A stretch of DNA of 64,000 bases from Nemertoderma westbladi. Its lineage: Eukaryota > Animalia > Xenacoelomorpha. Positions 1 to 64,000 of the stretch are shown one piece after another. Made by a program: the position numbers and the translations under genes. Each line of letters starts with the position of its first letter. Within the stretch, counting starts at the first letter, position 1. The stretch covers positions 5,069-69,068 of the forward strand of contig JAUCBJ010001883.1 of the NCBI GenBank assembly GCA_032718475.1. The letters are read 5' to 3'. The notes beneath the pieces were generated by a model. It worked only from the letters and a program-made list of their open reading frames with translations. It was not told the origin of the DNA and did not search any database.

Positions 1-208
1 AGAATGGAAATATTTATCAAAATTGATAGCTTGCACATCTTCTATAATATTTATTTAAAAAAATAGCAAAAAATAGCTAGTATAATAAATTCCTGTTAAA
101 GGGGCACCCAAGGTGTATTAATGCCACATACTTGCACTTGCACTATTGAAACCCATGCACTGCAATATTGTCCCATAATTCAAAATAAAATGCTCACGCA
201 AAATGCAA

Positions 209-590
209 TATTTTTACTATCGATATTTTTACTATCGACATTTTTACTCTCGATATTTTTCAACACTTGAAATTTTTCAACACTCGATTTTTTTACTCTC
301 GATATTTTTACTCTTGATATTTATTTTTACTCTCGATATTTTTACTCTCGATATTTTTACTCTCGATATTTTTACTCTCGATATTTTTACTCTCGATATT
401 TTTACTCTCGATATTTTTACTCTCGATATTTTTCAACACTCGAGATTTTTACACTCGATATTTTTACTCTCGATATTTTTACTTTCGATATTTTTACTCT
501 CGATATTTTTACTCTCGATAATATCGTTACTTTTTCAACCCTCGATATTTTTAGTCGCGTTATTTTTCAAGTCTCGATATTTTTCACCAT
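209..590. repeat. 15-bp minisatellite (TTTTTACTCTCGATA)n
   Basis: Unit repeats directly in the sequence; it explains the TLDIF-repeat ORF 203-802. Confidence 0.9.
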
Positions 591-937
591 TACCGATTTT
601 TTTAAGGGTAATTTTGCGAAATACTGTGCGGAAGTGTCAATGTTCAGTCCCCCCCCCCCCCCCCCCCCTCCCCCGGTGGGCGCATGATCCTGTCATCAAA
701 AATGAAAAATGGTTGAGCGGGTATATGAACAAACCAAATTATGTTTTTAGGTGTGTTTTGTATGATTTTGGGTGTATTTTGAACACATTGTGTTATCAGT
801 AGGCCAACTTCATTGAAAGAATAATCTATATATGTGCTAGCCTAATAAATAGGTATAGGATAGCCTAAATAATTTCTAGAAAAATAAATCAACAATATTT
901 TACATCTCATTTGGCAACTTTTTGAAGATACAGTATA

Positions 938-1809
938 CACCATGTCCCAGAATATAGTGTCGTAATTCAGTGACACGCCCCCCCCCCCCCCCTAATTTTT
1001 TTACAAATCGTAATGAGATTGCATGAAATTTGAAACAGAGATAGTTTCACCTCCCGACCACTGACTGGGTGAGCCAGAATTTTTATTTTTGCTTTCAATC
1101 TTTAGCTACAAGCGTTTAAAAAAAGTGTCTCCAGCGATATTACACCAGTTACACCGCAGTTATTATTCAACCTTAAAGCTAGTTGGTACCAATGGAAAGC
1201 TGGCCGCATGCAAGGATTCCAAATATGTAACACAATATGAATTTCGTTGAAAAATAGCAGAGATATGGGCGTTCAAATGTTGCATGGTTATGCACCTGCG
1301 CGAGGCTATTATATTCTATTTAATAAATACATCATAATCTGTAATATTTTGTTTATCCAAATACTGGGCAACAATGCATTACATCTTTAATCCTACTATT
1401 ACGTAGCTATTCACACATTTAAAAAATGTTCCAGAATATGGTATATTTATTAAATAGAATAAAATAGCCTCGCGTCGTTGCAAAACCATGCAACGAAATT
1501 CAAATTGTGTTACATATTTGGAATCCTTGCATGGCCAGCTTTCCATTGGCACCAACAAACAACCATAAGGTAGAAGAACAAATGCGGTGTAACTGGTGTG
1601 ATATCGCTGGAGACACTTTTTTTAAACGCTTGTAGCTAAAGATTGAAAGCAAAAATAAAAATTCTGGCTCACCCAGTCAGTGGTCCGGAGGTGAAACTAT
1701 CTCTGTTTCAAATTTCATGCAATCTCATTACGATTTGTAGAAAATTAGGGGGGGGGGGGGGGGGGGGGGCGTGTCACTGAATTACGACACTATATTCTGG
1801 GACATGGTG
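938..1809. mobile_element. Tc1/mariner-type foldback MITE with ~390-bp inverted arms
   Basis: TA|CACCATGTCCCAGAATATAG at the left end and CTATATTCTGGGACATGGTG|TA at the right; TA target duplication; arms ~938-1331 and ~1440-1809. Confidence 0.85.
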
Positions 1810-2081
1810 TATTGTACGTATTACAAACGAATGATGTGGCAACACAACCTTGTTGTTTAAAAATTATCAAGTAAGTTAATGAGTTACCTGTAATTATTTA
1901 TAATAATATCATACACATCACTACTGATAGGTGTCTCTATCTAACATTCAGGTTACCGTTATTATCAATTAAAACCTGTTACTTTATTTGTTGAGTAATA
2001 CAATTACTGACTGATTAGGCCACAATTAAAATATATTTAACAAGTTAATTGTATGTAATATTATTGTCCACATATGTTGAT

Positions 2082-2285
2082 CTATTTCCTTAGAGCCCTT
2101 ACTATGCGTTTTAGTAAGTGCTTCGGGTGGTAGGATCTTTTTCCCAAGTAGCACATTAAGTGTGGATCCTCTGGGCAAAGAAGCTCTCTTTTAATTGCGT
2201 TCATAAATTTGGAATCGGAATAATTGTCAATAGTATCACGAGCGAGGTATCCCTGGAAATCTGTGAAATCATTTGGGTTCTCATT
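2082..2285 (-). CDS. Putative terminal coding exon of a secreted peptide (neuropeptide/toxin-like) precursor
   Basis: Acceptor TTTTTTCAG ending at 2286. Phase-0 translation NENPNDFTDFQGYLARDTIDNYSDSKFMNAIKR-ELLCPEDPHLMCYL-GKR-SYHPKHLL-KR-IVRALRK*. AATAAA on the minus strand at 1988-1983. Confidence 0.65.
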   Translation of the reverse strand, partial: NENPNDFTDFQGYLARDTIDNYSDSKFMNAIKRELLCPEDPHLMCYLGKRSYHPKHLLKRIVRALRK

Positions 2286-2409
2286 CTGAAAAAAGATACA
2301 AAAAATACATTAGGTACTACAACAAAGTATTGTTGTACTACAGTAAAGAAAAGTACCGCCTTTCCAACCGTTCGGCTAGGAATTACTAGTTTTTCGCTAT
2401 GAGTATAAC

Positions 2410-2459
2410 CAAGGACTTCTAGAACATAGTATATATATACTATGTTCTAGAAGTCCTTG
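2410..2459. mobile_element. 50-bp perfect-palindrome micro-MITE, P-element-like
   Basis: CAAGG...CCTTG with 25-bp perfect arms, flanked by the 7-bp direct repeat GTATAAC (2403-2409, 2460-2466). Confidence 0.7.
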
Positions 2460-3799
2460 GTATAACACCGTCAAATAGGATTTATAAAGATAAATAGGAA
2501 TATCTGTAGCTGCACATAATTTCGCAGCACCAGGAATAGTGAAACTACAGAAAAACTAAACAAGCACAACCGGACCGACAACAGCAATACAGTAGGTACG
2601 TACACAGTGCAGTATCGGCCTACAGCCCGACTCCATAGTTACCAAAATCAAATTCCTATTAAAGTACAGCTCTGAAAATTAAATATAAATGTCATAGGTC
2701 CACTAAATAAACCAACATAAAAACTAACTACTATAAATTAAAGCAAATTTAAGTCGCCATCCATTTTCATATTGTCTATTATACTGGCTGTTCAATGTGG
2801 ATTTTTCCACCTAATGAGGTATTTCTCACGAACTTTTCTGTACGCGTTATGTATTAACGATCCGAAAAGGTCCCTTGCGATTCTTGCACCCCGGGTGTTT
2901 TTCAAATGTTCACAAATTGCCACCTTAAGGTTACCGTTCGTGCCTCATTATGCGATCCATAATCCGTCCAACATTCTCCCCTATGTAGTTTTCCCTGACG
3001 TCTACTGTATGTGCTTACTTACGTTGCAAAGTATCTCGTACACCACGTTGTGTACTGTAGGCTACAGTTCCTAACGCCATGCAGAAAACAGTAACTTTCT
3101 ATGCTTGGGAGGGAAGGGCACATGTATGTCTTTTTAGTAAAGGCTGGGCCTAACTAAATGTCTTTCACTTTCTCACCAGCGGTCGTCTCCAGTCGTATGT
3201 ATTGTATAGTCTCAGTGAACCACGTATATTGTCAAGGATACGGCTTCGTAGACATTCGTCCACATATGAAATAAGCAAAGGAACAGGGGAGGGTCTAGTA
3301 ATAATGTGTTCGTGTGTCTGGGTGTACCTGCAGGGGTGCCGGGTCATACGTAATAGGAAGTAAGATTGAGTTAGACAATGATTCTGGTACATTTTTATAT
3401 GCTGCATCCGCCAGTCGCGACGGCTAAAGCATACCATTAATATTTATGAAAATATTTACGTTTAAAAGATACTCCCTTTCAGCATTGAGAATCAAAAAGG
3501 AGTAAGTGTGTAAGATACTGCATTATTTTTACCATTCACTGAGATCAAACCAATATTGGCGGGTATTATGAAATGTGGATGGGTGTCAGTCAGTCACTAC
3601 AGTCAGGCAGCAGGGTAATGAAATTTAATTATTATCAGTTTGTGGTATGCAGTATCAATTCTCAATGAATATTTTGGTGTACTTTAAGTCATATTCACTC
3701 GTACTGTCCAGCAGTGTACCTAATACCTAATACTAATACTAGGGGAGTTATCCCTTAGCCATAACAGACGGCGAATGAGGAGAAATCATTGAGGAGAAT

Positions 3800-3920
3800 G
3801 ACGAACTGTTATTTTCCAATTGTTTTAATTTGTGGCTCTTAAATTGCGAATTAATGTACAGTACATTAATTCGCAATTTAAGAGCCACAAATTAAAACAA
3901 TCGGAAAATAACAGTTCGTC
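3800..3920. repeat. 121-bp near-perfect palindrome
   Basis: 60-bp arms centred on 3860 with one mismatch. Confidence 0.9.
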
Positions 3921-6424
3921 GGCTTGTGTTTAAGTCACGAATGGAAAAATTAAACAGCTGGGAAATAACGGTTTAGTGGGGGTTTAAATTTATTTATTAA
4001 AAAGGCTTCAGTATGAATTCTTTCAGCATGGGATCTGAAAGACGTATAAACTGCCGCCTTTAACAATCCGTCGCAATCTAGAAAATGCTCCCCTAATAAA
4101 TATTCGCCGTCTCTTATACCATAATACCGGTTGCAGGTACACCATAATTTTGCATAACGCCGCCACTAGGCCTATCCAATGCGAATCAAGCAGGCACAAA
4201 TTTGCAAGTAGGAGTAGATAAACTATTAACGCATGCATTAACATTTTCGCATGCAAACCAAGTGAATTTTTTTTAAGCACAGTAGGCTAATACAGACCCT
4301 TTTTGTAATTATAGAATTTGCTAAATGCACGTAAGTTAAGTTGGGCGCCAAGGGCAAGGCACGCCATTCCCGCAAAGTGTGCAGGAGAAGCCCGCTAAGG
4401 CGGCGCAAGACCCCCAAAGGCCACAAAATTCCATATCGGTACCGGTTCACAGTCACTATACAGTACATACTGTATGATATACACAGTAGGAATACCATAG
4501 GCCTGAATTAATATAGGCCTGGGGCAAGTTAGGATATCACTGGTAAAGCTTGTGTGACCATTTTTGCAAATTGTTCTTTTTGAATTTTTGTTGTTTATTT
4601 ATTGGTGAATGTTGTAGAACCTTAGTAGATATTTTCTAATGGTAGCTAGTGTTTTTTATTCGCTAGTATTTTTTGAAAATGTAAACAAAATTAATATACA
4701 CTGTAAACTGCTATAATATCCTCAATATGTTTTGTCATTTTATATTCTGCAACAGTTTAAACCTGAAATATCAATGTTTTCACATTTTTATATAATTTCA
4801 AAAAATACAAGGTAGTAAAAAAAACATTAGCTACCATAAAAAACATATCTACTAATGTTCTAGAACACTTACCAATAACAAAAATTAAAATTCACGTATT
4901 TTTAAAATTTACAAAATGGTTACACATATATGAAGAGACAATAACAAATACACGAATCCTGCAATATCATACTATAGAGTCTGTGAATCAAAGCATAAAT
5001 CCGACCTTCTCACCAAAACAGTAAACTCCAAGTAGGCAAACCTATTGCAGTATCGGTCTCTTATAACCGGTGAGGCAGAAAACAGTCTACGAACGGACAA
5101 ACTTCGATAAAACAAAATCCCGCGCAGCGAATCCTAAAATCGGGCTGACTCACTGACGGACTAAAGGCGCTCGTATACTTTGCCGCGGTGTGATTTATAT
5201 GATGAAAAAGACGCTAGCTACAAATATAACCAGCGGGAAAATCCGCAGTGTGAACAAATTATTTTATATATTTTGAGGTGCAAATAATTCCTAAACGCGC
5301 GTGTGTTTTAATTCATAGGTCAAAATTGATTTTTATCCTTCATATACTCTCATTTACTGGGTCCGGCGTTTATTTTACAAATATTCTAATATTTTGGTAA
5401 CTTGTAGGTCCAATACTTACAAATAATAAGGCTCCTTCCCCTTTCATGTATTTCCAGGACTCAAATTCAGGCATAGGGTTAATGCTACGCCCAGAATTCG
5501 GCAATTTAATTTACCAGGTCCCTAATACTAAGAAGAAATGTGTTAGTTTACTACTGTAGGCGTACGGTTACAAATAGCTATCCTGGCTCTTATCTGGAAT
5601 TTTAGTCACCTAGGTAGGCTGGGTAACTTCCTATCAGGACGTTGGCGGGGACACGGTAGGTGTTAGTATCCCTAAATAGCCTTAATTTATTTGTGCCTAG
5701 TTGTAAACTGCCCTACCGCCTGAACGGTATAATCTCAATTCAGGGAAAACACAGCAATCCTCTCCTGGCCTACAAGTTCCAACGCAAGCAATAAACACCG
5801 TGTACTGCCGACAAGCCACCAACGCACCTATACCTGACAATGAGTTAGGCGTACAGTTTTGCTGCACCCTACCAATGTACATGCCGGGTAATGGTGTGCC
5901 TGTGTCCTATCTGCGTACGGGTATCTCTGTCTAACTTTCCTTTTCTCCCCGTAGGAATATGAAGGGGTTCTGCGGGTTTTCCAAGAATTGGGACAATACA
6001 GTTCTTAATTTAAATTTTGGCGTACAGTGTGTCGCTACTCCTACCGTCGATCTTAGGTCTTACACTTAGGTAGCGAAGCATCGAACACTGTCTAACCTTC
6101 AGGCGATGGGCGAATAACTCGAATAGATATTGTGGGCGGTCTCCTGTTCATATTCCCCGATGTTCCCGTTCACTGCTGCAGCCCGATGTCTAGCCGGCCA
6201 TCCTGTTCTTTAGGGGCGTTCACCGTGGTGAAACATAGTAAAACAGATAGGAAAAAGGCAGATATAACAAGTATTTTTAACTTTTATTACAAAAGGATAT
6301 ACATAAACGTAACAAGAAACTAATAGATAACTAATAAAGATAATCTAAAGCACGAATGATTGAGATAACTAATGATAGATAGAAGTATACGATTGAGATT
6401 GATAACTAATGATCGAAATCGCAC

Positions 6425-6571
6425 CTTTTATAGCAAATTTGTCCTGCAATCAATCGAGAAAATTCTCGATTGTTCTATGAGTTCTAATAGGTTTTTAAAG
6501 ATAACTATTGGTCCAGCGAATATATAACTTGCACGACATTGGTTATAATCTAATAACTACAGTCCCATTGG
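6425..6571 (-). promoter_or_regulatory. LTR U3 Pol II promoter: three CCAAT boxes and a TATA box
   Basis: Minus-strand CCAAT at 6571-6567, 6542-6538 and 6511-6507 (~30-bp spacing), then TATAAAAG at 6432-6425. Confidence 0.7.
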
Positions 6572-6650
6572 TTAATCTAGGTACAGACAAATGCAATTTA
6601 AATTGTAGCGGTCAATTTAAATGAGTTGAAATTCTGTACAAAAAATAATT

Positions 6651-6724
6651 CGCACCTACAAGGATTCGAACTCAATACCTACTACATATAATTTCCAACG
6701 CTCTACCGACTGAGCTGCTGAACC
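6651..6724 (-). ncRNA. tRNA-derived Pol III-type cassette in LTR U3 (not a functional tRNA)
   Basis: D-arm/A-box GCTC-AGTCGGTA-GAGC, B-box GAGTTCGAATCC, T6 run at 6645-6640. Acceptor and T stems do not pair. Confidence 0.65.
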
Positions 6725-7701
6725 ACTTGAATAATCATCGTACAAATAGATATAGTAAATACAAATGAGGACTCAATGTAATCTTTTAGCAAAGTTAATT
6801 CGAATAAAATAAAATTTTGAAAATCCACGGCATTTATGAGAATATAATTCTATACCGCTCCATGAAAACAGGATATTATCGTGCATAAAATATACGGTTT
6901 TCACCAATACTAAATCAAATTATAGAATACTTAGGACGTACTTACATATTTACAAATTAAATCTCAACAATAATACCTTTACATAATAATTCGATACAAA
7001 ATAATTACAAATTCAAACTTTACGTATTTAAGGCTTTATTAAGTAAGTACAATATAAATCTAAATTAAATTCACCAAAATAAATCTATTGCATCTCAAAT
7101 ATTGCATAAATTCAAACAATCACAAATACTAATACTACTTAAATATAAAACAAATTGCATAAGTTCGGAATAATTTCAAATAATCACAAGAAAGGCTCAC
7201 AAGTCTTCCGTCTGCTCTTGCCTTCTATTTACTGCGAATACAAGTACTGCTTCTTTATAAAATATAAATTGCATAATATTCGAAACAATAAATTGCGTAA
7301 GTTTGGAATGACTACAAATATAGCACTTTTTAAATATAAATCTTTCTAAATTGCATAAGTTTAGAATAATACTGCATAAATTTAGAACAATATAAACTCC
7401 TTTTACATCTCAAATATGAAATATAAATCTTTCAAATATAAATCTTTCAAATATAAGTTCCTTCTAAATATAAAACTTTCTAAATTTCAAATTGGAACAA
7501 TACAAATACATAAATTTAGAACAATATAAATTGCATAAACTTAGAATAATATAAATTGCATAAACTTAGAGCAATACAAATTTTAAACAATACAAATTAC
7601 CTAAACAATTCAATTTACATAAACAATACATAAAACAAACATAAAATAAACAATTCACAAGAAAGGCTCACGAGTCTTCCGTCCACTCCTTCCTTCCCGC
7701 T

Positions 7702-10700
7702 TTAACGCTTAGCGGATCGAGCCCTGCCGTGTCCTCGAAAACTGCGTATCGGCGATTTAGCTCGTGATATGGGACTTGTGGGGCGAGCCACTGGTTTACT
7801 TTGGACGTTGAGAGACGGTACGACCGTTTCCTCACATATTCGTCTCTTAGTCATCCCAAATCCTCGTCCAATCCCTCGTGACCGATCTGTTGTATCTACC
7901 GCTGGTAAAACGTCTGGGAACGCACGGAAAGCGGACGACGCAGACCCAATAGAAGCTTGCGCCCCCTTTTGATCAGCTGGTATATGTCCCGATCCTCCTT
8001 GCAGTTCTCTGGGAAGCGAAACCGTATCCCGAGTAATTCGAATAGTCGGTTCGTATCCCCTTCGTTCTTCAACGTTGATAGTTTTCTTTAACTGTTGGCC
8101 CACTTTCTGGACCCGTATGATCCTACCCTGTCCGTCCTCCCGAGGGTGACGTGCAGACGGCGCGACCGGTGTAGCTGGTATGTTGGTCGCCTCTAGGACC
8201 TCCTCTTCCTCGAATACGCTCGCTCGTATACGTTTATGGTAGAACGCGGCTCGGTACGCCCATGCGACGGTTAACCAAGCTCCCTTGTTCCGCTTTTCCG
8301 TTCGGAACTGATCAAATTCACCATAGGTGATACGATTGACTACTTTCTGGAAGTTCCATGTATTCTTATTGTCAGGGTGTATCTGTAACAAATATTCGCG
8401 CACAACTCGGAATCCGCTATCGTGAGGCAAAATATCAACTACCTCGATGAGTTTGTCATATTGCGGCATAGCAGAGATATATCCTTCCGACATCATAGTT
8501 TGAGGATTTACCGCCCAAAATCCAAGATGCGCTCTCATCGGGAACCGTCGGCTTCTTTGCGCTGCTACATGTTCGTCAGCCAAATCTTCCCACTCATCAA
8601 ATAGTTTTCGCACGAGTTTTACAGATTCGTGTTTGTAAGGTATGTCTCTTAGTTGGCATTCAGATGCTCGATGTCCCTTTATATTGCAGTAGGTACATTG
8701 AGCCATAAATCTCCAGCAAGTATAAAATGTATGGGACCCTTGATCTCCACACCATCCACAGATTAGTTGAGTTGTAGTAATGTGCTTTCCACTGCACTTT
8801 GTCGAATGATGTCCAGCGACGCCATATTTACCACACATCGTATTAGCAGGGTACCACACTCGCTCATATATAAGATCGCCAATGGGTCGAGCGCTTCCTC
8901 CCACACTATAATCATAATCGTCTGGATCGATAGGTTGGTATGTTTCAGAAGGTTGTATGCAAACTACAGCATCTGTTGCTTCTAATTGTCGAATCTCCGT
9001 CTGAGATTTCTTCGGGAGGTTCCTTTCAATCTCAAGAAGTTCCTCTAAAGGATCATCGATGGCTGTCCTTACTTCGAAATCATCACCTAAGTGACCGATA
9101 GGCGCACGCGTCTGCCGTGATTCGTCCGTAAGCTCCACGATACGTTCTCCTTCATAGGGTAACAATATAAACATAGATGGTCTTTCGATAAGAGATCCCG
9201 CACAGCGAAGATACACGTCTCGAAATATACTGAATCCTGCTCGAGTGAAGGCATTACACTGAGCGTCGGAATTATAGAAGGGTTCGAGAAACCGTCTAAA
9301 CACATCGGTATGAATTCTCCCTTCCGCGTGGAATGTATGATCTTCTCCGAGGCAAAGTGGATATCTTTTAAGAGTCCGAGACACAATGTCGGCGACTAAG
9401 CAAACATTCACTGATGACTCTATCGCTAAATAATATTGTAGTAACGCTCTTGGAGGTGAAGTAATAGCCCAATATACGCATCCTCTCCATTTGAGCTGTG
9501 ATTCAAACTCATTTATATCTGGAGTATCACCTTCTCCATACGTTTCGATATACTTTGTTCTTTTACTTTCCTTATAATCCCAATTAAACATCAAGTAGGA
9601 AATATATCCAGTTCCGGTTTTCTGAGTATCATACTCACGGAAGTATCCTTGTTCTATAGACCACAGTATAAGAGGTCGAGTGTCGATGTAAGGTGTCGGT
9701 AATCGGTCGTCACTGTCCGACATGCCGGCGAAGTCACTAATTAAGTCCTCTCTTACTCCTGATCCAATCTTTACAACAGTTTTATCTAAAATCATATTTC
9801 TCACCGTCTTTGGTAACATTCTAGCATCGATATTGCAAGCCTGGTCCATTTTCTTTACTATATTTGTGATGAACTGGTGCTGCTTTGTAGTTCCTGGAGG
9901 TATCGGCATTCGCTTGTCGCTCCTTTGTCTACTGAAAACGGGCAAAACTCCGTCTGCCGCTCTAATTTGTATAGTCTTGGAGGTTAGACTCTGCTGATGG
10001 CTGCCGCCCTCGTTATCATAAAACATGTAACCGTTTTCCTGAAACGATCTAAACGTCCTATTCCATTTGTCCAATAATTCTTCCGAAGGTTGCCAAATCT
10101 TCTCTATATCTTTCTCGTCCTCGAAACGAATGACTTTACCTTGCCAGTCCGCAGCGATATCTGTATCCGACTCAAAGGTTCCTGTTCCAATCCATAAGCG
10201 AATTGTTTTGGTTAAATATCCTTTCAGGTTACTCGGAGCTATATCAGCGCCAGCTCTATCCAGTTCCCTAAAGTCTTGAATATGAGTCGGAACATTATGC
10301 ACGACCTTTTGCGTAATATGTCTACGTAAATCATATATCTTAACCATATCGCTTAGAACAACTGCAGGAAGAAACTCTAAGTTCGAAATGATTTCCGGAT
10401 GATCCACAATAGGTATTTCATACGTTGTATCTTGTCGAACTGGTATACTAATAGGGAAATTGAGTGTCGTACTCAATGGTTTCGTAGTTGAAGTACTATA
10501 CGGTTGCATTTCTCTTGTCCTTTCCGGGGATGCAATCTGTAGTCTCTGAATAACGTTTTGAGCAAAGTTTATACTCTCGAAAACTTCCGGTGTCATCTCC
10601 TTAGCTGAAGTTTGATCGTGTGACGTCCAATGGTAAGGTAGGCTCGCGAGTCTTCCGCCCCATTCTTCCATCTCACCTTTCTCGAAAGCCTTGTAGGCTC

Positions 10701-11427
10701 TGTATAGGCTAAGAGCTTCTTTCTTTTCGCGGGTTGACTGAGTCGCCTCGTCCAGCGTAAGTTCGAATACATCGGGTTCAACAACCTTAGGTGGGTAAAC
10801 GACAATTTCTCCCGCCTTTGGTCCAGTCATGGCGAATGAATGATATGGATTCGATAAAGGATACCCTCCTTCCTGGTAGCGTAGTTGTTGATGGTTCGAA
10901 CACCTCGCCAATATCGGTTCGGGATTTTCCTTATTCAAACGCATCGGAATCGCATTTCGTTGTTCGCGCATACAAGATCCGCATTGATAATAAAGTTTAT
11001 AAACTGAAAATGCTTCCTTAGTTTCTCTATCGTCCCCTCGAGTTCGTCTGTAAAGAAGCATTCCATCAAATTCATCTCGTACCGCAGGCATAGTTTCGTG
11101 CGCCTTCAGGTATTGCATGGTATGATACAAACGACTAATTTCAGTATCGGGGTCTTCGCTAATGTCTCCCGTATCACACAAAGCGTCGTACGGGTAAAGT
11201 TCATTGAAGGTTTTGCGCAAACTTTCGATTCTTTCATTTAACGCGTTTTGCCTTCTCTTTATTACATTCGAGTCATATTTCGTTCTCACGAGTTTCGCTG
11301 TACTTTCTGATAAATCCTTTATTCCAAATATAGTGTAATCCTTAGCTCCAAATCGTTCGAATGGCGCTGCTTCTTCCTCTTGGATATCATATCCCCATCT
11401 CGGCTCTCCTTGTATCCCCTTCGCCAT
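7702..11427 (-). CDS. BEL accessory ORF3 (1241 aa): DEDDy 3'-5' exonuclease (WRN/Mut-7/RNase D-like) plus CCHC zinc knuckles
   Basis: ExoI MFYDNEG (D471, E473); ExoII LPKTVRNMILDKTVVKIGSGVREDL (D561); YIDT; ExoIII-like W...LLQYYLAIE (Y666, E670). Knuckles CGWCGDQGSHTFYTC and CTYCNIKGHRASEC. No signal peptide or TM segment seen. Confidence 0.8.
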   Translation of the reverse strand: MAKGIQGEPRWGYDIQEEEAAPFERFGAKDYTIFGIKDLSESTAKLVRTKYDSNVIKRRQNALNERIESLRKTFNELYPYDALCDTGDISEDPDTEISRLYHTMQYLKAHETMPAVRDEFDGMLLYRRTRGDDRETKEAFSVYKLYYQCGSCMREQRNAIPMRLNKENPEPILARCSNHQQLRYQEGGYPLSNPYHSFAMTGPKAGEIVVYPPKVVEPDVFELTLDEATQSTREKKEALSLYRAYKAFEKGEMEEWGGRLASLPYHWTSHDQTSAKEMTPEVFESINFAQNVIQRLQIASPERTREMQPYSTSTTKPLSTTLNFPISIPVRQDTTYEIPIVDHPEIISNLEFLPAVVLSDMVKIYDLRRHITQKVVHNVPTHIQDFRELDRAGADIAPSNLKGYLTKTIRLWIGTGTFESDTDIAADWQGKVIRFEDEKDIEKIWQPSEELLDKWNRTFRSFQENGYMFYDNEGGSHQQSLTSKTIQIRAADGVLPVFSRQRSDKRMPIPPGTTKQHQFITNIVKKMDQACNIDARMLPKTVRNMILDKTVVKIGSGVREDLISDFAGMSDSDDRLPTPYIDTRPLILWSIEQGYFREYDTQKTGTGYISYLMFNWDYKESKRTKYIETYGEGDTPDINEFESQLKWRGCVYWAITSPPRALLQYYLAIESSVNVCLVADIVSRTLKRYPLCLGEDHTFHAEGRIHTDVFRRFLEPFYNSDAQCNAFTRAGFSIFRDVYLRCAGSLIERPSMFILLPYEGERIVELTDESRQTRAPIGHLGDDFEVRTAIDDPLEELLEIERNLPKKSQTEIRQLEATDAVVCIQPSETYQPIDPDDYDYSVGGSARPIGDLIYERVWYPANTMCGKYGVAGHHSTKCSGKHITTTQLICGWCGDQGSHTFYTCWRFMAQCTYCNIKGHRASECQLRDIPYKHESVKLVRKLFDEWEDLADEHVAAQRSRRFPMRAHLGFWAVNPQTMMSEGYISAMPQYDKLIEVVDILPHDSGFRVVREYLLQIHPDNKNTWNFQKVVNRITYGEFDQFRTEKRNKGAWLTVAWAYRAAFYHKRIRASVFEEEEVLEATNIPATPVAPSARHPREDGQGRIIRVQKVGQQLKKTINVEERRGYEPTIRITRDTVSLPRELQGGSGHIPADQKGAQASIGSASSAFRAFPDVLPAVDTTDRSRGIGRGFGMTKRRICEETVVPSLNVQSKPVARPTSPISRAKSPIRSFRGHGRARSAKR

Positions 11428-11454
11428 TATTAGAGGTATGGTTACATAATCATA

Positions 11455-11491
11455 CTACTAGAGGGAATACAACAGAGTTTATTGTTAGTTG
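11455..11491 (-). promoter_or_regulatory. Putative splice acceptor for ORF3
   Basis: Minus strand CAACTAACAATAAACTCTGTTGTATTCCCTCTAG-TAG: CTAAC branch point, pyrimidine tract and tandem AG about 30 nt before the ORF3 ATG. Confidence 0.55.
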
Positions 11492-12085
11492 TGAGGAGAT
11501 GCGAGAGTTTTCGTCTGCCCTTTTGGCTCGACAACGCTCTAACCTCCTACCCATAGCCTAAGATCTAAGGTTTCTTTAGTGACACACTGTCTTATCTAAA
11601 ATTTTTGCCGAAATAAAAACGAATTTGGGCTAAACTGGCTGTGAGTCTAAAATACTCACTTTTTGATCCCAAACTATTATCAGAAAATAAGCAATCAAGA
11701 GTTAGTAATAAATATAGGGAAGTCTATTATTCGACGTAACTTATTGAAACAAGACCGTGTAAAATTTAATTAAATTTTTAAGAAAGGCTCGCGAGTCTTC
11801 CTTTCTTGTTTCTCTAATTTTAAGTTCCACCCGACTGTACCCTGAAATCTATTCACTGGAGAAAATTTTAAAAATTTTTCAAATCCAAATGGATTGTCTA
11901 AAATTTCGAAAATGTCTCAATATTGTGAGTTCCAAGTAGAATTCCATTTCTTATACCTACAAATCCCGCTCCTATGTGACACATAAGGGTACTACCCTCA
12001 ATGTTCACATATAAAGACAATGGAATTCTACCGCTGTCTTTACTACAGTGTACAGGTATGTGGAAATCTATTTGTAAACTCCTTA

Positions 12086-15000
12086 CTATTTACTAATATT
12101 AGTTGGAGATTTGTAATCTCCAGACTCGTTTCGCGTCTCTTCAAGAAGTACGAGACGTTGTGTCGGTCTGTCTACTGTACGACTGTCAATTGTCCGTACA
12201 GTCACAGTTCTTGTCACACCATCCATAGATGGATGTGTGTCTAAAATTACACCTGTTATCCAGAAGCGTCTTTTTAGATTCACTTCCGCCAACAGCACAT
12301 GATCTCCCGCTCTTAAAGCGCGAGTTTTGTTGTACCAGGTTGTTCTGGCAGAAATAGAGGGCAAATAATGGTTTTGCCATATTTCCCAGAATTTGTTAGC
12401 TAGTAGTTGCGTGATTTTCCACGCTTTTCTACCGTAGCTATCGCCTTCTATTGGAATAGAAATAGGCGTCAAAGTAGTCGGTGCCTGCATAAGCAGGTGT
12501 GCCGGTGTCAAAGCAAATTGGGATTGTTTGTCATCGGGTACTAATACTATTGGTCTAGTATTTAGTATTGCCTCGATTTCAACAAACAATGTTGTCAGTT
12601 GGTCGTCTGTCAATATGTGGTTTACTGGAATTACTTTTGCCATGGCTGTTTTTATAGATCTAATCAATCTCTCCCAGACTCCGCCTCTCCATGGACTGTC
12701 TGGAGGATTAAACTTCCAAACAATCTTGTAAGGACGTAGTTCGTTTGAGATTTGATCATGATCTAAATTCTTAAAGGCTCTAGCAATTTCATTTCGAGCA
12801 CCAACAAAGTTTGTACCTTGGTCTGAGTACGAGCATTTCACTAGTCCGCGTCTAGCGATAAATCGCCTTAATGCTAGTATAAAGGCATTGGTGGAAAGAT
12901 CCATCACACGTTCGATATGAACTGCCCTACTGGACATGCATGTGAAAATCAGTCCCGTTTACTAGTATACGTCCACGTTTCGTATGTATGGGACCAAAGC
13001 AGTCAATTCCAGTCTCTGTGAAAGGTGGTCTGAATGCCTGTAGTCGTGCTTGTGGAAGTTCACTCATTTCTTGGGTACTTATTCTAGAATGTACCTTTTT
13101 ACAAATAATACACATACGTGTCACTGAACTTAACGCTTTACTGGGTCTAATTAATACAAATCTTGTACGTAAATATGAAAGACAGTGGTGTCTTCCAGCG
13201 TGTTTCAGATGTAAATGTGCGTCCAGTATCATTGCACGTTGTAATTCGTGATGCTGCGGTATTATTATTGGGTACCTAAAGTTTGTGTTAAAGTCAATGT
13301 TTTGAAGCCGAGATTTATGACAAATTAAGCCATTATGAATAATCGGACTCCAACTCAGTATTGGTGATGACTTGATTGGTTGACCTTGACTTATAGATGT
13401 GAATTCGCGCGCGAAATATCGCAATTGATAATGCCGAATTAATTTAATTTCACATCTGTCAATCTCAGTCAATGTGAGTCGACGTGTAAAGTCGCGTTTG
13501 CCTTTAACGTATTGTACAAAACGTACAATCCACGCTAATTTTCGGCACGCGTTGGTCCAAGAATCTGTTAGGTTTACAATACGGTCGACGTAAGTATTTG
13601 TGACGTCATCAGGTAAGTCAATGGAGAATTTGGAAGGTTTTGATTTACTAGATGGGCCCACGAGTCCGCCGGTAGGTATTCCCTTGTTGACTGTTGATCC
13701 GTCCGGGTCTACAAGTAATTTGTCCTTCTTTGTTTTCTTACCTTGATTGTCAGTACTTTGTAAGTCGATCGTTAATGGTGGTTTGAACTCTATGGGATCA
13801 CTGGGTTTCGGTAAACTTATTTTTCTGCCGATATTAATCCCAGGTCTCACCGTAGGTTGTAAGGTTGGTATGTCTCTTGAGCGTAAAGTAACACCTGTAT
13901 TTACATTTGCGTAGGTACTACCCACATCTGTAATACATGAGGTTTCACTGTGCTTATGGTTACTCAAGAGTGTTAAGTTTGGTAGTTTGTCATTAGAAGG
14001 CCGCTCCAATAGAGAAACTGCGGCTTTACTATTAGTCAACACATTACTAATGTCTGGTGGAACATTTTGTGACATGTCTGGTAAAATGTTTCGCGGAACA
14101 TCCGGCGAAATATCTAGTGACATGTTTGGCAAAACGTCTGGTTGACCGTCTAGTAACGCGTCTGGTTGTTTGTCATTAGAAGGCCGCTCCAATAGAGAAA
14201 CTGCGGCTTTACTATTTGTCAATATGTTACTAGTGTCTGGTAGAACATTTTGTGATATGTCTGGCAAAATGTCTGGTTGGCTTGTCTAGTAACGTGTCTG
14301 GTTGACCATCTGGCGATACGTCTGGTAACATGTCTGGTTGACCGTCTGGCGATACGTCTGGTAACATATCTGGTTGACCGTCTGGCGATACGTCTGGTTG
14401 AGAAAGGCTCGCAAGTCTTCCTGCCCTAACTTTGTGAGTTATATTCTTCCATTTCGCCTTTGGTTTCTTCTTAAGTTTCGCCGTTGTCCTTTTCTTTGCT
14501 TTACTTTTCTTTGGTTTTTTAATTTCGGCGTCCTCAGGAATAGTGTTAGACTTGTTATCGTATAGTGGCGGCCAATATTGTGTTGCTCTTTGTAAGAATT
14601 GTGGTCCGTGTTGCCAAAATTCTTTGTTCTCCGGTTTACAGAATTCCTCAGGCATCATTCCTCGTGACGCAATATCAGCTGGATTTTGTGGTCCGGGACA
14701 ATGTCGCCAATCTTCCTTTATTGAACGGTCTAGAATTTCTGCACGACGGTTAGCCACGAATGTCTTGAATTCAAGTGTATCGTTGTTTATGTAAAATAAA
14801 ACCAACGTCGCGTCAGTCCAATAAAATATCTGTAAACTTGACTGTAGTTCTGTCTGTATAAGGTTCACGATTGTGGTTGACAGGGTTGCGGCTTGTAGCT
14901 CAGCGCGTGGTGTCGTCATATACTTAGTAGGCATGGTCTTAGCCTTAGAAGTAATGAGCGAAACATCAAACTCGTCTGAGTCTACTTGTCTGCGCAAATA

Positions 15001-18000
15001 CGCTGTCACACCAAAGCCATTGTCACTGGCGTCGGAAAAACAATGTAATTCCAAGTTGTCAGGAAATGTCGTCTGTAATGGAAAGTACACCCGGGGTATG
15101 GAATAATCCTCTAACGAAGATAATTGCGCCTCCCAAGTCTTCCATAAGTCCACTTGTTCGGATGAGATCGGTTCGTCCCATGTCAGTCCATCTTTCCAAA
15201 TACTGCGCATATAAATTCTGGCTTGCAGTATTATTGGGCTGATGAAACCTAATGGATCAAACAGTCTACTTAGTTTCGACAAGCAAGACCTCTTTGTCAG
15301 AGAATCCCCTTCAGCGTCCAGTTTTACTTTCACTCGAAAGTTGTCTGTGTTCGGGTCCCAAAATAGTCCCAACACCTTGGTCGTCGGCAGTGGTTCGAAC
15401 TCTAAGTCAATATCACCACCCCCACGTTCAGTCGTTTCGAATGAATTTACCAATTCAGTGCTGTTTGAGGCAAACTTAGTGAGGTTAAAACCTCCGCCTG
15501 TTAAACAGTCCCGTAATTGATGTGCTACTGTGATAGCACGTTCTACTGTGTCACAACTTTGTAATCCATCGTCCACATAAAAGTCTCGTTCTACGATGTC
15601 GATTATCTCTGGGTCATATATATGTTTCTGATCCCTAGCGGTCTGTTTTAGGGCGTACATAGTGCAATTTGGGCTGTCCCTGGCACCGAAAACGCGAACT
15701 TGCATTTGGTAAGTCGCCGGTGGTAGACTTAAGTCTCCTTCCGGGTACCAGAGGAACCTCAAACTGTCTCTGTCTCGCTCTAACGCTCGCACTTGGTGAA
15801 ACATCGCTTCTACGTCACAAGTAAATGCTACTTGGCGCTGACGGAAGCGCATAATCACCCCCATGAGATAATTATTCATGTTTGGTCCGTCCATCAACTC
15901 ACTGTTGAGAGACATTCCTTCAAACAGGGCCGCGCAGTCGTTAACTACGCGTACTTTATCTGGTTTGTCGGGGTGTCTCACGTAGTGATGTGGCAAATAG
16001 TATGTCTGGTCTGTCACAATCTCTGGGTTTGTCATCCTGATAGCGTACCCTTTTGTCAAATACGTCTCCATCTGAGTATTGTACTGCAGATGGGCTTTCT
16101 CGTCCTTTAATAAACGTTGTCGTATTGAGTGTAGACGTCTTAAAGCTAGCGGATAGTTATTTATGAGTTTAGGACTCTGGTTACGCCATAGCATCCCTAC
16201 CTCATAATGTCCGTCTTTCGTCTGGCGGATAGTATCTTCCATGATCTTCAAAGATTGTTTCTCTTGTTCCGACATACACGGTTCGTAACTACCGGGTTCT
16301 GCTGTATCTTGTTCTAACCACCTGATAGTTTTCTCTGTTAACTCTTTGTCTAATGCAGCTTGTTCCACTTGATGGTTTCCTAACGCGTCATCATCGACGG
16401 GCGTTGTTGAGGTTATTGGTGTAGATAGACTCACAAGCCTTCCGGCGTTATCATCTGTCGTCGATGGAACCTCTGCCTGACTCGTCTTCTTCTTATGCTC
16501 TATACTAACCTTGTGGATAGGCTTCTTTCTGTGACTTATCGTATTTGCTACACACGTCGTACTCGTCGCTTTGTCGTGTTTCGTCGAACGTAGTGTAGTG
16601 TAGTCTATGTCAGGTGAAAAGGAATGAATCGAAGTTGTAGTTAGTAAACTACATGTACTTTGTACATCGTCTTCCTCATCACTTATATCCAGTGTGCGCA
16701 CAGGCGCTCGAGTATACCACCTTATCGGAGTTCTACAGGCGTAAGCGTTTCCCGCTACGACTACCGATGGTCTGGTTTCCCACACTTGATGTAGGTTGAA
16801 TTGGTCCGTCCCGATCAGCATTGCTACCGACCTATAGTTGACAGGACATTCAGGTACACCAAGGTGTCTGAAATACTTACGGTCCTCTAAGGATTGCTCT
16901 GGGACTGGACCTAGTAGGTTACTAAAGTCCTTTATGGCCGCAAAAGTCAAATCCTTAAAAGGTAACAAAGACCTCTCCTTTTCGCTATGTTGCGATTTTG
17001 GAAGAAGAGTGTCCAAGTTTAACTTAACTCGTGTCACTGGTATTGCACGTTGTCCATGCATACTACTTACAGTGTACTTTACGTGTTTACCTTGTCTGAG
17101 ATCTGTGACGACATCAGCTACCTTCTCATCCACGTAGCTGTGAAATGAGGCTGAATCTAGGATAGCGTAGATCCTTTTGCTCCCTTTTGTGCCAGTGATC
17201 TTAACGGGAATTACACTAAAACCCTTTAATTGGTCAGGCGTCAAAAGTGCAATCGATGGTTGTTCGTCTTCATCTGAATATATGTCTTCGTCTTCAGATT
17301 CTTCTCCAGAAGAACCGGATTGTTCTGGGAAGCAATCCCTAATATGTGTCACGAAGGTTGGCGTCGTTCTCGATTCACGTGTTTTGTATGCACTATTGCA
17401 TTTTGCTGCAGCTTCCGGGTGTTCCCTGGTGAAGCGTTTGGTCGGCGTATGACTGTCCGTGTGGAGCAGACCGTCATGGTTGCGTCCACAGTAAGGACAG
17501 GTGTCCGTATTTGGGCAGTCCTTACGGACATGTCCATGTAGCGTACACCGCCAACAAGAATCCAATGGCCGTATTTGCAGTCGTCGTTCCTCCGAGTTCA
17601 ATTCGTGGAATAGTCGACATCCTCTCAGTTTATGGCTAGTATGTGGTTTACCTAGCCATTCGCAATATTGGCAACCGCTAAAAGTCTGTGCTCAGTTGCT
17701 GTCGGGTCTGTTTGGTTCCAATTGGTGCGGATACCTTATTACTGTCTGAAAATTGTCGGGTTTCGGTCGGTGTAGCATAGGTGACCGTCTTTGTAGATGT
17801 CGTTGGTGGTTTCTGTCTGTTTGATGATGGTAAGGTTATTCCTTCCGCCACGATATGTTGGTCCGTGTAGTTCGAACGCGTCTCGACTACTGCCTCTCTA
17901 GATATCAGTAAGTAGACGTCTTCCAACTTCAAGAATCCACCTCTCTCTTCTCGCTGATATTCTATCTTTCGCCACTCCCGACGAAGTCGATGGTGTAATC

Positions 18001-20908
18001 TTCCTATTATTTTCAACAGGACTGTCGGAGTGTTCGCGTAGTCAAGTTGTCCAATCGAGCGTAGTGTAGTAATGGCGTTTTTAATCTCGTCAGCCAATTT
18101 CAGTAAGTCAACGGGTTTTGTAATAGCCCCTCCCTTACAGAGTTCTTCTATTACTGACTTAGCCATACTTACGGTGCCTCCGTAAATCGATGTTAAGCGA
18201 TCGTACGCTAGTTCGAAGGCATCTGGTACACCAACAAAAGTCTCCGCTAGACGTTTCGGTTCTCCCGATAATGTTTGTAACAGGTAGTTGAATTTTTCTC
18301 TCGATGTAAAAGCACACACAGCGATTTGAGATTCAATGTAGTCTACAAAGGTGTGCCAATGTTTAGAGTTGCCGGAAAACTTAGGTGGTTGTTGCACCGG
18401 TAGTCCTTGTCTCGCTGCGAATTTCGCTATTTCTTCAGCAACGTTCAAAGTTTCGCGTCCTGGGTTGGCAACCTGGTTGATGTTCTCCCTTCTTGGCGCT
18501 TTTCTTTGATACGATGTGTTGGTCAATGGTATTTGTCTTTGCGGAACTTTTGGATTTCTATTGTGTTCGAATTCGGAATTTCTCGAACTATCGGAGTGAA
18601 CTTCCTCCAAGCGTTCCTCTATCTGGGCCAACTTGTTGACAACTGGTCGCAGAATGTCGGCAAATTGTTGAGTACTGATTGCGTCCGTTGGTTGTAACGC
18701 CCTTTGTGTTGGTGTATTCTGTGGAGGATTGTCAATAAATGAGTTATCTGAACGCTCACGTTTACATTAGTCGGCCGCTCCTGTTCTAAATACCTCGCGT
18801 TTCGGGTAATCCGACTCACTTGAAGTACTACTGTCACCTGGATACGGTGGTCGATGTGCTCGTGTCCGTTGCGTCGTCCGAATTCTAACGTTTCGCTTCG
18901 GAACATCGTCTACTGGTCTCCTTTGTTCGGTAGGCTCACAGGTCTTCCTCGAAGTCGTAGATTGCAATGTAAACTGGTTAAACGGTCGCGTATCCACTGG
19001 TCTCCGTTGCTCGGTAGGCTCGCAGGTCTTCCTCGAAGTCGTAGATTGCGATGTAAACTGATTAAACGGTGGTCGAGTGACAGCGTTTGAATCTAAAGGC
19101 CTTGTAGGCCTAAACGTCATTGGGTATGTGTAGTGCGTAACGGGTTTTGGTGTCGAAGGTGGACTCACCTGTTTTGTCGTTAGTAGTGCAGGTCCGGTCA
19201 ATAAACTACTACGATCGGCAATCGGTGGGTTACTTACCTTGACTTTCAGAATAGGCGACGACGTTGCTCTTGGCGGTATGAACTTGTCCGGAATAACAAA
19301 CCTGTGTTCCGTCGCACCATGGATAGGAGAAATATTACTACTACCCGCAATCGAAACAGGTTCCTTAGTCGTAACTGGTGCAAACATAGGAGTTACTTGA
19401 GGGAATCTTTGACATAAGTCTTTAACTAGTTGTCTTTCTCGCCAAGGTGCCCCTACACTTCCTTCCTTCATTCGTTCCTGAATTTGGCGGTGCCTTACCT
19501 CTATCTGGTCCAAATCATGTCCGTCACGAGATCTCATCGATCGATCGCGGGATAGAAGATCCAGATTTTCCTTGGCTTCGGCTAGTTCTCTCGCCTTTCT
19601 TTCGAGTTCGAAATGAAGTTTAACTTCCTTCTCGCGTTGTTCCGTCAGTTGTTGTTGCGCCTCGAACTCCGCTTGTCGTATAGCTGATTGAGCCTTTATT
19701 TGCCGTTTTTTCAATTCGGCTTGGGCTTCCGAAACTCGCCTTTGTTCGTCTAACGCTGCCGCTGCCGCTTGTCGTTCCAACTCGGCTGCTGCCGCTTGTC
19801 GTTCCAACTCAGCCGCTGCCGCTGCCGCTGCCGCTGTCGCTGTCGCTTGTCGTTCCAACTCGGCTGCTGCCACTCGTTGCGCTAACTCAGCTGCCGCTGC
19901 TCTTTGTGCTATTTCTAGCTCCAACCTTTCCATCTCAGCCGCTTCCAACTCGGCTTGTTCTTGCAGATGAGAGATTCTCGCAACATTTGCAACGCGTAGC
20001 TTCTCTTCCTCTACAGCCGCTTGTACAGTTAACAATTGAGTTTGTTCTTCCATTTCTCGTTGTTGTCTGTGGTACAGTTGTTGCTGTCTAGAAATTTCTG
20101 ACGTCACTATACTTACCTCGCCAATTTCGCTGCGAATACTCACTAACGATTGGTCCAGTATTTCCGGTGCCGATTCGATTTGTACGGGTAAAGTTCCCCT
20201 CGTATATTCCGGCACGGTTTCCAAATCGCCGACGTCTTCGCCACACATACGTAAGTGATCCGTCAGATGTTTCAGTTGTCCATCCAGTCGGTACAGTTCC
20301 TGTTCTTCCTCGGGCTGTAATAACTCGTCGGAAACCGACTCACCTAGCAACTGGTCCGCTTGTTCCTGTTGTATCTGTCTAATGGTCGTCTTAAACTGAA
20401 TCAGTTTCTCCCTAGCGATCATTAATTTCTCGAGGATTCTAAACTGTGTGTCCATATCCTGTCTCTGTCTAGCTAGATCTTGTAGACCTATTAGATTATC
20501 TACGGACTTATGTACTCTACTCTGTACTCTCACCTGTAGAGTGTAGAACTCGAATCGAGACATCGGAGCGGTCAACTCGTCTAATATGCGTTGGCCTTCT
20601 CCAATACTCCTAGTAATATGCGCCATGTAACCGCCGACGCTTCTAACAACTCTTTCTGTGCTTCCTACTGAACTTACCATCTCCGTTTCCCTATGTCTAG
20701 GTTGCGGGACCGTTAGAAAGTCCTCAGTCCTGCCGTCGCCTCGTACTACGGCATCCGGTACTCCCGTTGGATGTACTGGTGACGCGCACGGTGTATGTTC
20801 GGCAGGCTCGCGAGTCTTCCCCTGTAGTTCTTCCGCTGCTGACTTATCCGCGTCACATGAGTCATAGTCGGTTTGTGTATTCTTCGTATAGTCTTGTTTG
20901 TCACTCAT
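12086..20908 (-). pseudogene. BEL/Pao gag-pol polyprotein, disrupted
   Basis: Coiled-coil Gag N-terminus; Pao Gag core (PPKFSG...EKFNYL); three Cys/His knuckles; protease AILDSAS; RT YLPHH...FYVDD; RNase H FSDAS...NPADIASRG; integrase HHCC and SDQGTNF...GGVWERL. Lesions: in-frame TAA at 18769-18767 and frameshifts near 17685, 14280 and 12957. Confidence 0.93.
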
Positions 20909-21706
20909 TTCGGTAGTTGTAAGTCAAGTAAAGTGAGTGTCAAAGTATCAAACTTACGGTATTTGTATAAAAACGGTATTAATTACAGTCATATAAAATT
21001 AGCCTACCGGCCGATTTTATAGCAGATGGATAAAATTAGCCTAAACGGCCAATTTTACAGCAAATAAATGTCACGGAATAAGTATATAATAAAATTAGCC
21101 TACCGGCCAATTTTATAACAAATAAATCGGATAACGATATGCGTTATCAAAAGGTAAATTAAATACAATAATACGGACTAATTCAGCAATAAACAAAGAA
21201 ATCGTACGGAATGCATAAATACTTGAGACAGTGGAACCCACAATAATTTTAACTAATACGGTAATGCCTAACTTATTTATGCAACTTTTCGAACTCACCC
21301 CCTCCAATGATTCTCCAGAAAAACAGATTCCCAGATACAAACCGGACGTGAACCTTTCCGTTTCCAGCGTTGCGGACGAAGTGCGATTTTCCCAACCAAA
21401 GTTGTTGAGTTATCTATCTCCCAAACTTGCTAAACACGGTCTTGCTCTCGTTACAGTCTAGAAATGAGCTCTGAATCCTGAAAAACAAAAGAGTTAGGTT
21501 TTACTTTTACGAAAATTTTGTACCGGTTCAATATGGTATTTAAACCCCTTTTTTAAACACCGGTATTCAATTCCAAAATATTTTACACGCATTTCAAATC
21601 AAAATTTTATTCAAAATATTAGCACTTAGCTAATCAAATACGAATTTTTACCTCAAAATACAAAATTTTCAAATAATTTTGTTCTGCTGAACCGTAGTTC
21701 AGAAGA

Positions 21707-21718
21707 TCATATTCCTAC
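21707..21718 (-). other. Non-tRNA primer-binding site candidate GTAGGAATATGA
   Basis: Abuts the 5' LTR, lacks the TGG expected for tRNA CCA pairing, and is exactly complementary to LTR positions 22742-22753 and 5951-5962. Confidence 0.6.
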
Positions 21719-23290
21719 TATATGAAGAGACAATAACAAATACACGAATCCTGCAATATCATACTATAGAGTCTGTGAATCAAAGCATAAATCCGACCTT
21801 CTCACCAAAACAGTAAACTCTAAGTAGGCAAACCTATTGCAGTATCGGTCTCTTATAACCGGTGAGGCAGAAAACAGTCTACAAACGGACAAACTTCGAT
21901 AAAACAAAATCCCGCGCAGTGAATCCTAAAATCGGGCTGACTCACTGACGGACTAAAGGCGCTCGTATACTTTGCCGCGGTGTGATTTATATGATGAAAA
22001 AGACGCTAGCTACAAATATAACCAGCGGGAAAATCCGCAGTGTGAACAAATTATTTTATATATTTTGAGGTATAAATAATTCCTAAACGCGCGTGTGTTT
22101 TAATTCATAGGTCAAAATTGATATTTATCCTTCATATACTCTCATTTACTGGGTCCGGCGTTTATTTTACAAATATTCTAATATTTTGGTAACTTGTAGG
22201 TCCAATACTTACAAATAATAAGGCTCCTTCCCCTTTCATGTATTTCCAGGACTCAAATTCAGGCATAGGGTTAATGCTACGCCCAGAATTCGGCAATTTA
22301 ATTTACCAGGTCCCTAATACTAAGAAGAAATGTGTTAGTTTACTACTGTAGGCGTACGGTTACAAATAGCTATCCTGGCTCTTATCTGGAATTTTAGTCA
22401 CCTAGGTAGGCTGGGTAACTTCCTATCAGGACGTTGGCGGGGACACGGTAGGTGTTAGTATCCCTAATAGCCTTAATTTATTTGCGCCTAGTTGTAAACT
22501 GCCCTACCGCCTGAACGGTATAATCTCAATTCAGGGAAATCACAGCAATCCTCTCCTGGCCTACAAGTTCCAACGCAAGCAATAAACACCGTGTACTGCC
22601 GACAAGCCACCAACGCACCTATACCTGACAATGAGTTAGGCGTACAGTTTTGCTGCACCCTACCAATGTACATGCCGGGTAATGGTGTGCCTGTGTCCTA
22701 TCTGCGTACGGGTATCTCTGTCTAACTTTCCTTTTCTCCCCGTAGGAATATGAAGGGGTTCTGCGGGTTTTCCAAGAATTGGGACAATACAGTTCTTAAT
22801 TTAAATTTTGGCGTACAGTGTGTCGCTACTCCTACCATCGATCGTAGGTCTTACACTTAGGTAGCGAAGCATCGAACACTGTCTAACCTTCAGGCGATGG
22901 GCGAATAACTCGAATAGATATTGTGGGCGGTCTCCTGTTCACATTCCCCGATGTTCCCGTTCACTTGCACGACATTGGTTATAATCTAATAACTACAGTC
23001 CCATTGGTTAATCTAGGTACAGACAAATGCAATTTAATTTGTAGCGGTCAATTTAAATGAGTTGAAATTCTGTACAAAAAATAATTCGCACCTACAAGGA
23101 TTCGAACTCAATACCTACTACATATAATTTCCAACGCTCTACCGACTGAGCTGCTGAACCACTTGAATAATCATCGTACAAATAGATATAGTAAATACAA
23201 ATGAGGACTCAATGTAATCTTTTAGCAAAGTTAATTCGAATAAAATAAAATTTTGAAAATCCACGGCATTTATGAGAATATAATTCTATA
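21719..23290 (-). repeat. 5' LTR of the BEL element (1572 bp, lacks the TATA segment)
   Basis: Direct repeat of 4927-6854 with a 355-bp deletion at 22965/22966; tRNA-like cassette at 23087-23160. Confidence 0.95.
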
Positions 23291-23435
23291 ACACAAGCTA
23301 TACCAGTGCCGTTAGGATTAGATAGGGCCACTGAACCCGTATAAATGAAGTTTATTTAATCTTAATGATGGAGAATCGTAAAAAACTTAAACAGTATCTC
23401 TTCAATTCGTAATACCATTGATGTTAAAGTGCCTT

Positions 23436-26400
23436 TGACCGAATCTGCTCCGATAACCTCAGTTTCATGTTCAATGCCGCAGTTGGCTGAATCTTCCCAG
23501 ATAACCCCAGTTATGTGTTCAGCGCCGCAGTTGGCTGAATCTGCCCCGTAACCCCAGTTTTGTGTTCAGTGCCGCAGTTGGCTGAATCTGCCCCGATAAC
23601 CCCAGTTACGTGTTCAGTGCCGCAGTTGGCTGAATCTGCCTAGATAACCCCAGTTTTGTGTTCAGTGCCGCAGTTGGCTGAATCTGCCCCGTAACCCCAG
23701 TTTCGAGTTCAGTGCCGCAGTTGGCTGAATCTGCCCCGTAACCCCAGTTACGTGTTCAGTGCCGCAGTTGGCTGAATCTGCCCAGATAACCCCAGTTTTG
23801 TGTTCAATGCCGCAGTTGGCTGAATCTGCCCAGATAACCCCAGTTATGTGTTCAGTGCCGCAGTTGGCTGAATCTGCCCCATAACACCAGTATCGTGTTC
23901 AGTGCTGCAGTTGGCTGAATCTGCCCAGATAACCCCAGTTTTGTGTTCAGTGCCGCAGTTGGCTGAATCTGCCCAGATAACCCCAGTTACGTGTTCAGTG
24001 CCGCAGTTGGCTGAATCTGCCCAGATAACCCCAGTTTTGTGTTCAATGCTGCAGTTGGCTGAATCTGCCCAGATAACCCCAGTTATGTGTTCAGTGCCGC
24101 AGTTGGCTGAATCTGCCCCATAACCCCAGTATCGTGTTCAGTGCTGCAGTTGGCTGAATCTGCCCAGATAACCACAGTTACATGTCCAGTGCCGCAGTTG
24201 GCTGAATCTGCCCCGATAACCACAGTTACATGTCCAGTGCCGCAGTTGGCTGAATCTGCCCCGATAATCCCAGTTACATGTTCAGTGCTGCAGTTAGATG
24301 AATCTGCCCCAATAACCCCAGTTACATGTTCAGTGCCGCACTTAGATGAATCTGCCCCGATAACCCCAGTTACATGTTGAGTGCCGCAGTTAGATGAATC
24401 TGCCCCGATAACACCAGTTACGTGTCCAGTGCCGCAGTTGGCTGAATCTGCCCCGATAACCCCAGTTACATGTTCAGTGCTGCAGTTAGATGAATCTGCC
24501 CCAATAAACCCAGTTACATATTCAGTGCCGCAGTTAGATGAATCTGCCCCGATAACCCCAGTTATGTGTTCAGTACCGCAGTTGGCTGAATCTGCCCAGA
24601 TAACCGCAGTTACATGTCCAGTGCCGCAGTTGGTTGAATCTGCCCAGATAATCGCAGTTACATGTCCAGTGCCGCAGTTGGATGAATCTGCCCAGATAAC
24701 CCCAGTTATGTGTTCAGTGCCGCGGTTGGATGAATCTGCCTAGATAACCCCAGTTTTGTGTTCAGTGGGGCAGTTGGCAGAATCTGCTCCGATAACCCCA
24801 GTTACGTGTTCAGTGCCGCATTTGGCTGAATCTGCCCCGATAACCCCAGTATCGTGTTCAGTGCTGCAGTTGGCTGAATCTGCCCAGATAACCCCAGTTT
24901 TGTGTTCAGTGCCGCAGTTGGCTGAATCTGCCCAGATAACCCCAGTTACGTGTTCAGTGCCGCAGTTGGCTGAATCTGCCCAGATAACCCCAGTTTTGTG
25001 TTCAGTGCCGCAGTTGGATGAATCAGCCCCGATAACCCCAGTTACATGTTCAGTGCCACAGTTGGATGAATCTGCCCCGATAACCCCAGTTACATGTTCA
25101 GTGCCACAGTTGGATGAATCTGCCCCGATAACCCCAGTTACGTGTTCAGTGCCGCAGTTGGATGAATCTGCCCCAATAACACCAGTTACATGTTCAGTGA
25201 CGCAGTTAGATGAATCTGCCCCGATAACCCCAGTTACATGTTCAGTGCCACAGTTGGCTGAATCTGCCCAGATAACCCCAGTTACATGTTCAGTGACGCA
25301 GTTAGATGAATCTGCCCCGATAACCCCAGTTACATGTTCAGTGCCGCAGATGGCTGAATCTGCCCAGATAACCCCAGTTACATGTTCAGTGCCGCAGTTA
25401 GATGAATCTGCCCCGATAACCCCAGTTACATGTTCAGTGCCGCAGTTAGATGAATCTGTCCCGATAACCCCAGTTACATGTTCAGTGCCGCAGTTGGCTG
25501 AATCTGCCCAGATAACCCCAGTTACATGTTCAGTGCCGCAGTTAGATGAATCTGCCCCAATAACCCCAGTTACATGTTCAGTGCCGCAGTTAGATGAATC
25601 TGTCCCGATAACCCCAGTTACATGTTCAGTGCCGCAGTTAGATTAATCTGCCCAGATAACCCCTGTTACGTGTTCAGTGCCGCAGTTGGATGAATCTGCC
25701 CCGATAACCCCAGTTACATGTTCAGTGCCGCAGTTAGATGAATCTGCCCCGATAACCCCAGTTACATGTTCAGTGCCGCAGTTAGATGAATCTGCCCCAA
25801 TAACCCCAGTTACATGTTCAGTGCCACAGTTGGCTGAATCTGCCCAGATAACCGCAGTTACATGTCCAGTGCCGCAGTTGGCTGAATCTGCCCAGATAAC
25901 CCCTGTTACGTGTTCAGTGCCGCAGTTGGTTGAATCTGCCCAGATAACCGCAGTTACATGTCCAGTACCACAGTTGGCTGAATCTGCCCAGATAACCCCA
26001 GTTACATGTTCAGTGCCGTAGTTAGATGAATCTGCCCTGATAACCCCAGTTACATGTTCAGTGCCGCAGTTGGCTGAATCTGCCCAGATAACCGCAGTTA
26101 CATGTCCAGTGCCGCAGTTGGCTGAATCTGCCCAGATAACCCCTGTTACGTGTTCAGTGCCGCAGTTGGCTGAATCTGCCCAGATAACCGCAGTTACATG
26201 TCCAGTACCAGAGTTGGCTGAATCTGCCCAGATAACCGCAGTTACATGTCCAGTGCTGTAGTTGGCTGAATCTGCCCCAATAACCCCAGTTACATGTTCA
26301 GTGCCGCCGTTAGATGAATCTGCCCTGATAACCCCAGTTACATGTTCAGTGCCGCAGTTAGATGAATCTGCCCAGATAACCCCTGTTACGTGGTCAGTGC

Positions 26401-27169
26401 CACAGTTGGATGAATCTGCCCCGATAACCCCAGTTACATGTTCAGTGCCACAGTTGGATGAATCTGCCCAGATAACCCCAGTTACATGTTCAGTGCCGCA
26501 GTTAGATGAATCTGCCCCAATAACCCCAGTTACATGTTCAGTGCCGCAGTTAGATGAATCTGCCCAGATAACCCCAGTTACTTGTTCAGTGCCGCAGTTA
26601 GATGAATCTGCCCAGATAACCCCTGTTACGTGGTCAGTGCCACAGTTGGCTGAATCTGCCCAGATAACCGCAGTTACATGTCCAGTGCTGCAGTTGGCTG
26701 AATCTGCCCCGATAACCCCAGTTACATGTTCAGTGCCGCAGTTAGAAGAATCTGCCCCGATAACCCCAGTTACATGTTCAGTGCCGCAGTTAGATGAATC
26801 TGCCCAGATAACCCCAGTTACATGTTCAGTGCTGCAGTTGGCTGAATCTGCCCCGATAACCCCAGTTACATGTTCAGTGCCGCAGTTAGATGAATCTGCC
26901 CAGATAACCGCAGTTACATGTCCAGTGCTGCAGTTGGCTGAATCTGCCCCGATAACCCCAGTTACATGTTCAGTGCCGCAGTTAGAAGAATCTGCCCCGA
27001 TAACCCCAGTTACATGTTCAGTGCCGCAGTTAGATGAATCTGCCCAGATAACCCCAGTTACATGTTCAGTGCCGCAGTTAGATGAATCTGCCCAGATAAC
27101 CCCTGTTATGTGGTCAGTGCCACAGTTGGATGAATCTGGCCCGATAACCCTAGTTACGTGTTCAGTGCG
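23436..27169. repeat. 48-bp satellite, ~78 units
   Basis: Consensus GTGCCGCAGTTGGCTGAATCTGCCCAGATAACCCCAGTTACATGTTCA; some 47-bp variants at the left end. Confidence 0.97.
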
Positions 27170-27799
27170 CAATACGTACGTACGCAATCGTACGCAATGC
27201 GATCAAGGTCTAGGAAGAAACTAACTGGAAAGCGACCAAACCATGATGAGAAGTAAGGAACGACCAAGTTGGACAAGGAGTTCTACTGGGAGAATGTTAA
27301 CGACACTGAGGAAACCCTCAACACTTAACCCAGAACAACGTTCAAGGGGATATCATCAGAAGATGAGAGACGTGGAAAAGCCAATAGAATGAGAAACATA
27401 AGTTCTATTATATTAGATACTATATATGCTACGAACTTATACTTTTAACATTTAGATAATATGGGAGAAAGCAAACAGGCAGAGGAACTACCCACCCTGT
27501 TGTTGGAGAAACAAATTAAACAAATAGAGATGAGAGAGTTCGTTGACAGGAGCACCTAGGAAACGAAGGAGACTGGACACCCCAACAACCAACCTTCCTT
27601 GGGAAGAGAGTAGTATCGCGCCAACAGTGCCCAGACATTTGAAGTGATGCTACATGACTGAAAGCAATCTTAGACAGACTCCTTAGAATATTTAGGTATA
27701 GTTTATGTGATGTAACAAGGAAGTAAGGGTTTTAACATGAAAAATAAAACATAGATAGAATAGAAAATAAATAAAATATTTTCAAAAACCGTTCATACA

Positions 27800-28330
27800 T
27801 TTGCTGTATCTATACGTTCGGACAGTTTAGAAGCGAGGTGCTTCAGGAACCGTATGGAAGAGGGTCAGGCGAAGATAAGATTAGTGTCATAAACATAGCA
27901 TGCTCGACCTCGCGAGTCATCTCCACATACCTGTTTCACTTCCGGTTCTCATGGAATAGGTGGGTGGAGTTAAGAACCATGGCTACGTTCATCAGGATGA
28001 TGGGGTTGAATACAGAAATGTTGATAAACGTCTTCTGGTTGCAGTTCCCCCAGAAACCGGAGAATGGAAAGTCCAGCTGGGCATGTTTTTCCACAAAGGT
28101 GGATGCATGGATGAACTGCTCGCTGGTGATAGGTTGCATAAGCCGTTCAAATCTTACCTTATGAGTGACTTCTGTTAGGATGGTGGTGACAAAATCCCGA
28201 AACTCATTATGCCTTATAGATGGATAAGCGCCGGTGGGACAAGACAAGATATAGTTTATGGAAAATCTTGACTCTCAGGCACAACGCGCAGGGAACGATT
28301 TGAGTTGCCACCCATAATGCACACACAATG
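27800..28330 (-). mobile_element. Decayed CRE-like non-LTR retrotransposon C-terminus (zinc finger and REL endonuclease)
   Basis: SCPTGAYPSIRHNEFRD...LTEV...QP...AQLDF..SGFWG...TFINISVFNP resembles the CRE-clade REL region; stops on both sides. Confidence 0.7.
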
Positions 28331-30647
28331 TATTGCGAAACTCCTAATTGAGATGGGTTATCATTATTGGGTTTTCAGCAAAGCCGATCAACAGATCAAT
28401 TCCCATGTCAGTGATCAATTCACTCAACTTTTGTTGCTGCTCAGGTACGTTTGCTGCTCACAAAATCAATTTTCTCCTTTAATAAAAGAACCGCGCTGAC
28501 CTTTATCCCAGTTGTGATTTGTAGCAGGGCCTCAATTATGACGGCTGGGTTTTCCAGTTCGGTGTAGAGTTCACAGATTAACCTAGAATTGTAGTTTTCT
28601 ACTTCCAGATCCATTGGTGTCAGGATGGCTAATCTCCAATGATGAACCAGTAGTGAGAAATGTTCATGATCTGATGAGGTTAAACCAGATTTTATATTCT
28701 CAGGTTTTATAAATTAAGCAGAATGTATAATATATAATACTTAATTGTGGATGAATAAACATTTAATAAAAGATGAACTCTGATAAAACGCAGACGATCA
28801 TAATGGATTCATAATGGCTCTCATTTGCCAATAATATCAATTGTTTCAATTGTAAGCAACAAGTTACCTAATTATTTTTCATTATTACCTGCCCAAATCC
28901 TGTGAAATAATGGTGATTTTATTGAAAGCTAAAGATCTACAAGAAATATTGTCTTCTTTATAGATATATATTATTATTCATAGACATTACTATGAAAGGG
29001 TTAAATTGTTGTAAGATAATCATTTTATTACCTTTAGAATTTATCAATGATCAGAAAACACCTTCCAAAGAATGATTTGGAGACAATTATATATTAATTC
29101 ATTAGCTCTCTGCTAGATTATAACAATGCACAATAATTGGGATTTCTTCAAAAACACATCGCTGCAAGACTCGTATGCATTGTAAAAAATTATGATCATA
29201 CCACTCAGACTGTAAATCATATAACTCCTATAATAAAGGAGATCCAAAGAAGGGTTGCATGTGCAAAGAGGAATACTTAAATATTGCTTTGCTGTTCGGG
29301 AATTCAAGTGTCTAATCGCCTCAGCTTCCAATTACCTGGCAGAATTGGTATTACAATACAGGCCTGCGCGTGCTCTGCTTATAAAAATGAACAGCAAGCT
29401 AGTTGGAAGGAACGCATCCGGTAAATCTTTTCAATAATAATATGGTTTATCTAAATTAACGGTTTTATATAATAGTTAAACTGCATTGTGAAAAAGATGC
29501 CCTATCCTGATTATCATTTGGTAAGCCAAACAACTGCTGCATTACTTGTTATTGTCAGTGGAATGGGAAGATGAAACATTGCCTGGAAGAGTGAAAACTT
29601 TCCTTTCTGTGGGTCAAGCCACGAAGTAAGCTGAACCTTAGCATAGGGGTACCATTAATCGGTCTGTCGTTCTGTCGTGTTCAATATTTGAACGTTAATA
29701 ATTCGATAAATCCTTGATTAAATCTATCTAAACTTGGTACACATGTAGTCTGGCAAATTTAGAAATTTTCCGAGCCGAATTTGCTTGTGACCTTCAAGAA
29801 GCTAAGATAAAAGCAATTAATTAGCTAATTAAGTTGATTGGGGTAAAAAACAGCATTTTTCTGCAGCCCTTTCAGGAAATTAATTATTTTCTAGTACACA
29901 ATGTAAATATACTTAAAAAGTATACAGATGCAATCCCCATACCACATTCCATTATAGTTTTTAATTAGATTTGCTGTAATAAATGTGTCTTAGCACGCAT
30001 AACGGCATAAACGCATAAACTGCTCAGATTAGAGTTCGCTCTTCCAAAGTCTTCCAGACTGGGATGTGTGTATAGCTGCTATAACTGGAGCAGCCAACCA
30101 GATAAACTAAACAAAGTGGAAAGTGCTTCTGGGAGGTTAGAATGCATACACATACACCCCAAGCAAACAGTCGGCCGAAGCCGGAGGCGACCCGAAGGCT
30201 CCTCTTTCGATAGCTGCTACCCAAAGGTAGGGGTGGGCGCTGCTCCTATCCCAAGATTTGCTCCCAGTTTTTTAACTGGTACTCAGACACATACACCCCA
30301 TTAAGACCTAATACACTAATTTTAATGTTAATGTTAATGAAATCCTGACCACCATCGATAATAATCAACAAAATAATGTCCTTAAACGTAAAATAACGAA
30401 AATGCGACCTACACTACCTTTGGTCATGGATAGAGGGCATCAGACAAGACATAAAAGTTAATAAAGTGTACATTTATGCAGGGGAGCGAACTGACACTGA
30501 CAAAATCATTTGAACAATTAATTGATGTGCATTTAATTAATTGATGTGCAATTAATTGAATTGAAAGACTACTAAGGGCAGCACTAAGCATCAACTGTAT
30601 ACAACATATGAACATATGACAAAACTAGATTTATTGTACAATAGCAC

Positions 30648-31049
30648 GGTTGGGTGCAATCTTCGCCCGTGTACAACCTTCACCCGCGTCCAATCTTCTC
30701 CCGCGTACAACCTTCGCCCTGGGGAAACCTTCACTGAGAAGGCAATCTTTGCCTGCAAATAACCTTCGCCCATTATGATTTGTGTTAGTAATCATTTTAG
30801 TTACAAATTGAGGGAAAGGAGCAGGTTACAGAGACAGCTTTTTCTAACTGAAACAATAAACGATGGTGTTACTAGTTGAGGTGAAAGGAGCAGGTTACTG
30901 AGACGGCTTTTTCTAACCAAAATATTAATTGTTTATGTTTACGTTGCTCGCTGGTGAAGGTTTCTGCCATGCGTTAGTTGTCCATTTTGAGGGTGAAGAT
31001 TGGATGGACGCGGGTATAGCTTTCTCATGGGCGAAGTTATCTGCATTCC
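30648..31049. mobile_element. Mutator-like MITE
   Basis: GG...CC termini with CTTCGCCC/GGGCGAAG subterminal motifs; 9-bp TSD CAATAGCAC (30639-30647, 31050-31058); carries two units related to the 68-bp satellite. Confidence 0.7.
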
Positions 31050-31151
31050 CAATAGCACCTATATCAATTACTCATGTGAAATGTGAACACAGACTATGAT
31101 TCATTGGTCATTGCATTGCTGAAGAAGTAAAGACAAGGTCATACCAAATCT

Positions 31152-32073
31152 ACTGTGACACAGAGTGACACAAAACTATTTGAAGTGTTATGGGACTCCA
31201 CCTATTGGCTCCAAAAGTCGAGGAAATCCTGCCAAGTACCTAACTGATCTAGACTTTGCTGATGAATCACTAGAGGGAGCCCAATGGCTCCCCAGCTCAT
31301 TAGAACAGGCTGCTTCTAGTGTTTGTCTTTTTATTAACTCCACAATTTTGACAGTTAACTTTGCAAGTCCTCAGCAAGTCTCTGACCGGGGAGCATAAGC
31401 TCAAAGGATGGTATGCCTGAGCATGTGGACTCTTTTGTGGACTGTTCTGTTACCTGGGATCATGGATCCGGAAGTCAGGTGAGGACCTTGGAATACGTAA
31501 GGGAAAGGCATGGGCAGCCTTGAATAGGCTTTACAGGATTTGGAAGTCGAATTGAATTAATCGGAAACTTAAGGTCCAATTATTTAGAGCAGCAGTAGTA
31601 CCAGTACTCCTCTATGGGAGTCTATGCTGGGCTCTAACTCCTGAGGACACCAAATCTCTGGATGGCGCATTCACAAGAATGCTACGCCGGGTTCACTGTG
31701 TCAAGTACAATGCACACATCTCCAACCAGAGACTATATAACAATGGAGGTGTCTCATTGGTTCCCCCAAGTTTGACACTAGAACAATGCCCCTTCCGCTT
31801 TGCAGGACATTGCTTTCGCCGTGAGGACCTGCCATTGCATAATCTTGTGCTTTGGCAGCCTCATGGAGTGAATAAGCATGGTGGGCAGCCCATGACTTTC
31901 TTGAGACGCATCTTAAAGGACACTGGCCTTGAAGATGCGGATGATCTACCAAATTGATGATTGATTGAAAATTGATTTGGTGATATGGTGTTGTGTCAGT
32001 GCAATTTTTTCAACAAGCCGGCACAGCATTCTTAAAAATACAGCTGCAATGCAGTATGCCGATCCGAGTAGTA
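31152..32073 (+). mobile_element. RTE-type LINE 3' fragment
   Basis: YLTDLDFAD, RFAGHCFRR...VLWQP; same family as 52275-53648; GATCCGAGTAGTA tail. Confidence 0.85.
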
Positions 32074-33342
32074 AATCTACTGGCGACCAATGCAGTGCAA
32101 GGTAGGCGTTCTCATGGATTACCGGATATGACCAACTTGAATAGAATAATAGATTTGAAAGAAACGAAATCAGACAGAATGGAGAATCTAGAAGCCTGGA
32201 AACATCTCATCTCCACTGTCTGAGCTCGTTCGACTCACAGTAGTTGTAGGAGTAGGATTGATATACAATATACGTATGGAATTATTGGAAGTGTTATTTT
32301 CTTATAAAGTGAGCGCTCTTACACTGTTGAGGAAGGATATGCATACATTTGTGCTTACATTACATATACGCATAATAGACATCATAGATGCTTATGAATT
32401 TTCCGATAGAGCGAAAGAGTGACTAAAGATAACATGATAGGTATTATTAATGGATATATGAGGATTATAATATGGAGATTTAAGGATATCCTTGGGGTGT
32501 GAGTTGAGAACTCATACAGCCCATTCGTATAGGGTCAGTAACAATTTAGTTGAAGTAGCAGTGTGAATAATTAGTTTCTTGGTAAAAGATATAAAAATTT
32601 CCTCTTAAATAATTTATAAGATTAGTGGGGATTAGCAGAGTAAAGTTGTACATTGTAGCATATTTTAGTGAATATATACACAATTTTTCTGCAATGTAAA
32701 TTTTCATTTTTCCCTGTCATTTTTTCCGAGTTCAGCGAAATTGCCTGCCGGTTTCAGAACTAAGCCAGGGCCACTTCGGGGATAATTATTACATCGCTAA
32801 TCGTGAAGAGGTGGACTAATCTGATTGTCTTTTGAGTCAGCCAAAACTGCATCAGGTAGTCCAATGTAAGTGTGTTGGTATAATTGGAATGTGCGTATGC
32901 TTTTATCCATTTAATATAATTATTGTCGGTAGTAACATGTTTAGATTATAAATGAATGTGTTTCAATTGAATGAGCATACTCATGTATCAGACTATAAGT
33001 TAGTAGGGGTTGTGGATCTGAGTAATTATATATGCAGCTAACAGTGGCTCTTTGTAATTAAATTTATTTCAATAATGTCTGATTTTAGTGATCCTGAAAG
33101 GTCAGGAAACACCTAATTTGATGGTGGTAGCTACATAATTTAGTTTAGTTTAACATTTATGTAAATTGATGCTCAACAATTATTGTACTGCATTGACTAC
33201 ATTTTCTTAGCCTTGGCTCTTGTCTGTGCATTACGGATAACATTACATATTTTATGATTATTGCCAAATTTCAACCTTTTTTTTTTACTATATTATAGTA
33301 TTCTATGGCATTTGCCATAGAATACTAAATGAATTCCTTTAA

Positions 33343-34041
33343 GGGGGGTTACACCATTTTGGTCCCAAATATTCGAAATTATTTTTATGATCAATTATAA
33401 TGCATGTTTAAAATGATGTTTCCAAATCTGTAAACTGCTATTTAATAGCTCTTTTAGTTTTCATGTTATAACAATTTCTATTTAGGGAATCCTATTGAAA
33501 TTACTATGTATATGTATAATAAAGGTCGATTATATCCAAATATTATTTTATGAAATTGTCAACTTCAAAACCCTACTATTTCTAGAATTTTTAAGCAATT
33601 AGTCTGAAAATTTCTGTGGTGTCTACATAACCACACTGGATAAAAGTATCAGACAACTTTTCGAAATTTTTTGTTAATAAAATTTAATACTATTTATAAC
33701 AAACCTAAAAATTTAGCATAAATTTGCAGCTTAATTATTTTCACAAAATTTCGCCTGATAGTTACGTTACCCCATCTTTGATCTATCATATAAAAAAACT
33801 TTCATGTGATTAGATTAAAAACTGTAAAAGTTTTAAGCGCAACCAAGGTTTTTTATTTTTAACTAGTATTAACTAATATTAAATAGCGAAAAAATTTTTT
33901 TTCAAACCTGTCATTTAGAATAGCATCTTAGGTACCTATACTCCAAATTATAGCTAAAACCAAACAATTTTGAAACGCTGAGAGTGATAAATCGAAGAGT
34001 TGTCCGAAATTGGGTTACCACCCCCCCCCCCCCCCCCCTTC
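33343..34041. mobile_element. TTAA-flanked MITE (Kolobok-like)
   Basis: TTAA|GGGGGG at the left and CCCC...CTTC|TTAA at the right; TIRs degenerate. Confidence 0.45.
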
Positions 34042-34326
34042 TTAAGTTCTCACGTTTCCGAACTTCTTTTATATGTGAGATATTCTGAGCTTTTTTTCTG
34101 AGATTTTTTTCAAGTTTTTTTTGAGCTTTTTTTTCAAGCTTTTTTTTATCTTTCTTTCAAGCTTTATTCTAAGCTTTTTTTGGAGCTGTGGCGCCACTAA
34201 CACTAACTTAAATTACTTCGTGGCTCGCCCCAAGTTACTGAACTGACTTTTTCCTACTCTTGTGCTCTTCTGATATTCTTTATTGTACTTTATTGTCTTT
34301 AGTGTACTGCTTACCGTACCGGTAGC

Positions 34327-37300
34327 TGGTATGTCCGGCTGTCCGGTACATAGCCAGACAACTGTAGCCTGTAGGCTGAGGTAAAAGTGGATGCTGGAGC
34401 GACACAACCGGTCCGTATAATATAAGCAGAATGCAAGCAAGATATGTAGGCCCGTGCCATAGACAGTAAGGGGGAATAATGAAATAGGCCTATACTGTAT
34501 ATATCCATACCAACTCCCCCTTTAGGCGATTTTGTCAGATCAAAATTGTTTCCAGTGAACCCCATACACCATATTATAGTTTAAAAATAATAAATGACTA
34601 TTCTCGTGTAATAAATAATTTTTATAGTCTCCAAATCGAACAGTAGGTTTTGTTACACGAGTGCTGCGGCGTATTACGCTCTTACTTTCAGTTTCCAACT
34701 CCGGTGTTGGAACTGTTTTCTGTTGGGTTGGGTTCGGTGGTGTTTCGAGTTCAATGACCTCGTGGTAGCGACGGAGAAAACGTCTGTTTCGCCACCATGT
34801 ACGACCTGAAGGTAGTTTAACGTGGTAGTCTCGTCGTTTTCCGGCCCCAACTATAATACCGACACGATCCCAACGTTTAGATCTGGAGTCTTGGAGGCGA
34901 ACTTTTGTGCCTATTAGGAATGGTTTGAGGTCCCGCGCCGTTGAATTGTAGTGTTTGACGGCTTTCTCGCGAATAGTTTCGTGTCGTGCGTCAGCTGTCT
35001 CGGCTGACTGCTGCCACTTCGGGTCAAATGAAGTGTGATGGGCTGGTACACGCGATCGCAGGTTGCGCCCAAAAACGATCTGGCTTGGTGAGCGACCATC
35101 CGCGTGTGGTGTGTTCCGTACCTCGAGTAAACCTTCGAGGAATTCCTCAGAATTTATGTCTGAGGTTGTCGTTTTTGCCAATAGACCTTTAATGAGTTTT
35201 ACGTGGCATTCCGCGTGCCGGTTACTGGACGGAAAATGCGGCGTACTAGGCGCCCATTCGACCCCCCAACGTTGCAGGAATTTCCTAAAGTTGGATGCGG
35301 CGAATTGAGGTCCTCCATCGCTTCGAAGTTTGGTTGGAACGCCTAAGTCGACGAAACATTTCCGTAACACGCTGACGACTTGTTGTGATGTTGGGTCATT
35401 ACGCCATTGACCAACGAGTGGATAGCCAGATAATAAATCTGTGTAAACAATGTAGTGTCGGCCGGCGAGAGAGAATAGGTCTGTCGATGCGTGTTCGAAG
35501 GGTCTGGTTGGCTGTGGGTCAGTAACCAACGTCTCCTTCGGCAGGCTCGGTAGTCGTTCTTGGCACTGATGACATTGCTGAACCATTTGGATTATGTCGT
35601 TGTTTATTCCCGGCCAGTAGACTGCGGACAGCGCTCTTTGTTTCGTCCGCGTCATACCCTGGTGGGCGGCGTGTAGGCGTTCTAGAATTTTGGCTCGTTT
35701 CGCACTAGGTATAACCAGGCGTGGACCATATAATACCAGGCCGTTATCTACGGAGAGTTCGTTATGTATGGATTTAAATTGCTGGACGAATCCGGAGGTG
35801 TGGTTTTCAGTTGTGAATCCGCTTAGGATTTCAGTAACTAATTGCTGATAGGCCTTATCGTTTAAGGCTACCTTCCGGATTTCCTCGATAACGGGGTCTG
35901 TTGTAGGTGGTTCTAGAACGTTTTCAGGATCTAAGTCCCGAGTATTAGTTAATGCTATCCGTATAGCTGCTATGGTTCTTGTGACATCTTCATCTTCCTT
36001 TAATAATTCATCAGTGGTATCGGGGTCATCCACTGGAGCTCGGCTGAGACAGTCTGCAATTTTATTGTCTTTACCTTTTTGCCACACTAATTCAAATTGA
36101 TATTTCGATTGCAGCTGAGCTTTAATTCGCTGGAGTTTTGTATTATCGACTTGATCCAGGGTTTGTTTATTGAAGATTGAAAGTAAAGGCCGATGGTCAG
36201 TCATAACCTTAAAACTTTCTAATCCAGCTAAATATAGGTGGCATTTACTCATTGCATATTTTATAGCAATGGCTTCCAATTCTATTGTGGCATACCGGGT
36301 TTCGGCGTCCGATATAAATCGGCTTCCACAGGCAATGAGCTTCCATTTATTATTATTATTTTGCAGTAAATCGAAGCCAAATCCGTGCAGTCGACTGGCG
36401 TCTACTTCTAACCGTGTTTCAGCGTGCGGATCGAAGGGTACCAGGATTGGAGGTTTTAGAAGTGTGTATTTAACAGCCTCGAATGCATTATCATGCATTA
36501 TTTCCCATGTAAAATGGTTGCGAGTTCGTAGTAACTCGCGCAACGGAGTCGCTGCAGCGCTGACTTCCGAGGAAAAGCAACCGAGTTGGTTAACGAGTCC
36601 CATAAAACTTCTGAGTTCACTTATGTTAGTTGGTTTGGGAAACTCGGAGATTGCCTTTACTTTGTTGGGGTCTGCCTCGATGCCATTGTGTGAAACGATA
36701 TATCCTGCAAACTTTACTCGTTCTTGAGCGAAGTTGAACTTTTCAGGATGGAGGGTGATGCCAAAATCCCGACAGCGTTGTAGAACCGAACGAACGCGTT
36801 CAACGTGAGTGTCAAACTCGACATCCTCGATGAGTAGGTCGTCTACGATTTTATTTATGTTGGCCATACCCTCAAAAGCCATGTCTCCCCTATAATTATA
36901 TGAGTCCCCGGTGGATATGAAGCCCATCGGGGCCCGGCAGTACCGGAACCGGCCCCACGGCGTTAAGAAGGTAGTGAGGTCTCGCGATCCTTCCGCCAAC
37001 TCGACTTGCCAATAACCAGACTTAGCGTCGATTTTTGTGAAATAACGCGCGTCTGGTGTGCGGTCTGAGACAACGTCGAAAGGAGTTTTGGCATTGTGTA
37101 TAGTTCGTTTCACCTGATTATTTAATTTGGTAAGGTCAACCGTGATGCGAATTTCATCCGGTCGACCGGGTTTGGGGCAAACAACCATGGGATGACACCA
37201 ATCTGTGGCCCGGTCACCCACCCGTTCAATGATGCCTTTGTCCAACATGTCGTTGAGTTCGGCATGGGCTTTATCTCTGTACGCGTAGGGTATAGAGCGG

Positions 37301-39501
37301 GTGGCGTAGATGCAGAAAGGTTTTGCACCTTCCTTGACTTCTATAGTCATAGGGGGACCCAGCATCGGTTTAAGTTGGCCTTTGATGGCAAAGACGTCAC
37401 TAAACTCTTCCAGAAGTTTTTGTTTTATTTTGTCTACGAGTTCAGCATCTATGTTAATAGGTGCAACCACTTTATTTTCCTTCACTAAATGGAGTGGTGT
37501 GGGGAATTCGTCGTGGACGATGTTGAAGGCTTTACAAGCTATAAAGGAAAGATAAATATCTTTAATTCCGTCACAAATATAAACCCATTCGTTGTAACGC
37601 ATGTTTTCAATCTGTAGAGTTAGTTTTAAACGTCCTATACATTTTATTGGATTGCTGTTTATTGCTTCCAGTGGCTCGTCTAATTCTCTAAGTTTATTTA
37701 TAGATATACCGAGGCGATTTAGAATACCGATTCCGCCAGCGGTGACGTCTGCGCCGGTGTCTGCAATGCAAGCGCTTGTTGTTAGCAGTTTCCCCGTACC
37801 GGTATGCACGAATTGTACGGAGATGCGACGTTTACCGGCCTCCCGGGCTAGTTCGCGTGGTTCGACGCCAATTTTCGCGAGGGAAATCGCACCGGAAGTT
37901 GCCTTCTTTGGTTGGCGACATAGATGGGTGAAGTGGCCGATACGTTCGCATTTTTTGCATTCGCGGCCAATGGCTTTACACGGTTTATCTTTCTCGTGAG
38001 GCCAAACTCCACCACATTTCCAGCAGCGATTATTGTCTCGTATTTGTGGATGGGGTTTGAATTGTCGACCTTTACTGGAGCTCCGTTGGCTATCTGACTT
38101 ACTAAAATTACGCCCTCGGTTCTGAGGTTTAACTGCGTTAACTTTGTATGTCAGTCGTTGATCTTCCCGAACAGCCAGCTCCCGATTACGGCAAAAATCG
38201 ACAGTTTCATCGCGGGATAGGGCAGGCCTTTTACCCAAAAGTTCCTGGCGTACCTCCTCATCCCGTATACCGCAAACTATTAAAGTGGAGATCCAGTCCT
38301 CCTTTGTCATAACTTCGATGTTTGCGTCATCCACCAGTTCGCACAACTGAATGTAGTAATCGTCGAACGACTGTTTGTCTTCCTGTTTAGTCCGTACCAG
38401 TTTGTAGCGGTCTACAGTTATATTCTGTTGTGCGCGGAGGTGTTCCCGTATTTTTACGAGGATTTCGTCCATTGACAGTCGGGTATCTTGAGGAATTTTG
38501 ACAGCATAATGCATCCGGTTCAGGAAATCAGGGCTGCAGTATGAAAAGAACGTTGCCACCTGATCTTCCATAGGTTTGCTGTCGAGTTTTGTCACCCAGG
38601 CATAATTGCGCCATGTTGTCTCCCACCGTTTAAATGTTTTGTAGGAAACGTCATCCTCGATAATGTTTGGCGGGTGTACAGTGAGTTTGGTTGCCTCGCG
38701 GTCTTGGGGACGTCTGGAGCTTCCGTGCGTTGCCGATCCCGGGCCCGCAGCTGCAATTACGTCGCGCTCTTCCCGCAATCCCTCAAGTAAACGCTGTTGG
38801 TTTTGATCGACGAGGTAGAGGAGTTGTCTGTGCTCTTCCGCCCGTTCTCGTCGTTCAACCCGCTGTTCTTCCATTCGTTTAGCATCCTGGTCGACAAAGT
38901 GCGCGAGGAGTTTAGCTAAATCGGAACCTCCGACTTCTCCGGTTTGTTCAGGTTCTGATTCTGCTCCTTCTACGAACTTTAGCAACCGTTTTCTAAGAAC
39001 CGTTGTTGCCGTTCTGTCGCTGTACTTAATTCCGGCATTTGCGAGGTGTGCTTTAATAGTCGCCCGGTCAAGGTGTTCTATCGAAGCTGGATCAATTTCC
39101 CACGTTTCATCCTGGGTTGGGAGTTCGTCCATCACGCAAATTAAATATGTTTTTTTTTTATATATGAAATTTCAAATTATTAATTAGCAAGCAAATAACG
39201 TCAGAACGTGCAGACGTGCAGTCGATCGATGATCGATCGGTGATATTGCAGTGCAGTTTATTGCGTAAGTTCAAGCGCAGCGCGGTACTGGTACTGCGCC
39301 TATCTCACTGCGCCATGGTATGTCCGGCTGTCCGGTACATAGCCAGACAACTGCAGCCTGTAGGCTGAGGTAAAAGTGGATGCTGGAGCGACACAACCGG
39401 TCCGTATAATATAAGCAGAATGCAAGCAAGATATGTAGGCCCGTGCCATAGACAGTAAGGGGGAATAATGAAATAGGCCTATACTGTATATATCCATACC
39501 A
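34327..39501 (-). mobile_element. Young intact Mag-like Gypsy LTR retrotransposon
   Basis: 186-bp LTRs 34327-34512 and 39316-39501 (one mismatch seen), TG...CA; 5-bp TSD GTAGC; PBS TGGCGCAG (tRNA-Ser type); PPT AAAGGGGGAG. Confidence 0.96.
34540..39135 (-). CDS. Gypsy gag-pol polyprotein, 1531 aa
   Basis: Two CCHC knuckles; protease ADTGAD; RT KIDAKSGYWQ...KIVDD; RNase H VDAS...TDHRPL; integrase H..H..C..C and RSDGGPQF. Confidence 0.95.
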   Translation of the reverse strand: MMDELPTQDETWEIDPASIEHLDRATIKAHLANAGIKYSDRTATTVLRKRLLKFVEGAESEPEQTGEVGGSDLAKLLAHFVDQDAKRMEEQRVERRERAEEHRQLLYLVDQNQQRLLEGLREERDVIAAAGPGSATHGSSRRPQDREATKLTVHPPNIIEDDVSYKTFKRWETTWRNYAWVTKLDSKPMEDQVATFFSYCSPDFLNRMHYAVKIPQDTRLSMDEILVKIREHLRAQQNITVDRYKLVRTKQEDKQSFDDYYIQLCELVDDANIEVMTKEDWISTLIVCGIRDEEVRQELLGKRPALSRDETVDFCRNRELAVREDQRLTYKVNAVKPQNRGRNFSKSDSQRSSSKGRQFKPHPQIRDNNRCWKCGGVWPHEKDKPCKAIGRECKKCERIGHFTHLCRQPKKATSGAISLAKIGVEPRELAREAGKRRISVQFVHTGTGKLLTTSACIADTGADVTAGGIGILNRLGISINKLRELDEPLEAINSNPIKCIGRLKLTLQIENMRYNEWVYICDGIKDIYLSFIACKAFNIVHDEFPTPLHLVKENKVVAPINIDAELVDKIKQKLLEEFSDVFAIKGQLKPMLGPPMTIEVKEGAKPFCIYATRSIPYAYRDKAHAELNDMLDKGIIERVGDRATDWCHPMVVCPKPGRPDEIRITVDLTKLNNQVKRTIHNAKTPFDVVSDRTPDARYFTKIDAKSGYWQVELAEGSRDLTTFLTPWGRFRYCRAPMGFISTGDSYNYRGDMAFEGMANINKIVDDLLIEDVEFDTHVERVRSVLQRCRDFGITLHPEKFNFAQERVKFAGYIVSHNGIEADPNKVKAISEFPKPTNISELRSFMGLVNQLGCFSSEVSAAATPLRELLRTRNHFTWEIMHDNAFEAVKYTLLKPPILVPFDPHAETRLEVDASRLHGFGFDLLQNNNNKWKLIACGSRFISDAETRYATIELEAIAIKYAMSKCHLYLAGLESFKVMTDHRPLLSIFNKQTLDQVDNTKLQRIKAQLQSKYQFELVWQKGKDNKIADCLSRAPVDDPDTTDELLKEDEDVTRTIAAIRIALTNTRDLDPENVLEPPTTDPVIEEIRKVALNDKAYQQLVTEILSGFTTENHTSGFVQQFKSIHNELSVDNGLVLYGPRLVIPSAKRAKILERLHAAHQGMTRTKQRALSAVYWPGINNDIIQMVQQCHQCQERLPSLPKETLVTDPQPTRPFEHASTDLFSLAGRHYIVYTDLLSGYPLVGQWRNDPTSQQVVSVLRKCFVDLGVPTKLRSDGGPQFAASNFRKFLQRWGVEWAPSTPHFPSSNRHAECHVKLIKGLLAKTTTSDINSEEFLEGLLEVRNTPHADGRSPSQIVFGRNLRSRVPAHHTSFDPKWQQSAETADARHETIREKAVKHYNSTARDLKPFLIGTKVRLQDSRSKRWDRVGIIVGAGKRRDYHVKLPSGRTWWRNRRFLRRYHEVIELETPPNPTQQKTVPTPELETESKSVIRRSTRVTKPTVRFGDYKNYLLHENSHLLFLNYNMVYGVHWKQF

Positions 39502-39654
39502 GTAGCTTAATAATAATATATTTTCCTCTAGAGATTATTATTAAACAACTCTTGTCCCAAATTTACTTATTTCTGAATTTAAGATTGGTGACCCAGACTT
39601 TGAACTACAAGTTTTAAGATGGAACAATCCGACATCCTAGCCCTTGCTCACGCA

Positions 39655-40451
39655 CAGGGCCGTATTCAGGGGTGGGGGGCGGGGGGGGGGGGGGGGGGGG
39701 GGGAGGCCCCAGACCCCCACCATGACCCCACAACTATAGGGATCGACCGAACTAGAGGAGTCGAACCGGAACCAAAATGATACCAAACATGGCAATTTTG
39801 AATTTTGCCACTTATTTTTCCCAAAATATATATGAAAAACAAAAAGTTAGTGTGAAAAACAGTAAATATTTTTGTAGCTTATGAAAGTACCGGTATATTT
39901 TTTACACTTTCAATTCTTGCATTTTTGGATCAGATGTTTTTATACTGATAAAAACATGAACATGCTTCAAATTTATAATTTCCACGTCTAATAGGCCCTA
40001 TATAGGGATGTGAGTTTTTCTGAAATGTGTTTTTCAAGGAAATTTAGAAAAATTCCGGAAAAGTTTCTGGAAAAATTTCATCCGTAGTTACGACCACAAG
40101 AGACAGGACAAGAACCACCTACTGTAAACACATCTAAGCAGGAATCCATTGTTTCTAGTGTTTACTCTACTTGTGTTTTACTATATGTTTTCAGAATGAG
40201 CTAAATAGAATAATTAATAAAATAGGAATTTTCTGAGGAAAATGTATAGGAAATTTCCGGAAAAATGTATAGGAAATTTCCAAATTTTTACATCTACCAG
40301 TCTACATTCAGGTTTATTTGAAAGGTATACAGTTGAGCCCAGGCCCCCCACCACTGACCCGGCCCCAGGCCACCCATCAATGACCCGGACCCAGTCCCCC
40401 CACCACTGACCCGGACCCAGGCCACCCACCACTCTAAATCCTTAAAATCTG
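39655..40451. mobile_element. hAT-like MITE inserted in the CsRN1-like gag start
   Basis: CAGGGCCG...CTG ends; 8-bp TSD CTCACGCA/CTCACACA. Removing it restores the in-frame Gag start MEQSDILALAHALKDLQPSAPGTINAVAIKLPDFW from ATG 39619. It probably holds a second TAGGGATG-type element at ~40003-40296. Confidence 0.75.
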
Positions 40452-43400
40452 CTCACACACTCAAGGACCTTCAACCGTCCGCCCCAGGGACCATCAATGC
40501 CGTCGCTATCAAATTGCCTGACTTCTGGACCGATAATCCGGACATTTGGTTCTCGCGCGTCGAGGCCCAGTTTGCCACCCGTGCAATTGTGGCCGATGAC
40601 ACTAAGTTCAATTACGTGGTGACTGCACTAGACAATGTGATGGCTTCGGAGGTCTGGGCCACACTGTTAAACCCACCTACCACCAACAAATATGATGCGA
40701 TCAAGCTGGATTGGACTAGCGGCGCTCGACTTCCTGGGCTACCATATTACTCCTCGGGGTGTCCACCCTTTCCCTGACAGGGTCTCAGCTATCAAAGACT
40801 TTCCAGTCCCCACCTTCAGAGCCACACTACAGCGCTTCTTAGGCATGATTAACTACTACCACCGATTCATGCCCAAGATCGCCGGACAACTTGCACCACT
40901 CCACACTGCTTCTAGCTTTTGGACCCCCGAGTGTCAGAGTTCGTTCGAAGCTGCCAGGTTGGCCTTGGCCACAGCTTCTCTCCTGCACCATCCTCGGACT
41001 GACTCAGCCACCAGCATCATGATTGATGCTTCGGAAGTCGCGGTGGGAACACAACTTGAACAACTCCAGAAAGGCAGGTGGGTCCCGATTGCATTCTTCT
41101 CGAAGAAACTCTCAGTCGATGAGTAGAAATACAGTGCCTTTGATCGGGAACTCCTCACCGCAAACCTTGCTGTTAAACACTTTGCTCACTTCGTCAAGGG
41201 ACATAGGTTCACCCTCTACACAGACCATAAACCATTGACATTCACAATGTCTAGTACCACTGATCGCTCACCTCGACAGACTCGTCACCTCTCATATATT
41301 GCTGAATTTACAACTGACTTATAATACATCCAAGGCAAACACAACATGGTAGCAGATGCCTCTCCTGAGTTGAGAGCTACTTGGACGAATCCATTTCCAT
41401 ATTCCGATTCAGTCCCAGTATATCTGTGACATCCACATTACACTATAACACCCTAGCCAATGCGCAGGCTGACAGTGTAGACAAAATGGCTGCCTACCGT
41501 ACCACTATATCTGGTCTCGTGCTCCGTGACATCCCATTCAGTGCAGTGACTGTGCTCTGTGATATCTCTACAGGCTCACCCCGTCCAATCCTACCAAGCG
41601 AGTGGAGGCGGCGCGATTTCGACTTGATCCACAACCTCTCGCACATGGGCATCTGGCCCAAGCAGAAGGCCATGGCCTCCAGGTTCGTTTGGCATGATTT
41701 AAAACATGATGTCTGCCATTTTGGCCATGACTGCCAAAGCTCCAAAATCCATTACCATGTCCAAGCCCCCCTCAACATCCACATTCCACCGAGCGATCGC
41801 CTCAGCAGCCTCCACATCGACTTAGTGGGTCCCCTACCAGAGAGTGAAGAGATGATATATCTTCTCACCATCATCGACCGCTTTACCAGCTGGCCAGAGG
41901 TGATCCCTATGCCCAAATCAGTTACGACAACAATTGCTAAAAACTTTATCCGGCATTGGATATCCCGTTTTGGCATCCCCTTAGATATCACCTCTGATCG
42001 GGGATCACAGTTCATATCGGAACTTTGGGCTGAAGTGAATAAACTGCTGGGCACTGCAGTGTTCCAAACCACAGCATACCACCCGCAGGCCAATGGCATG
42101 GTCGAGCGCCTGCACAGACAACTCAAGGCTGCCATCAAGGCCCGTACTACAGGCCCTAACTTGATGAATGAGTTACCACTCATCATGCTCGGCATCCGTT
42201 CAGCCTGGCGAGAGGATCTGGACTGCTCACCAGCCGACCTGGTATATGGAGAATCACTCCACCTCCCAGGCGAGTTCTTCCAGTCGCGTGACTCCCGCAC
42301 CTATCAGCCAACCGAGGCTTTCGCCCGTCAACTGCAGACTGACATGCGCAAAGCACTCCCACCCCCTCCAACTCATCATTCCGAATGTACACTGCACATG
42401 CCAGCACACCTCGCAGCCACTGGCTATGTCTACATTCACGTAGATAAGGTCAAAGGACCGCAGGTGCAGCCATACAAAGGACCCTTCAAGATCCTGGCCC
42501 AGCATCACCAGTACTACACCCTCAATGTGAAGGGCAAACAGGATAATGTTTCCATCGATAGATTTAAGCCAGCCTATGTATCACGTCCACCTCCTCCTCC
42601 CTTCTCAAAAGTATCAGCTCCACCAGCTGTACCACAACCCTCTCCCGTGCCGCAGCTGACTTCCAGGTCTGGCCGAGCTGTCAGACAGCCGGTTCGTTTC
42701 CAGGCAGCTACCATCACATCATAGTACTCCACTGGGGTGGGGGGCTATGTGGCGCCACTAAATCTAACTCAACTTACTTCATGGCTCGCTCCAAGATACT
42801 GAACTGACTTTTTCCTATACTTATGCTCTTCTGATATTCTGTATGTACAGTGTACTGCTTACCGTACCAGTAGCTTAATAATAACATATTTCTCTAGATT
42901 ATTATTAAACAACTCTCGTCCCAAATTTGCTTAATACGGACATCTACAGAGCTTTATTCTATATTTTAGGTTTTAACATTCCAAAATTCTCAGATTCATC
43001 TTGAAGCAAAGAATTTCTAGAAATTGTTTTAGCTAAAAAAAAGCTTGAAATAAAGCTCAAAAAAAAACAGGGTGGAAACGAGCCTTTATTGAACTAAATG
43101 AGTTAATGCAATCTGAGTTCACTAAATTATGTACACATGAAATATTATTACCACAGTTAAAATATCATCGGCCTCAGCCTTTTTCTATTCCTCAAAAATA
43201 TGGATTAAAAAGTCAGACAAAAAATATCTATATTTTTGCAAAAGAAATAGTTATTAATTCCAAATCTTTTCGTTAAATTTAATAGTCTAATTGTTTAAAT
43301 CAAAACTATATCCGATAAAATCAATAAAATAATTCAGCATCAATATCTAGTTAGAATCAAGAAGAGATCAATAATTATCATGTGACGTATAAACAGAATG

Positions 43401-43831
43401 TGTTGCGGATCGAGTCTGCTAAGCACTTCCAACCTATAAAATGGGGGGAGGGGGAGCCAATTTAACAAGTTGGTAACCGAGGTGGCCAATATGGCAAAGC
43501 ATACCAACCATGGGATGTTGAAATGAGTGAACCAGGGCCAGCCGGGAAGTGGACTGACAATCCATTTCAGTGAGTAAACACCAGTAAGGTCAAAAAAAGG
43601 GAGGCAGAATTAAAGCGTGATAGGTACCAATGGGATGGCTGCATCGGGCAGTTTACATGTATTGATCATCACAGGCCTATGAAATGTGTTAGCCTATAGG
43701 CAATGTATATTTCCCCCTTTAGATTAACGTTCATGTATGCATTGCTTAAACCAGTAGGCAATTTATCGAGAGCCGCTTAACTATTACAGGTTGTTGGTAT
43801 TACAGTTTATCAATTAAAAATAAAATTCTAA

Positions 43832-44102
43832 TCTATACCTATAAAAATCAAATTCTCTCTCTCTCTCTCTCTCTGTGTTCGAACTCCTCCAAAATGGGCA
43901 AAGGGATTGCGCTGGGACTTGGCATGTGTGTATAACTTTAACCAGCGGTCGTTATAGGCCACTTTTCGAAAAGTATAATTCACGTTCGGTACCGGTACTG
44001 GGTACCGGTACGTCAGTAGGCCTATACCGGTACCAGTACGCCAGTAGGCATATGCCGGTAGCGGGAAATACCGGGTAACAGTCCTCGGGTATTGCCTGCT
44101 AG
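43832..44102 (+). mobile_element. Non-autonomous Helitron (271 bp)
   Basis: 5' TCTATACCTATAAAA, (CT)n tract, subterminal hairpin and 3' CTAG; inserted between A and T with no TSD. Confidence 0.75.
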
Positions 44103-44295
44103 TATAATATATAGCACATTAATAAATTCAACCATTGGCAATTTATCTAGTGTAGAAAGGTGGATAGTTTTCACCGTATGCGTATATCATACTGCTATAC
44201 TTTGCTGTAATCATTATATACCGGTAACTGGTATTTGAGATTAAAATTTAAGATTTTAGAAATTTAAGAATTTAATTAAGATTTGTGATTGAAAT

Positions 44296-45126
44296 TTGTG
44301 TCTACTGTTGACGGTGACACAGAACCATTTGAAGTGTTATGGGGTGTCCTCCAAGGAGACACACTTGCACCATTCTTGTTCATAATTGAGGTTGACTATG
44401 TTCAACGCATGTCCTTAGATCATCATAATGATGATGGGGTGATGATAACTCCACCTACTGGCTCCAAAAGTCGAGGAAATCCTGCCAAGTACCTACCTAA
44501 CTGATCTAGACTTTGCTGATGACTTAGGAGTACTCTCAGAATCACTAGAGGGAGCCCAACGGCTCATCAGCTCATTAGAACATGCTGCTTCTAGTGTTGG
44601 TCTTTTTATTAACTCCAGAAAGACTAAAATTTTCACAGTTAACTTTGAAAGTCCTCAGCAAGTCTCTGATCGGATGAGCATAAGCTCAAAGGATGGTATG
44701 CTTGAGCATGTGGACGACTTCTGTTACCTGGAATCATGGATATGGAAGTCAGGTGAGGACCTTTGAATACGTAAGGGAAAGGCATGGGCAGCCTTCAATA
44801 GGCTTTCCAGGATTTCCAGGATTAATCGGAAACTTAAGGTCCGATTATTTAGAGCAGCAGTAGTTCCAGCATTGCTTTTGCCGTGACGACTAGCCAGTGC
44901 ATAATCTTGTACTTTGGCAGCCTCATGGAATGAATAAGCATGGTGGACAGCCCATGAGTTTCTTGAGACGCATCTTAAAGGACACTGGCCTTGAAGATGT
45001 GGATGATCTAGCAAATGTCATGGATGATAGGGAGTTGTGGTGGCGCAATTTTGTTGACAAGCCGGCACAGCATTCTTAAAAATGCAGCTGCAATGCAGCA
45101 TGCCGATCCTAGTAGTAGTAGTAGTT
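44296..45126 (+). mobile_element. RTE-type LINE 3' fragment with (TAG)n tail
   Basis: GVLQGDTLAPFLF; DLDFADD after a frameshift; internal deletion; TAG repeats at the 3' end. Confidence 0.88.
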
Positions 45127-45379
45127 TTATCAGGCTTACGGCCACTCAGTCTTCCACAGCCAACAGCGGCAATGAGTAGAAACACCACCTAGTTGAACGG
45201 TCGGGATCTCAGGTCAACCGGGATCCCATCACATAATGGATTGGCATAAACTTGTTGGGGAAGACTTCTGAACTCAACAGTTGTTTACTAGAGAGCAGAC
45301 CGTGTGGTTCTAAACCAAAACAATAATAATGACATTAAAGACTCATCACATCCCTCACTTCTCATAACAACTTAACTTA

Positions 45380-45545
45380 ATAATAATAACTTAATGTTTT
45401 ACACTGACTACTGACTGGAAAGTCTAACAGATAGTGTTCCTCAACCTCAACTCTCCCACATGTACAACAATCATATTCAAGATCCCCGTAGATAAGTCTC
45501 ATATGTGCTAGATTAGCTTGACCTATCCGAAGTCCAAGAATGAAC
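45380..45545 (-). mobile_element. I/Jockey-group LINE C-terminal zinc-finger remnant
   Basis: LRIGQANLAH...CCTCG..VEEHYLL resembles the RLRIGH...C..C...H.L..C end of I-group ORF2. Confidence 0.45.
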
Positions 45546-45753
45546 GTCACTTGAATGCGACTGGGGTCCAGAGTGATTGTGGTACAGTATACCGAGCCGG
45601 TGTCACAGTAGAAAAGCCAGTAGGTACTGAGGTGCGGTTCCACATTAGTGTGGTAGTCCACATTAGTCCTATAATGATATGTATAGTAGTAAGCGAGGAT
45701 CATGAGCGAATTCGAGTGAAATCAGCAGTTATTAAGTGAACAGCAGTACATAT

Positions 45754-46305
45754 GGACAGTGTTATGCAAAAGGGTATTATCCCACATTTTGTCGAAATTG
45801 AGTTTTTGGTATCATTTGATAGAGGAAAGTGTAATCTACATAATTGATGAGATCCTATTGTCCAATAATACGAAGAAATGCCTTAAAAGTACAAGAAAGG
45901 TAAGCCACAGTCCGGATTTGTGATTAGTCAACTAATATTATTAATACAATACTATTAATACAAACAAATAATATTGCAAAAAAAATTTAATCCACATACT
46001 AATTGTTTGGCTAGACATCTTTTGACATCTTTTTGCAAGTATGACACCTTTTGACAATTTAACGTTTTGCCAAATATGAAGTTTTCCAAAAGTGTTAAGC
46101 CACATTTTGATCAATATTTCGGAGAAAATGCTATATTCTAGCACACTAACTTGAAAAATACTGTAATTTCCATAAATGTTTTCTTATAAAAACACAACAG
46201 TATCTGAATAATACAACAACGATCACACAGGATGTTAAAAACGTTGACATCGATTATCTCAAATTTAACTTTTGTGGCTTAACACCCTTTTGCATAACAC
46301 CGTCC
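45754..46305. mobile_element. MITE with ~25-bp TIRs and AT flanks (ISL2EU-like)
   Basis: AT|GGACAGTGTTATGCAAAAGGG at the left and CCCTTTTGCATAACACCGTCC|AT at the right. Confidence 0.7.
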
Positions 46306-46644
46306 ATTATGTGGTCGCAGTCTCTCTCTCTAGATCTCTCTATCAAAAAAATGTAGTGGAAAGTGTACTTTTTAGCAGATGAGACCTGGAAACTGAAGAA
46401 AACATTTGAATAACAAATTGATGATTATTACAAAAGACTGCTAGTGGCACCACACCAAATCTAACCTAGAGACTACAAATGCCCAAGTTTATCGTAAAAT
46501 AACACAGTTATCAATTACTTTCCATGAATCCAGAATACGATTCACTGTACACTGCAATAAAAAAGTATATATAAAGATACAACTATAAGTATTTCCATGC
46601 TACACTGCAACTGCGTTATATATATTATATGTATTAAGAATATT

Positions 46645-46915
46645 GTGCCGGGTTATCAACAAAATTGAACAACCACCACTCCCACTCACCCATGACATTT
46701 TCTAAATCATCCCCATCTTCAATGCCAGTGTCCTTTAATAATGGTCTCAAGAAAGTCATGGGCTAATTCCCCAGACGTATTCACTCCATAAGGCTGCCAG
46801 GGCACAAGACTATGCACTGGCTGGTCTTCACGGTGAAAGCAATAATGTCCTGCAAAGCAGGGGCCGTTCGGTTCAAGTGTCAAGCTGAGGGAGACTAATG
46901 AAACAGCTCCAAGTT
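46645..46915 (-). mobile_element. Diverged RTE 3' fragment
   Basis: Reverse-complement similarity to 31750-31950 and 44900-45080. Confidence 0.7.
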
Positions 46916-47689
46916 TGCATAGGTGAAATATTTACATTATGTATGTGTCCATCTGTGTGTACGTAGCTAAGATGGTTTTGGGTTGTTTGAAGTTGTAGAA
47001 TATACAGTAGGGATTATTATAATATATGGATTAGTAATTATTATAATTATCGCATAACATCCAGGAGTGATTTTAACATGAATGAGAATTCGAAGAAGGA
47101 CTAGAGCTCCTTAATTATGCGACCATAATAAACTAGTTTCCTTACGCAAGATAACAGGCCACAGGTGTTCTGGAAAACAGTAATTGTAAATATAATTAGA
47201 TGTCAGTAGGATCCCCATTTGTTTATTTGAGCCACACTACCCAGTATTTGAGCCAGTTCTTCAATACCGACCTTAATCAATCAATCACACAAGCTCTCTG
47301 CAAACACTAAATATATAATTTTAGTTAGATTCGCTAAATAGTTTTGTAACATGATTCAGTCTGTGATATTATTAATTAACATGCTGAATAAATTTGGCAA
47401 CAAATTGATAGTTAGTATTTTATCACGTTGAAAATAAGGAAAATTTTTAGGCTGACTAGAAAATATGAATAGTGGCCCGTGAATTATTCCCCACATTAAC
47501 ATATTGGGTTATTGGCAGATTAAATGTTATTTAAAATACACTGCTGAAACAACAAGCTGGCTGGGATGTGTACTTCATAAAATAGCTTCAAAATTACGAT
47601 GGGACAAGTTATTGTATATCTTTGTTAGGAGACACTTCAAGTCCACTTGGAAATATATAATAAACATCCCCACCGTCCCCAGTGTACCC

Positions 47690-47933
47690 CACATAACAAA
47701 CTTCGTCGGCGAGAATGCTTCACCCATTAGTAATCTTCGCCCAGAGCAATCTTCGCCCTCAAAATGAGTGAACAACCTCGTTTGCTGTTTTGGTTAGAAA
47801 AATTCGTTTCTGTAACCTATCATGTCTGTTACCTGCTCCTTTCCCGCGAAGGTTGGACGCGGGCGAAGATTTCCCGCGGGCGGAGATTTTCTGCGGGCGA
47901 ATGTTGGACACGGGCGAAGATTGCACCCAAATC
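47690..47933. mobile_element. Second copy of the Mutator-like MITE, inverted
   Basis: GGGCGAAGATTGCACCCAA end and one reverse unit related to the 68-bp satellite. Confidence 0.6.
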
Positions 47934-49649
47934 AAGGGACACGCCAATAATGCTGCAAAGTAATACCCCATACATTCCAATATTTTAGCGTGCTTAATTA
48001 TTTTTTATTGAGCACATCTATATATATATGTAAGAAAAGCATCGCAAAAAAAAGCAAAGAAAAGCAAAGCAGTAGTTGTAATGCGACATTATGTTTCCAC
48101 GCCATGGAACGTTACACCACGCAGTGGACTGCAGGACCAGCGCACACCGTTATCATTATTATATACTTCTCTATTTATTTCAAATATGAAATATAGAATA
48201 ACATAACAAATATTAGCCATAAACCGTTAACAGACTTCGTAACTAATTAAAAGTTAGCAACATCTTAATTTCGCAAAGTTTTATTCGTAAAGGAACAACT
48301 CCTATTAGTTGCTATGTTGGCATTTTACATTAAACATACGGCTAGTTGTCTTGTGTGTAAAAAAAACCGTTAACCGGTATGACTCAGTCTTAAAATCAAA
48401 ATCAAAATTGTTATTTTGTGTTTTTGCATCGGTGATTTTTGCTTTTTTTTAACGGATACGTTAGGTTTTTCCTAATTTGTGATCAGTTCTTGAGGTTTTA
48501 CTTACCGCAAACTGTTACTGATGTATCAATTTCAGCAAGTTGATTGATGAAGAGTGGTACTGCCCTAATGGCACCGGTTATTATTTAATAAATCTAAATC
48601 CAATCCAAAGAGAGTAGGCCGGCCTAACGGTAGACATAAACACTCAACCTGTTTTGGACCTGTTTGCGCGACCTACAACTCGTTCGCGGGTTGGGGGTAA
48701 GGATATAAAAAAGGTTTCTGTAATAAACAGGGAAGTATTACAGCACTTCCTTGGTCTTTGTTTTGTATTCACTCAGACTCAAGGCAGGGGTTTGTTTAGC
48801 TGGAGCCCTAAAACTGACATATGACCATATTGTTATCTCGTTCTAGCTAAGAACGAGAGAAAGCCGGCCCAATATTAGATTTATAACAACAACATTTCCA
48901 TTGGGTAAGAAAGTGGAGAGAGGAGAGCCAGCCCGACTCTCAATTTTTTAGTTTATATTATGCGATCAATTTTCACTCATCTCGTCATGAACCCAACAAG
49001 TATGTAACCTTTTGTTAAATTTGTTGGCTATGCGTTTGCGGTTGTTTGGGCGGAGTGTGGTAGGCCTACACTTTTCACACTTAAATATTTTGGTTGTGAA
49101 ATGTTACAGGGAACAGCGATCAGAGATATTTCATTTATGTTTTATTATGAGAGGAAGAAAAACATAGAACGTTATTTACTATATACAGTATGTAACGAAA
49201 TAATTGTTTTCGGGTTTAACTTGGAAGCCTCCCAAAATAGTTGATATACAATTCTATTTATAATTATTTCCATGGTCATGGTCATTCACCCGTCTTTAGA
49301 TAGAAATTTGTTTGCATGAAAGACAGTTTAGTTTAGTTTTTACTGATTATTATCTCTTATCTGACTCGGGTAATAATAAAGGATAGGATAAATGGAAGCA
49401 AAGTGTGACAGTAACAAATATTTCCCTGACAACCTAGCATGTCTTAAGTATATGATATCTCAAAGGAGGAAGTTTGGATTCACTGCATAAATGCAGTTCA
49501 CCAAACTTCCCCCGAATGCACACTGTAACTTCCCCCTTCCCCCAAATATCCACTGTTGAACTAATTTGAAGCGATATAATAAGTACAAAATTGTGTGAGT
49601 TTTTAATTGTGTGGTCCATTTGTTATTTAATCTTTCTTTATTGTTTAAA

Positions 49650-50102
49650 AGACTTGATTATTACTGTAATAAGAAAAAAAGCTACTGGCTACTGACTACT
49701 GGCTACTGACTACTGGCTACTGACTACTTGATGAAATTTTGCATAAACCTTGAAAATAGATTTCTATGGGTACTTGTGAAATCGCGGTTTAAATTGAAAC
49801 ATCTCAATTAGTTTTATTTCGAAAAATAGCCCAAAACACGAAAACTGCAATAGGGGCAATGATAAAAACACCAGCTGGCACTCATGAAAAATGTATAGAG
49901 ATGGCCTGGTAATGCATTCAATAGGAAGGGCAACTAACACAGAAGTACTAACACAGAAGTACTTTCTGTGCCAAGTATTATCACTCTACTCTACAACCCA
50001 GACAGTAAGCTAACATGGTTTAGCTGGCTATTACAGTCTCAGCTGAATAACTCTTCCCAATGCATCCTTGCTATGCTAATTAATTGGCGTGCAAGCTAAA
50101 TG
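49650..50102 (+). mobile_element. Interspersed repeat with (CTGGCTACTGACTA)n tract, Helentron/HINE-like; inverted partner at 51846-53700
   Basis: About 450 bp of reverse-complement similarity to 51846-52274 plus 53649-53700. Confidence 0.65.
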
Positions 50103-50669
50103 TGTTGTCTACTACTGTATTGATTGTACTGTGCTCTCTAGCTCTCATCTAATTATTGTTTTATTTTAAAATCTTTGTGCCAACATTAATACTGTGGAGG
50201 CTGTATGCTTATAAAGCTGAATGTTTACTCAGCCTCATAATGATTCTCCATAGGGCTAACATTATTGTTTGAAATATAAAAATCTGTTATACAATAATAA
50301 TATAATTGTTATATTTAATTAAGGCAATGATTTTTTATGTCCTTTTATTTGACTTTTTTTGTCCTTTTTTTTACGAATTATGCATAATGACTTTTGTTGT
50401 CCTTTTAATGACTTTTATTGTCCTTTTAATGACTTTTTATGTATGTATTTCTTCAAACTGTCAGACTGCTGATTTCTGGACTGTCAGACAGTTGATTTCA
50501 CTATGCCTGTGCCAAAACATTCCATGATTTATAGACTATGAGATAGATTTCCATATGCGCCTGTGGTAAAAAGACTCTATATTTAATAGTTTGTGGTTGT
50601 TGTCGAAAATCGAATACCACATGACGTAGCAAAACACTCATTTTATAGCCAAAAACAATTACCAATTGA

Positions 50670-51303
50670 TGGAAAGGAGCAGGTTAAGGCCGATTTTTCT
50701 AACCAAAACAATAAACAGTCACTTTACCAAATCAGGGAAAGGAGCAGGTTACAGAGACGGGATTTTCTAACCAAAACAATAAACGATCACTTAACTAATT
50801 GAGGGAAAGGAACAGGTTACAGAGGCGGGATTTTCTAACCAAAACAATAAACGATCACTTAACTTATTGAGGGAAAGGAGCAGGTTACAGAGGCGGGATT
50901 TTCTAACCAAAACAATAAACGATCATTTAACTAATTGAGGGAAAGGGACAGGTTACAGAGGCGGAATTTTCTAACCAAAACAATAAACGATCACTTAACT
51001 AATTGAGGGAAAGGAGCAGGTTACAGAGGCGGGCCTTTCTAACCAAAACAATAAACGGTCACTTAACTAATTGAGGGAAAGGAGCAGGTTACAGAGACGG
51101 GATTTTCTAACCAAAACAATAAACGATCATTTAACTAATTCAGGGAAAGGAGCAGGTTACAGAGGCGGGATTTTCTAACCAAAACAATAAACGATCATTT
51201 AACTAATTGAGGGAAAGGGGCAGGTTACAGAGGCGGGATTTTCTAACCAAAACAATAAACGATCATTTAACTAATTGAGGGAAAGGAGCAGGTTACAGAG
51301 ACG
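50670..51303. repeat. 68-bp tandem array, ~9 units
   Basis: Unit GAGGGAAAGGAGCAGGTTACAGAGGCGGGATTTTCTAACCAAAACAATAAACGATCACTTAACTAATT; period 68 (50801, 50869). Confidence 0.93.
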
Positions 51304-52274
51304 ATAAAACTAATACAGTAATAGGCCTAAATTATGTGAAAGGTATATCCACATTTTCCACAATCCTGCAATCCAGTTTTGCCTATCAATTATTTAAAAT
51401 TTATTAGCACAACCGGTAGGCCTACCATTACCGTATTTAAATGGTAGGCTACACAGTAGGCCTATAGCAGTACCGGTGCCGGTACCGGTACTAAAATACA
51501 GAAATACCTGCTTTATACCTACATCTATACATACAATACAGCAAAATAGTGCTATATATACTAATACCGGTACTGATAGCCTGAGAGAACAGCAGTAGAG
51601 AAACCGGTAGCATGAACCTAACATTAGACTTTTGGAGGACATAAAAAATAAAAAAAAAGGACAAAAAAAGGATTTAAACGGACAATAAAAACTATTGCGT
51701 TTAATTAATATCGCGGTTTACATTGAACAGTGTAAATTGTTAATCGCGGTTTACATTGAAACATCTCAACTTGTTTTATTTATTACATAAATAAGAAAGA
51801 ATTTGTCTTATCACTGTGTAGCCAACACACTGTATAACTAACAGTCATTTAGCTTGCACGCCAATTAATTAACATGGCAAGGATTCATTGTGAAGAGTTA
51901 TTCAGCTGAGACCGTAATAGCCAGCTAAACCAGTTATGGTTTTGTTTGATTACTGTCTGGGTTGTAGAGTAGAGTGATAATAAAACTTGGCAGAGAAAGT
52001 ACTTCTTTGTTAGTTGCCCTTCCTATTGAATGCATTACCAGGCCATCTCTATATATTTTTCATGAGTGCCAAGCTGGTGTTCTATCATTGCGCCTATGGC
52101 AATTATCGTGTTTTGGGGCTATTTTTCGAAATAAAACAAGTTGAGATGTTTCAATTTAAACCGCGATTTTACAAGTACCCTTAGAAATCCATTTTCATGG
52201 TCCATGCAAAATTTCATCAAAATCGTTAGAGCCGTTTTTGCTCTACGTCAGTAGCCAGTAGTCAGTAGCCAGTA

Positions 52275-53648
52275 CTACTAGGATCGGCATGCTGCATTGC
52301 AGCTGCATTTTTAAGAATGCTGTGTTAATAATTCACTCCATGAGGCTGCCAAAGTACAAGATTTTGCACTGGCTGGTCCTCACGGCGAAAGTAATATTCT
52401 GCAAAGCGGAGGCGATTTTGTTCTAGTGTCAAGCTTGGGGGAACCAATGAGACACCTCCAATGTTATATAGTGTCTGGTTGGAGAAGTGTGCATTGTACT
52501 TGACACAATGAACCCGGCGTAGCATTCTTGTAAATGTGCCATCCAGAGATTTGGTGTCCTCAGCAGATAGAGCTCAGAATGGACTCCCATAGAGCAGTAC
52601 TGGAACTACTGCTGCTCTAAATAATCGGACCTTAAGTTTCCGATTAATTCTCGGTGACTTCCAAATCCTGGAAAGCCTATTCAAGGCTGCCCATGCCTTT
52701 CCCTTACGTATTCGAAGGTCCTCACCTGACTTCCGGATCCATGATCCCAGGTAACAGAAGTCGTCCACATGCTCAAGCATACCATCCTTTGAGCTTATGC
52801 TCATCCGATCAGAGACTTGCTGAGAACTTTCAAAGTTAACTGTCAAAATTTTGGTCTTTCTGGAGTTAATAAAAAGACCAACACTAGAAGCAGCATGTTC
52901 TAATGAGCTGAGGGGCCGTTGGGCTCCCTCTAGTGATTCTGAGAGTACTCCTAAGTCATCAGCAAAGTCTAGATCAGTTAGGTACTTGGCAGGATTTCCT
53001 CGACTTCTGGAGCCAGTAGGTGGAGTTATCATCACCCCATTATCATTATGATGATCTAAGGACATGCGTAGAACATAGACAACAACAATTATGAACAAGA
53101 ATGGAGCAAGTGTGTCTTCCTGGAGGACACCCCATAACACTTCAAATGGTTCTGGGTCACCGTCAACAGTAGACACAAATGTTGTCGAACCATCGTATAC
53201 TGATCTGATTGCTGCAAAAATTTCATCAGGAATCCCATATATAATGAAAGTATGCTGAACATACGTGAGCGAGAGACTGAATCAAAGGCCTTGAAGAAGT
53301 CAACAAAGATAACAGCCAGATGCCTGTCTTTCTTTTTTGATAACTCTTCAATTATCCTTCTAAGTGCCAAAATGGGCTCCATGGTCCCACGACCTTTACG
53401 GAACCCATTCTGATTTCCACGGAGCAGTCTCTCAATGGGATCCCTGATGCGATTTAATAGAATTCTATTGAATAGCTTTGCAGCAATCGAGATCAATGAG
53501 ATTCCCCGAAAAGAACCATAGAGTGTTAGGTTGCCCTTCTTGGGAACTGGCACCAATTTATTTGTTTTCATTTCTTGTGGGACTCTTGTTGTTCGGTACA
53601 TGTCTACTATGGTGGGATAGATGAGCTTTAAACACTCAGGTATTTTAA
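52275..53648 (-). mobile_element. 5'-truncated RTE-type LINE (RT domain), frameshifted
   Basis: PVPKKG..FRGISL..QNGFRKGR..FVDFFKAFDSV..GVLQ.DTLAP..DLDFADD..YLGS; TAG tail; probable TSD AGTAGCCAGTA inside a microsatellite. Confidence 0.92.
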
Positions 53649-56600
53649 AGTAGCCAGTAGCCAGTAGTCGGTAGCTTTTTTTCTTACAGTAATCAAGTCT
53701 AACGACTTGCTAATTAAATTAATTATTTTTATTTTTATTTTTTCACTAAAATCGCTCTAACTTCGGTTCTGATGGTCCAAATTCAATAAAATTGGTATAT
53801 TCTTTGCCGTGATTTTTTTTCCATCTTTTGAGAGGGGGTCATTTTTGTCCCCAACAAAAAATAAAAAAAAGGGTCAAAATGACGCGATATTTTTCGACCC
53901 TTAAAATTCGTTTTTTTAATTATAAATGTTAAGAAAAAAGATAGCGGAGTTAATTTGCTACATTTTACAGGTAGTTTTGGCGCAAAAAGATAAATTATAA
54001 TAGAGTAGCGAATTATTAAGAAAAACAATTTTTCGTCCCTTTTTTATAAATATTATATTTCACATGATCGTCTGCCGCTCCAGTTGTATAATAGCTTCGG
54101 CTTCGGCGCTGTAATTAACGCTGTTAGATAGATAATTTAACGCACTATAGGTCTGTATAAACAAATCTCCCGTAAGTTAAGTAGTTTTCGAGCCGGACGA
54201 GTTCCCGCGCAGTGAGTTTGAACCGCGAAATTTTAATATTGGCCCTCATTTTTTTATATCGTTTGCGCAGCAAAACCAATAGAATATTTGGATTCACCGT
54301 ATCGATATTAACCGTATAAAATGTACCTTAACCTTCTAAGCTTAAAAATAAAAAAGTTATTAATTATAAACTTTTTATTATTTTCTGGCCCTTTTTGGAC
54401 CCTTTTGCCGACACAAGCCGACACAAGGTTAAACACTAAAACCTAGTCCTTCTCACAGAACCATTTCTCTCAGCTTTGGTGTAAATTAATTGATTAATTT
54501 ATTATTTTTTTATTTTTTTTCTGCCTCAGGTAAAGTCCACACTATCAATTGCGAAGGTCAACAACGACAACCCAAAATTCTGAGTAAAGTCTTTACAAAT
54601 ATACTAAATGATTGACACCGCCCCCCCATTCCCCAAGGTTTTAATCTCTCTAATTGAAGCAATTTTAAAGAATTCTAATTACATTGTAATTCCATTTAAG
54701 CTATTCGATTTTATAGAATTTTATTAAATAACTCTATATCTTAAATTTACATTGCTATCATTTTAAGTAATTTCATTTTAATGCATTTGATTTTATTATT
54801 TGTATTTATTCTACAAACGTACACAATGGTAATAAATGCACCAGATATCATTCAGCTTAACTTGAGAACTGAGACAAATTCAACATTAACTTCAAGTAGC
54901 TCCTACAGCCAAATAAATATAGAAACCCAATTAAAACTACTGCAGGTTCGAATGTAATTGCGGTTACGTTTGATACCCATTATCATTAACGATGTTACAT
55001 TCGATCATGATAACGTTCGGTCTATCAACCATTTTACAAATTAATACTACTTGCTGTTTACATGCTAAATGTTGTCAAATTTATAATGTCTATCATTAGA
55101 AAATTTGGCGCAAGCAAATTTATGTAAGTTATACCAAATTTCGAACCGTGTACCGCAATGTGACCATAGAATACGGTACAGTCATACTGAAAGAATGCTG
55201 CTACTTTATTTCAAGCCGTGATATATAACACCCCATAGCATATCATTTAGATTACTTTATTCCACGGCTTATTTCATGCCAACATGTATATAATTAAAGG
55301 TGATAATCATTCATCACAATCTCCCCCATTTTATCTCACATCATTTATTTCCGAGATTTCCGAGACTAATAATAATTAACAAGGCAATAAATTAGTCAGA
55401 GATCCTATGATGTTAATTTTCTTTTGAACATTGAAGTGAGCCGTTTATAATTTAACCCCCAGAGATGCGTCAGCTTTGTTCGTCATTTTTCTGTATCCTT
55501 CTAGGTTATCCTTTTACCTCTATAACTACTTAATCTTCATTATAATCCTTACGCCAATTAATTACTAAATGTGCCACGTTCGTGGATGCTGATCTATATT
55601 TTTGTCAACATTTGTGTTCGTGGAGGTAGTCGACCTAAATGGATGGCAGATCAAATTAACGTGGTGTCAGATATCATTAATCATATAAGTCGTCAGCGCA
55701 TTATAATCTTTATACCCAATATAGATTAATAAACAATAAAAGAAAAAATCAACTTAGTAGAATAACACGGTTTGTGGCAGGTCACTCACTGGTACAAATC
55801 ACCTTAATCACACGGTGGTGCTATATTTATCGTTATGACACAATTAGAACACAAACTCAATACAGTACCCCATAGAGTCGACCTTCAACATCAATAAATA
55901 GTAATTATAAAATATTATTGTTTTAGTAAACAAACCCATCACTACTGCCGGTATCCGTGGTTACTGTAGTAACTTCCACTTTTATTTTCCATAAATCCTG
56001 AGATCTTTGGAAATAAAGTAATGAGATAAAATCATACTCCAAAAACTCTCGAAATATAATAAAACCTGTGAAAAATCTTTAAAAACCCATTAAAAGTATT
56101 AAATTCTTATCATACATTCATCAACAACGCTACTCTAGAAATCGTTTGCATGACTACTACAGTACTACTAAACTGTAACATCAGTGAAAGACTAAATAAT
56201 CAAGTCGTAAAATACGTATAGTCATTCTGATCATGTCGGTCTTTTATAAACTAGAAGTTTATTCGTGGGAGAAGAGATTCAGATCGGATCTGTATATCAG
56301 ATAGAGTAAACTGAATTTTTGTTTACCTGTTGGTTTGCTGTTTACTTGTGTGAGGTTTACAGAGTGTGGACGCCCAATATAGTTGTGTGAGCAGACTATA
56401 AATATGTTTTGGAAGACTATAAAGTTGTTTGAGCGGAATATGAAGTTGTTTTAGAGAACTGTAAAGATGTAAGGGCAGTTTAATTTTTGTTGGTGGATTA
56501 CAATTGTACGTCGCGTAGTGGTGCCAATTTTAGGACGATAGGAGAATTGTGTAATAAATATAATATCGCTGACTTACAACTAAATGTGTAAAAAGTATAA

Positions 56601-56744
56601 ATTATGTTCCGATTAAGAAGACCAATGAATGGAAAGTCATGAAAACAGATCAACTCATTTCATGTAATGAAACAACTCCATCCAATCCTCACGATTTCTG
56701 TACTTTGTGTTCACGTTGTGTACTTCGTTTCACTGTTATTCGGA

Positions 56745-57100
56745 GCTGGGCAACAATGCAATACCTCCTTAATCCACCATGCCTATTACGTAGCTAATCA
56801 CATATTTACAAATGTTCCAAAATATGGTGTATTTATTAAATAGAATTAAATAGCCTCGCGCAAATACAAAAAACCATGCAACTTTAGAACGCTCATATCT
56901 CATATCGATTAAATTCAGATTGTGATACATATTTGGAATCATTGAATAGTCACTTTTCTATCAGTACCAATCACTATAAGGTTGAAGAATAGTGCGATGC
57001 CGACGGAGACACGCTCTTTTCAAACGCTTTTAGCTAAAGAATGAAAGCTAAAATAAAAATTCTGGCTCACCCAGCAAGGAGGAGGGAGGTGAAATTATCA
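56745..57100 (+). mobile_element. Diverged partial copy of the 938-1809 MITE
   Basis: Colinear similarity to 1364-1710. Confidence 0.75.
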
Positions 57101-57137
57101 ATGCTTCATATAAAATCTGAAAAGTAAATAAACTTAC

Positions 57138-57203
57138 CAGCGCTGATACAATGTCAATGAGAACAAACATTGACAATATTAAAATCATCTTCACAGCCGT
57201 CAT
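57138..57203 (-). CDS. Putative first coding exon encoding a signal peptide
   Basis: ATG at 57203; MTAVKMILILSMFVLIDIVSAL followed by a consensus donor CTG|GTAAGT in phase 0, matching the phase-0 exon at 2285. Confidence 0.6.
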
Positions 57204-57577
57204 ATTTGATAGTATAAAGTCAGTATTGCTCCGAAATATTGGCGATATTGTTTCGGGGAAAACAACTTAGAGATTAAAATAATGAAAACAATTCTAACAG
57301 CACACGATGAACACTAACAACTTTAGTAGTAGTTACTTAAAAGAGTTAACCAAATAAACCAATGAGTATCGAAAATCAATTCAGATTTACTGGCGATCAG
57401 GAAAAGCAACCAATCCCTACCCACTCAGATACACGATGGGCTTTCACAAATCGCTCACCGTTGTCATATGATATGCTCTCTCTATTGTCAGGTGAAAATA
57501 AACGTGGTTGAGAAAACACAAACCAAATTAATCAAGAACAAGCTATTTGGTGGTAGGTGTACGCATACTGAACCAGA

Positions 57578-57730
57578 ACAAAATTGCGCCGCCACAACTC
57601 CCTATCACCCATGACATTTGCTAGATCATCCGCATCTTCAAGGCCAGTGTCCTTTAAGATGCGTCTCAAGAAAATCATGGGCTGTCCACCATTCTTATTC
57701 ACTCCATGAGGCTGCCAAAGCACAAGAATA
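57578..57730 (-). mobile_element. Short RTE 3' fragment
   Basis: VLWQPHGVNK..FLRRILKDTGLEDADDL. Confidence 0.8.
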
Positions 57731-60700
57731 TGTATTGTCTGTTCCTCACCCGCCAGTGTGCAGTGCATAAGTACAAAGAACAAGTACCCACCAAAGTATT
57801 AATAATATGAAAAACAAAGCCCCCAGCTTATAGTAGTACTAATAATGAATGGATTGATATATCGTCCCTTTCATTTTCAAACAACCTAAATGACAAAATT
57901 GACTTTTCCTGTAAAACAGCATTATTGATTCTAATTTTGTTTGCAAGTAATACTCCAGGATTTTGGTCTTATTTACTTTTAAATAAATTAAATGTAACAA
58001 TTTTAAACAAAAACAGTTTTGGTATTGGAATTATGTAACATATTAGGTAGGAAACTATGTATAGGGATATAGGTTGTTTCAAAAAAAAATTATTACATTT
58101 TTTACAATGATTACTCAAAAAGCATTAAAACGCTTAAGACAAATTCGATTATTAAGTTTTAAAAATGTAAATCAAATCTCCCCATATCATAATAAACAAC
58201 AATTATGCCTCCTGAATCGTTGTTTCCTATTTTATATCAACGTTTCCTGGCCTTACCTTATTTATAATAGTAAAATGTGTTATATAGGTTGTTTTAAAAA
58301 ATATATATTTATCATGCGGTCTATACAAAACTGGGCATATAGGTGGTTTTGAAACGTTAAATATCTCAGTTATACGTGGGAGTATGGCCTTCTAAGTGTG
58401 TTAATCGGATTCAGAATACATTTTAAGATAAAGAAATGCAGAAATCTCCATTTCGGCAAAAATTGCATATAGGTGGTTTCTAAATGAATGGGACGATATG
58501 ATACGTAAATGTTACTACATATCCAGTATGTATAAGATAGTCCAGGTGGAGAGCGCAAATGGAGAATTTGCGCCGTGCGAGTGCATGGCCGACGGCGTTG
58601 TTGGCCATGTGGTATTGTTCTAGAATATTACAGTATTATTAATGCCATTTAAAGTTAAAAGTTAAAGCCCATGTTGCTGATGGAAAATAACAAATGCCTA
58701 CCTTGATTTTGTTAAGGTCAGTTTTGTTTATACTTGAAGGCTTACATATGTAAGTATACATGGGCATAATATTCCAAATACTTTTGTTGCGCCTGTCGAT
58801 TCGTATAAATCGACAGGCGCATAAACCCCCCCAATTTATATTACACGTGTATTATTATTTGTGGAAGCAACACATAACCCTAAGCTGGTGGAAGTGGATA
58901 TCTTTTGGAACACAAAAGATATACCAGAGAACATTATATAAATTATAATTATTGAAATATTGAATTAATTATTGAATTGGTAAATAGAGATTGCCAAATG
59001 CCTACATTAAGAACATTGCTAGAAATGTCAATAATCTATAGCCTACAAACTAAGGGTAACTGTCAGCCAGTTACTGTACATGGGCAGATGGGTATACTAA
59101 GTACAGGAGTACTTGGATATTTCTGTATTCACAATACTCAACTATATGAAGATAGGGTACGTTTTGACTAAAATACGGCATCTGATGTAACGTTTTGACT
59201 AGGCCTATCTGCCAAAAGAACCTCCACTATATATGCCCTACATGTAGGCCTACCATACCTGCACTGGTGCTCACTACAGACTGTGGAGGTAGCTACCGGC
59301 AAGAGGTGTTTGGTATATAGTTTTAGTCAGTAAATGGCATACAGCAACTACTGACTTTATGATTTCATCAAGTTCATCAAACCAGGCTGATAAATCAGCT
59401 GTATTAATAATTGCAGCAGGATTGGATAAATTATTAATTAATTTGGGAAACTTTACTAATTAGTAAAATCGTTAATTAGTTCGATTCAAAAGATTTTAGA
59501 GTAATTATCATTTGTAAAATAGTAAACAGCTTTGATACACCTTGTGAATAAGGATTTGGGGGACGGGGGGGCAAAGCCCCCCCCCCGCCAATTAGGTAAT
59601 TAAGTAATTAGTTAATTACTAATTAACGGTAGGAGATACGGCATCGGCGCCAGAGACTTTTTTGTATAGAATAAAATTCCGAACAACTTTGTGATGTTAC
59701 GTTTTTTCATAGCTCTTAGTGTTTTCGAGTTACGACGCTAATTAGTTTTCGGCTAATTAGTACTAATTAACAGTAATAGGAGGGCCATAGCGATGACGGA
59801 ACTTTTTTTAGATCTTACCGAGATGAACAAAAAAAAACACCGTTGCTAGGGGAAAAACCAAATACTTTTCGAGAAAAATCAATTTGAAATCTTTAATCGC
59901 TAATTACTAATTAATTAATTAACAGATTTTTTTCACAAAAACTCCTAGCTATCGCGCTAGGGCCATCTACCAGATCGCGCAAACAGAATCGTTCTAGCTT
60001 TCGCCGTTCTCCTGGAAAAATCCTTTAAAAATCGACCTAAAAAAGATCAAAGCAAAGTGCCTACTTGACAGGGGGTACACCATAATGCTATCTTATGAGG
60101 TTTTACTTTGGTGTTTATGTTGGTTTCTCATGTTCCGTTAAAAAGGCTGCATTATTTATTCCTCATAAGACTCTGTCGAGCCTTTGGCTCTCCAGTGGCA
60201 GCCTATTGCTCGAGATAAAGTTATCGTCCAATCATAATTAATAATATATATTTAGAGGTTAACATCTTTAATTTATGGGTATTAAGTAAACTGCGTCAGT
60301 TTATGTTTTAGAGTAGATAATATTTATTAGATTTCAACGAATTATTGTTTTAGTAAATAATAATTGGTTAAAAGATTGTTATCAAACAACATGTCGTGTA
60401 TGTAGAATCTCGGCCAACCGAAGCTGTCCGATATGCGTAGGCCTACCTACCTATACAAATTGTATGTATCAATTTTATGGTACGTAATAAAAGCCAACAA
60501 GACTCAGGTTAAAATAAAAAAATTAAATAAAATCCCAGTTAATCATAAACACTGTGGTGGCCTACGGACGCCTTAGAGGGATATGGGGGAGATGTACACT
60601 GTAGGCACCAGTAGGGTTATGGGAGCGACAGATACGATCCTCATAGATTTCATGGGATTCAACCTAATATTTATTAAATAAATACGCGATAAAAAATAGT

Positions 60701-60999
60701 TAATCTATCATGGCACACTCCTATCTATCATGCACATTGAAAACTCAATATAGCATACATAGAAATAGTAATAGATAACATCATTGTTTTAAATAAGCGA
60801 ATTTTAGCATTATTACAATATGGTTCAAATTTTTTATAATTCGAGAATGCGGGATCCATATTTATTGCATTAATTAAATTACGGATGAAATTAAAATGCA
60901 GTAACGAAAAGGACATTTGTATATAATTATCATACAGTAGTATACATTTATTAGGATTGACAATGCCAGACACAATCTACTGCAATGGAAAGAGTTAAT

Positions 61000-61585
61000 C
61001 TTCAAGCTAGACCTTTCCTGTGAGCAAAGCAGAGCACCCTGAACCACATACTCAGCTTCAGGGGTATATTATCTTACCAGACCCAGTGTAAGCTAGCAAC
61101 AGCTGGTCAGGAGCACCTTACAATAGGGATGCAAGGCATGGCCCAGCAGATGAGATACACAGTGGAGGGCAATGTGCATCACAGTAGGTGGGTGATGGGC
61201 CCCATATGATCGATTCTACTGCAACGAGTAGAGCTGACTCGGCAATACCCTCCCCCAACTCAACACCCGCCTCCCCTCGCCCCAACTTATGATAGGGGCA
61301 GTGGAGGAACTAGTCTATTGATGAATCCAACTGCACATGCAGCATTGGACAAACTAGACAGTTCAAGAAGTGAAATGGAAAGCTATGGACTCATACTGAA
61401 CCCAGTGGTGAATGTATTAAGTCCCACATGGACAATAATGTTTCGCAATAAATACAGGAGCTCTGTAGAAGACTGATATACTCCTCGCTCCATCACAAGT
61501 GATCATCCTAGTATTGTAGCCGAAGTAAGACTTAGACTCCGCGATAGCAGAGCTAAGAAATCTTCCTTGCCACGGCATGATTGAT
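61000..61585 (+). mobile_element. Decayed LINE 5'/AP-endonuclease remnant
   Basis: ITSDHPSIVAEVRLRLR at ~61492-61542 resembles the SDH end motif of the APE domain; left boundary uncertain. Confidence 0.4.
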
Positions 61586-61920
61586 CATAAAAATAATATC
61601 TTCCGTTACGTTTTTATTTCAGAAACATTATTTTAATTAAAAACAATCTAACTGCATCCTTATTAATATTATCGAGTACAGTACCTCGGAGATCGTCAAG
61701 AAGGATGATCTACTAATTGGCCTACCAGGTCCGGTACTTCTCACTGCCATTCTGCAGTTAGTTATGCATGTTATGTACAGTTTCAAATACGGTACAGCCT
61801 TTTTAATTGTAGATTTCTATCTAAGTAACTAGGATTGCAGTACTGACTACTGATAATCAAGTAATGTAATTCAGCTCAGGCCTGCCTAAAGCCTACACCT
61901 AATAGCACTGTAGTGTAGTA

Positions 61921-62529
61921 CCGGGTGTTCCATAATGATGCCCCCCCCCCCCCTGGCCAGCCAAAACTGCCAGGCATGCAATTTAGTGTAATATCATTCG
62001 AAATATAATTTAATTCTGAGATTGCATGCAAAAATTTAGGGTCCATTATAAAAGTAAAACAAATTTATAGGCTATTCTTCAAACCTATCTAACTTTTCAA
62101 TATTTTTGATTTAATCACAATTAAAAAATATATAATTTATCCAGCGTTAGTCATCAGCTTTGCAGCCCTGTTTAAACAGTTATTACTGCCCGACTTTTGC
62201 TGTAAATGCAATATATTACAGTCTTCAGTTACTGGTATTAGTGTTTCTTTGGTAATTTTACTGAATTAGGCCTAACATATGTAATTAGAATGATAACTTC
62301 CAGTGCAATCTTCGATGACTCTGAAGAAAAACGCATGGTTGACAGGATCAGAGATGTTACTTTTAGAGAGGGTCGTGATTCTGTGGCATAATCAAACTGA
62401 ACTCAAACCAAACCCTAAATTGGACCCTAAATTTTCAAATTCTCTTTCGAATGATACATTACACTAACACCAAGGTGCAAGTTAGGCAGTTTTGGCTGGC
62501 TAGGGGGGGGATCATTATGGAACACCCAG
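61921..62529 (+). mobile_element. Internally deleted Tc1/mariner element
   Basis: TA|CCGGGTGTTCCATAATGAT at the left and ATCATTATGGAACACCCAG|TA at the right; ~50-bp TIRs; possible transposase N-terminal remnant DDSEEKRMVDRIRDVTFREGRDS at ~62315-62385. Confidence 0.8.
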
Positions 62530-64000
62530 TAGAGCCTTTACCGTGTCAGTGAATTTATATTTCGCGATTAACCATAAAAAAGTTTGTAAGTTTAATTGAA
62601 TAAATTGATTGAGTATTGAGTTTTGCTGGGAGTAATCAGTTTGGTATGTATTTTGTTTCGTCAAGTCACCTTATGTTCTCTGAATCTGAAACTTCATTGT
62701 ACATTTTGATTACGTCACAAGACAACCCCCCCCCCCCCCCCCCCCCCCCCCCATCTGCCGTATATAACATTAGGCGTTACATACAGTGCATACATACATA
62801 ATAGAGAATATGGTAGGCGGAACAACCTTGTAAAAGCTTCTGTGGGATATAACTGGCCCCTTTTGCTTCGCAATCCAGTTTCCCCCCAGGCGCTGGAATA
62901 CTCTAACAGTTTCTAACAACTCTAACACTCTAACTAACAGTTTCAGAATCTGCACATACTGTAGTTTGTTTAGGCTTGATAGTAGTCTGCCAGCGTTTGG
63001 TTTGTATTTGTTTGAGTATTCTGTACGGGTAGCGTAATATTTATTATTCAGAGTTTATGCGATTATTCGCAACATTCATGTCCCCAAGTTTATTCCTACA
63101 GTAATTGTGCTTGTTATACATACCGTTATAGTTAAACTAACCCCGGTACTACATCAGGGCTGCTCGGCGTAGGTAAAGACTGGAGACTTTGTGCTTCGGT
63201 CACTCCAGCAGATGCCGTGGTTCTTTTAACTGTTCAAGTATATTTAACTACTGATTATTTGTTATACCGGTACTTGTACCTAATTTAGGGTTTAGTGTAC
63301 AGTGCTTTCCGAAGTAATTAGTGTAGGCAGTATATTTGTGTTGTAAAGTGGTTGATAGGCACATTCGTTAGCTCTATTAGCTTCTGGGTAGGAACAATCC
63401 GTGATACATAACGTAGTACCTATAGCGATACGGTTATAGGTCGTCAGGCGGTGGTATTTTCCTATCTGGACAGTACAATATATTTACTACTACTTATTAT
63501 TTCAAATACCGTAGTACCCTGTCCGTTGTAATAACCAGAATTCTAACCCTTTGTTAGGCTGGTTTGTAGACTTCCTGTAAAATTACCCTAAAAATTTCGT
63601 ACGTAATATTTTGTTGTGTTTAATTAGAGAATTAATCTCACCCGTATCGTAAGTAATTTGTAGTATTAAGTAACTTAGGTAAATTAGAATTATCAGTTTT
63701 AGTGTCAAATAAATAGCACTTCACTGAGAGGCGTTCAGCTTCTGTGTAGTGACTCCCCCAGAAATAATAACATTTATTTCAAATATTGACAAAAACCCAT
63801 ATAAACGGGTATATAAATATTATAAATCAAATCAAACGATTTATAAATAGTAGGCCTGTCATACAACAACTAGGTCTCAAAATCAGTTGGACTACTGCTT
63901 AAATAACGGTAACAAAGTAAGTTAAAGTAACCAAGTAGCCCTAAAATATTCAGAGATTCAATTATTCTAAAATAATTGACATACCGGTACTCACTATAGG

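What the first reader, a model, noticed from the sequence alone, without database searches (positions are those of the whole stretch)
2082..57203. Hidden host gene: putative cyclic amidated peptide precursor split by a ~55-kb TE-filled intron
Seen: a minus-strand exon at 57203-57138 encodes a typical signal peptide and ends in a consensus phase-0 donor. A second minus-strand exon at 2285-2082 has a strong acceptor, is in phase 0 and is followed by AATAAA. Joined they give an 89-aa prepropeptide: signal, acidic spacer, KR, ELLCPEDPHLMCYL, GKR, SYHPKHLL, KR. Known: KR/GKR flanks signal convertase cleavage and amidation. The predicted product is ELLCPEDPHLMCYL-amide with a C-x7-C disulfide. I do not recognise it as a described neuropeptide family. 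Joining the two exons is inference, and intermediate exons may exist. Neither exon is in the ORF track.
Basis: partly seen in the sequence, partly recalled or inferred. Interest (0 to 1): 0.75.

Follow-up and report, generated by a model that had tools for sequence, protein, structure and literature searches.

The report
Unnamed ring-shaped neuropeptide gene, long intron
Two small coding pieces 55 kb apart, with mostly jumping-gene DNA between them, likely form one animal gene for a secreted precursor predicted to release a 14-residue, disulfide-closed, amidated signalling peptide that matched nothing in the databases and papers searched here, but no transcript or relative was available to prove it.

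Summary
Exon 2 (2285-2082, minus strand) starts at the best-scoring of 3682 minus-strand AG sites and carries the window's only KR...C...C...GKR motif; AATAAA lies 94 nt past the stop. Exon 1 (57203-57138) is the best signal-peptide-plus-donor candidate on either strand, in matching phase 0. In 1439 simulated 64-kb strands the Cys motif never followed a good acceptor. About 62% of the 54,852-nt gap is retroelement or satellite DNA, and no convincing middle exon was seen. Best reading: an ordinary-type neuropeptide precursor (89 aa) yielding ELLCPEDPHLMCYL-amide with one disulfide. The splice itself is unproven: no RNA run was listed, no genome is held, and no homologue was found. The host is unidentified (a marine invertebrate, perhaps an echinoderm, is a guess). 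Nearest leads are starfish Arnp24 (almost the same layout; sequence not seen) and brittle-star CCHamide-like 1 (same Cys spacing, different layout and ring content). It fails the motif tests for vasopressin/oxytocin, somatostatin, MCH and CCHamide-like families. The long intron is ordinary. Verdict: probable orphan neuropeptide gene, moderately interesting.

The parts
57138..57203 (-). Coding exon 1: 22 aa, signal peptide (basic K5, hydrophobic core, V-S-A fitting the -3,-1 rule, so cleavage probably after A21; judged by eye, SignalP not available)
   Evidence: 9-residue mean hydropathy 3.17, top candidate on both strands
57132..57137 (-). Splice donor GTAAGT, phase 0
   Evidence: rank 8 of 3506
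2286..57137 (-). Inferred intron, 54,852 nt, about 62% named retroelements and satellites
   Evidence: junction not shown by reads
4927..23290 (-). BEL/Pao LTR retroelement inside the intron, LTRs about 99% identical, 5-bp target duplication ACACA
34327..39501 (-). Ty3/gypsy-type LTR retroelement inside the intron, 186-bp LTRs 99.5% identical, target duplication GTAGC
2286..2310 (-). Polypyrimidine tract and splice acceptor (TTTTTTCAG)
   Evidence: rank 1 of 3682
2193..2285 (-). Exon 2, spacer of 31 aa with 6 acidic and 2 basic residues
2187..2192 (-). KR, predicted convertase site
2145..2186 (-). Predicted mature peptide ELLCPEDPHLMCYL (C-x7-C); monoisotopic 1671.75 Da if amidated and disulfide-bonded
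2136..2144 (-). GKR, predicted amidation and cleavage signal
2085..2135 (-). 17-aa basic tail: SYHPKHLL, KR, IVRALRK; amphipathic (hydrophobic moment up to 1.03, the highest in the exon), helix in a low-confidence model
2082..2084 (-). Stop codon TAG
1983..1988 (-). AATAAA, first candidate polyadenylation signal

Best explanation
This is likely one spliced animal gene for an 89-residue neuropeptide or peptide-hormone precursor: exon 1 would send it into the secretory pathway, and convertases would cut at KR and GKR to release a predicted amidated, disulfide-closed 14-mer that probably acts on a G-protein-coupled receptor. Shown in the sequence: both exons, their splice signals and phases, the cleavage and amidation motifs, the Cys pair, and the elements that fill the gap. 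Inferred: that the two exons are joined, that the gene is expressed in neurons or endocrine cells, the processing (PC1/3 or PC2, carboxypeptidase, PAM; established pathway, own knowledge), the disulfide, and the receptor class. The N-terminal Glu may cyclise. The intron is long because two young LTR elements (23.5 kb together) and older fragments landed in it; it needs no special mechanism.
For: Top-ranked acceptor and top-ranked signal exon, same strand, right order, both phase 0. The only Cys-pair amidation motif among 14 loose KR..GKR matches in six frames. 0 of 1439 null strands had motif plus acceptor. Exon 2 has no signal or usable start of its own: its first in-frame Met is residue 28 and the alternative frame gives 27 aa with no processing sites. 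Among the 30 best acceptors in the interval it has the longest phase-0 frame (67 aa; next 66 aa inside an RTE fragment) and is the only one with precursor features. GC 40% against 25% and 32% in its flanks. Such genes are often missed: only 20 of 44 sea cucumber precursors were annotated in the genome (PMC6586643, section 51 read). A catalogued precursor of nearly the same layout exists (Arnp24, PMC4772807, passages).
Against: No transcript or junction read was seen. No relative was found, so conservation of the Cys pair and GKR is untested. The ESM Atlas recognition score is 1874, below the 2300 that most known-family proteins reach; the tool says this does not show whether a gene is real. 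Signal-like exons arise by chance in 78 of 1439 strands (5%), so exon 1 alone is weaker than exon 2. The splice matrices are generic approximations, not trained on this organism. The true first exon could lie beyond the window end at 64000.
Confidence: 0.72

Rival explanations
1. Exon 2 is a real precursor exon, but its partner is not exon 1 alone: there are small middle exons, or the true signal exon lies outside the window. The mature peptide would be the same.
For: The junction is only inferred. A few acceptors in the interval have in-phase donors (27555 with a phase-0 donor at score 4.1; 34368 inside a gypsy LTR at 5.1). The window ends 6.8 kb upstream of the ATG.
Against: Those candidates encode nothing precursor-like and one lies in a young LTR. 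Exon 1 is the only candidate passing the strict signal-exon test on either strand and its phase fits.
Confidence: 0.13
2. The product is a secreted defence, venom or antimicrobial peptide from a gland or epithelium rather than a neural signal; the cationic amphipathic tail, if left uncut at its internal KR, could be the active part.
For: The last 11 residues have a hydrophobic moment of 1.03 and the 17-aa tail holds 6 K/R; helix 54-66 in the model. Lack of homologues fits a fast-evolving product.
Against: The tail is interrupted by a KR site, lacks an amidation Gly, and is short. The Cys peptide is acidic and small. No second copy or paralogue lies in the window. The model is low-confidence (mean pLDDT 60.6).
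Confidence: 0.08
3. Chance pattern or dead gene: the two pieces are not expressed.
Against: Several independent features coincide and the frame is intact.
Confidence: 0.07

Closest known systems
Starfish Arnp24 (Asterias rubens, GenBank KT601741; PMC4772807, passages read)
   Same: 83 aa against 89 aa; signal, spacer, dibasic sites at 60/61 and 76/77 against 54/55 and 71/72; one peptide of 14 residues with C-terminal Gly and two Cys against 15 with Gly; short tail. Also an orphan.
   Different: Tail 6 aa against 17 aa. Reported as not found outside starfish (PMC5627052, passage); the host of this window is unknown.
Brittle-star CCHamide-like 1 (Arnp25-like) precursors (PMC5627052 supplements)
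   Same: Single cyclic amidated peptide; three residues before the first Cys; C-x7-C in 3 of 3 species shown; aromatic then hydrophobic residue after the second Cys (FL, FV, FI against YL); GKR.
   Different: There the peptide follows the signal directly and a long tail comes after; it ends in HP-amide; the ring ends in PKF and is basic or neutral, here it is acidic (PEDPHLM).
Brittle-star CCHamide-like 2 (same source)
   Same: Cys then DP early in the ring (CSDP, CNDP, CADP against CPEDP); amidated.
   Different: C-x5-C, GAAF-amide ending, peptide directly after the signal.
Somatostatin / allatostatin-C / MCH-type precursors (PMC4772807 and PMC5627052, passages)
   Same: Signal, spacer, dibasic site, one disulfide-closed peptide in the C-terminal part of a short precursor (starfish MCH precursor 88 aa).
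   Different: No F in a CxxxFxxxxxxC ring, no WK, no Met/Ile after the first Cys and no basic residue penultimate to the second; mostly non-amidated; here 17 residues follow.
Jellyfish cyclic FRamides, CXXXMCWFR(X)amide (PMC6909153, passages)
   Same: Cyclic, amidated, Met-Cys-aromatic at the ring end.
   Different: C-x4-C, multiple copies per precursor, acidic or small residues rather than KR before the peptide, no FR here.

Membership tests
Neuropeptide / peptide-hormone precursor (general kind) | N-terminal signal peptide | tested here: met
   Hydropathy scan; heuristic, and depends on the inferred splice
Neuropeptide / peptide-hormone precursor (general kind) | Short peptide bounded by dibasic sites, with C-terminal Gly | tested here: met
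Neuropeptide / peptide-hormone precursor (general kind) | Peptide conserved in relatives more than the spacer | tested here: inconclusive
   No relative found
Neuropeptide / peptide-hormone precursor (general kind) | Expressed and processed in neurons or endocrine cells | not testable with these tools
   No reads available to lay; no peptidomics
Starfish Arnp24 | Layout: about 85 aa, one two-Cys amidated peptide of about 14 aa near the C-terminus | tested here: met
Starfish Arnp24 | Sequence similarity of the mature peptide | not testable with these tools
   Sequence only in a figure or supplement that I could not open; not in the compendium searched
Echinoderm CCHamide-like 1 (Np25) | Peptide directly after the signal peptide | tested here: not met
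   A spacer of about 32 aa intervenes (family text)
Echinoderm CCHamide-like 1 (Np25) | C-x7-C then aromatic-hydrophobic (brittle stars) | tested here: met
   starfish Arn25 has only four residues between the Cys
Echinoderm CCHamide-like 1 (Np25) | PKF in the ring and HP-amide end | tested here: not met
Somatostatin / allatostatin-C | CxxxFxxxxxxC or WK motif, peptide at the very C-terminus | tested here: not met
MCH | Met/Ile after the first Cys and a basic residue penultimate to the second Cys | tested here: not met
Vasopressin / oxytocin | C-x4-C, PxG-amide, neurophysin domain | tested here: not met
   no Pfam match
Jellyfish cyclic FRamide | CXXXMCWFR-amide in several copies | tested here: not met

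The most novel reading that the evidence does not exclude
The founding member of an undescribed family of cyclic amidated neuropeptides (C-x7-C-Y-L-amide), and a ready ligand candidate for one of the orphan receptors of the somatostatin/MCH or bombesin/endothelin/CCHamide groups in an invertebrate lineage whose peptide set is not catalogued.
Probability: 0.35. Interest if true: 0.55.

Novelty: new member of a known kind. Interest (0 to 1): 0.36.

Why it matters
Short neuropeptide genes with long introns are routinely missed by annotation (20 of 44 annotated in one sea cucumber genome, PMC6586643). If real, this gives a defined, easily synthesised 14-mer (predicted 1671.75 Da) to test on orphan receptors; a starfish alone has eleven bombesin/endothelin/CCHamide-related receptor candidates, of which one was singled out for bombesin (PMC12002301, passages). 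The value is incremental: lineage-restricted orphan precursors of this type are listed by the dozen in survey papers (20 in the crinoid paper), and the long intron is explained by element insertions.

Tried and rejected
No whole genome is held. Homologues of exon 2: none by word index; HMMER over 1.84 billion representatives gave 2 hits, both tandem-repeat proteins with no real alignment to the motif, rejected; no usable Atlas hit; no Pfam family; one PDB hit at E 0.88, rejected; metagenome pattern scan 0 matches; 338 pattern matches, 0 confirmed. These collections are mostly microbial or annotation-based, so the blanks say little. AlphaFold2 on the single sequence: mean pLDDT 60.6, not used for fold search. 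Rfam: nothing. Literature motif searches: searches returned only unrelated words in the 30 listed of 1980 and 143 papers. Short motifs of the peptide were absent from, or hit only unrelated proteins in, the held supplements of PMC9793003, PMC5627052, PMC6188537, PMC6586643 and PMC8557429 (in 48 only 12 passages of 55 counted occurrences were shown). None of the 20 crinoid PCNPs resembles it. Exact-motif searches cannot find a diverged orthologue. Host identity: retroelement proteins have no close named relative (best 58% and 55%, unnamed; named hits at 49% or less from a comb jelly, a fish, crustaceans, a pseudoscorpion and a sea anemone). TAGGCCTA, TACCGGTA and G runs are strongly over-represented; linking this to echinoderms is my recall, with 6, 1 and 1 occurrences in a 72,927-character crinoid file and no paper found, so the host stays unknown. 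A second Atlas query on the extra BEL/Pao ORF did not complete. The resemblance of the 48-bp satellite translation to the peptide was set aside as chance (opposite strand, a stop in nearly every unit), without a statistical test.
Full report
Observation. Both exons are in the sequence as described. Exon 1 runs from ATG at 57203 to 57138 on the minus strand, gives 22 residues with a basic start, a hydrophobic core and a V-S-A end, and is followed by GTAAGT in phase 0. Exon 2 starts at 2285 after a T-rich tract and CAG and gives 67 residues to TAG: a 31-residue spacer with 6 acidic residues, KR, ELLCPEDPHLMCYLG, KR, SYHPKHLL, KR, IVRALRK. AATAAA follows 94 nt after the stop.

More than chance. 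With generic splice matrices (approximate textbook frequencies, my own), the exon 2 acceptor ranks first of 3682 minus-strand AG sites and the exon 1 donor eighth of 3506 GT sites; exon 1 is the best ATG-hydrophobic-donor candidate on either strand. Of 14 loose KR...G-KR matches in six frames, only this one encloses a Cys pair; 6% of 200 simulated windows had such a motif. In 1439 simulated single strands trained on the non-element DNA, none had the motif behind a good acceptor, 78 had a signal-like exon, and one had any amidation motif with acceptor together with a signal exon. The criteria were chosen after seeing the candidate, so I read this as strong but not exact.

The gap. It is 54,852 nt. 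It holds a BEL/Pao element at 4927-23290 with LTRs 99% alike, a Ty3/gypsy element at 34327-39501, a second gypsy fragment near 40358-42900, RTE-type LINE fragments, a 48-bp and a 68-bp satellite; together 62%. The two complete LTR elements have target duplications and near-identical LTRs, so about 23.5 kb of the intron is recent. I inspected stop-to-stop frames of 65 aa or more outside the large elements by eye (not scanned against Pfam below 120 aa) and the 30 best acceptors and saw no other host gene and no convincing middle exon. Very small exons cannot be excluded. A possible short 5' UTR intron (donor 57458, acceptor 57389) is untested.

Outside evidence. None was obtained. No genome is held. 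No relative of exon 2 came from the word-index search, the HMMER search of 1.84 billion representatives (two repeat artefacts), the Atlas, Pfam, PDB or two metagenome scans. For a short precursor in an unannotated animal this is expected: even the window's retroelement proteins have no relative above 58% identity. The host could not be named. The retroelement relatives that carry names are mostly marine animals, and the octamer bias reminds me of echinoderms, which is recall and was only weakly checked.

How it most likely works. The gene would be spliced into one message, the 89-residue product would enter the secretory pathway, convertases would cut at the KR sites, carboxypeptidase and PAM would turn the Gly into an amide, and the two Cys would close a nine-residue ring (pathway from established knowledge). 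The 14-mer (1671.75 Da predicted) would act on a peptide GPCR. I put 0.72 on this as drawn, 0.13 on the same peptide with a different upstream exon structure, 0.08 on a defence or gland product (the tail is cationic and amphipathic), and 0.07 on a chance or dead pattern.

Comparison with known families. It works like the single-copy cyclic neuropeptides but fails the motif tests for vasopressin/oxytocin, somatostatin/allatostatin-C, MCH and jellyfish FRamides. Brittle-star CCHamide-like 1 shares C-x7-C and an aromatic-hydrophobic pair after the ring, but sits directly behind the signal, ends in HP-amide and has a different ring. Starfish Arnp24 has nearly the same layout; its sequence is in a figure and supplement that I could not see, so this may be a catalogued orphan. 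This unseen supplement bears directly on the novelty claim. Exact short motifs were not found in the held supplements of five survey papers, which cover crinoids, brittle stars, a sea cucumber, xenacoelomorphs and a large bilaterian compendium; tunicate, ctenophore, sea urchin, starfish and sponge lists were not searched at sequence level.

Papers and what I saw: PMC9793003 passages, section 36, part 2 of supplement 2, supplement searches; PMC5627052 passages and supplement passages; PMC4772807 passages only; PMC6586643 passages, section 51, supplement search; PMC6188537 and its preprint 10.1101/265579 passages, supplement search for the former; PMC8557429 passages and supplement searches; PMC6909153, PMC3890597 and PMC12002301 passages only.

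Verdict. A probable real, unannotated neuropeptide precursor gene of a known kind, with a peptide I could not assign. The long intron is ordinary. Interest 0.36; up to about 0.55 if it proves to be a conserved, undescribed family.

Noticed in passing
window 7702-11454 (-): The BEL/Pao element carries an extra 1250-aa open frame downstream of pol with no Pfam match and no PDB match below E 0.74. By eye it has C-terminal CCHC-like zinc knuckles and a stretch that recalls a 3'-5' exonuclease (recall, untested).
   Followed up: partly
window 4927-6854 and 21719-23290: The BEL/Pao LTRs appear to end in TA...TA rather than the usual TG...CA, no TGG-type primer site follows the 5' LTR, and the 3' LTR holds an insertion of about 350 bp at 6175-6526.
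   Followed up: partly
window 23441-27168: 48-bp satellite, about 78 copies, with long open frames on both strands (up to 519 aa on minus). One plus-strand frame reads ICPDNPSYMF per unit, loosely like the peptide's LCPEDPHLMC, but with a stop in nearly every unit.
   Followed up: partly
window 935-1812 and 56746-57111: Copies of one non-coding repeat family lie just downstream of both exons in the same orientation (71% identical); the one at 935-1812 is a pair of inverted arms with G-run ends, like a MITE.
   Followed up: no
whole window, non-element DNA: Palindromes TAGGCCTA and TACCGGTA (10 sites each in 33 kb, under 1 expected) and long G runs are strongly over-represented.
   Followed up: partly
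window 50664-51300 and 30800-30928: 68-bp satellite of about 9 copies with a related two-copy stretch 20 kb away.
   Followed up: no

Follow-up and report, generated by a model that had tools for sequence, protein, structure and literature searches.

The internal region of a BEL/Pao LTR retrotransposon in the window (the whole stretch of 64,000 nt analysed here) contains nine dispersed copies of a 20-nt motif. We are confident that this array is real, that among the loci compared it is specific to its family, and that selection probably acts on it. Tentatively, we read the copies as family-specific RNA tags that are recognised by the element's own zinc-knuckle proteins. On the element RNA strand the motif is GGAAGAC-YYGYGA-GCCT-NYC, with 13 of the 20 positions invariant over the nine copies.

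The element is 18.4 kb long and lies on the minus strand, from 23290 to 4927 of the window (Table 1). Its direct LTRs, flanked on both sides by a 5-bp target duplication, and its module order, gag-PR-RT-RH-IN, are those of BEL/Pao elements, and Pfam matches were found to DUF1759, Peptidase_A17, the integrase zinc domain, and DUF5641. Apart from a ~355-bp segment found in the 3' LTR only, the two LTRs differ over 1572 bp by 12 substitutions and a single 1-nt indel. TG...CA termini are usual for BEL/Pao LTRs and are present at many BEL loci; the LTR alignment and the target duplication both indicate that this element ends in TA...TA instead. The RT-RNase H region is 38–44% identical to BEL polyproteins, with named matches from corals, bivalves, echinoderms, and others, and the Pol profile had no relatives in viral_contigs. 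In this copy gag-pol is interrupted by one stop and three frame changes, leaving five stop-free pieces.

Table 1. Features of the element and copies of the 20-nt motif, in window coordinates.
Feature	Position	Strand	Remarks
5' LTR	21719..23290	-	1572 bp, TA...TA ends; 99% identity with 3' LTR
Leader hairpins	20990..21117	-	Three related stable hairpins before gag; candidate conventional packaging cluster
Gag-pol, BEL/Pao	12086..20908	-	DUF1759, knuckles, RT, Peptidase_A17, integrase, DUF5641
Motif copy 1	20801..20820	-	Gag N-terminus, frame KTREP
Motif copy 2	19013..19032	-	Gag linker, KTCEP, within 84-nt tandem duplication
Motif copy 3	18929..18948	-	Duplicate of copy 2
Motif copy 4	16424..16443	ambiguous	Variant, inner arms swapped; linker upstream of RT, GRLVSL
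Motif copy 5	14402..14421	-	Linker between RNase H region and integrase, GRLASL
Motif copy 6	11782..11801	-	Pol-ORF3 spacer
ORF3	7702..11427	-	1241 aa, open, after pol
Motif copy 7	10637..10656	-	ORF3 N-terminal part, GRLASL
Predicted DEDD-type 3'-5' exonuclease-like domain	about 10050-9400	-	In ORF3
Zinc-knuckle-like motifs	about 8835-8656	-	Three, in ORF3
Motif copy 8	7661..7680	-	3' UTR, shortly after ORF3 stop
Motif copy 9	7190..7209	-	3' UTR
3' LTR	4927..6854	-	Extra ~355-bp segment absent from 5' LTR

The 20-mer pattern has eight exact matches, all on the plus strand of the window (7193, 7664, 10640, 11785, 14405, 18932, 19016, and 20804, in each case 3 nt after the 20-mer start listed in the preliminary description), and occurred in none of 100 shuffled sequences. 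With up to three mismatches there are 14 matches against a chance mean of 0.41, all within the element: the eight exact ones, a variant at 16427 with two mismatches, weak matches at 9100 and 15127, and three reverse readings, which are the same palindromes read backwards. Scored with a weight matrix, the nine sites reach 32–40 bits and the next independent site 15. All nine copies of the preliminary description are present, but they amount to only seven or eight independent sites, because those at 18932 and 19016 belong to one 84-nt tandem duplication and those at 7193 and 7664 have similar flanks (16–17 of 30 nt). For most other pairs of copies, flank identity is at chance level. The single orientation claimed for the array holds for eight copies; that at 16427 has to be called ambiguous, because with its inner arms swapped its 5-bp core hairpin forms on the strand opposite to the other eight. 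The 20-mer was found nowhere else in the window outside the element's internal region, as had been noted, but an LTR without a copy is expected with P of about 0.4, and its absence there is hence not significant. Half-sites alone are also common outside the element.

Between its first copy, at the start of gag, and its last, in the 3' UTR, the array runs for 13.6 kb. Spacings are mostly 0.5–3 kb and more regular than expected at random (eight sites; largest gap 2976 nt, P 0.04). Its passage through two coding frames, the pol-ORF3 spacer, and the 3' UTR is as first described: the motif is read as KT[RC]EP at the three gag copies and as GRL[AV]SL at two copies in pol and one in ORF3, and three copies are non-coding. 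A protein-level repeat is ruled out by the two frames and the non-coding copies. The third frame gives EDSRA or EDLRA, found as single occurrences in 5 of 122 proteins. The earlier suggestion that copies fall in non-catalytic linkers was borne out for all five in gag-pol, which are in stretches aligned by about two or fewer of 121 related proteins; such poorly aligned stretches make up 41% of gag-pol bases, and the linkers that carry motif copies also contain other tandem repeats. On the RNA strand, the 12–20 nt on the 5' side of the motif are purine-rich (0.71–0.73 vs. 0.55, P below 0.001). In the central YGYG, the pyrimidines toggle between C and U and the guanines are constant (7–8 events to 0, P 0.008–0.016), as are the CpG guanines of the motif in all copies.

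Known motif classes were also considered. An Rfam scan at gathering score met no structured RNA family, only four chance-level matches, none at motif copies, which excludes a hammerhead ribozyme or other Rfam family. A histone-type stem-loop was excluded by inspection, since the loop has no U run. The motif may partly resemble BANP/Kaiso, Smad, ETS, and Pol III B-box sites. An extended form of the motif had no matches in viral_contigs.

A set of 97 other BEL loci (721,627 nt) was used to gauge how common such arrays are; it includes no sister family, all loci being 31–45% identical in the RT region and so too distant to speak to conservation. The motif was found in none of them, the best matrix score being 14, compared with 29–36 for sites within the element itself. 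When dispersed 16-mer families (two mismatches, copies over 300 nt apart) were sought de novo, the element gave nine clusters, eight of them motif clusters and the other a weak site near 15140, and 91 of the 97 control loci gave three or fewer. Four of the six loci above three are explained by flanking tandem repeats or a duplicated contig, one drops to two internally, and the last (L088) has four copies. When ORF spans only were compared, for the 79 loci that qualified once 18 short ones were left out, there were two or fewer in 77, the two exceptions being one duplicated contig, and four in the element's own gag-pol. Such an array is also lacking from three BEL elements of 13 kb that carry extra ORFs of other kinds, and no ORF3 match was found among the 97 loci. 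The preliminary description had proposed a multi-copy cis signal at the nucleotide level, and this part of it is upheld by the invariant positions amid mostly unrelated flanks, the recurrence of the motif in the family, and the 97 loci without it.

Three DNA runs (organism A) contain the family at high depth, in copies 80–99% alike. Joints in run X2 (11801 to 7085 at depth 8036, 14421 to 7085 at depth 1799, and 7017 to 7659), together with loose ends behind 7134 in runs X1 and X4, are best read, from short contigs, as motif copies in 3' UTR contexts absent here. Family-wide changes are strand-symmetric (in X1, 235 C>T and 256 G>A). Among the 40 substitutions listed, of about 1900, one is inside a 20-mer, at a free position (20803). 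Between 16370 and 16500, four substitutions exceed 3% of depth; two of them are flanking, and the other two fall on degenerate positions of the motif. Because none of this frequency touches the swapped arms, the inner-arm swap is a family trait. The three listed polymorphic substitutions within 20-mers are all at degenerate positions (chance about 0.04). Evidence against strict conservation comes from one subfamily, in which a 9-nt deletion from 16440, seen in all of the X4 depth and fitted by X2 contig ends, changes two otherwise invariant first-arm positions of copy 4; after it, the inverted reading of that copy appears to us the better one. The clustering of changes on 7 of the 20 positions (P 0.002–0.30 if uniform, 0.09–0.65 if CpG-weighted) is suggestive only as evidence of selection. 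Motif-to-motif deletions, which a template-switch hotspot would predict, are not among the 15 skipping joints listed (71 further joints exist).

ORF3 looks like a 3'-5' exonuclease-type domain joined to three zinc knuckles, an assignment to be taken as a lead only. One relative, P0122, was found among 1.84 billion representatives (512 residues, 24%, pairwise E 2e-14), and a second match has only the knuckles in common. For residues 430–740, the 3'-5' exonuclease family PF01612 is present in 25 of 30 Atlas neighbours (score 0.92; 161 of 256 features shared), and a PDB profile matched an exonuclease only at E 1.9. Of the four acidic residues that would make up the ExoI, II, and III motifs, D-x-E and a third D have aligned counterparts in P0122, and the fourth is E rather than D. 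Pfam gave nothing on ORF3 beyond a weak knuckle, and AlphaFold predictions from two-sequence alignments had mean pLDDT of 28 and 30. In a word-indexed search among near lengths ORF3 had no homolog and P0122 matched only itself; the ORF3 profile had no relatives in viral_contigs, nor the domain a match in phages. In the element as a whole no DNA-binding domain was recognised, and there are two knuckle clusters. The bdelloid elements Juno and Vesta are likewise LTR elements with a DEDDy-type 3'-5' exonuclease ORF3 downstream of pol, whose role is not demonstrated (PMC5408684). They differ in that the carrier here is BEL/Pao, with a 1241-aa, three-knuckle ORF3 and a dispersed motif; the sections of that account drawn on here mention no such motif (PMC5408684).

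The dyad symmetry of the motif is real: at least 8 of 10 dyad pairs are complementary, with a chance of about 6e-4. The stable hairpin that had been suggested for the genomic RNA is not supported. The hairpin predicted on that strand is weak: single copies range from 0 to -3.3 kcal/mol, the consensus reaches -0.19, and pairing holds in 57 of 72 cells. The consensus of the opposite (plus) strand, by contrast, folds at -3.31 kcal/mol into a stem of seven pairs and a single bulge, and 62 of 63 cells are paired. In a 200-nt context a hairpin is predicted for only one of the nine copies, at 11785 (copy 6, pair probability ~0.9). Covariation, the check that had been suggested, was not seen: on neither strand is there a pair with both partners changed. 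On the RNA strand, pairing is predicted between any two copies, with a mean duplex energy of -17 kcal/mol (-4.5 to -29), and the YGYG toggles preserve G-C or G-U pairs in these duplexes. Pairing energy is however uninformative on strand, because the duplexes are equally strong on the opposite one (mean -18.5) and those of shuffled 20-mers are already strong (-12.4 +/- 4.4 kcal/mol).

The better fold of the opposite strand could reflect a small bulged hairpin in an antisense transcript, or in the first cDNA strand during reverse transcription. Nearly complete pairing, a hypervariable base that falls at the bulge, and energies of -3.9 to -4.9 kcal/mol for eight copies as RNA would agree with this, but in 21% of 2000 trials random transitions on one copy gave an equally good consensus fold, DNA energies bring the hairpin close to zero, and no ATG-started plus-strand ORF of 100 aa or more was found; we consider it very unlikely. 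A double-stranded DNA site with dyad symmetry is, though doubtful, only a little less probable in our view than RNA tags. Its reader could be a transcription or chromatin factor of the host, or a domain of ORF3 that went unrecognised. Sites spread in this way would keep the element open or mark it as self, as VANC does for VANDAL transposons, whose motifs are also family-specific and arrayed in one orientation (PMC5735166). Such a site needs no stable RNA fold and is consistent with the dyad pairs and with the swapped inner arms of the ninth copy; moreover, on our reading of the columns, all 18 half-sites appear to fit one pattern with four invariant positions mirrored in both halves. The toggling pyrimidines have a parallel in Klf4, which accepts CpG or TpG (PMC5137437). 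Set against this, five of the 10 dyad pairs vary on one side only, and changes in one half have no mirror image in the other, a pattern that speaks against a symmetric DNA dimer but not against an asymmetric reader. The purine-rich flank is also one-sided, no DNA-binding domain is recognised in the element, and VANC motifs are 9 nt long and mainly non-coding, whereas six of the nine copies here are in coding frames (PMC5735166).

The motif might also have no function, the copies being short duplications that template switching by the reverse transcriptase has spread and that only linkers and spacers tolerate. All gag-pol copies are indeed in poorly conserved linkers among other tandem repeats, two pairs of copies are local duplications, copy 4 has a deletion in one subfamily, and the clustering of changes loses significance if events were few or CpGs mutate fast. 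Most pairs have chance-level flanks, yet 13 of 20 core positions are fixed; no such repeat family was seen in the 77 BEL ORF spans (of 79) that are not from the one duplicated contig; the listed polymorphisms keep to degenerate positions; and the CpG guanines never change. On balance, a functionless origin is quite unlikely in our view.

The explanation that we favour, tentatively, is that the dispersed copies act as RNA tags for the knuckle proteins of the element. The 20-mers would mark the transcript along its length, at intervals of about 1–3 kb, and be bound by a zinc-knuckle protein, ORF3 more likely than Gag, gathering the unusually long RNA into a ribonucleoprotein particle. Each site would be weak and either stabilised by protein or of the kissing type, and CCHC knuckles may read its invariant loop guanines (Y-G-Y-G); many weak sites together could provide the avidity and self-specificity needed to compact, pair, or protect an RNA of ~16 kb, with the ORF3 exonuclease-like domain brought to the tagged RNA or kept off it. 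ORF3 is the more economical reader: Gag knuckles are present in all BELs, whereas neither the array nor an ORF3 match occurs in the 97 controls. The link between ORF3 and motif comes from one family only. Counted for the tags are the one orientation of eight of the nine copies, their even spacing, the one-sided purine-rich 5' flank, a YGYG that varies only at pyrimidines although family-wide changes are strand-symmetric, half-site variation that is not mirrored, and two knuckle clusters with no recognised DNA-binding domain. A purine-rich neighbour is also found beside the MMTV dimer palindrome (PMC8096270), and RSV has a CCHC knuckle that recognises a guanosine of a UGCG tetraloop (PMC8833184). 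Counted against them are the weak RNA-strand fold, the better one on the opposite strand, the lack of any two-sided pair change, and the swapped arms of 16427; in addition, VANC DNA motifs are one-oriented too, uniform orientation is also expected from spread by template switching, and zinc fingers likewise accept C or T before G (PMC5137437).

Of the function first proposed, the cis signal is retained, the stable RNA hairpin is not, and selective packaging is weakened. Four copies are in and around ORF3 and in the 3' UTR, and would also be on a separate ORF3 message; furthermore, the leader already has a stable three-hairpin cluster (z -3.0, with 1 of 100 shuffles equally stable) whose motif is distinct from the 20-mer. 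A more specific version, which we think unlikely, is a self-recognition system that acts on RNA: the ORF3 exonuclease-knuckle protein would read the tag, present nine or more times along the transcript and even inside genes, to license, protect, or transport the element's transcripts in the face of host small-RNA silencing and rival elements. It would be an RNA counterpart, in an animal LTR retrotransposon, of VANC anti-silencing.

By analogy, the array may work like the multiple dispersed packaging signals known from MS2, picornaviruses, and hepatitis B virus pregenomic RNA (PMC6281560; PMC7612645) or, if the DNA is what is read, like VANC sites. As in the former, many copies of a common recognition motif are found along one genomic RNA, coding regions included, where the viral motifs are short and weak; those are also degenerate and read by capsid protein, whereas here 13 of 20 positions are fixed, the carrier is an LTR retrotransposon, and the binding is putative. 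The palindromic dimerization signals of Ty3, Ty1, and retroviruses have a similar self-complementary 6-nt core, set in a short hairpin (here a weakly predicted one), and a purine-rich neighbour (PMC11381356; PMC8096270), but there one or a few different palindromes are near the 5' end, while here one motif extends over the whole array, from gag to the 3' UTR. VANDAL21 resembles this element in having a family-specific, one-oriented multicopy motif (here with one ambiguous copy) in a transposon with an extra ORF (PMC5735166). It is however a plant DNA transposon, its motif is arranged mainly in non-coding tandem arrays, unlike the widely spaced and largely coding copies here, and VANC is a proven DNA binder, whereas ORF3 resembles an exonuclease-knuckle protein.

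To our knowledge, the packaging and self-recognition signals of LTR retrotransposons other than Ty1 and Ty3 are poorly defined, and no earlier description of a dispersed motif array in an LTR retrotransposon was found in the main texts of the mainly open-access literature searched. One element here combines a 20-nt, nine-copy candidate ligand with two candidate reader domains, which makes the questions of packaging or self-recognition and of the role of ORF3 testable. If RNA is what is read, dispersed packaging-type signals would extend to retrotransposons; if DNA, a VANC-like arrangement would be present in an animal LTR element. Either functional outcome would be of interest to transposon specialists, a neutral one would not. 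As a separate observation on the leader, hairpin sequence there could pair with the motif arm in four copies, at -15 to -17 kcal/mol in a calculation without a control.

Directly after the 5' LTR of the BEL/Pao element (window 21718-21707, minus strand) there is no tRNA-type primer site. These 12 nt have their exact reverse complement within the LTR itself, in the 12-mer at 22753-22742 (minus strand); of 3000 random internal 20-mers, just two show 12 nt of such complementarity to the LTR. Judged from sequence, the arrangement resembles self-priming of the Tf1 type, as described in PMC4600332. A literature search for self-priming in BEL/Pao elements found no paper.

The LTRs are also unusual in ending in TA...TA, not TG...CA (23290, 21719, 6854, 4927), accompanied by a 5-bp target duplication. 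A segment found in just one of them includes a TATA-like box, which could move the start of transcription elsewhere (see table). In two DNA runs, X2 and X4, loose ends at 22963 show that other family members have this segment. Words like the A and B boxes of tRNA genes were spotted by eye in the LTR at 23150-23085 (and 6715-6650); ARAGORN called no tRNA.

Features of the element and its surroundings, in window coordinates
Feature	Position	Location	Details
Three related hairpins, 10-12 bp	21117-20990	Just upstream of gag	z -3.0
Segment, ~355 bp	6526-6175	3' LTR only, of the element's two LTRs	CCAAT-, TATA- and AATAAA-like words
Second LTR element, Gypsy type	34327-39501		186-bp LTRs, 99.5%; one open 1543-aa ORF
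48-bp satellite, ~78 copies	23435-27170	Starts 150 bp from the 5' end of the BEL/Pao element	

The leader hairpins are a candidate for a conventional packaging cluster, and two of the three include a half-site of the dispersed 20-nt motif. The neighboring Gypsy-type element is without any dispersed motif family. At the other end of the BEL/Pao element, in its AT-rich 3' UTR (7563-7109), TTAYGCAA occurs seven times on the RNA strand, partly within 25-nt tandem units; this word resembles a bZIP site.

Additional ORFs downstream of pol are found elsewhere. Three of the 97 distant BEL comparison loci, L092-L094 (about 6000-19450), are 13-kb elements with two extra ORFs in this position, one of which, in L094, matches a baculovirus F protein (E 2e-14). 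All three are located in a bacterial genome bin, likely through host contamination. For ORF3, the database relative P0122, a 558-aa protein encoded on a 7.5-kb contig, has the same predicted layout, an exonuclease-like part and three knuckles.

What the first reader, a model, noticed from the sequence alone, without database searches (positions are those of the whole stretch)
7702..11427. Env-position ORF encodes a DEDDy 3'-5' exonuclease with zinc knuckles instead of an envelope protein
Seen: an intact 1241-aa ORF between integrase and the 3' LTR on the element strand. It has ExoI D471-x-E473, ExoII KIGSGVRED561L, an ExoIII-like Y666xxxE670 (Glu where Asp is usual), two to three CCHC knuckles (~8655-8840), an N-terminal CxxC...CxxH and a basic RG-rich tail. 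Known: these motifs typify WRN-exo/EXD/Mut-7/RNase D nucleases, several of which trim small RNAs. From memory, DEDDy accessory ORFs have precedent in rotifer and nematode LTR elements, so the domain capture alone is not new. Inference: two roles are plausible. It may trim the element RNA 3' end back to the 12-bp PBS duplex to create the primer, which would link it to the missing tRNA PBS. Alternatively it may act against piRNA/siRNA silencing. The combination of exonuclease, self-complementary PBS and TA ends is the best candidate for an undescribed system here.
Basis: partly seen in the sequence, partly recalled or inferred. Interest (0 to 1): 0.88.

Follow-up and report, generated by a model that had tools for sequence, protein, structure and literature searches.

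The report
Self-priming retrotransposon carrying an exonuclease gene
A young but broken BEL/Pao-type jumping gene carries, where an envelope gene would sit, an intact gene for a likely RNA-trimming enzyme with zinc knuckles, and its primer site pairs exactly with a stretch of its own terminal repeat, so it likely starts copying itself without a host tRNA, while the enzyme is probably a separate accessory tool rather than the primer-maker.

Summary
Observation confirmed. The 1241-aa ORF (11427-7702, minus strand) lies between integrase and the 3' LTR of an 18.4-kb BEL/Pao-type element with TA...TA ends, a TGTGT target duplication and 99.2% identical LTRs. It has no membrane segment and has a splice acceptor 28-31 nt before its ATG. 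One distant homologue shares the exonuclease-plus-knuckle layout. Profile comparison (pairwise P 7e-5) and the homologue's Atlas model (TM 0.57-0.61) place the domain among WRN/EXD-type DEDDy exonucleases. No model of this protein folded, and its last acidic residue is Glu, so activity is unproven. The 12-nt primer site abuts the LTR and is complementary to LTR 5962-5951 (2 of 3000 shuffles). That stretch begins at an initiator-like site, as in Tf1, and lies 337 nt past the best poly(A) signal. This favours an RNase H cut over trimming of the RNA 3' end. No relative with genomic context was found, so the exonuclease-primer link rests on one element. An 11-copy oriented palindromic motif runs through the element. 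DEDDy capture is known (rotifer Gypsy-type elements); a BEL/Pao host and BEL self-priming were not found in 10 searches.

The parts
4927..23290 (-). BEL/Pao-type LTR retrotransposon, 18,364 nt, TA...TA ends, flanked by a TGTGT duplication (23295-23291 and 4926-4922)
21719..23290 (-). 5' LTR, 1572 nt; lacks 355 nt that the 3' LTR has (6529-6175), at a 3-nt microhomology
   Evidence: 12 mismatches and one 1-nt indel in 1572 aligned nt
4927..6854 (-). 3' LTR, 1928 nt
21707..21718 (-). 12-nt primer-binding site flush with the LTR end; no TGG
22742..22753 (-). Perfect complement of the PBS in the 5' LTR; predicted pair probability 0.92-1.0, plus 7 further pairs with the LTR end after a 5-nt bulge (about 0.5)
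5951..5962 (-). Same complement in the 3' LTR; begins with a YYANWYY initiator match, with CCAAT at 5991 and AGACA at +29 (candidate second start site, inferred)
21687..21702 (-). Predicted C(UACG)G hairpin just 3' of the PBS (pair probability 0.9)
6230..6571 (-). Upstream promoter/poly(A) unit of the LTR (inferred): CCAAT 6571, 6542, 6511; TATAAAA 6432; initiator match 6402; AATAAA 6288 with U-rich downstream element
6635..6724 (-). Degenerate tRNA-like segment in the LTR: A box 6717, B box 6671, then T6; role unknown
   Evidence: not called by ARAGORN or Rfam
17678..20908 (-). gag region (DUF1759), interrupted by an in-frame stop at 18769-18767
12086..17691 (-). Knuckles-protease-RT-RNase H (PF05380)-integrase (zinc domain, DUF5641) in three frames; frame changes near 17680, 14250 and 12940
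11455..11490 (-). Splice-acceptor-like site (branch point, pyrimidine tract, TAG/TAG) 28-31 nt before the ORF3 ATG
7702..11427 (-). ORF3, 1241 aa, intact, no membrane segment
10891..10983 (-). ORF3 aa 149-179, CxxC-x23-CxxH, possible zinc site (untested)
9412..10032 (-). ORF3 aa 466-672, DEDDy-like exonuclease domain: D471, E473, D561, Y666, E670
8656..8835 (-). ORF3 zinc-knuckle array, two complete and one degenerate
6855..6861 (-). Short purine-rich tract flush with the 3' LTR (PPT position)
7189..20821 (-). Eleven oriented copies of a palindromic motif (core GGAAGAC-YYGY-GAGCCT), starting at 20821, 19033, 18949, 16444, 14422, 13671, 11802, 10657, 9117, 7681, 7210; none in the LTRs or outside the element

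Best explanation
ORF3 is an intact non-envelope third gene of a BEL/Pao-type element that likely encodes a WRN/EXD-type 3'-5' RNA exonuclease with zinc knuckles, likely made from a spliced RNA and likely acting as an accessory that blunts host small-RNA silencing, while the element likely primes itself separately, Tf1-style, through its 12-bp LTR-PBS duplex and a predicted RNase H cut. Shown: the ORF, its position, the motifs, one homologue with the same layout, the 12-nt complement, TA ends and the TSD. Inferred: the fold (about 0.9), spliced expression (0.8), tRNA-independent priming (0.8), a transcript starting at the anti-PBS with a cut after base 5951 (0.5), catalytic activity (0.6), and the target. 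In this model the knuckles and basic tail bring the protein to RNA, perhaps via the 11 repeated motifs, and the nuclease shortens the 3' ends of guide RNAs or their precursors engaged on element transcripts.
For: Fold: the two-sequence profile against 32 PF01612 domains gives pairwise P 7.1e-5, Prob 63%, aligning ExoI and ExoII; the element's pol as control gives P 0.42. The top PDB hit is human EXD2 at ExoII, E 0.68. The homologue's domain scores 0.94 (182 of 256 features) to a 'Werner syndrome-like exonuclease' cluster, TM 0.57-0.61 to PF01612 models; whole-protein hits include CCHC+exonuclease and EXD1-like clusters. The homologue has W-x11-Y-x3-D at ExoIII and the knuckles. A separate gene with its own acceptor fits a trans-acting accessory. 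Priming; the anti-PBS start is the only 1 of 23 LTR initiator matches with a DPE-like word at +28/+29, against 27 such sites in 73,400 nt of flanking strands; RNase H motifs are present; Tf1 makes its primer by an RNase H cut (PMC7175516 passages). DEDDy ORF3s were captured at least twice in rotifer elements (PMC5408684), which suggests a benefit not tied to one priming mode (inference).
Against: Nothing here tests the target. Glu670 stands where Asp is invariant in 32 of 32 PF01612 sequences and in the homologue. ExoIII was not aligned by the profile comparison. ORF3 alone scores only P 0.01, and Pfam and NCBIfam give no exonuclease hit. HMMs found ExoII in 6 of 6 cases, but ORF3 beat the shuffles for only 2 of 3 profiles. 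In rotifers, small RNAs still cover every ORF type and copy number shows no clear link to DEDDy ORFs (PMC5408684). The upstream TATA/AATAAA unit looks stronger than the distal signals (48% U downstream against 22% and 30%), which is awkward for any cis self-priming model. The DPE-like word is one base off the recalled +28 spacing. The repeated motif shows no covariation above shuffles and folds better on the antisense strand in 10 of 11 copies. ORF3 being intact is expected by chance about 14% of the time, so it does not show selection in this copy.
Confidence: 0.36

Rival explanations
1. ORF3 makes the primer. An RNA containing the anti-PBS, either the genome's own 3' end after distal polyadenylation or a short RNA started at 5962-5960 in a 3' or solo LTR, anneals to the PBS, and ORF3 trims its 3' tail back to the 12-bp duplex.
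For: Both unusual features sit in one element. Distal AATAAA signals lie 260 and 577 nt past the anti-PBS. An initiator-like site at the anti-PBS would give a short RNA whose first 10-12 nt are the primer. 3' processing of element RNA was suggested for rotifer DEDDy ORFs (PMC5408684).
Against: Self-priming in Tf1 uses RNase H and is predicted in the plant Tcn1 and TAR lineages (PMC6317226 passages); the passages read name no exonuclease. The cis duplex is predicted to occupy the PBS almost fully, which would block a trans primer. The bases 3' of the anti-PBS can pair further with the LTR end (about 0.5), so trimming would not obviously stop at 12 bp. The proximal poly(A) signal looks strongest. 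Earlier AI notes describe self-complementary BEL PBSs without naming an exonuclease (unchecked).
Confidence: 0.2
2. ORF3 is a weak or dead nuclease used as an RNA-binding scaffold, like EXD1 or Maelstrom, that organises, exports or shields the element's RNA.
For: Glu at ExoIII against Asp in 32 of 32; knuckles and basic tail; 11 repeated oriented motifs that could be binding sites; inactive DEDD derivatives act in piRNA pathways (PMC5408684).
Against: All four catalytic positions remain acidic, Tyr is kept, and the homologue has the canonical set. Rotifer ORF3s also vary one acidic residue, DEED.
Confidence: 0.2
3. ORF3 acts on DNA: it proofreads or polishes cDNA ends (non-templated additions, leftover primer) for a blunt, TA-ended integration substrate.
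For: WRN-type domains can act on DNA (PMC5408684). PBS and PPT are flush with the LTRs, and the ends are not TG...CA.
Against: CCHC knuckles and a basic tail point to RNA (established knowledge; PMC7599994 passages). TA...TA ends are known in plant Copia elements and listed in an annelid survey (PMC9804982, PMC8220671). ORF3 is not fused to Pol.
Confidence: 0.1
4. ORF3 is a passenger: a captured host or foreign-element gene with no role for this element.
For: Only one homologue was found and its context is unknown; intactness is compatible with neutrality.
Against: It is intronless, has its own acceptor, carries two copies of the element's repeated motif inside its frame, and its codon-position GC matches pol, which suggests long residence.
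Confidence: 0.08

Closest known systems
DEDDy ORF3 of bdelloid rotifer LTR retrotransposons Juno and Vesta, and of Terminons (PMC5408684, results 3.1-3.6 and discussion read; PMC6431247, passages)
   Same: A separate third ORF in the env position with a DEDDy-type exonuclease, no membrane segment, one acidic residue varied, function untested.
   Different: The carrier here is BEL/Pao by its pol domains; the motif reads D-E-D-E, not DEED; the protein is 1241 aa with a knuckle array; the rotifer LTRs are 159-551 bp with TG...CA ends. That paper does not discuss PBS or priming (0 hits for PBS and tRNA). Common origin was not tested.
Tf1/Tf2/Tj1 self-priming (PMC7175516 and PMC4600332, passages); plant Tcn1 and TAR lineages (PMC6317226, passages)
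   Same: PBS beside the LTR, complementary to a short LTR stretch instead of a tRNA.
   Different: Different superfamily. In Tf1 the complement is the first 11 nt of the RNA; here the start site is unmapped, and a second, upstream promoter/poly(A) unit would place it about 440 nt into the RNA.
Belpaoviridae (BEL/Pao) as profiled by ICTV (PMC8742986, whole text)
   Same: Gag-knuckles-PR-RT-RH-IN order with PF03564, PF05380 and PF18701; optional third gene.
   Different: The profile gives 4.2-10 kb, LTRs of 0.2-1.2 kb, an 18-nt tRNA-Arg/Gly PBS and an env-like third gene. Here: 18.4 kb, 1.9-kb LTR, no tRNA-type PBS, exonuclease third gene.
WRN-exo/WEX/EXD2/EXD1/Mut-7 group of PF01612 (PMC3985635, passages; Atlas clusters)
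   Same: ExoI D-x-E, ExoII K-x-G-x4-D, ExoIII Tyr spacing.
   Different: Long insertions, Glu at ExoIII, below all family cut-offs, fused to knuckles. A knuckle-bearing RNase D of trypanosome mitochondria is recalled, not checked.

Membership tests
BEL/Pao (Belpaoviridae) | Gag-PR-RT-RH-IN order with BEL-specific domains | tested here: met
   PF03564 E 4e-12, PF05380 E 1e-42, PF18701 E 1e-21; knuckles and motifs
BEL/Pao (Belpaoviridae) | Two LTRs and a target-site duplication | tested here: met
BEL/Pao (Belpaoviridae) | 18-nt PBS for the 3' end of tRNA-Arg or tRNA-Gly | tested here: not met
   No TGG after the LTR; 12-nt self-complement instead. Host tRNA fragments could not be screened.
BEL/Pao (Belpaoviridae) | Length 4.2-10 kb, LTR 0.2-1.2 kb (ICTV); TG...CA ends (PMC3601003) | tested here: not met
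   18.4 kb, 1928-nt LTR, TA...TA. Filed as an atypical BEL/Pao-type variant.
BEL/Pao (Belpaoviridae) | Placement in the RT tree | not tested
   No BEL relatives were fetched
DEDDy 3'-5' exonucleases (PF01612, WRN/EXD type) | ExoI D-x-E and ExoII D in family register | tested here: met
DEDDy 3'-5' exonucleases (PF01612, WRN/EXD type) | ExoIII Y-x3-D | tested here: not met
   Y666-x3-E670 in this copy; Asp in the homologue and in 32 of 32 references
DEDDy 3'-5' exonucleases (PF01612, WRN/EXD type) | DnaQ-like fold | tested here: inconclusive
   Own models pLDDT 31 and 28; homologue's Atlas model (mean pLDDT 0.44) TM 0.57-0.61
DEDDy 3'-5' exonucleases (PF01612, WRN/EXD type) | Score above the Pfam cut-off | tested here: not met
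DEDDy 3'-5' exonucleases (PF01612, WRN/EXD type) | Metal-dependent 3'-5' activity | not testable with these tools
   needs an assay
Rotifer retroelement DEDDy ORF pool | Sequence clade with Juno/Vesta/Athena ORFs; DEED motif | tested here: inconclusive
Tf1-type self-priming | PBS beside the LTR, complementary to the element's own LTR | tested here: met
Tf1-type self-priming | Complement is the 5' end of the RNA | tested here: inconclusive
   Initiator and DPE-like match at 5962 for; upstream TATA unit against; no reads
Tf1-type self-priming | RNase H cut makes the primer | not testable with these tools
   RNase H acidic motifs are present
Envelope/fusion proteins | Signal peptide and transmembrane anchor | tested here: not met

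The most novel reading that the evidence does not exclude
A tRNA-free priming system: a second promoter inside the LTR makes a short RNA whose first 10-12 bases match the primer site, and the element's own env-position exonuclease, loaded through its zinc knuckles onto a repeated motif written along the element RNA, trims that RNA back to the duplex to make the primer. That would be a retroelement that encodes both its primer RNA and a dedicated primer-maturation nuclease.
Probability: 0.15. Interest if true: 0.88.

Novelty: new variant of a known kind. Interest (0 to 1): 0.57.

Why it matters
It extends DEDDy gene capture, described in rotifer Gypsy-type and Penelope-like elements, to BEL/Pao with what looks like a different exonuclease type. 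Repeated independent capture argues for a real, still untested function. It also gives a clean case of a BEL/Pao element without the tRNA primer site that the ICTV profile assigns to the family, with a sharp prediction: a start site at 5962-5960 and an RNA 3' end at 5951. One start-site mapping and one nuclease assay would separate the RNase H model, the trimming model and the anti-silencing model.

Tried and rejected
Envelope: rejected. Folding: a single sequence and a two-sequence alignment gave useless models, so no fold search was run. Homologue searches: 0 hits for ORF3 aa 420-960; 0 for the two-sequence alignment, which missed even the homologue it contained, so that blank carries little weight; only itself for P0002. 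Of 2 HMMER hits, P0001 matches knuckles only and was dropped. Contig scans: no relative in viral contigs or metagenomes. The motif pattern gave single matches only, and none of 89 loci held BEL pol or ORF3 by tblastn. tblastn of plasmids: none. The two-sequence profile matched 2 of 151 bacterial genomes, both MgtE-type chance hits, and no exonuclease. No whole genome is held and no RNA holder was listed, so copies, dN/dS, start sites and small RNAs were not examined. Shuffle controls for the profile-profile score were not obtained (timed out). Splice-junction priming, suggested by earlier notes, is not needed: the 12-nt complement is contiguous. The tRNA-like LTR segment does not hold the PBS complement. 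Post-insertion selection on ORF3 is not shown. The motif and PBS words were absent from the 9 held supplement files of PMC3118150, 2.0 million characters, probably cut. Four papers on Cer elements, Tf1 and rotifer elements, sought by recalled ids, were not held, so the nematode precedent and the rotifer PBS type stay unchecked.
Full report
The element. The minus strand holds an 18,364-nt LTR retrotransposon, 23290-4927. The LTRs differ at 12 of 1572 aligned bases, one 1-nt indel and a 355-nt segment missing from the 5' LTR. Both ends read TATA, and TGTGT is duplicated at both flanks; 4- and 6-nt alternatives do not match. Pfam finds DUF1759, PF05380, the integrase zinc domain and DUF5641 in BEL/Pao order. 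PF05380 is the BEL/Pao RNase H (PMC3985635, passages). gag-pol is broken by one in-frame stop and three frame changes. The ICTV profile (PMC8742986, whole text) gives 4.2-10 kb, LTRs of 0.2-1.2 kb and an 18-nt tRNA-Arg/Gly PBS, so size, LTR and PBS are all atypical. TA...TA ends alone are known elsewhere (PMC9804982, PMC8220671, passages). An animal host is inferred from the family's range.

ORF3. It has no membrane segment or signal peptide. My filter for branch point plus pyrimidine tract plus YAG passed 4 positions in the element, two of them (11458, 11455) 31 and 28 nt before the ATG, so env-style spliced expression is likely. The donor was not identified. With break rates taken from the LTR pair, 2.8 frameshifts are expected in gag-pol (3 seen), and ORF3 stays open about 14% of the time. 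This rough estimate rests on a single indel, and intactness is no proof of selection.

The exonuclease call. No family library names the domain. HMMER over 1.84 billion representatives with aa 410-960 gave 2 hits; one matched knuckles only, and the other, P0002 (E 3e-5), aligns over 512 columns at 24% identity with the same exonuclease-knuckle-downstream layout. The pair's profile ranks human EXD2 first among 8 PDB sequences, at ExoII, E 0.68. I aligned 32 bacterial PF01612 domains, taken from 15 of 20 and 17 of 30 fetched loci. The pair's profile matches that alignment at pairwise P 7.1e-5, Prob 63%, over ExoI, the following strand, ExoII and the next helix, but not ExoIII. Weaker versions: 12 stand-alone domains P 0.0044, E. 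coli RNase D P 0.053, ORF3 alone P 0.01, pol control P 0.42. HMMs picked ExoII in 6 of 6 protein-profile pairs; ORF3 beat all scored shuffles for 2 of 3 profiles. In the Atlas, P0002's domain is nearest a 'Werner syndrome-like exonuclease' cluster (0.94; PF01612 on 38% of members), with TM 0.57-0.61 to PF01612 models; these figures were not calibrated for protein parts, and the model's mean pLDDT is 0.44. AlphaFold failed twice on the window's protein. Together the fold is likely, by way of the homologue. Activity is less sure: Glu670 replaces an Asp invariant in 32 of 32 references and in P0002.

The primer site. The 12 nt flush with the 5' LTR have a perfect complement inside each LTR; 2 of 3000 dinucleotide shuffles reach that length. 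In a 1141-nt leader fold the 12 pairs have probability 0.92-1.0, seven more pairs form after a 5-nt bulge at about 0.5, and a C(UACG)G hairpin follows the PBS. Where the complement falls in the RNA decides the mechanism. An upstream unit (CCAAT 6571, 6542, 6511; TATAAAA 6432; initiator match 6402; AATAAA 6288 with 48% U downstream) would put it about 440 nt into the RNA and 337 nt past the poly(A) signal. The complement also begins with a YYANWYY match, the only 1 of 23 in the LTR with a DPE-like word at +28 or +29; such sites occur 27 times in 73,400 nt outside. A start there is the Tf1 arrangement, where the first 11 bases pair with the PBS and RNase H cuts (PMC7175516, PMC4600332, passages). 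The RNase H motifs are present. Cis priming from that start also needs distal polyadenylation. No reads were available to settle this.

The repeated motif. Eight exact copies of GGAAGACYYGYGAGCCT and three variants lie on the element strand between the LTRs, two inside ORF3 and none in the other 45 kb. The loop guanines are invariant, and retroviral knuckles bind exposed loop guanines (PMC7599994, passages). However, covariation does not exceed shuffles and the antisense strand folds better in 10 of 11 copies. Gag has its own knuckles, so ORF3 is only one candidate reader.

Mechanism. I commit to two separate systems: Tf1-like self-priming by RNase H, and an accessory RNA exonuclease most likely aimed at silencing RNAs (0.36 for the whole). 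The primer-maker model (0.2) survives mainly as a trans version using a short LTR RNA. A dead-nuclease scaffold (0.2), cDNA polishing (0.1) and passenger status (0.08) remain. The target is inference only; the rotifer data show no clear benefit in small-RNA cover or copy number (PMC5408684).

Novelty. DEDDy ORF3s are described in rotifer Juno and Vesta elements and in Terminons. Ten library searches listed no paper whose title, abstract start or read passages describe such a gene in BEL/Pao or self-priming in BEL/Pao. PMC3118150 has 0 hits for 'exonuclease', 'primer' and 'tRNA' in its main text. Subscription papers, Repbase reports and older Cer-element papers were not visible, and its large sequence supplement was probably cut. 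Earlier AI notes report self-complementary BEL PBSs and Rrp6-like ORF3s in other genomes (unchecked) and none with a BEL exonuclease ORF. Verdict: real, a new variant of a known kind, interest 0.57; the coupling that would make it a new system is unshown.

Noticed in passing
window 7189-20821, minus strand: Eleven copies of a 17-22-nt palindromic motif, all in one orientation, inside gag, pol, ORF3 and the UTRs, in two codon phases. Nine match within 2 mismatches against 0.02 expected (the pattern came from these copies). Whether it works as an RNA hairpin, a cDNA hairpin or a DNA site is open.
   Followed up: partly
window 6724-6635 and 23160-23071, minus strand: tRNA-like A and B boxes followed by T6 inside the LTR. 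Its first 10 nt also occur in the hairpin beside the PBS, possibly by chance.
   Followed up: partly
window 22965-22964 versus 6529-6175: The 5' LTR lacks the 355-nt segment holding TATA and AATAAA. The 30-nt CCAAT spacing runs across the junction, so the segment looks native and deleted rather than inserted.
   Followed up: partly
window 21478, minus strand: Strong splice-acceptor-like site in the leader. An intron from an LTR donor (for example 22212) would remove the PBS from the gag message.
   Followed up: no
window 23441-27168: 48-bp satellite, about 78 copies, 150 nt from the 5' LTR.
   Followed up: no
window 34327-39505, minus strand: Young Gypsy element, single 1543-aa frame, LTRs 99.5% identical, TG...CA ends, PBS starting TGG, GCTAC duplication: a conventional contrast.
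   Followed up: partly
window 41369-42724, plus strand: Separate integrase-containing frame of another element.
   Followed up: no
window 935-1812; 3800-3920; 50664-51300: A fold-back element with long inverted arms, a 121-nt near-perfect palindrome, and a 68-bp tandem array.
   Followed up: no
P0002 (ENA contig of 7460 nt): Single-member cluster with exonuclease, knuckles and a shared downstream segment, but without ORF3's first 400 residues; context unavailable.
   Followed up: partly

Follow-up and report, generated by a model that had tools for sequence, protein, structure and literature searches.

A BEL/Pao retrotransposon with a primer-binding site complementary to its own LTR: a candidate for self-primed reverse transcription

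How does a BEL/Pao retrotransposon initiate reverse transcription when the sequence directly behind its 5' LTR offers no site for a tRNA? The question is raised by an element in the window, that is, the whole 64-kb stretch of Nemertoderma westbladi DNA analysed here. According to the ICTV profile of the Belpaoviridae, priming in this family relies on a host tRNA, with an 18-nt primer-binding site (PBS) for the 3' end of tRNA-Arg or tRNA-Gly (PMC8742986). In the window element, TGG is absent behind the LTR, as stated in the initial annotation of this DNA, and the first 12 nt of the internal region are exactly complementary to a segment that is present in both LTRs. The sequence comparisons described below suggest that the primer is very probably made by the element itself and that Tf1-like self-priming, with a cut in cis after position 22742, is the probable mode. 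Assigned by its protein, the element is a BEL/Pao variant that, with respect to priming, does not appear to be a canonical member.

The element occupies positions 4927-23290 on the minus strand and spans 18.4 kb with TA..TA termini (Table 1). The gag-pol product contains, in this order, the Pfam domains DUF1759, Peptidase_A17, H2C2 (integrase) and DUF5641, together with a reverse transcriptase (RT) with the YVDD motif. Like the canonical Belpaoviridae, it thus combines the LTR-gag-pol order and Pao-type domains, the integrase following RT/RNase H, with LTRs, a target-site duplication, a polypurine tract (PPT) and the extra 3' ORF known from some members; the domains are those of BEL/Pao and not the Gypsy-type pol of the Tf1/sushi group, which are Ty3/gypsy chromoviruses. 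Unlike the canonical members, the window element is devoid of a tRNA PBS, its LTRs, ending in TA..TA, are 1.6-1.9 kb long as against 0.2-1.2 kb, and its total length exceeds the 4-10 kb of the ICTV profile (PMC8742986). Identity to the best protein relatives, which carry the same Pao-type domains, does not exceed 44%; those with a name come mostly from marine invertebrates (molluscs, cnidarians, echinoderms and nemerteans, 40-44%). In a tree made by a quick method and containing no named reference elements, the window element stands alone on a long branch; the BEL/Pao lineage names Sinbad/Sailor and Suzu come from the accessible part of PMC6238403.

Table 1. Features of the BEL/Pao element (positions in the window)
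Feature	Positions	Strand	Remarks
5' LTR	21719..23290	-	1572 nt; TATAG...CATATA
3' LTR	4927..6854	-	1928 nt; begins TATAG, ends CATATA
Target-site duplication TGTGT, left copy	23291..23295	-	
Target-site duplication TGTGT, right copy	4922..4926	-	
Anti-PBS in 5' LTR	22742..22753	-	candidate self-primer, ends in AC; putative cut at 22742/22741
Purine run	22726..22741	-	first 7 nt predicted to pair with U5 end 21730-21724 (p 0.4-0.5)
PBS without TGG	21707..21718	-	candidate; adjoins 5' LTR, offset 0
c(UACG)g hairpin	21687..21702	-	directly behind PBS; pair probability 0.96-1.0
Predicted branch point and 3' splice site	21478..21500	-	exon from 21477
gag-pol	12086..20908	-	five pieces: in-frame stop and frame changes
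Extra 1250-aa ORF	7702..11454	-	between integrase and 3' LTR; intact; three CCHC-like knuckles
Polypurine tract GGAGCGG	6855..6861	-	adjoins 3' LTR; spacer 0, mirrors PBS offset 0
Anti-PBS copy in 3' LTR	5951..5962	-	same 12-mer

The two LTRs differ by 0.76% (12 substitutions over 1572 nt), in addition to a 1-nt gap and a block of ~352 nt (6175-6526) of the 3' LTR that is missing from the 5' LTR, at 22963/22965, so that the LTR size of 1.9 kb given initially is valid for the 3' LTR but not for the 5' LTR. The 22963 edge of this block is present in contigs of all four sequencing runs. Given the low LTR divergence and the fragmentation of gag-pol, we classify the element as a BEL/Pao copy that is young but now broken; with its gag-pol broken, the copy informs on its family and not on its own activity.

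The ends of the LTRs are fixed by the 5-bp TGTGT duplication (23295-23291 and 4926-4922) together with the PPT junction (6855/6854), and therefore the match between the PBS and the LTR begins at offset 0, exactly at the LTR boundary, as had been claimed. The exact complement reported for both LTRs was likewise recovered: one strand has a single 12-mer (21707-21718), the other has two (22742-22753 and 5951-5962), and there is no further occurrence in the 64 kb. The probability of such a match had been put at ~1e-4 under uniform base composition, which proved too low. Among 5000 dinucleotide shuffles, 1 produced a 12-nt match at offset 0 and 4 produced one at offsets 0-5; of the 14853 internal positions, 6 find a 12-nt complement within the LTR, so the fair figure is about 1e-3.

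Conceivably, the PBS might be the decayed remnant of an ordinary TGG site in a copy that is dead, with the LTR boundary set wrongly, given that the ORFs are broken and that, were the LTR to end 2 nt earlier, a damaged TGG could be made out in the letters preceding the PBS. However, the target duplication fixes the LTR end, the PBS letters are the same in other copies, and TGG does not occur in the first 5 nt behind the LTR in any of the 18 distant relatives analysed below; this highly improbable explanation is largely refuted already. Priming by an internal tRNA fragment or a host small RNA, with the LTR match arising by chance, also has to be considered, inasmuch as half-tRNA primers exist in some Copia lineages according to the accessible part of PMC6317226. 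With a chance of about 1e-3 for the LTR match and its recurrence, in different letters, in 12-15 of the 18 relatives, this appears very unlikely. As a control from the same window, a Gypsy element (39501-34327, minus strand) with an intact 1543-aa ORF and 186-nt LTRs that are 99.5% alike has an ordinary TGG PBS, which indicates that other elements of this host use tRNA-type sites.

Copies of the family are abundant in public DNA runs. A survey of other copies over 21655-21785, with a variant floor of 1% and based on 61 contigs (4 runs, 3 studies), revealed no variant at or above that floor inside the PBS (21707-21718) and 8 variable places around it; a TGG-type PBS, the finding in other copies that the initial annotation had named as damaging to its case, was not seen at this floor. 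Run X5 yielded contigs that do not cover the PBS or the anti-PBS. At 21703 and 21686, most copies carry mutually pairing letters that lengthen the stem of the c(UACG)g hairpin, the window copy being the deviant one at these positions. One contig of run X4 has the 4th letter of the anti-PBS changed, with 11 of the 12 letters kept and the flanks otherwise diverged; a PBS change matching it was not among the listed variants, where rare contigs fall under the 1% floor. No letter-for-letter compensatory change was seen within the family, and the relatives available for comparison are distant from this long-branched element.

To what extent self-complementarity is a property of BEL/Pao elements beyond this family can be judged from more distant relatives. 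We took 94 loci, namely, the best 79 distinct ones of 554 metagenome matches and all 15 genome-contig matches; 26 pattern matches in viral contigs included 0 relatives. A direct repeat surrounds pol in 47 of the 94 loci, and 18 were kept in which the 5' LTR end is definable, the repeat in the other 29 running off the contig or having an unclear end. These relatives are 37-45% identical to the window element over RT-RNase H and at most 46% identical in the tree comparison. Contiguous self-matches in them are 6-9 nt long, except for L079, with 11 nt, whose LTR likewise ends in TATA. When, however, the match is allowed to run across any GT..AG pair, 15 of the 18 relatives reach 10-15 nt, each with its own letters, and the donor is GTAAG at 11 loci of this unconstrained search even though it was not required. 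Under stricter splice filters, 12 of the 18 pass, compared with 12 of 2166 pseudo-sites from the same leaders. Three loci (L027, L049 and L088) have no match of at least 10 nt under either filter, and three others (L005, L045 and L073) fail the strict filter only.

Thus, most matches in the relatives span a predicted GTAAG..YAG intron, and one is contiguous, as in the window element. Matches across a predicted intron were found in metagenome and MAG contigs for L005, L018, L019, L022, L030/L033, L037, L045/L060, L062, L069 and L081/L082; the introns, predicted from DNA only, are 67-164 nt long in most relatives and about 450-510 nt in L081/L082. Several loci represent close or identical families (L030/L033, L045/L049/L060, L081/L082 and L018/L019/L069/L073), which leaves about nine independent groups. 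When PBSs and LTRs were exchanged between elements, the window PBS did not exceed a score of 7 on any of the 18 foreign LTRs, nor did any foreign PBS exceed 8 on the LTR of the window element; high scores are mostly confined to families, the exceptions being the L005 PBS on the L019 LTR (10), the L019 PBS on L030/33 (10) and the L079 PBS on L073 (11). Complementarity, the loss of which in related families had been considered a possible refutation, is therefore kept in distant BEL/Pao families with letters of their own. The idea that splicing extends the window element's own primer was rejected, with scores of only 9 and 4 in the unconstrained and strict searches, respectively. The 15 genome-contig loci (L080-L094) are BEL/Pao elements in contigs filed as bacterial MAGs, which are likely to be misbinned DNA of animal hosts.

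If the pairing does define the primer, its geometry should be reflected at the other end of the element: the offset of the PBS pairing should mirror the spacer between the PPT and the LTR because the 3' end of the pairing would be the primer end. We compared the two values in the window element, for which offset and spacer are 0/0, and in 11 relatives, taken one per family and having a match of at least 10 nt as well as a readable PPT. They are equal in 8 of the 12 elements and within one base of each other in all 12 (rho 0.82, a value attained in 4 of 10000 permutations; 0.76 without the window element and 0.91 without two close kin), with the reservation that the values were partly set by eye and that kin share labels. 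Such tracking agrees with a primer end at the 3' end of the pairing. AC terminates the paired segment in 8 of 13 relatives and in the window element, and ACT does so in another 3 relatives; the PPT of the relatives ends in CGG, which may be compared with GGAGCGG here.

Folding predictions for the leader are compatible with pairing in cis. Four folds of 1.09-1.24 kb that differ in their 5' ends give the 12-bp helix between the PBS and the anti-PBS, which encloses a loop of 1023 nt, a pair probability of 0.72-1.0. The c(UACG)g hairpin noted initially behind the PBS was confirmed in these predictions (Table 1), and a second c(UACG)g hairpin covers the 3' half of the anti-PBS 12-mer in the local minimum-energy fold. 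A 7-bp helix joining the purine run to the U5 end, predicted only with the limited probability given in Table 1, would prolong the primer helix; a flanking RNA structure at the U5 end reportedly figures in Tf1-type self-priming, as the title of a 1998 paper by Lin and Levin has it. Two other parts of the initial description fared less well. The letters flanking the 12-mer that could form a CCCC/GGGG stem are present, but the stem has a probability of 0 in both long folds that contain it, and it was rejected as the structure presenting the primer, the local fold having the second c(UACG)g hairpin in its place; and the purine run does follow the 12-mer, but has no counterpart behind the paired segment in any of the 13 relatives checked (13/13). 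Both features appear to be family-specific and are not supported as key parts. A local hairpin between the U5 end and the PBS forms in isolation and was discarded because its probability in the long folds is 0.

The folds predict more long-range pairs in the leader, and the only strong splice acceptor in 20900-23290, the one before 21477, lies behind the PBS. Both of these features would suit a different role for the pairing, that of a structural switch, be it for packaging, for dimerisation or for translation versus splicing, with some other host RNA priming at the same site. We consider this improbable: the paired segment sits exactly at the primer position, its end shifts with the PPT spacer from one family to the next, and one host primer would need to fit many different PBS sequences.

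Self-priming in the manner of Tf1 could proceed as follows. The full-length RNA would fold back such that the PBS pairs with the anti-PBS of the 5' LTR; a cut after 22742, a position that we infer, would be made by the RNase H of the element itself, by analogy with Tf1; the 3' end freed at 22742 would then prime minus-strand DNA at the LTR edge; and R would start at 22741, downstream of the primer segment. Transcription start, cut, enzyme and priming all belong to the model rather than to the observations, and the 12-bp helix bridging 1 kb is itself predicted. The initial suggestion that the RNA of the element is the source of the primer is supported by the constancy of the PBS in other copies and by the retention of the self-match in relatives, priming as such being deduced.

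An element-made primer might also possess a natural 3' end, either that of the genomic RNA at 5951, a site put forward initially, or that of a short LTR transcript acting in trans from another copy or a solo LTR, so that RNase H would not have to cut the 5' leader. The presence of the 12-mer in both LTRs and the high repetition of the family are in line with this, and the matches in the relatives, as well as the tracking of the PPT spacer by the offset, fit an element-made primer of any origin. Nevertheless, such a primer seems unlikely. There is no AATAAA 10-30 nt before 22742, the nearest signals in the 5' LTR being an AATAAA 259 nt downstream of 22741 and an ATTAAA (23038) about 290 nt upstream of 22742; a polyA signal follows the paired segment in 10 of the 13 relatives, which places the segment near the 5' part of R; and fold-back in cis is strongly predicted. 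Release of the 5'-LTR copy by a cut in the style of Tf1 is the more likely origin of the primer. As for the transcription start, TTTAAA is found 52 nt upstream of the anti-PBS, and a TATA-like box precedes the paired segment by 26-31 nt in 2 of the 13 relatives.

Since the acceptor lies behind the PBS, a spliced gag mRNA would be devoid of the PBS. In run X4, which was guessed to be DNA, a single contig connects about 22889 with about 21479, with 23 nt on the shorter side, and the joint coincides with a donor-like site at 22887 and the acceptor of exon 21477; contig depth in this run also falls just inside the acceptor, so that the run may be RNA despite that guess. If the joint is real and represents spliced RNA, it would place the start of some transcripts >150 nt upstream of the 12-mer, and the primer would be longer than that of Tf1, in a departure from the Tf1 scheme.

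In most of the distant relatives, the same kind of primer would be assembled across a spliced intron within the LTR, and in the window family it would be contiguous, either by intron loss or as a separate state. Extending this, one can envisage a large animal branch of BEL/Pao that gave up tRNA and self-primes, in which most families assemble the primer by host splicing of an LTR intron, so that only spliced RNA replicates, the 18-kb window element being the intron-less form, where gag mRNA without the primer arises by a second splice, to 21477. We regard this wider scenario as evenly balanced between being right and wrong.

Self-priming by an LTR element is not unprecedented, but is established solely for Gypsy elements of the Tf1 type. 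In Tf1 and Tf2 of Schizosaccharomyces pombe, Tj1 of S. japonicus, and the Tf1/sushi and Tcn1 groups of Ty3/gypsy elements, the PBS matches 11-12 nt of the element's own LTR and a tRNA site is absent, according to the accessible text of PMC4600332 and PMC5341516; in Tf1, the RNA's initial 11 bases are paired with the PBS, and RNase H makes its cut between bases 11 and 12 (PMC7175516, available part). The window element resembles this group in that its PBS complements its own LTR in place of a tRNA, and differs from it in belonging to the BEL/Pao superfamily and in the 1023 nt that separate the partners. In addition, the paired segment of Tf1 comprises the first bases of the transcript, whereas that of the window element is only putatively the RNA 5' end, and the primer split across a predicted intron in the distant BEL/Pao relatives has no equivalent in the accessible descriptions of Tf1. 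The mode thus likely works like that of Tf1 in an element that belongs to BEL/Pao. In the available part of PMC6317226, Tf1/sushi elements are described as self-priming, and self-priming is predicted both for Tcn1 and for the plant Ty1/copia group TAR/Houba/Osr-1, in the latter case from complementarity of at least 10 bp starting 0-5 bp behind the 5' LTR. By the same measure, the window element has 12 bp at offset 0; as in TAR/Houba/Osr-1, self-priming is predicted here from sequence alone, and the strategy is all that the window element has in common with that plant Copia lineage.

That BEL/Pao elements normally use tRNA had been stated initially and agrees with the ICTV profile; the initial annotation added that self-priming is not known from BEL. 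Our literature search, the scope of which stopped short of most subscription journals, supplements and Repbase, found no report of BEL/Pao self-priming and no splice-built primer of the type predicted in the relatives; the accessible portions of PMC554778, PMC3118150 and PMC6238403 make no statement on a PBS or tRNA, and those of PMC8220671 and PMC3601003 add nothing on BEL priming. If true, self-priming in BEL/Pao would be a third, independent origin of this mode and would revise the estimate of how often tRNA dependence was lost. The failure of LTR annotators to detect a PBS in these families would then be explained as well, and, by implication, the families would be beyond the reach of silencing by tRNA fragments.

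Several other features of the element and its surroundings deserve mention. Loose contig ends, assessed by eye, point to sister subfamilies in which the end of the LTR, at 21719-21750, is altered or extended, apparently by a ~30-nt unit starting like the PBS; this unit may be a trace of primer copying or of a shifted primer site. In U3, at about 23165-23075 and about 6730-6635 (both minus strand), a tRNA-like stretch with A-box/B-box-like letters and a T run was noticed by eye; no call was made there by ARAGORN, which identified 0 genes, or by Rfam, whose sole match over 21400-23400 (E 0.39) is attributable to chance, and the highest contig depth of run X4 falls on it. The extra ORF (11454-7702), which by eye is unlike a typical env, had no match in a Pfam search and one weak match (0.82) in a protein atlas. 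The N-terminal extension of gag (20908-18770, minus strand; >700 aa), also without a Pfam match, is rich in Q, E and A and includes a coiled-coil-like stretch. Elsewhere in the window, a 48-nt tandem array of about 78 copies with 90% matches (23441-27168) starts 150 nt upstream of the element, a fold-back element with long inverted arms lies at 935-1812, and another dispersed repeat is present in several copies (31195-32073, 44294-45117 and 52273-53180).
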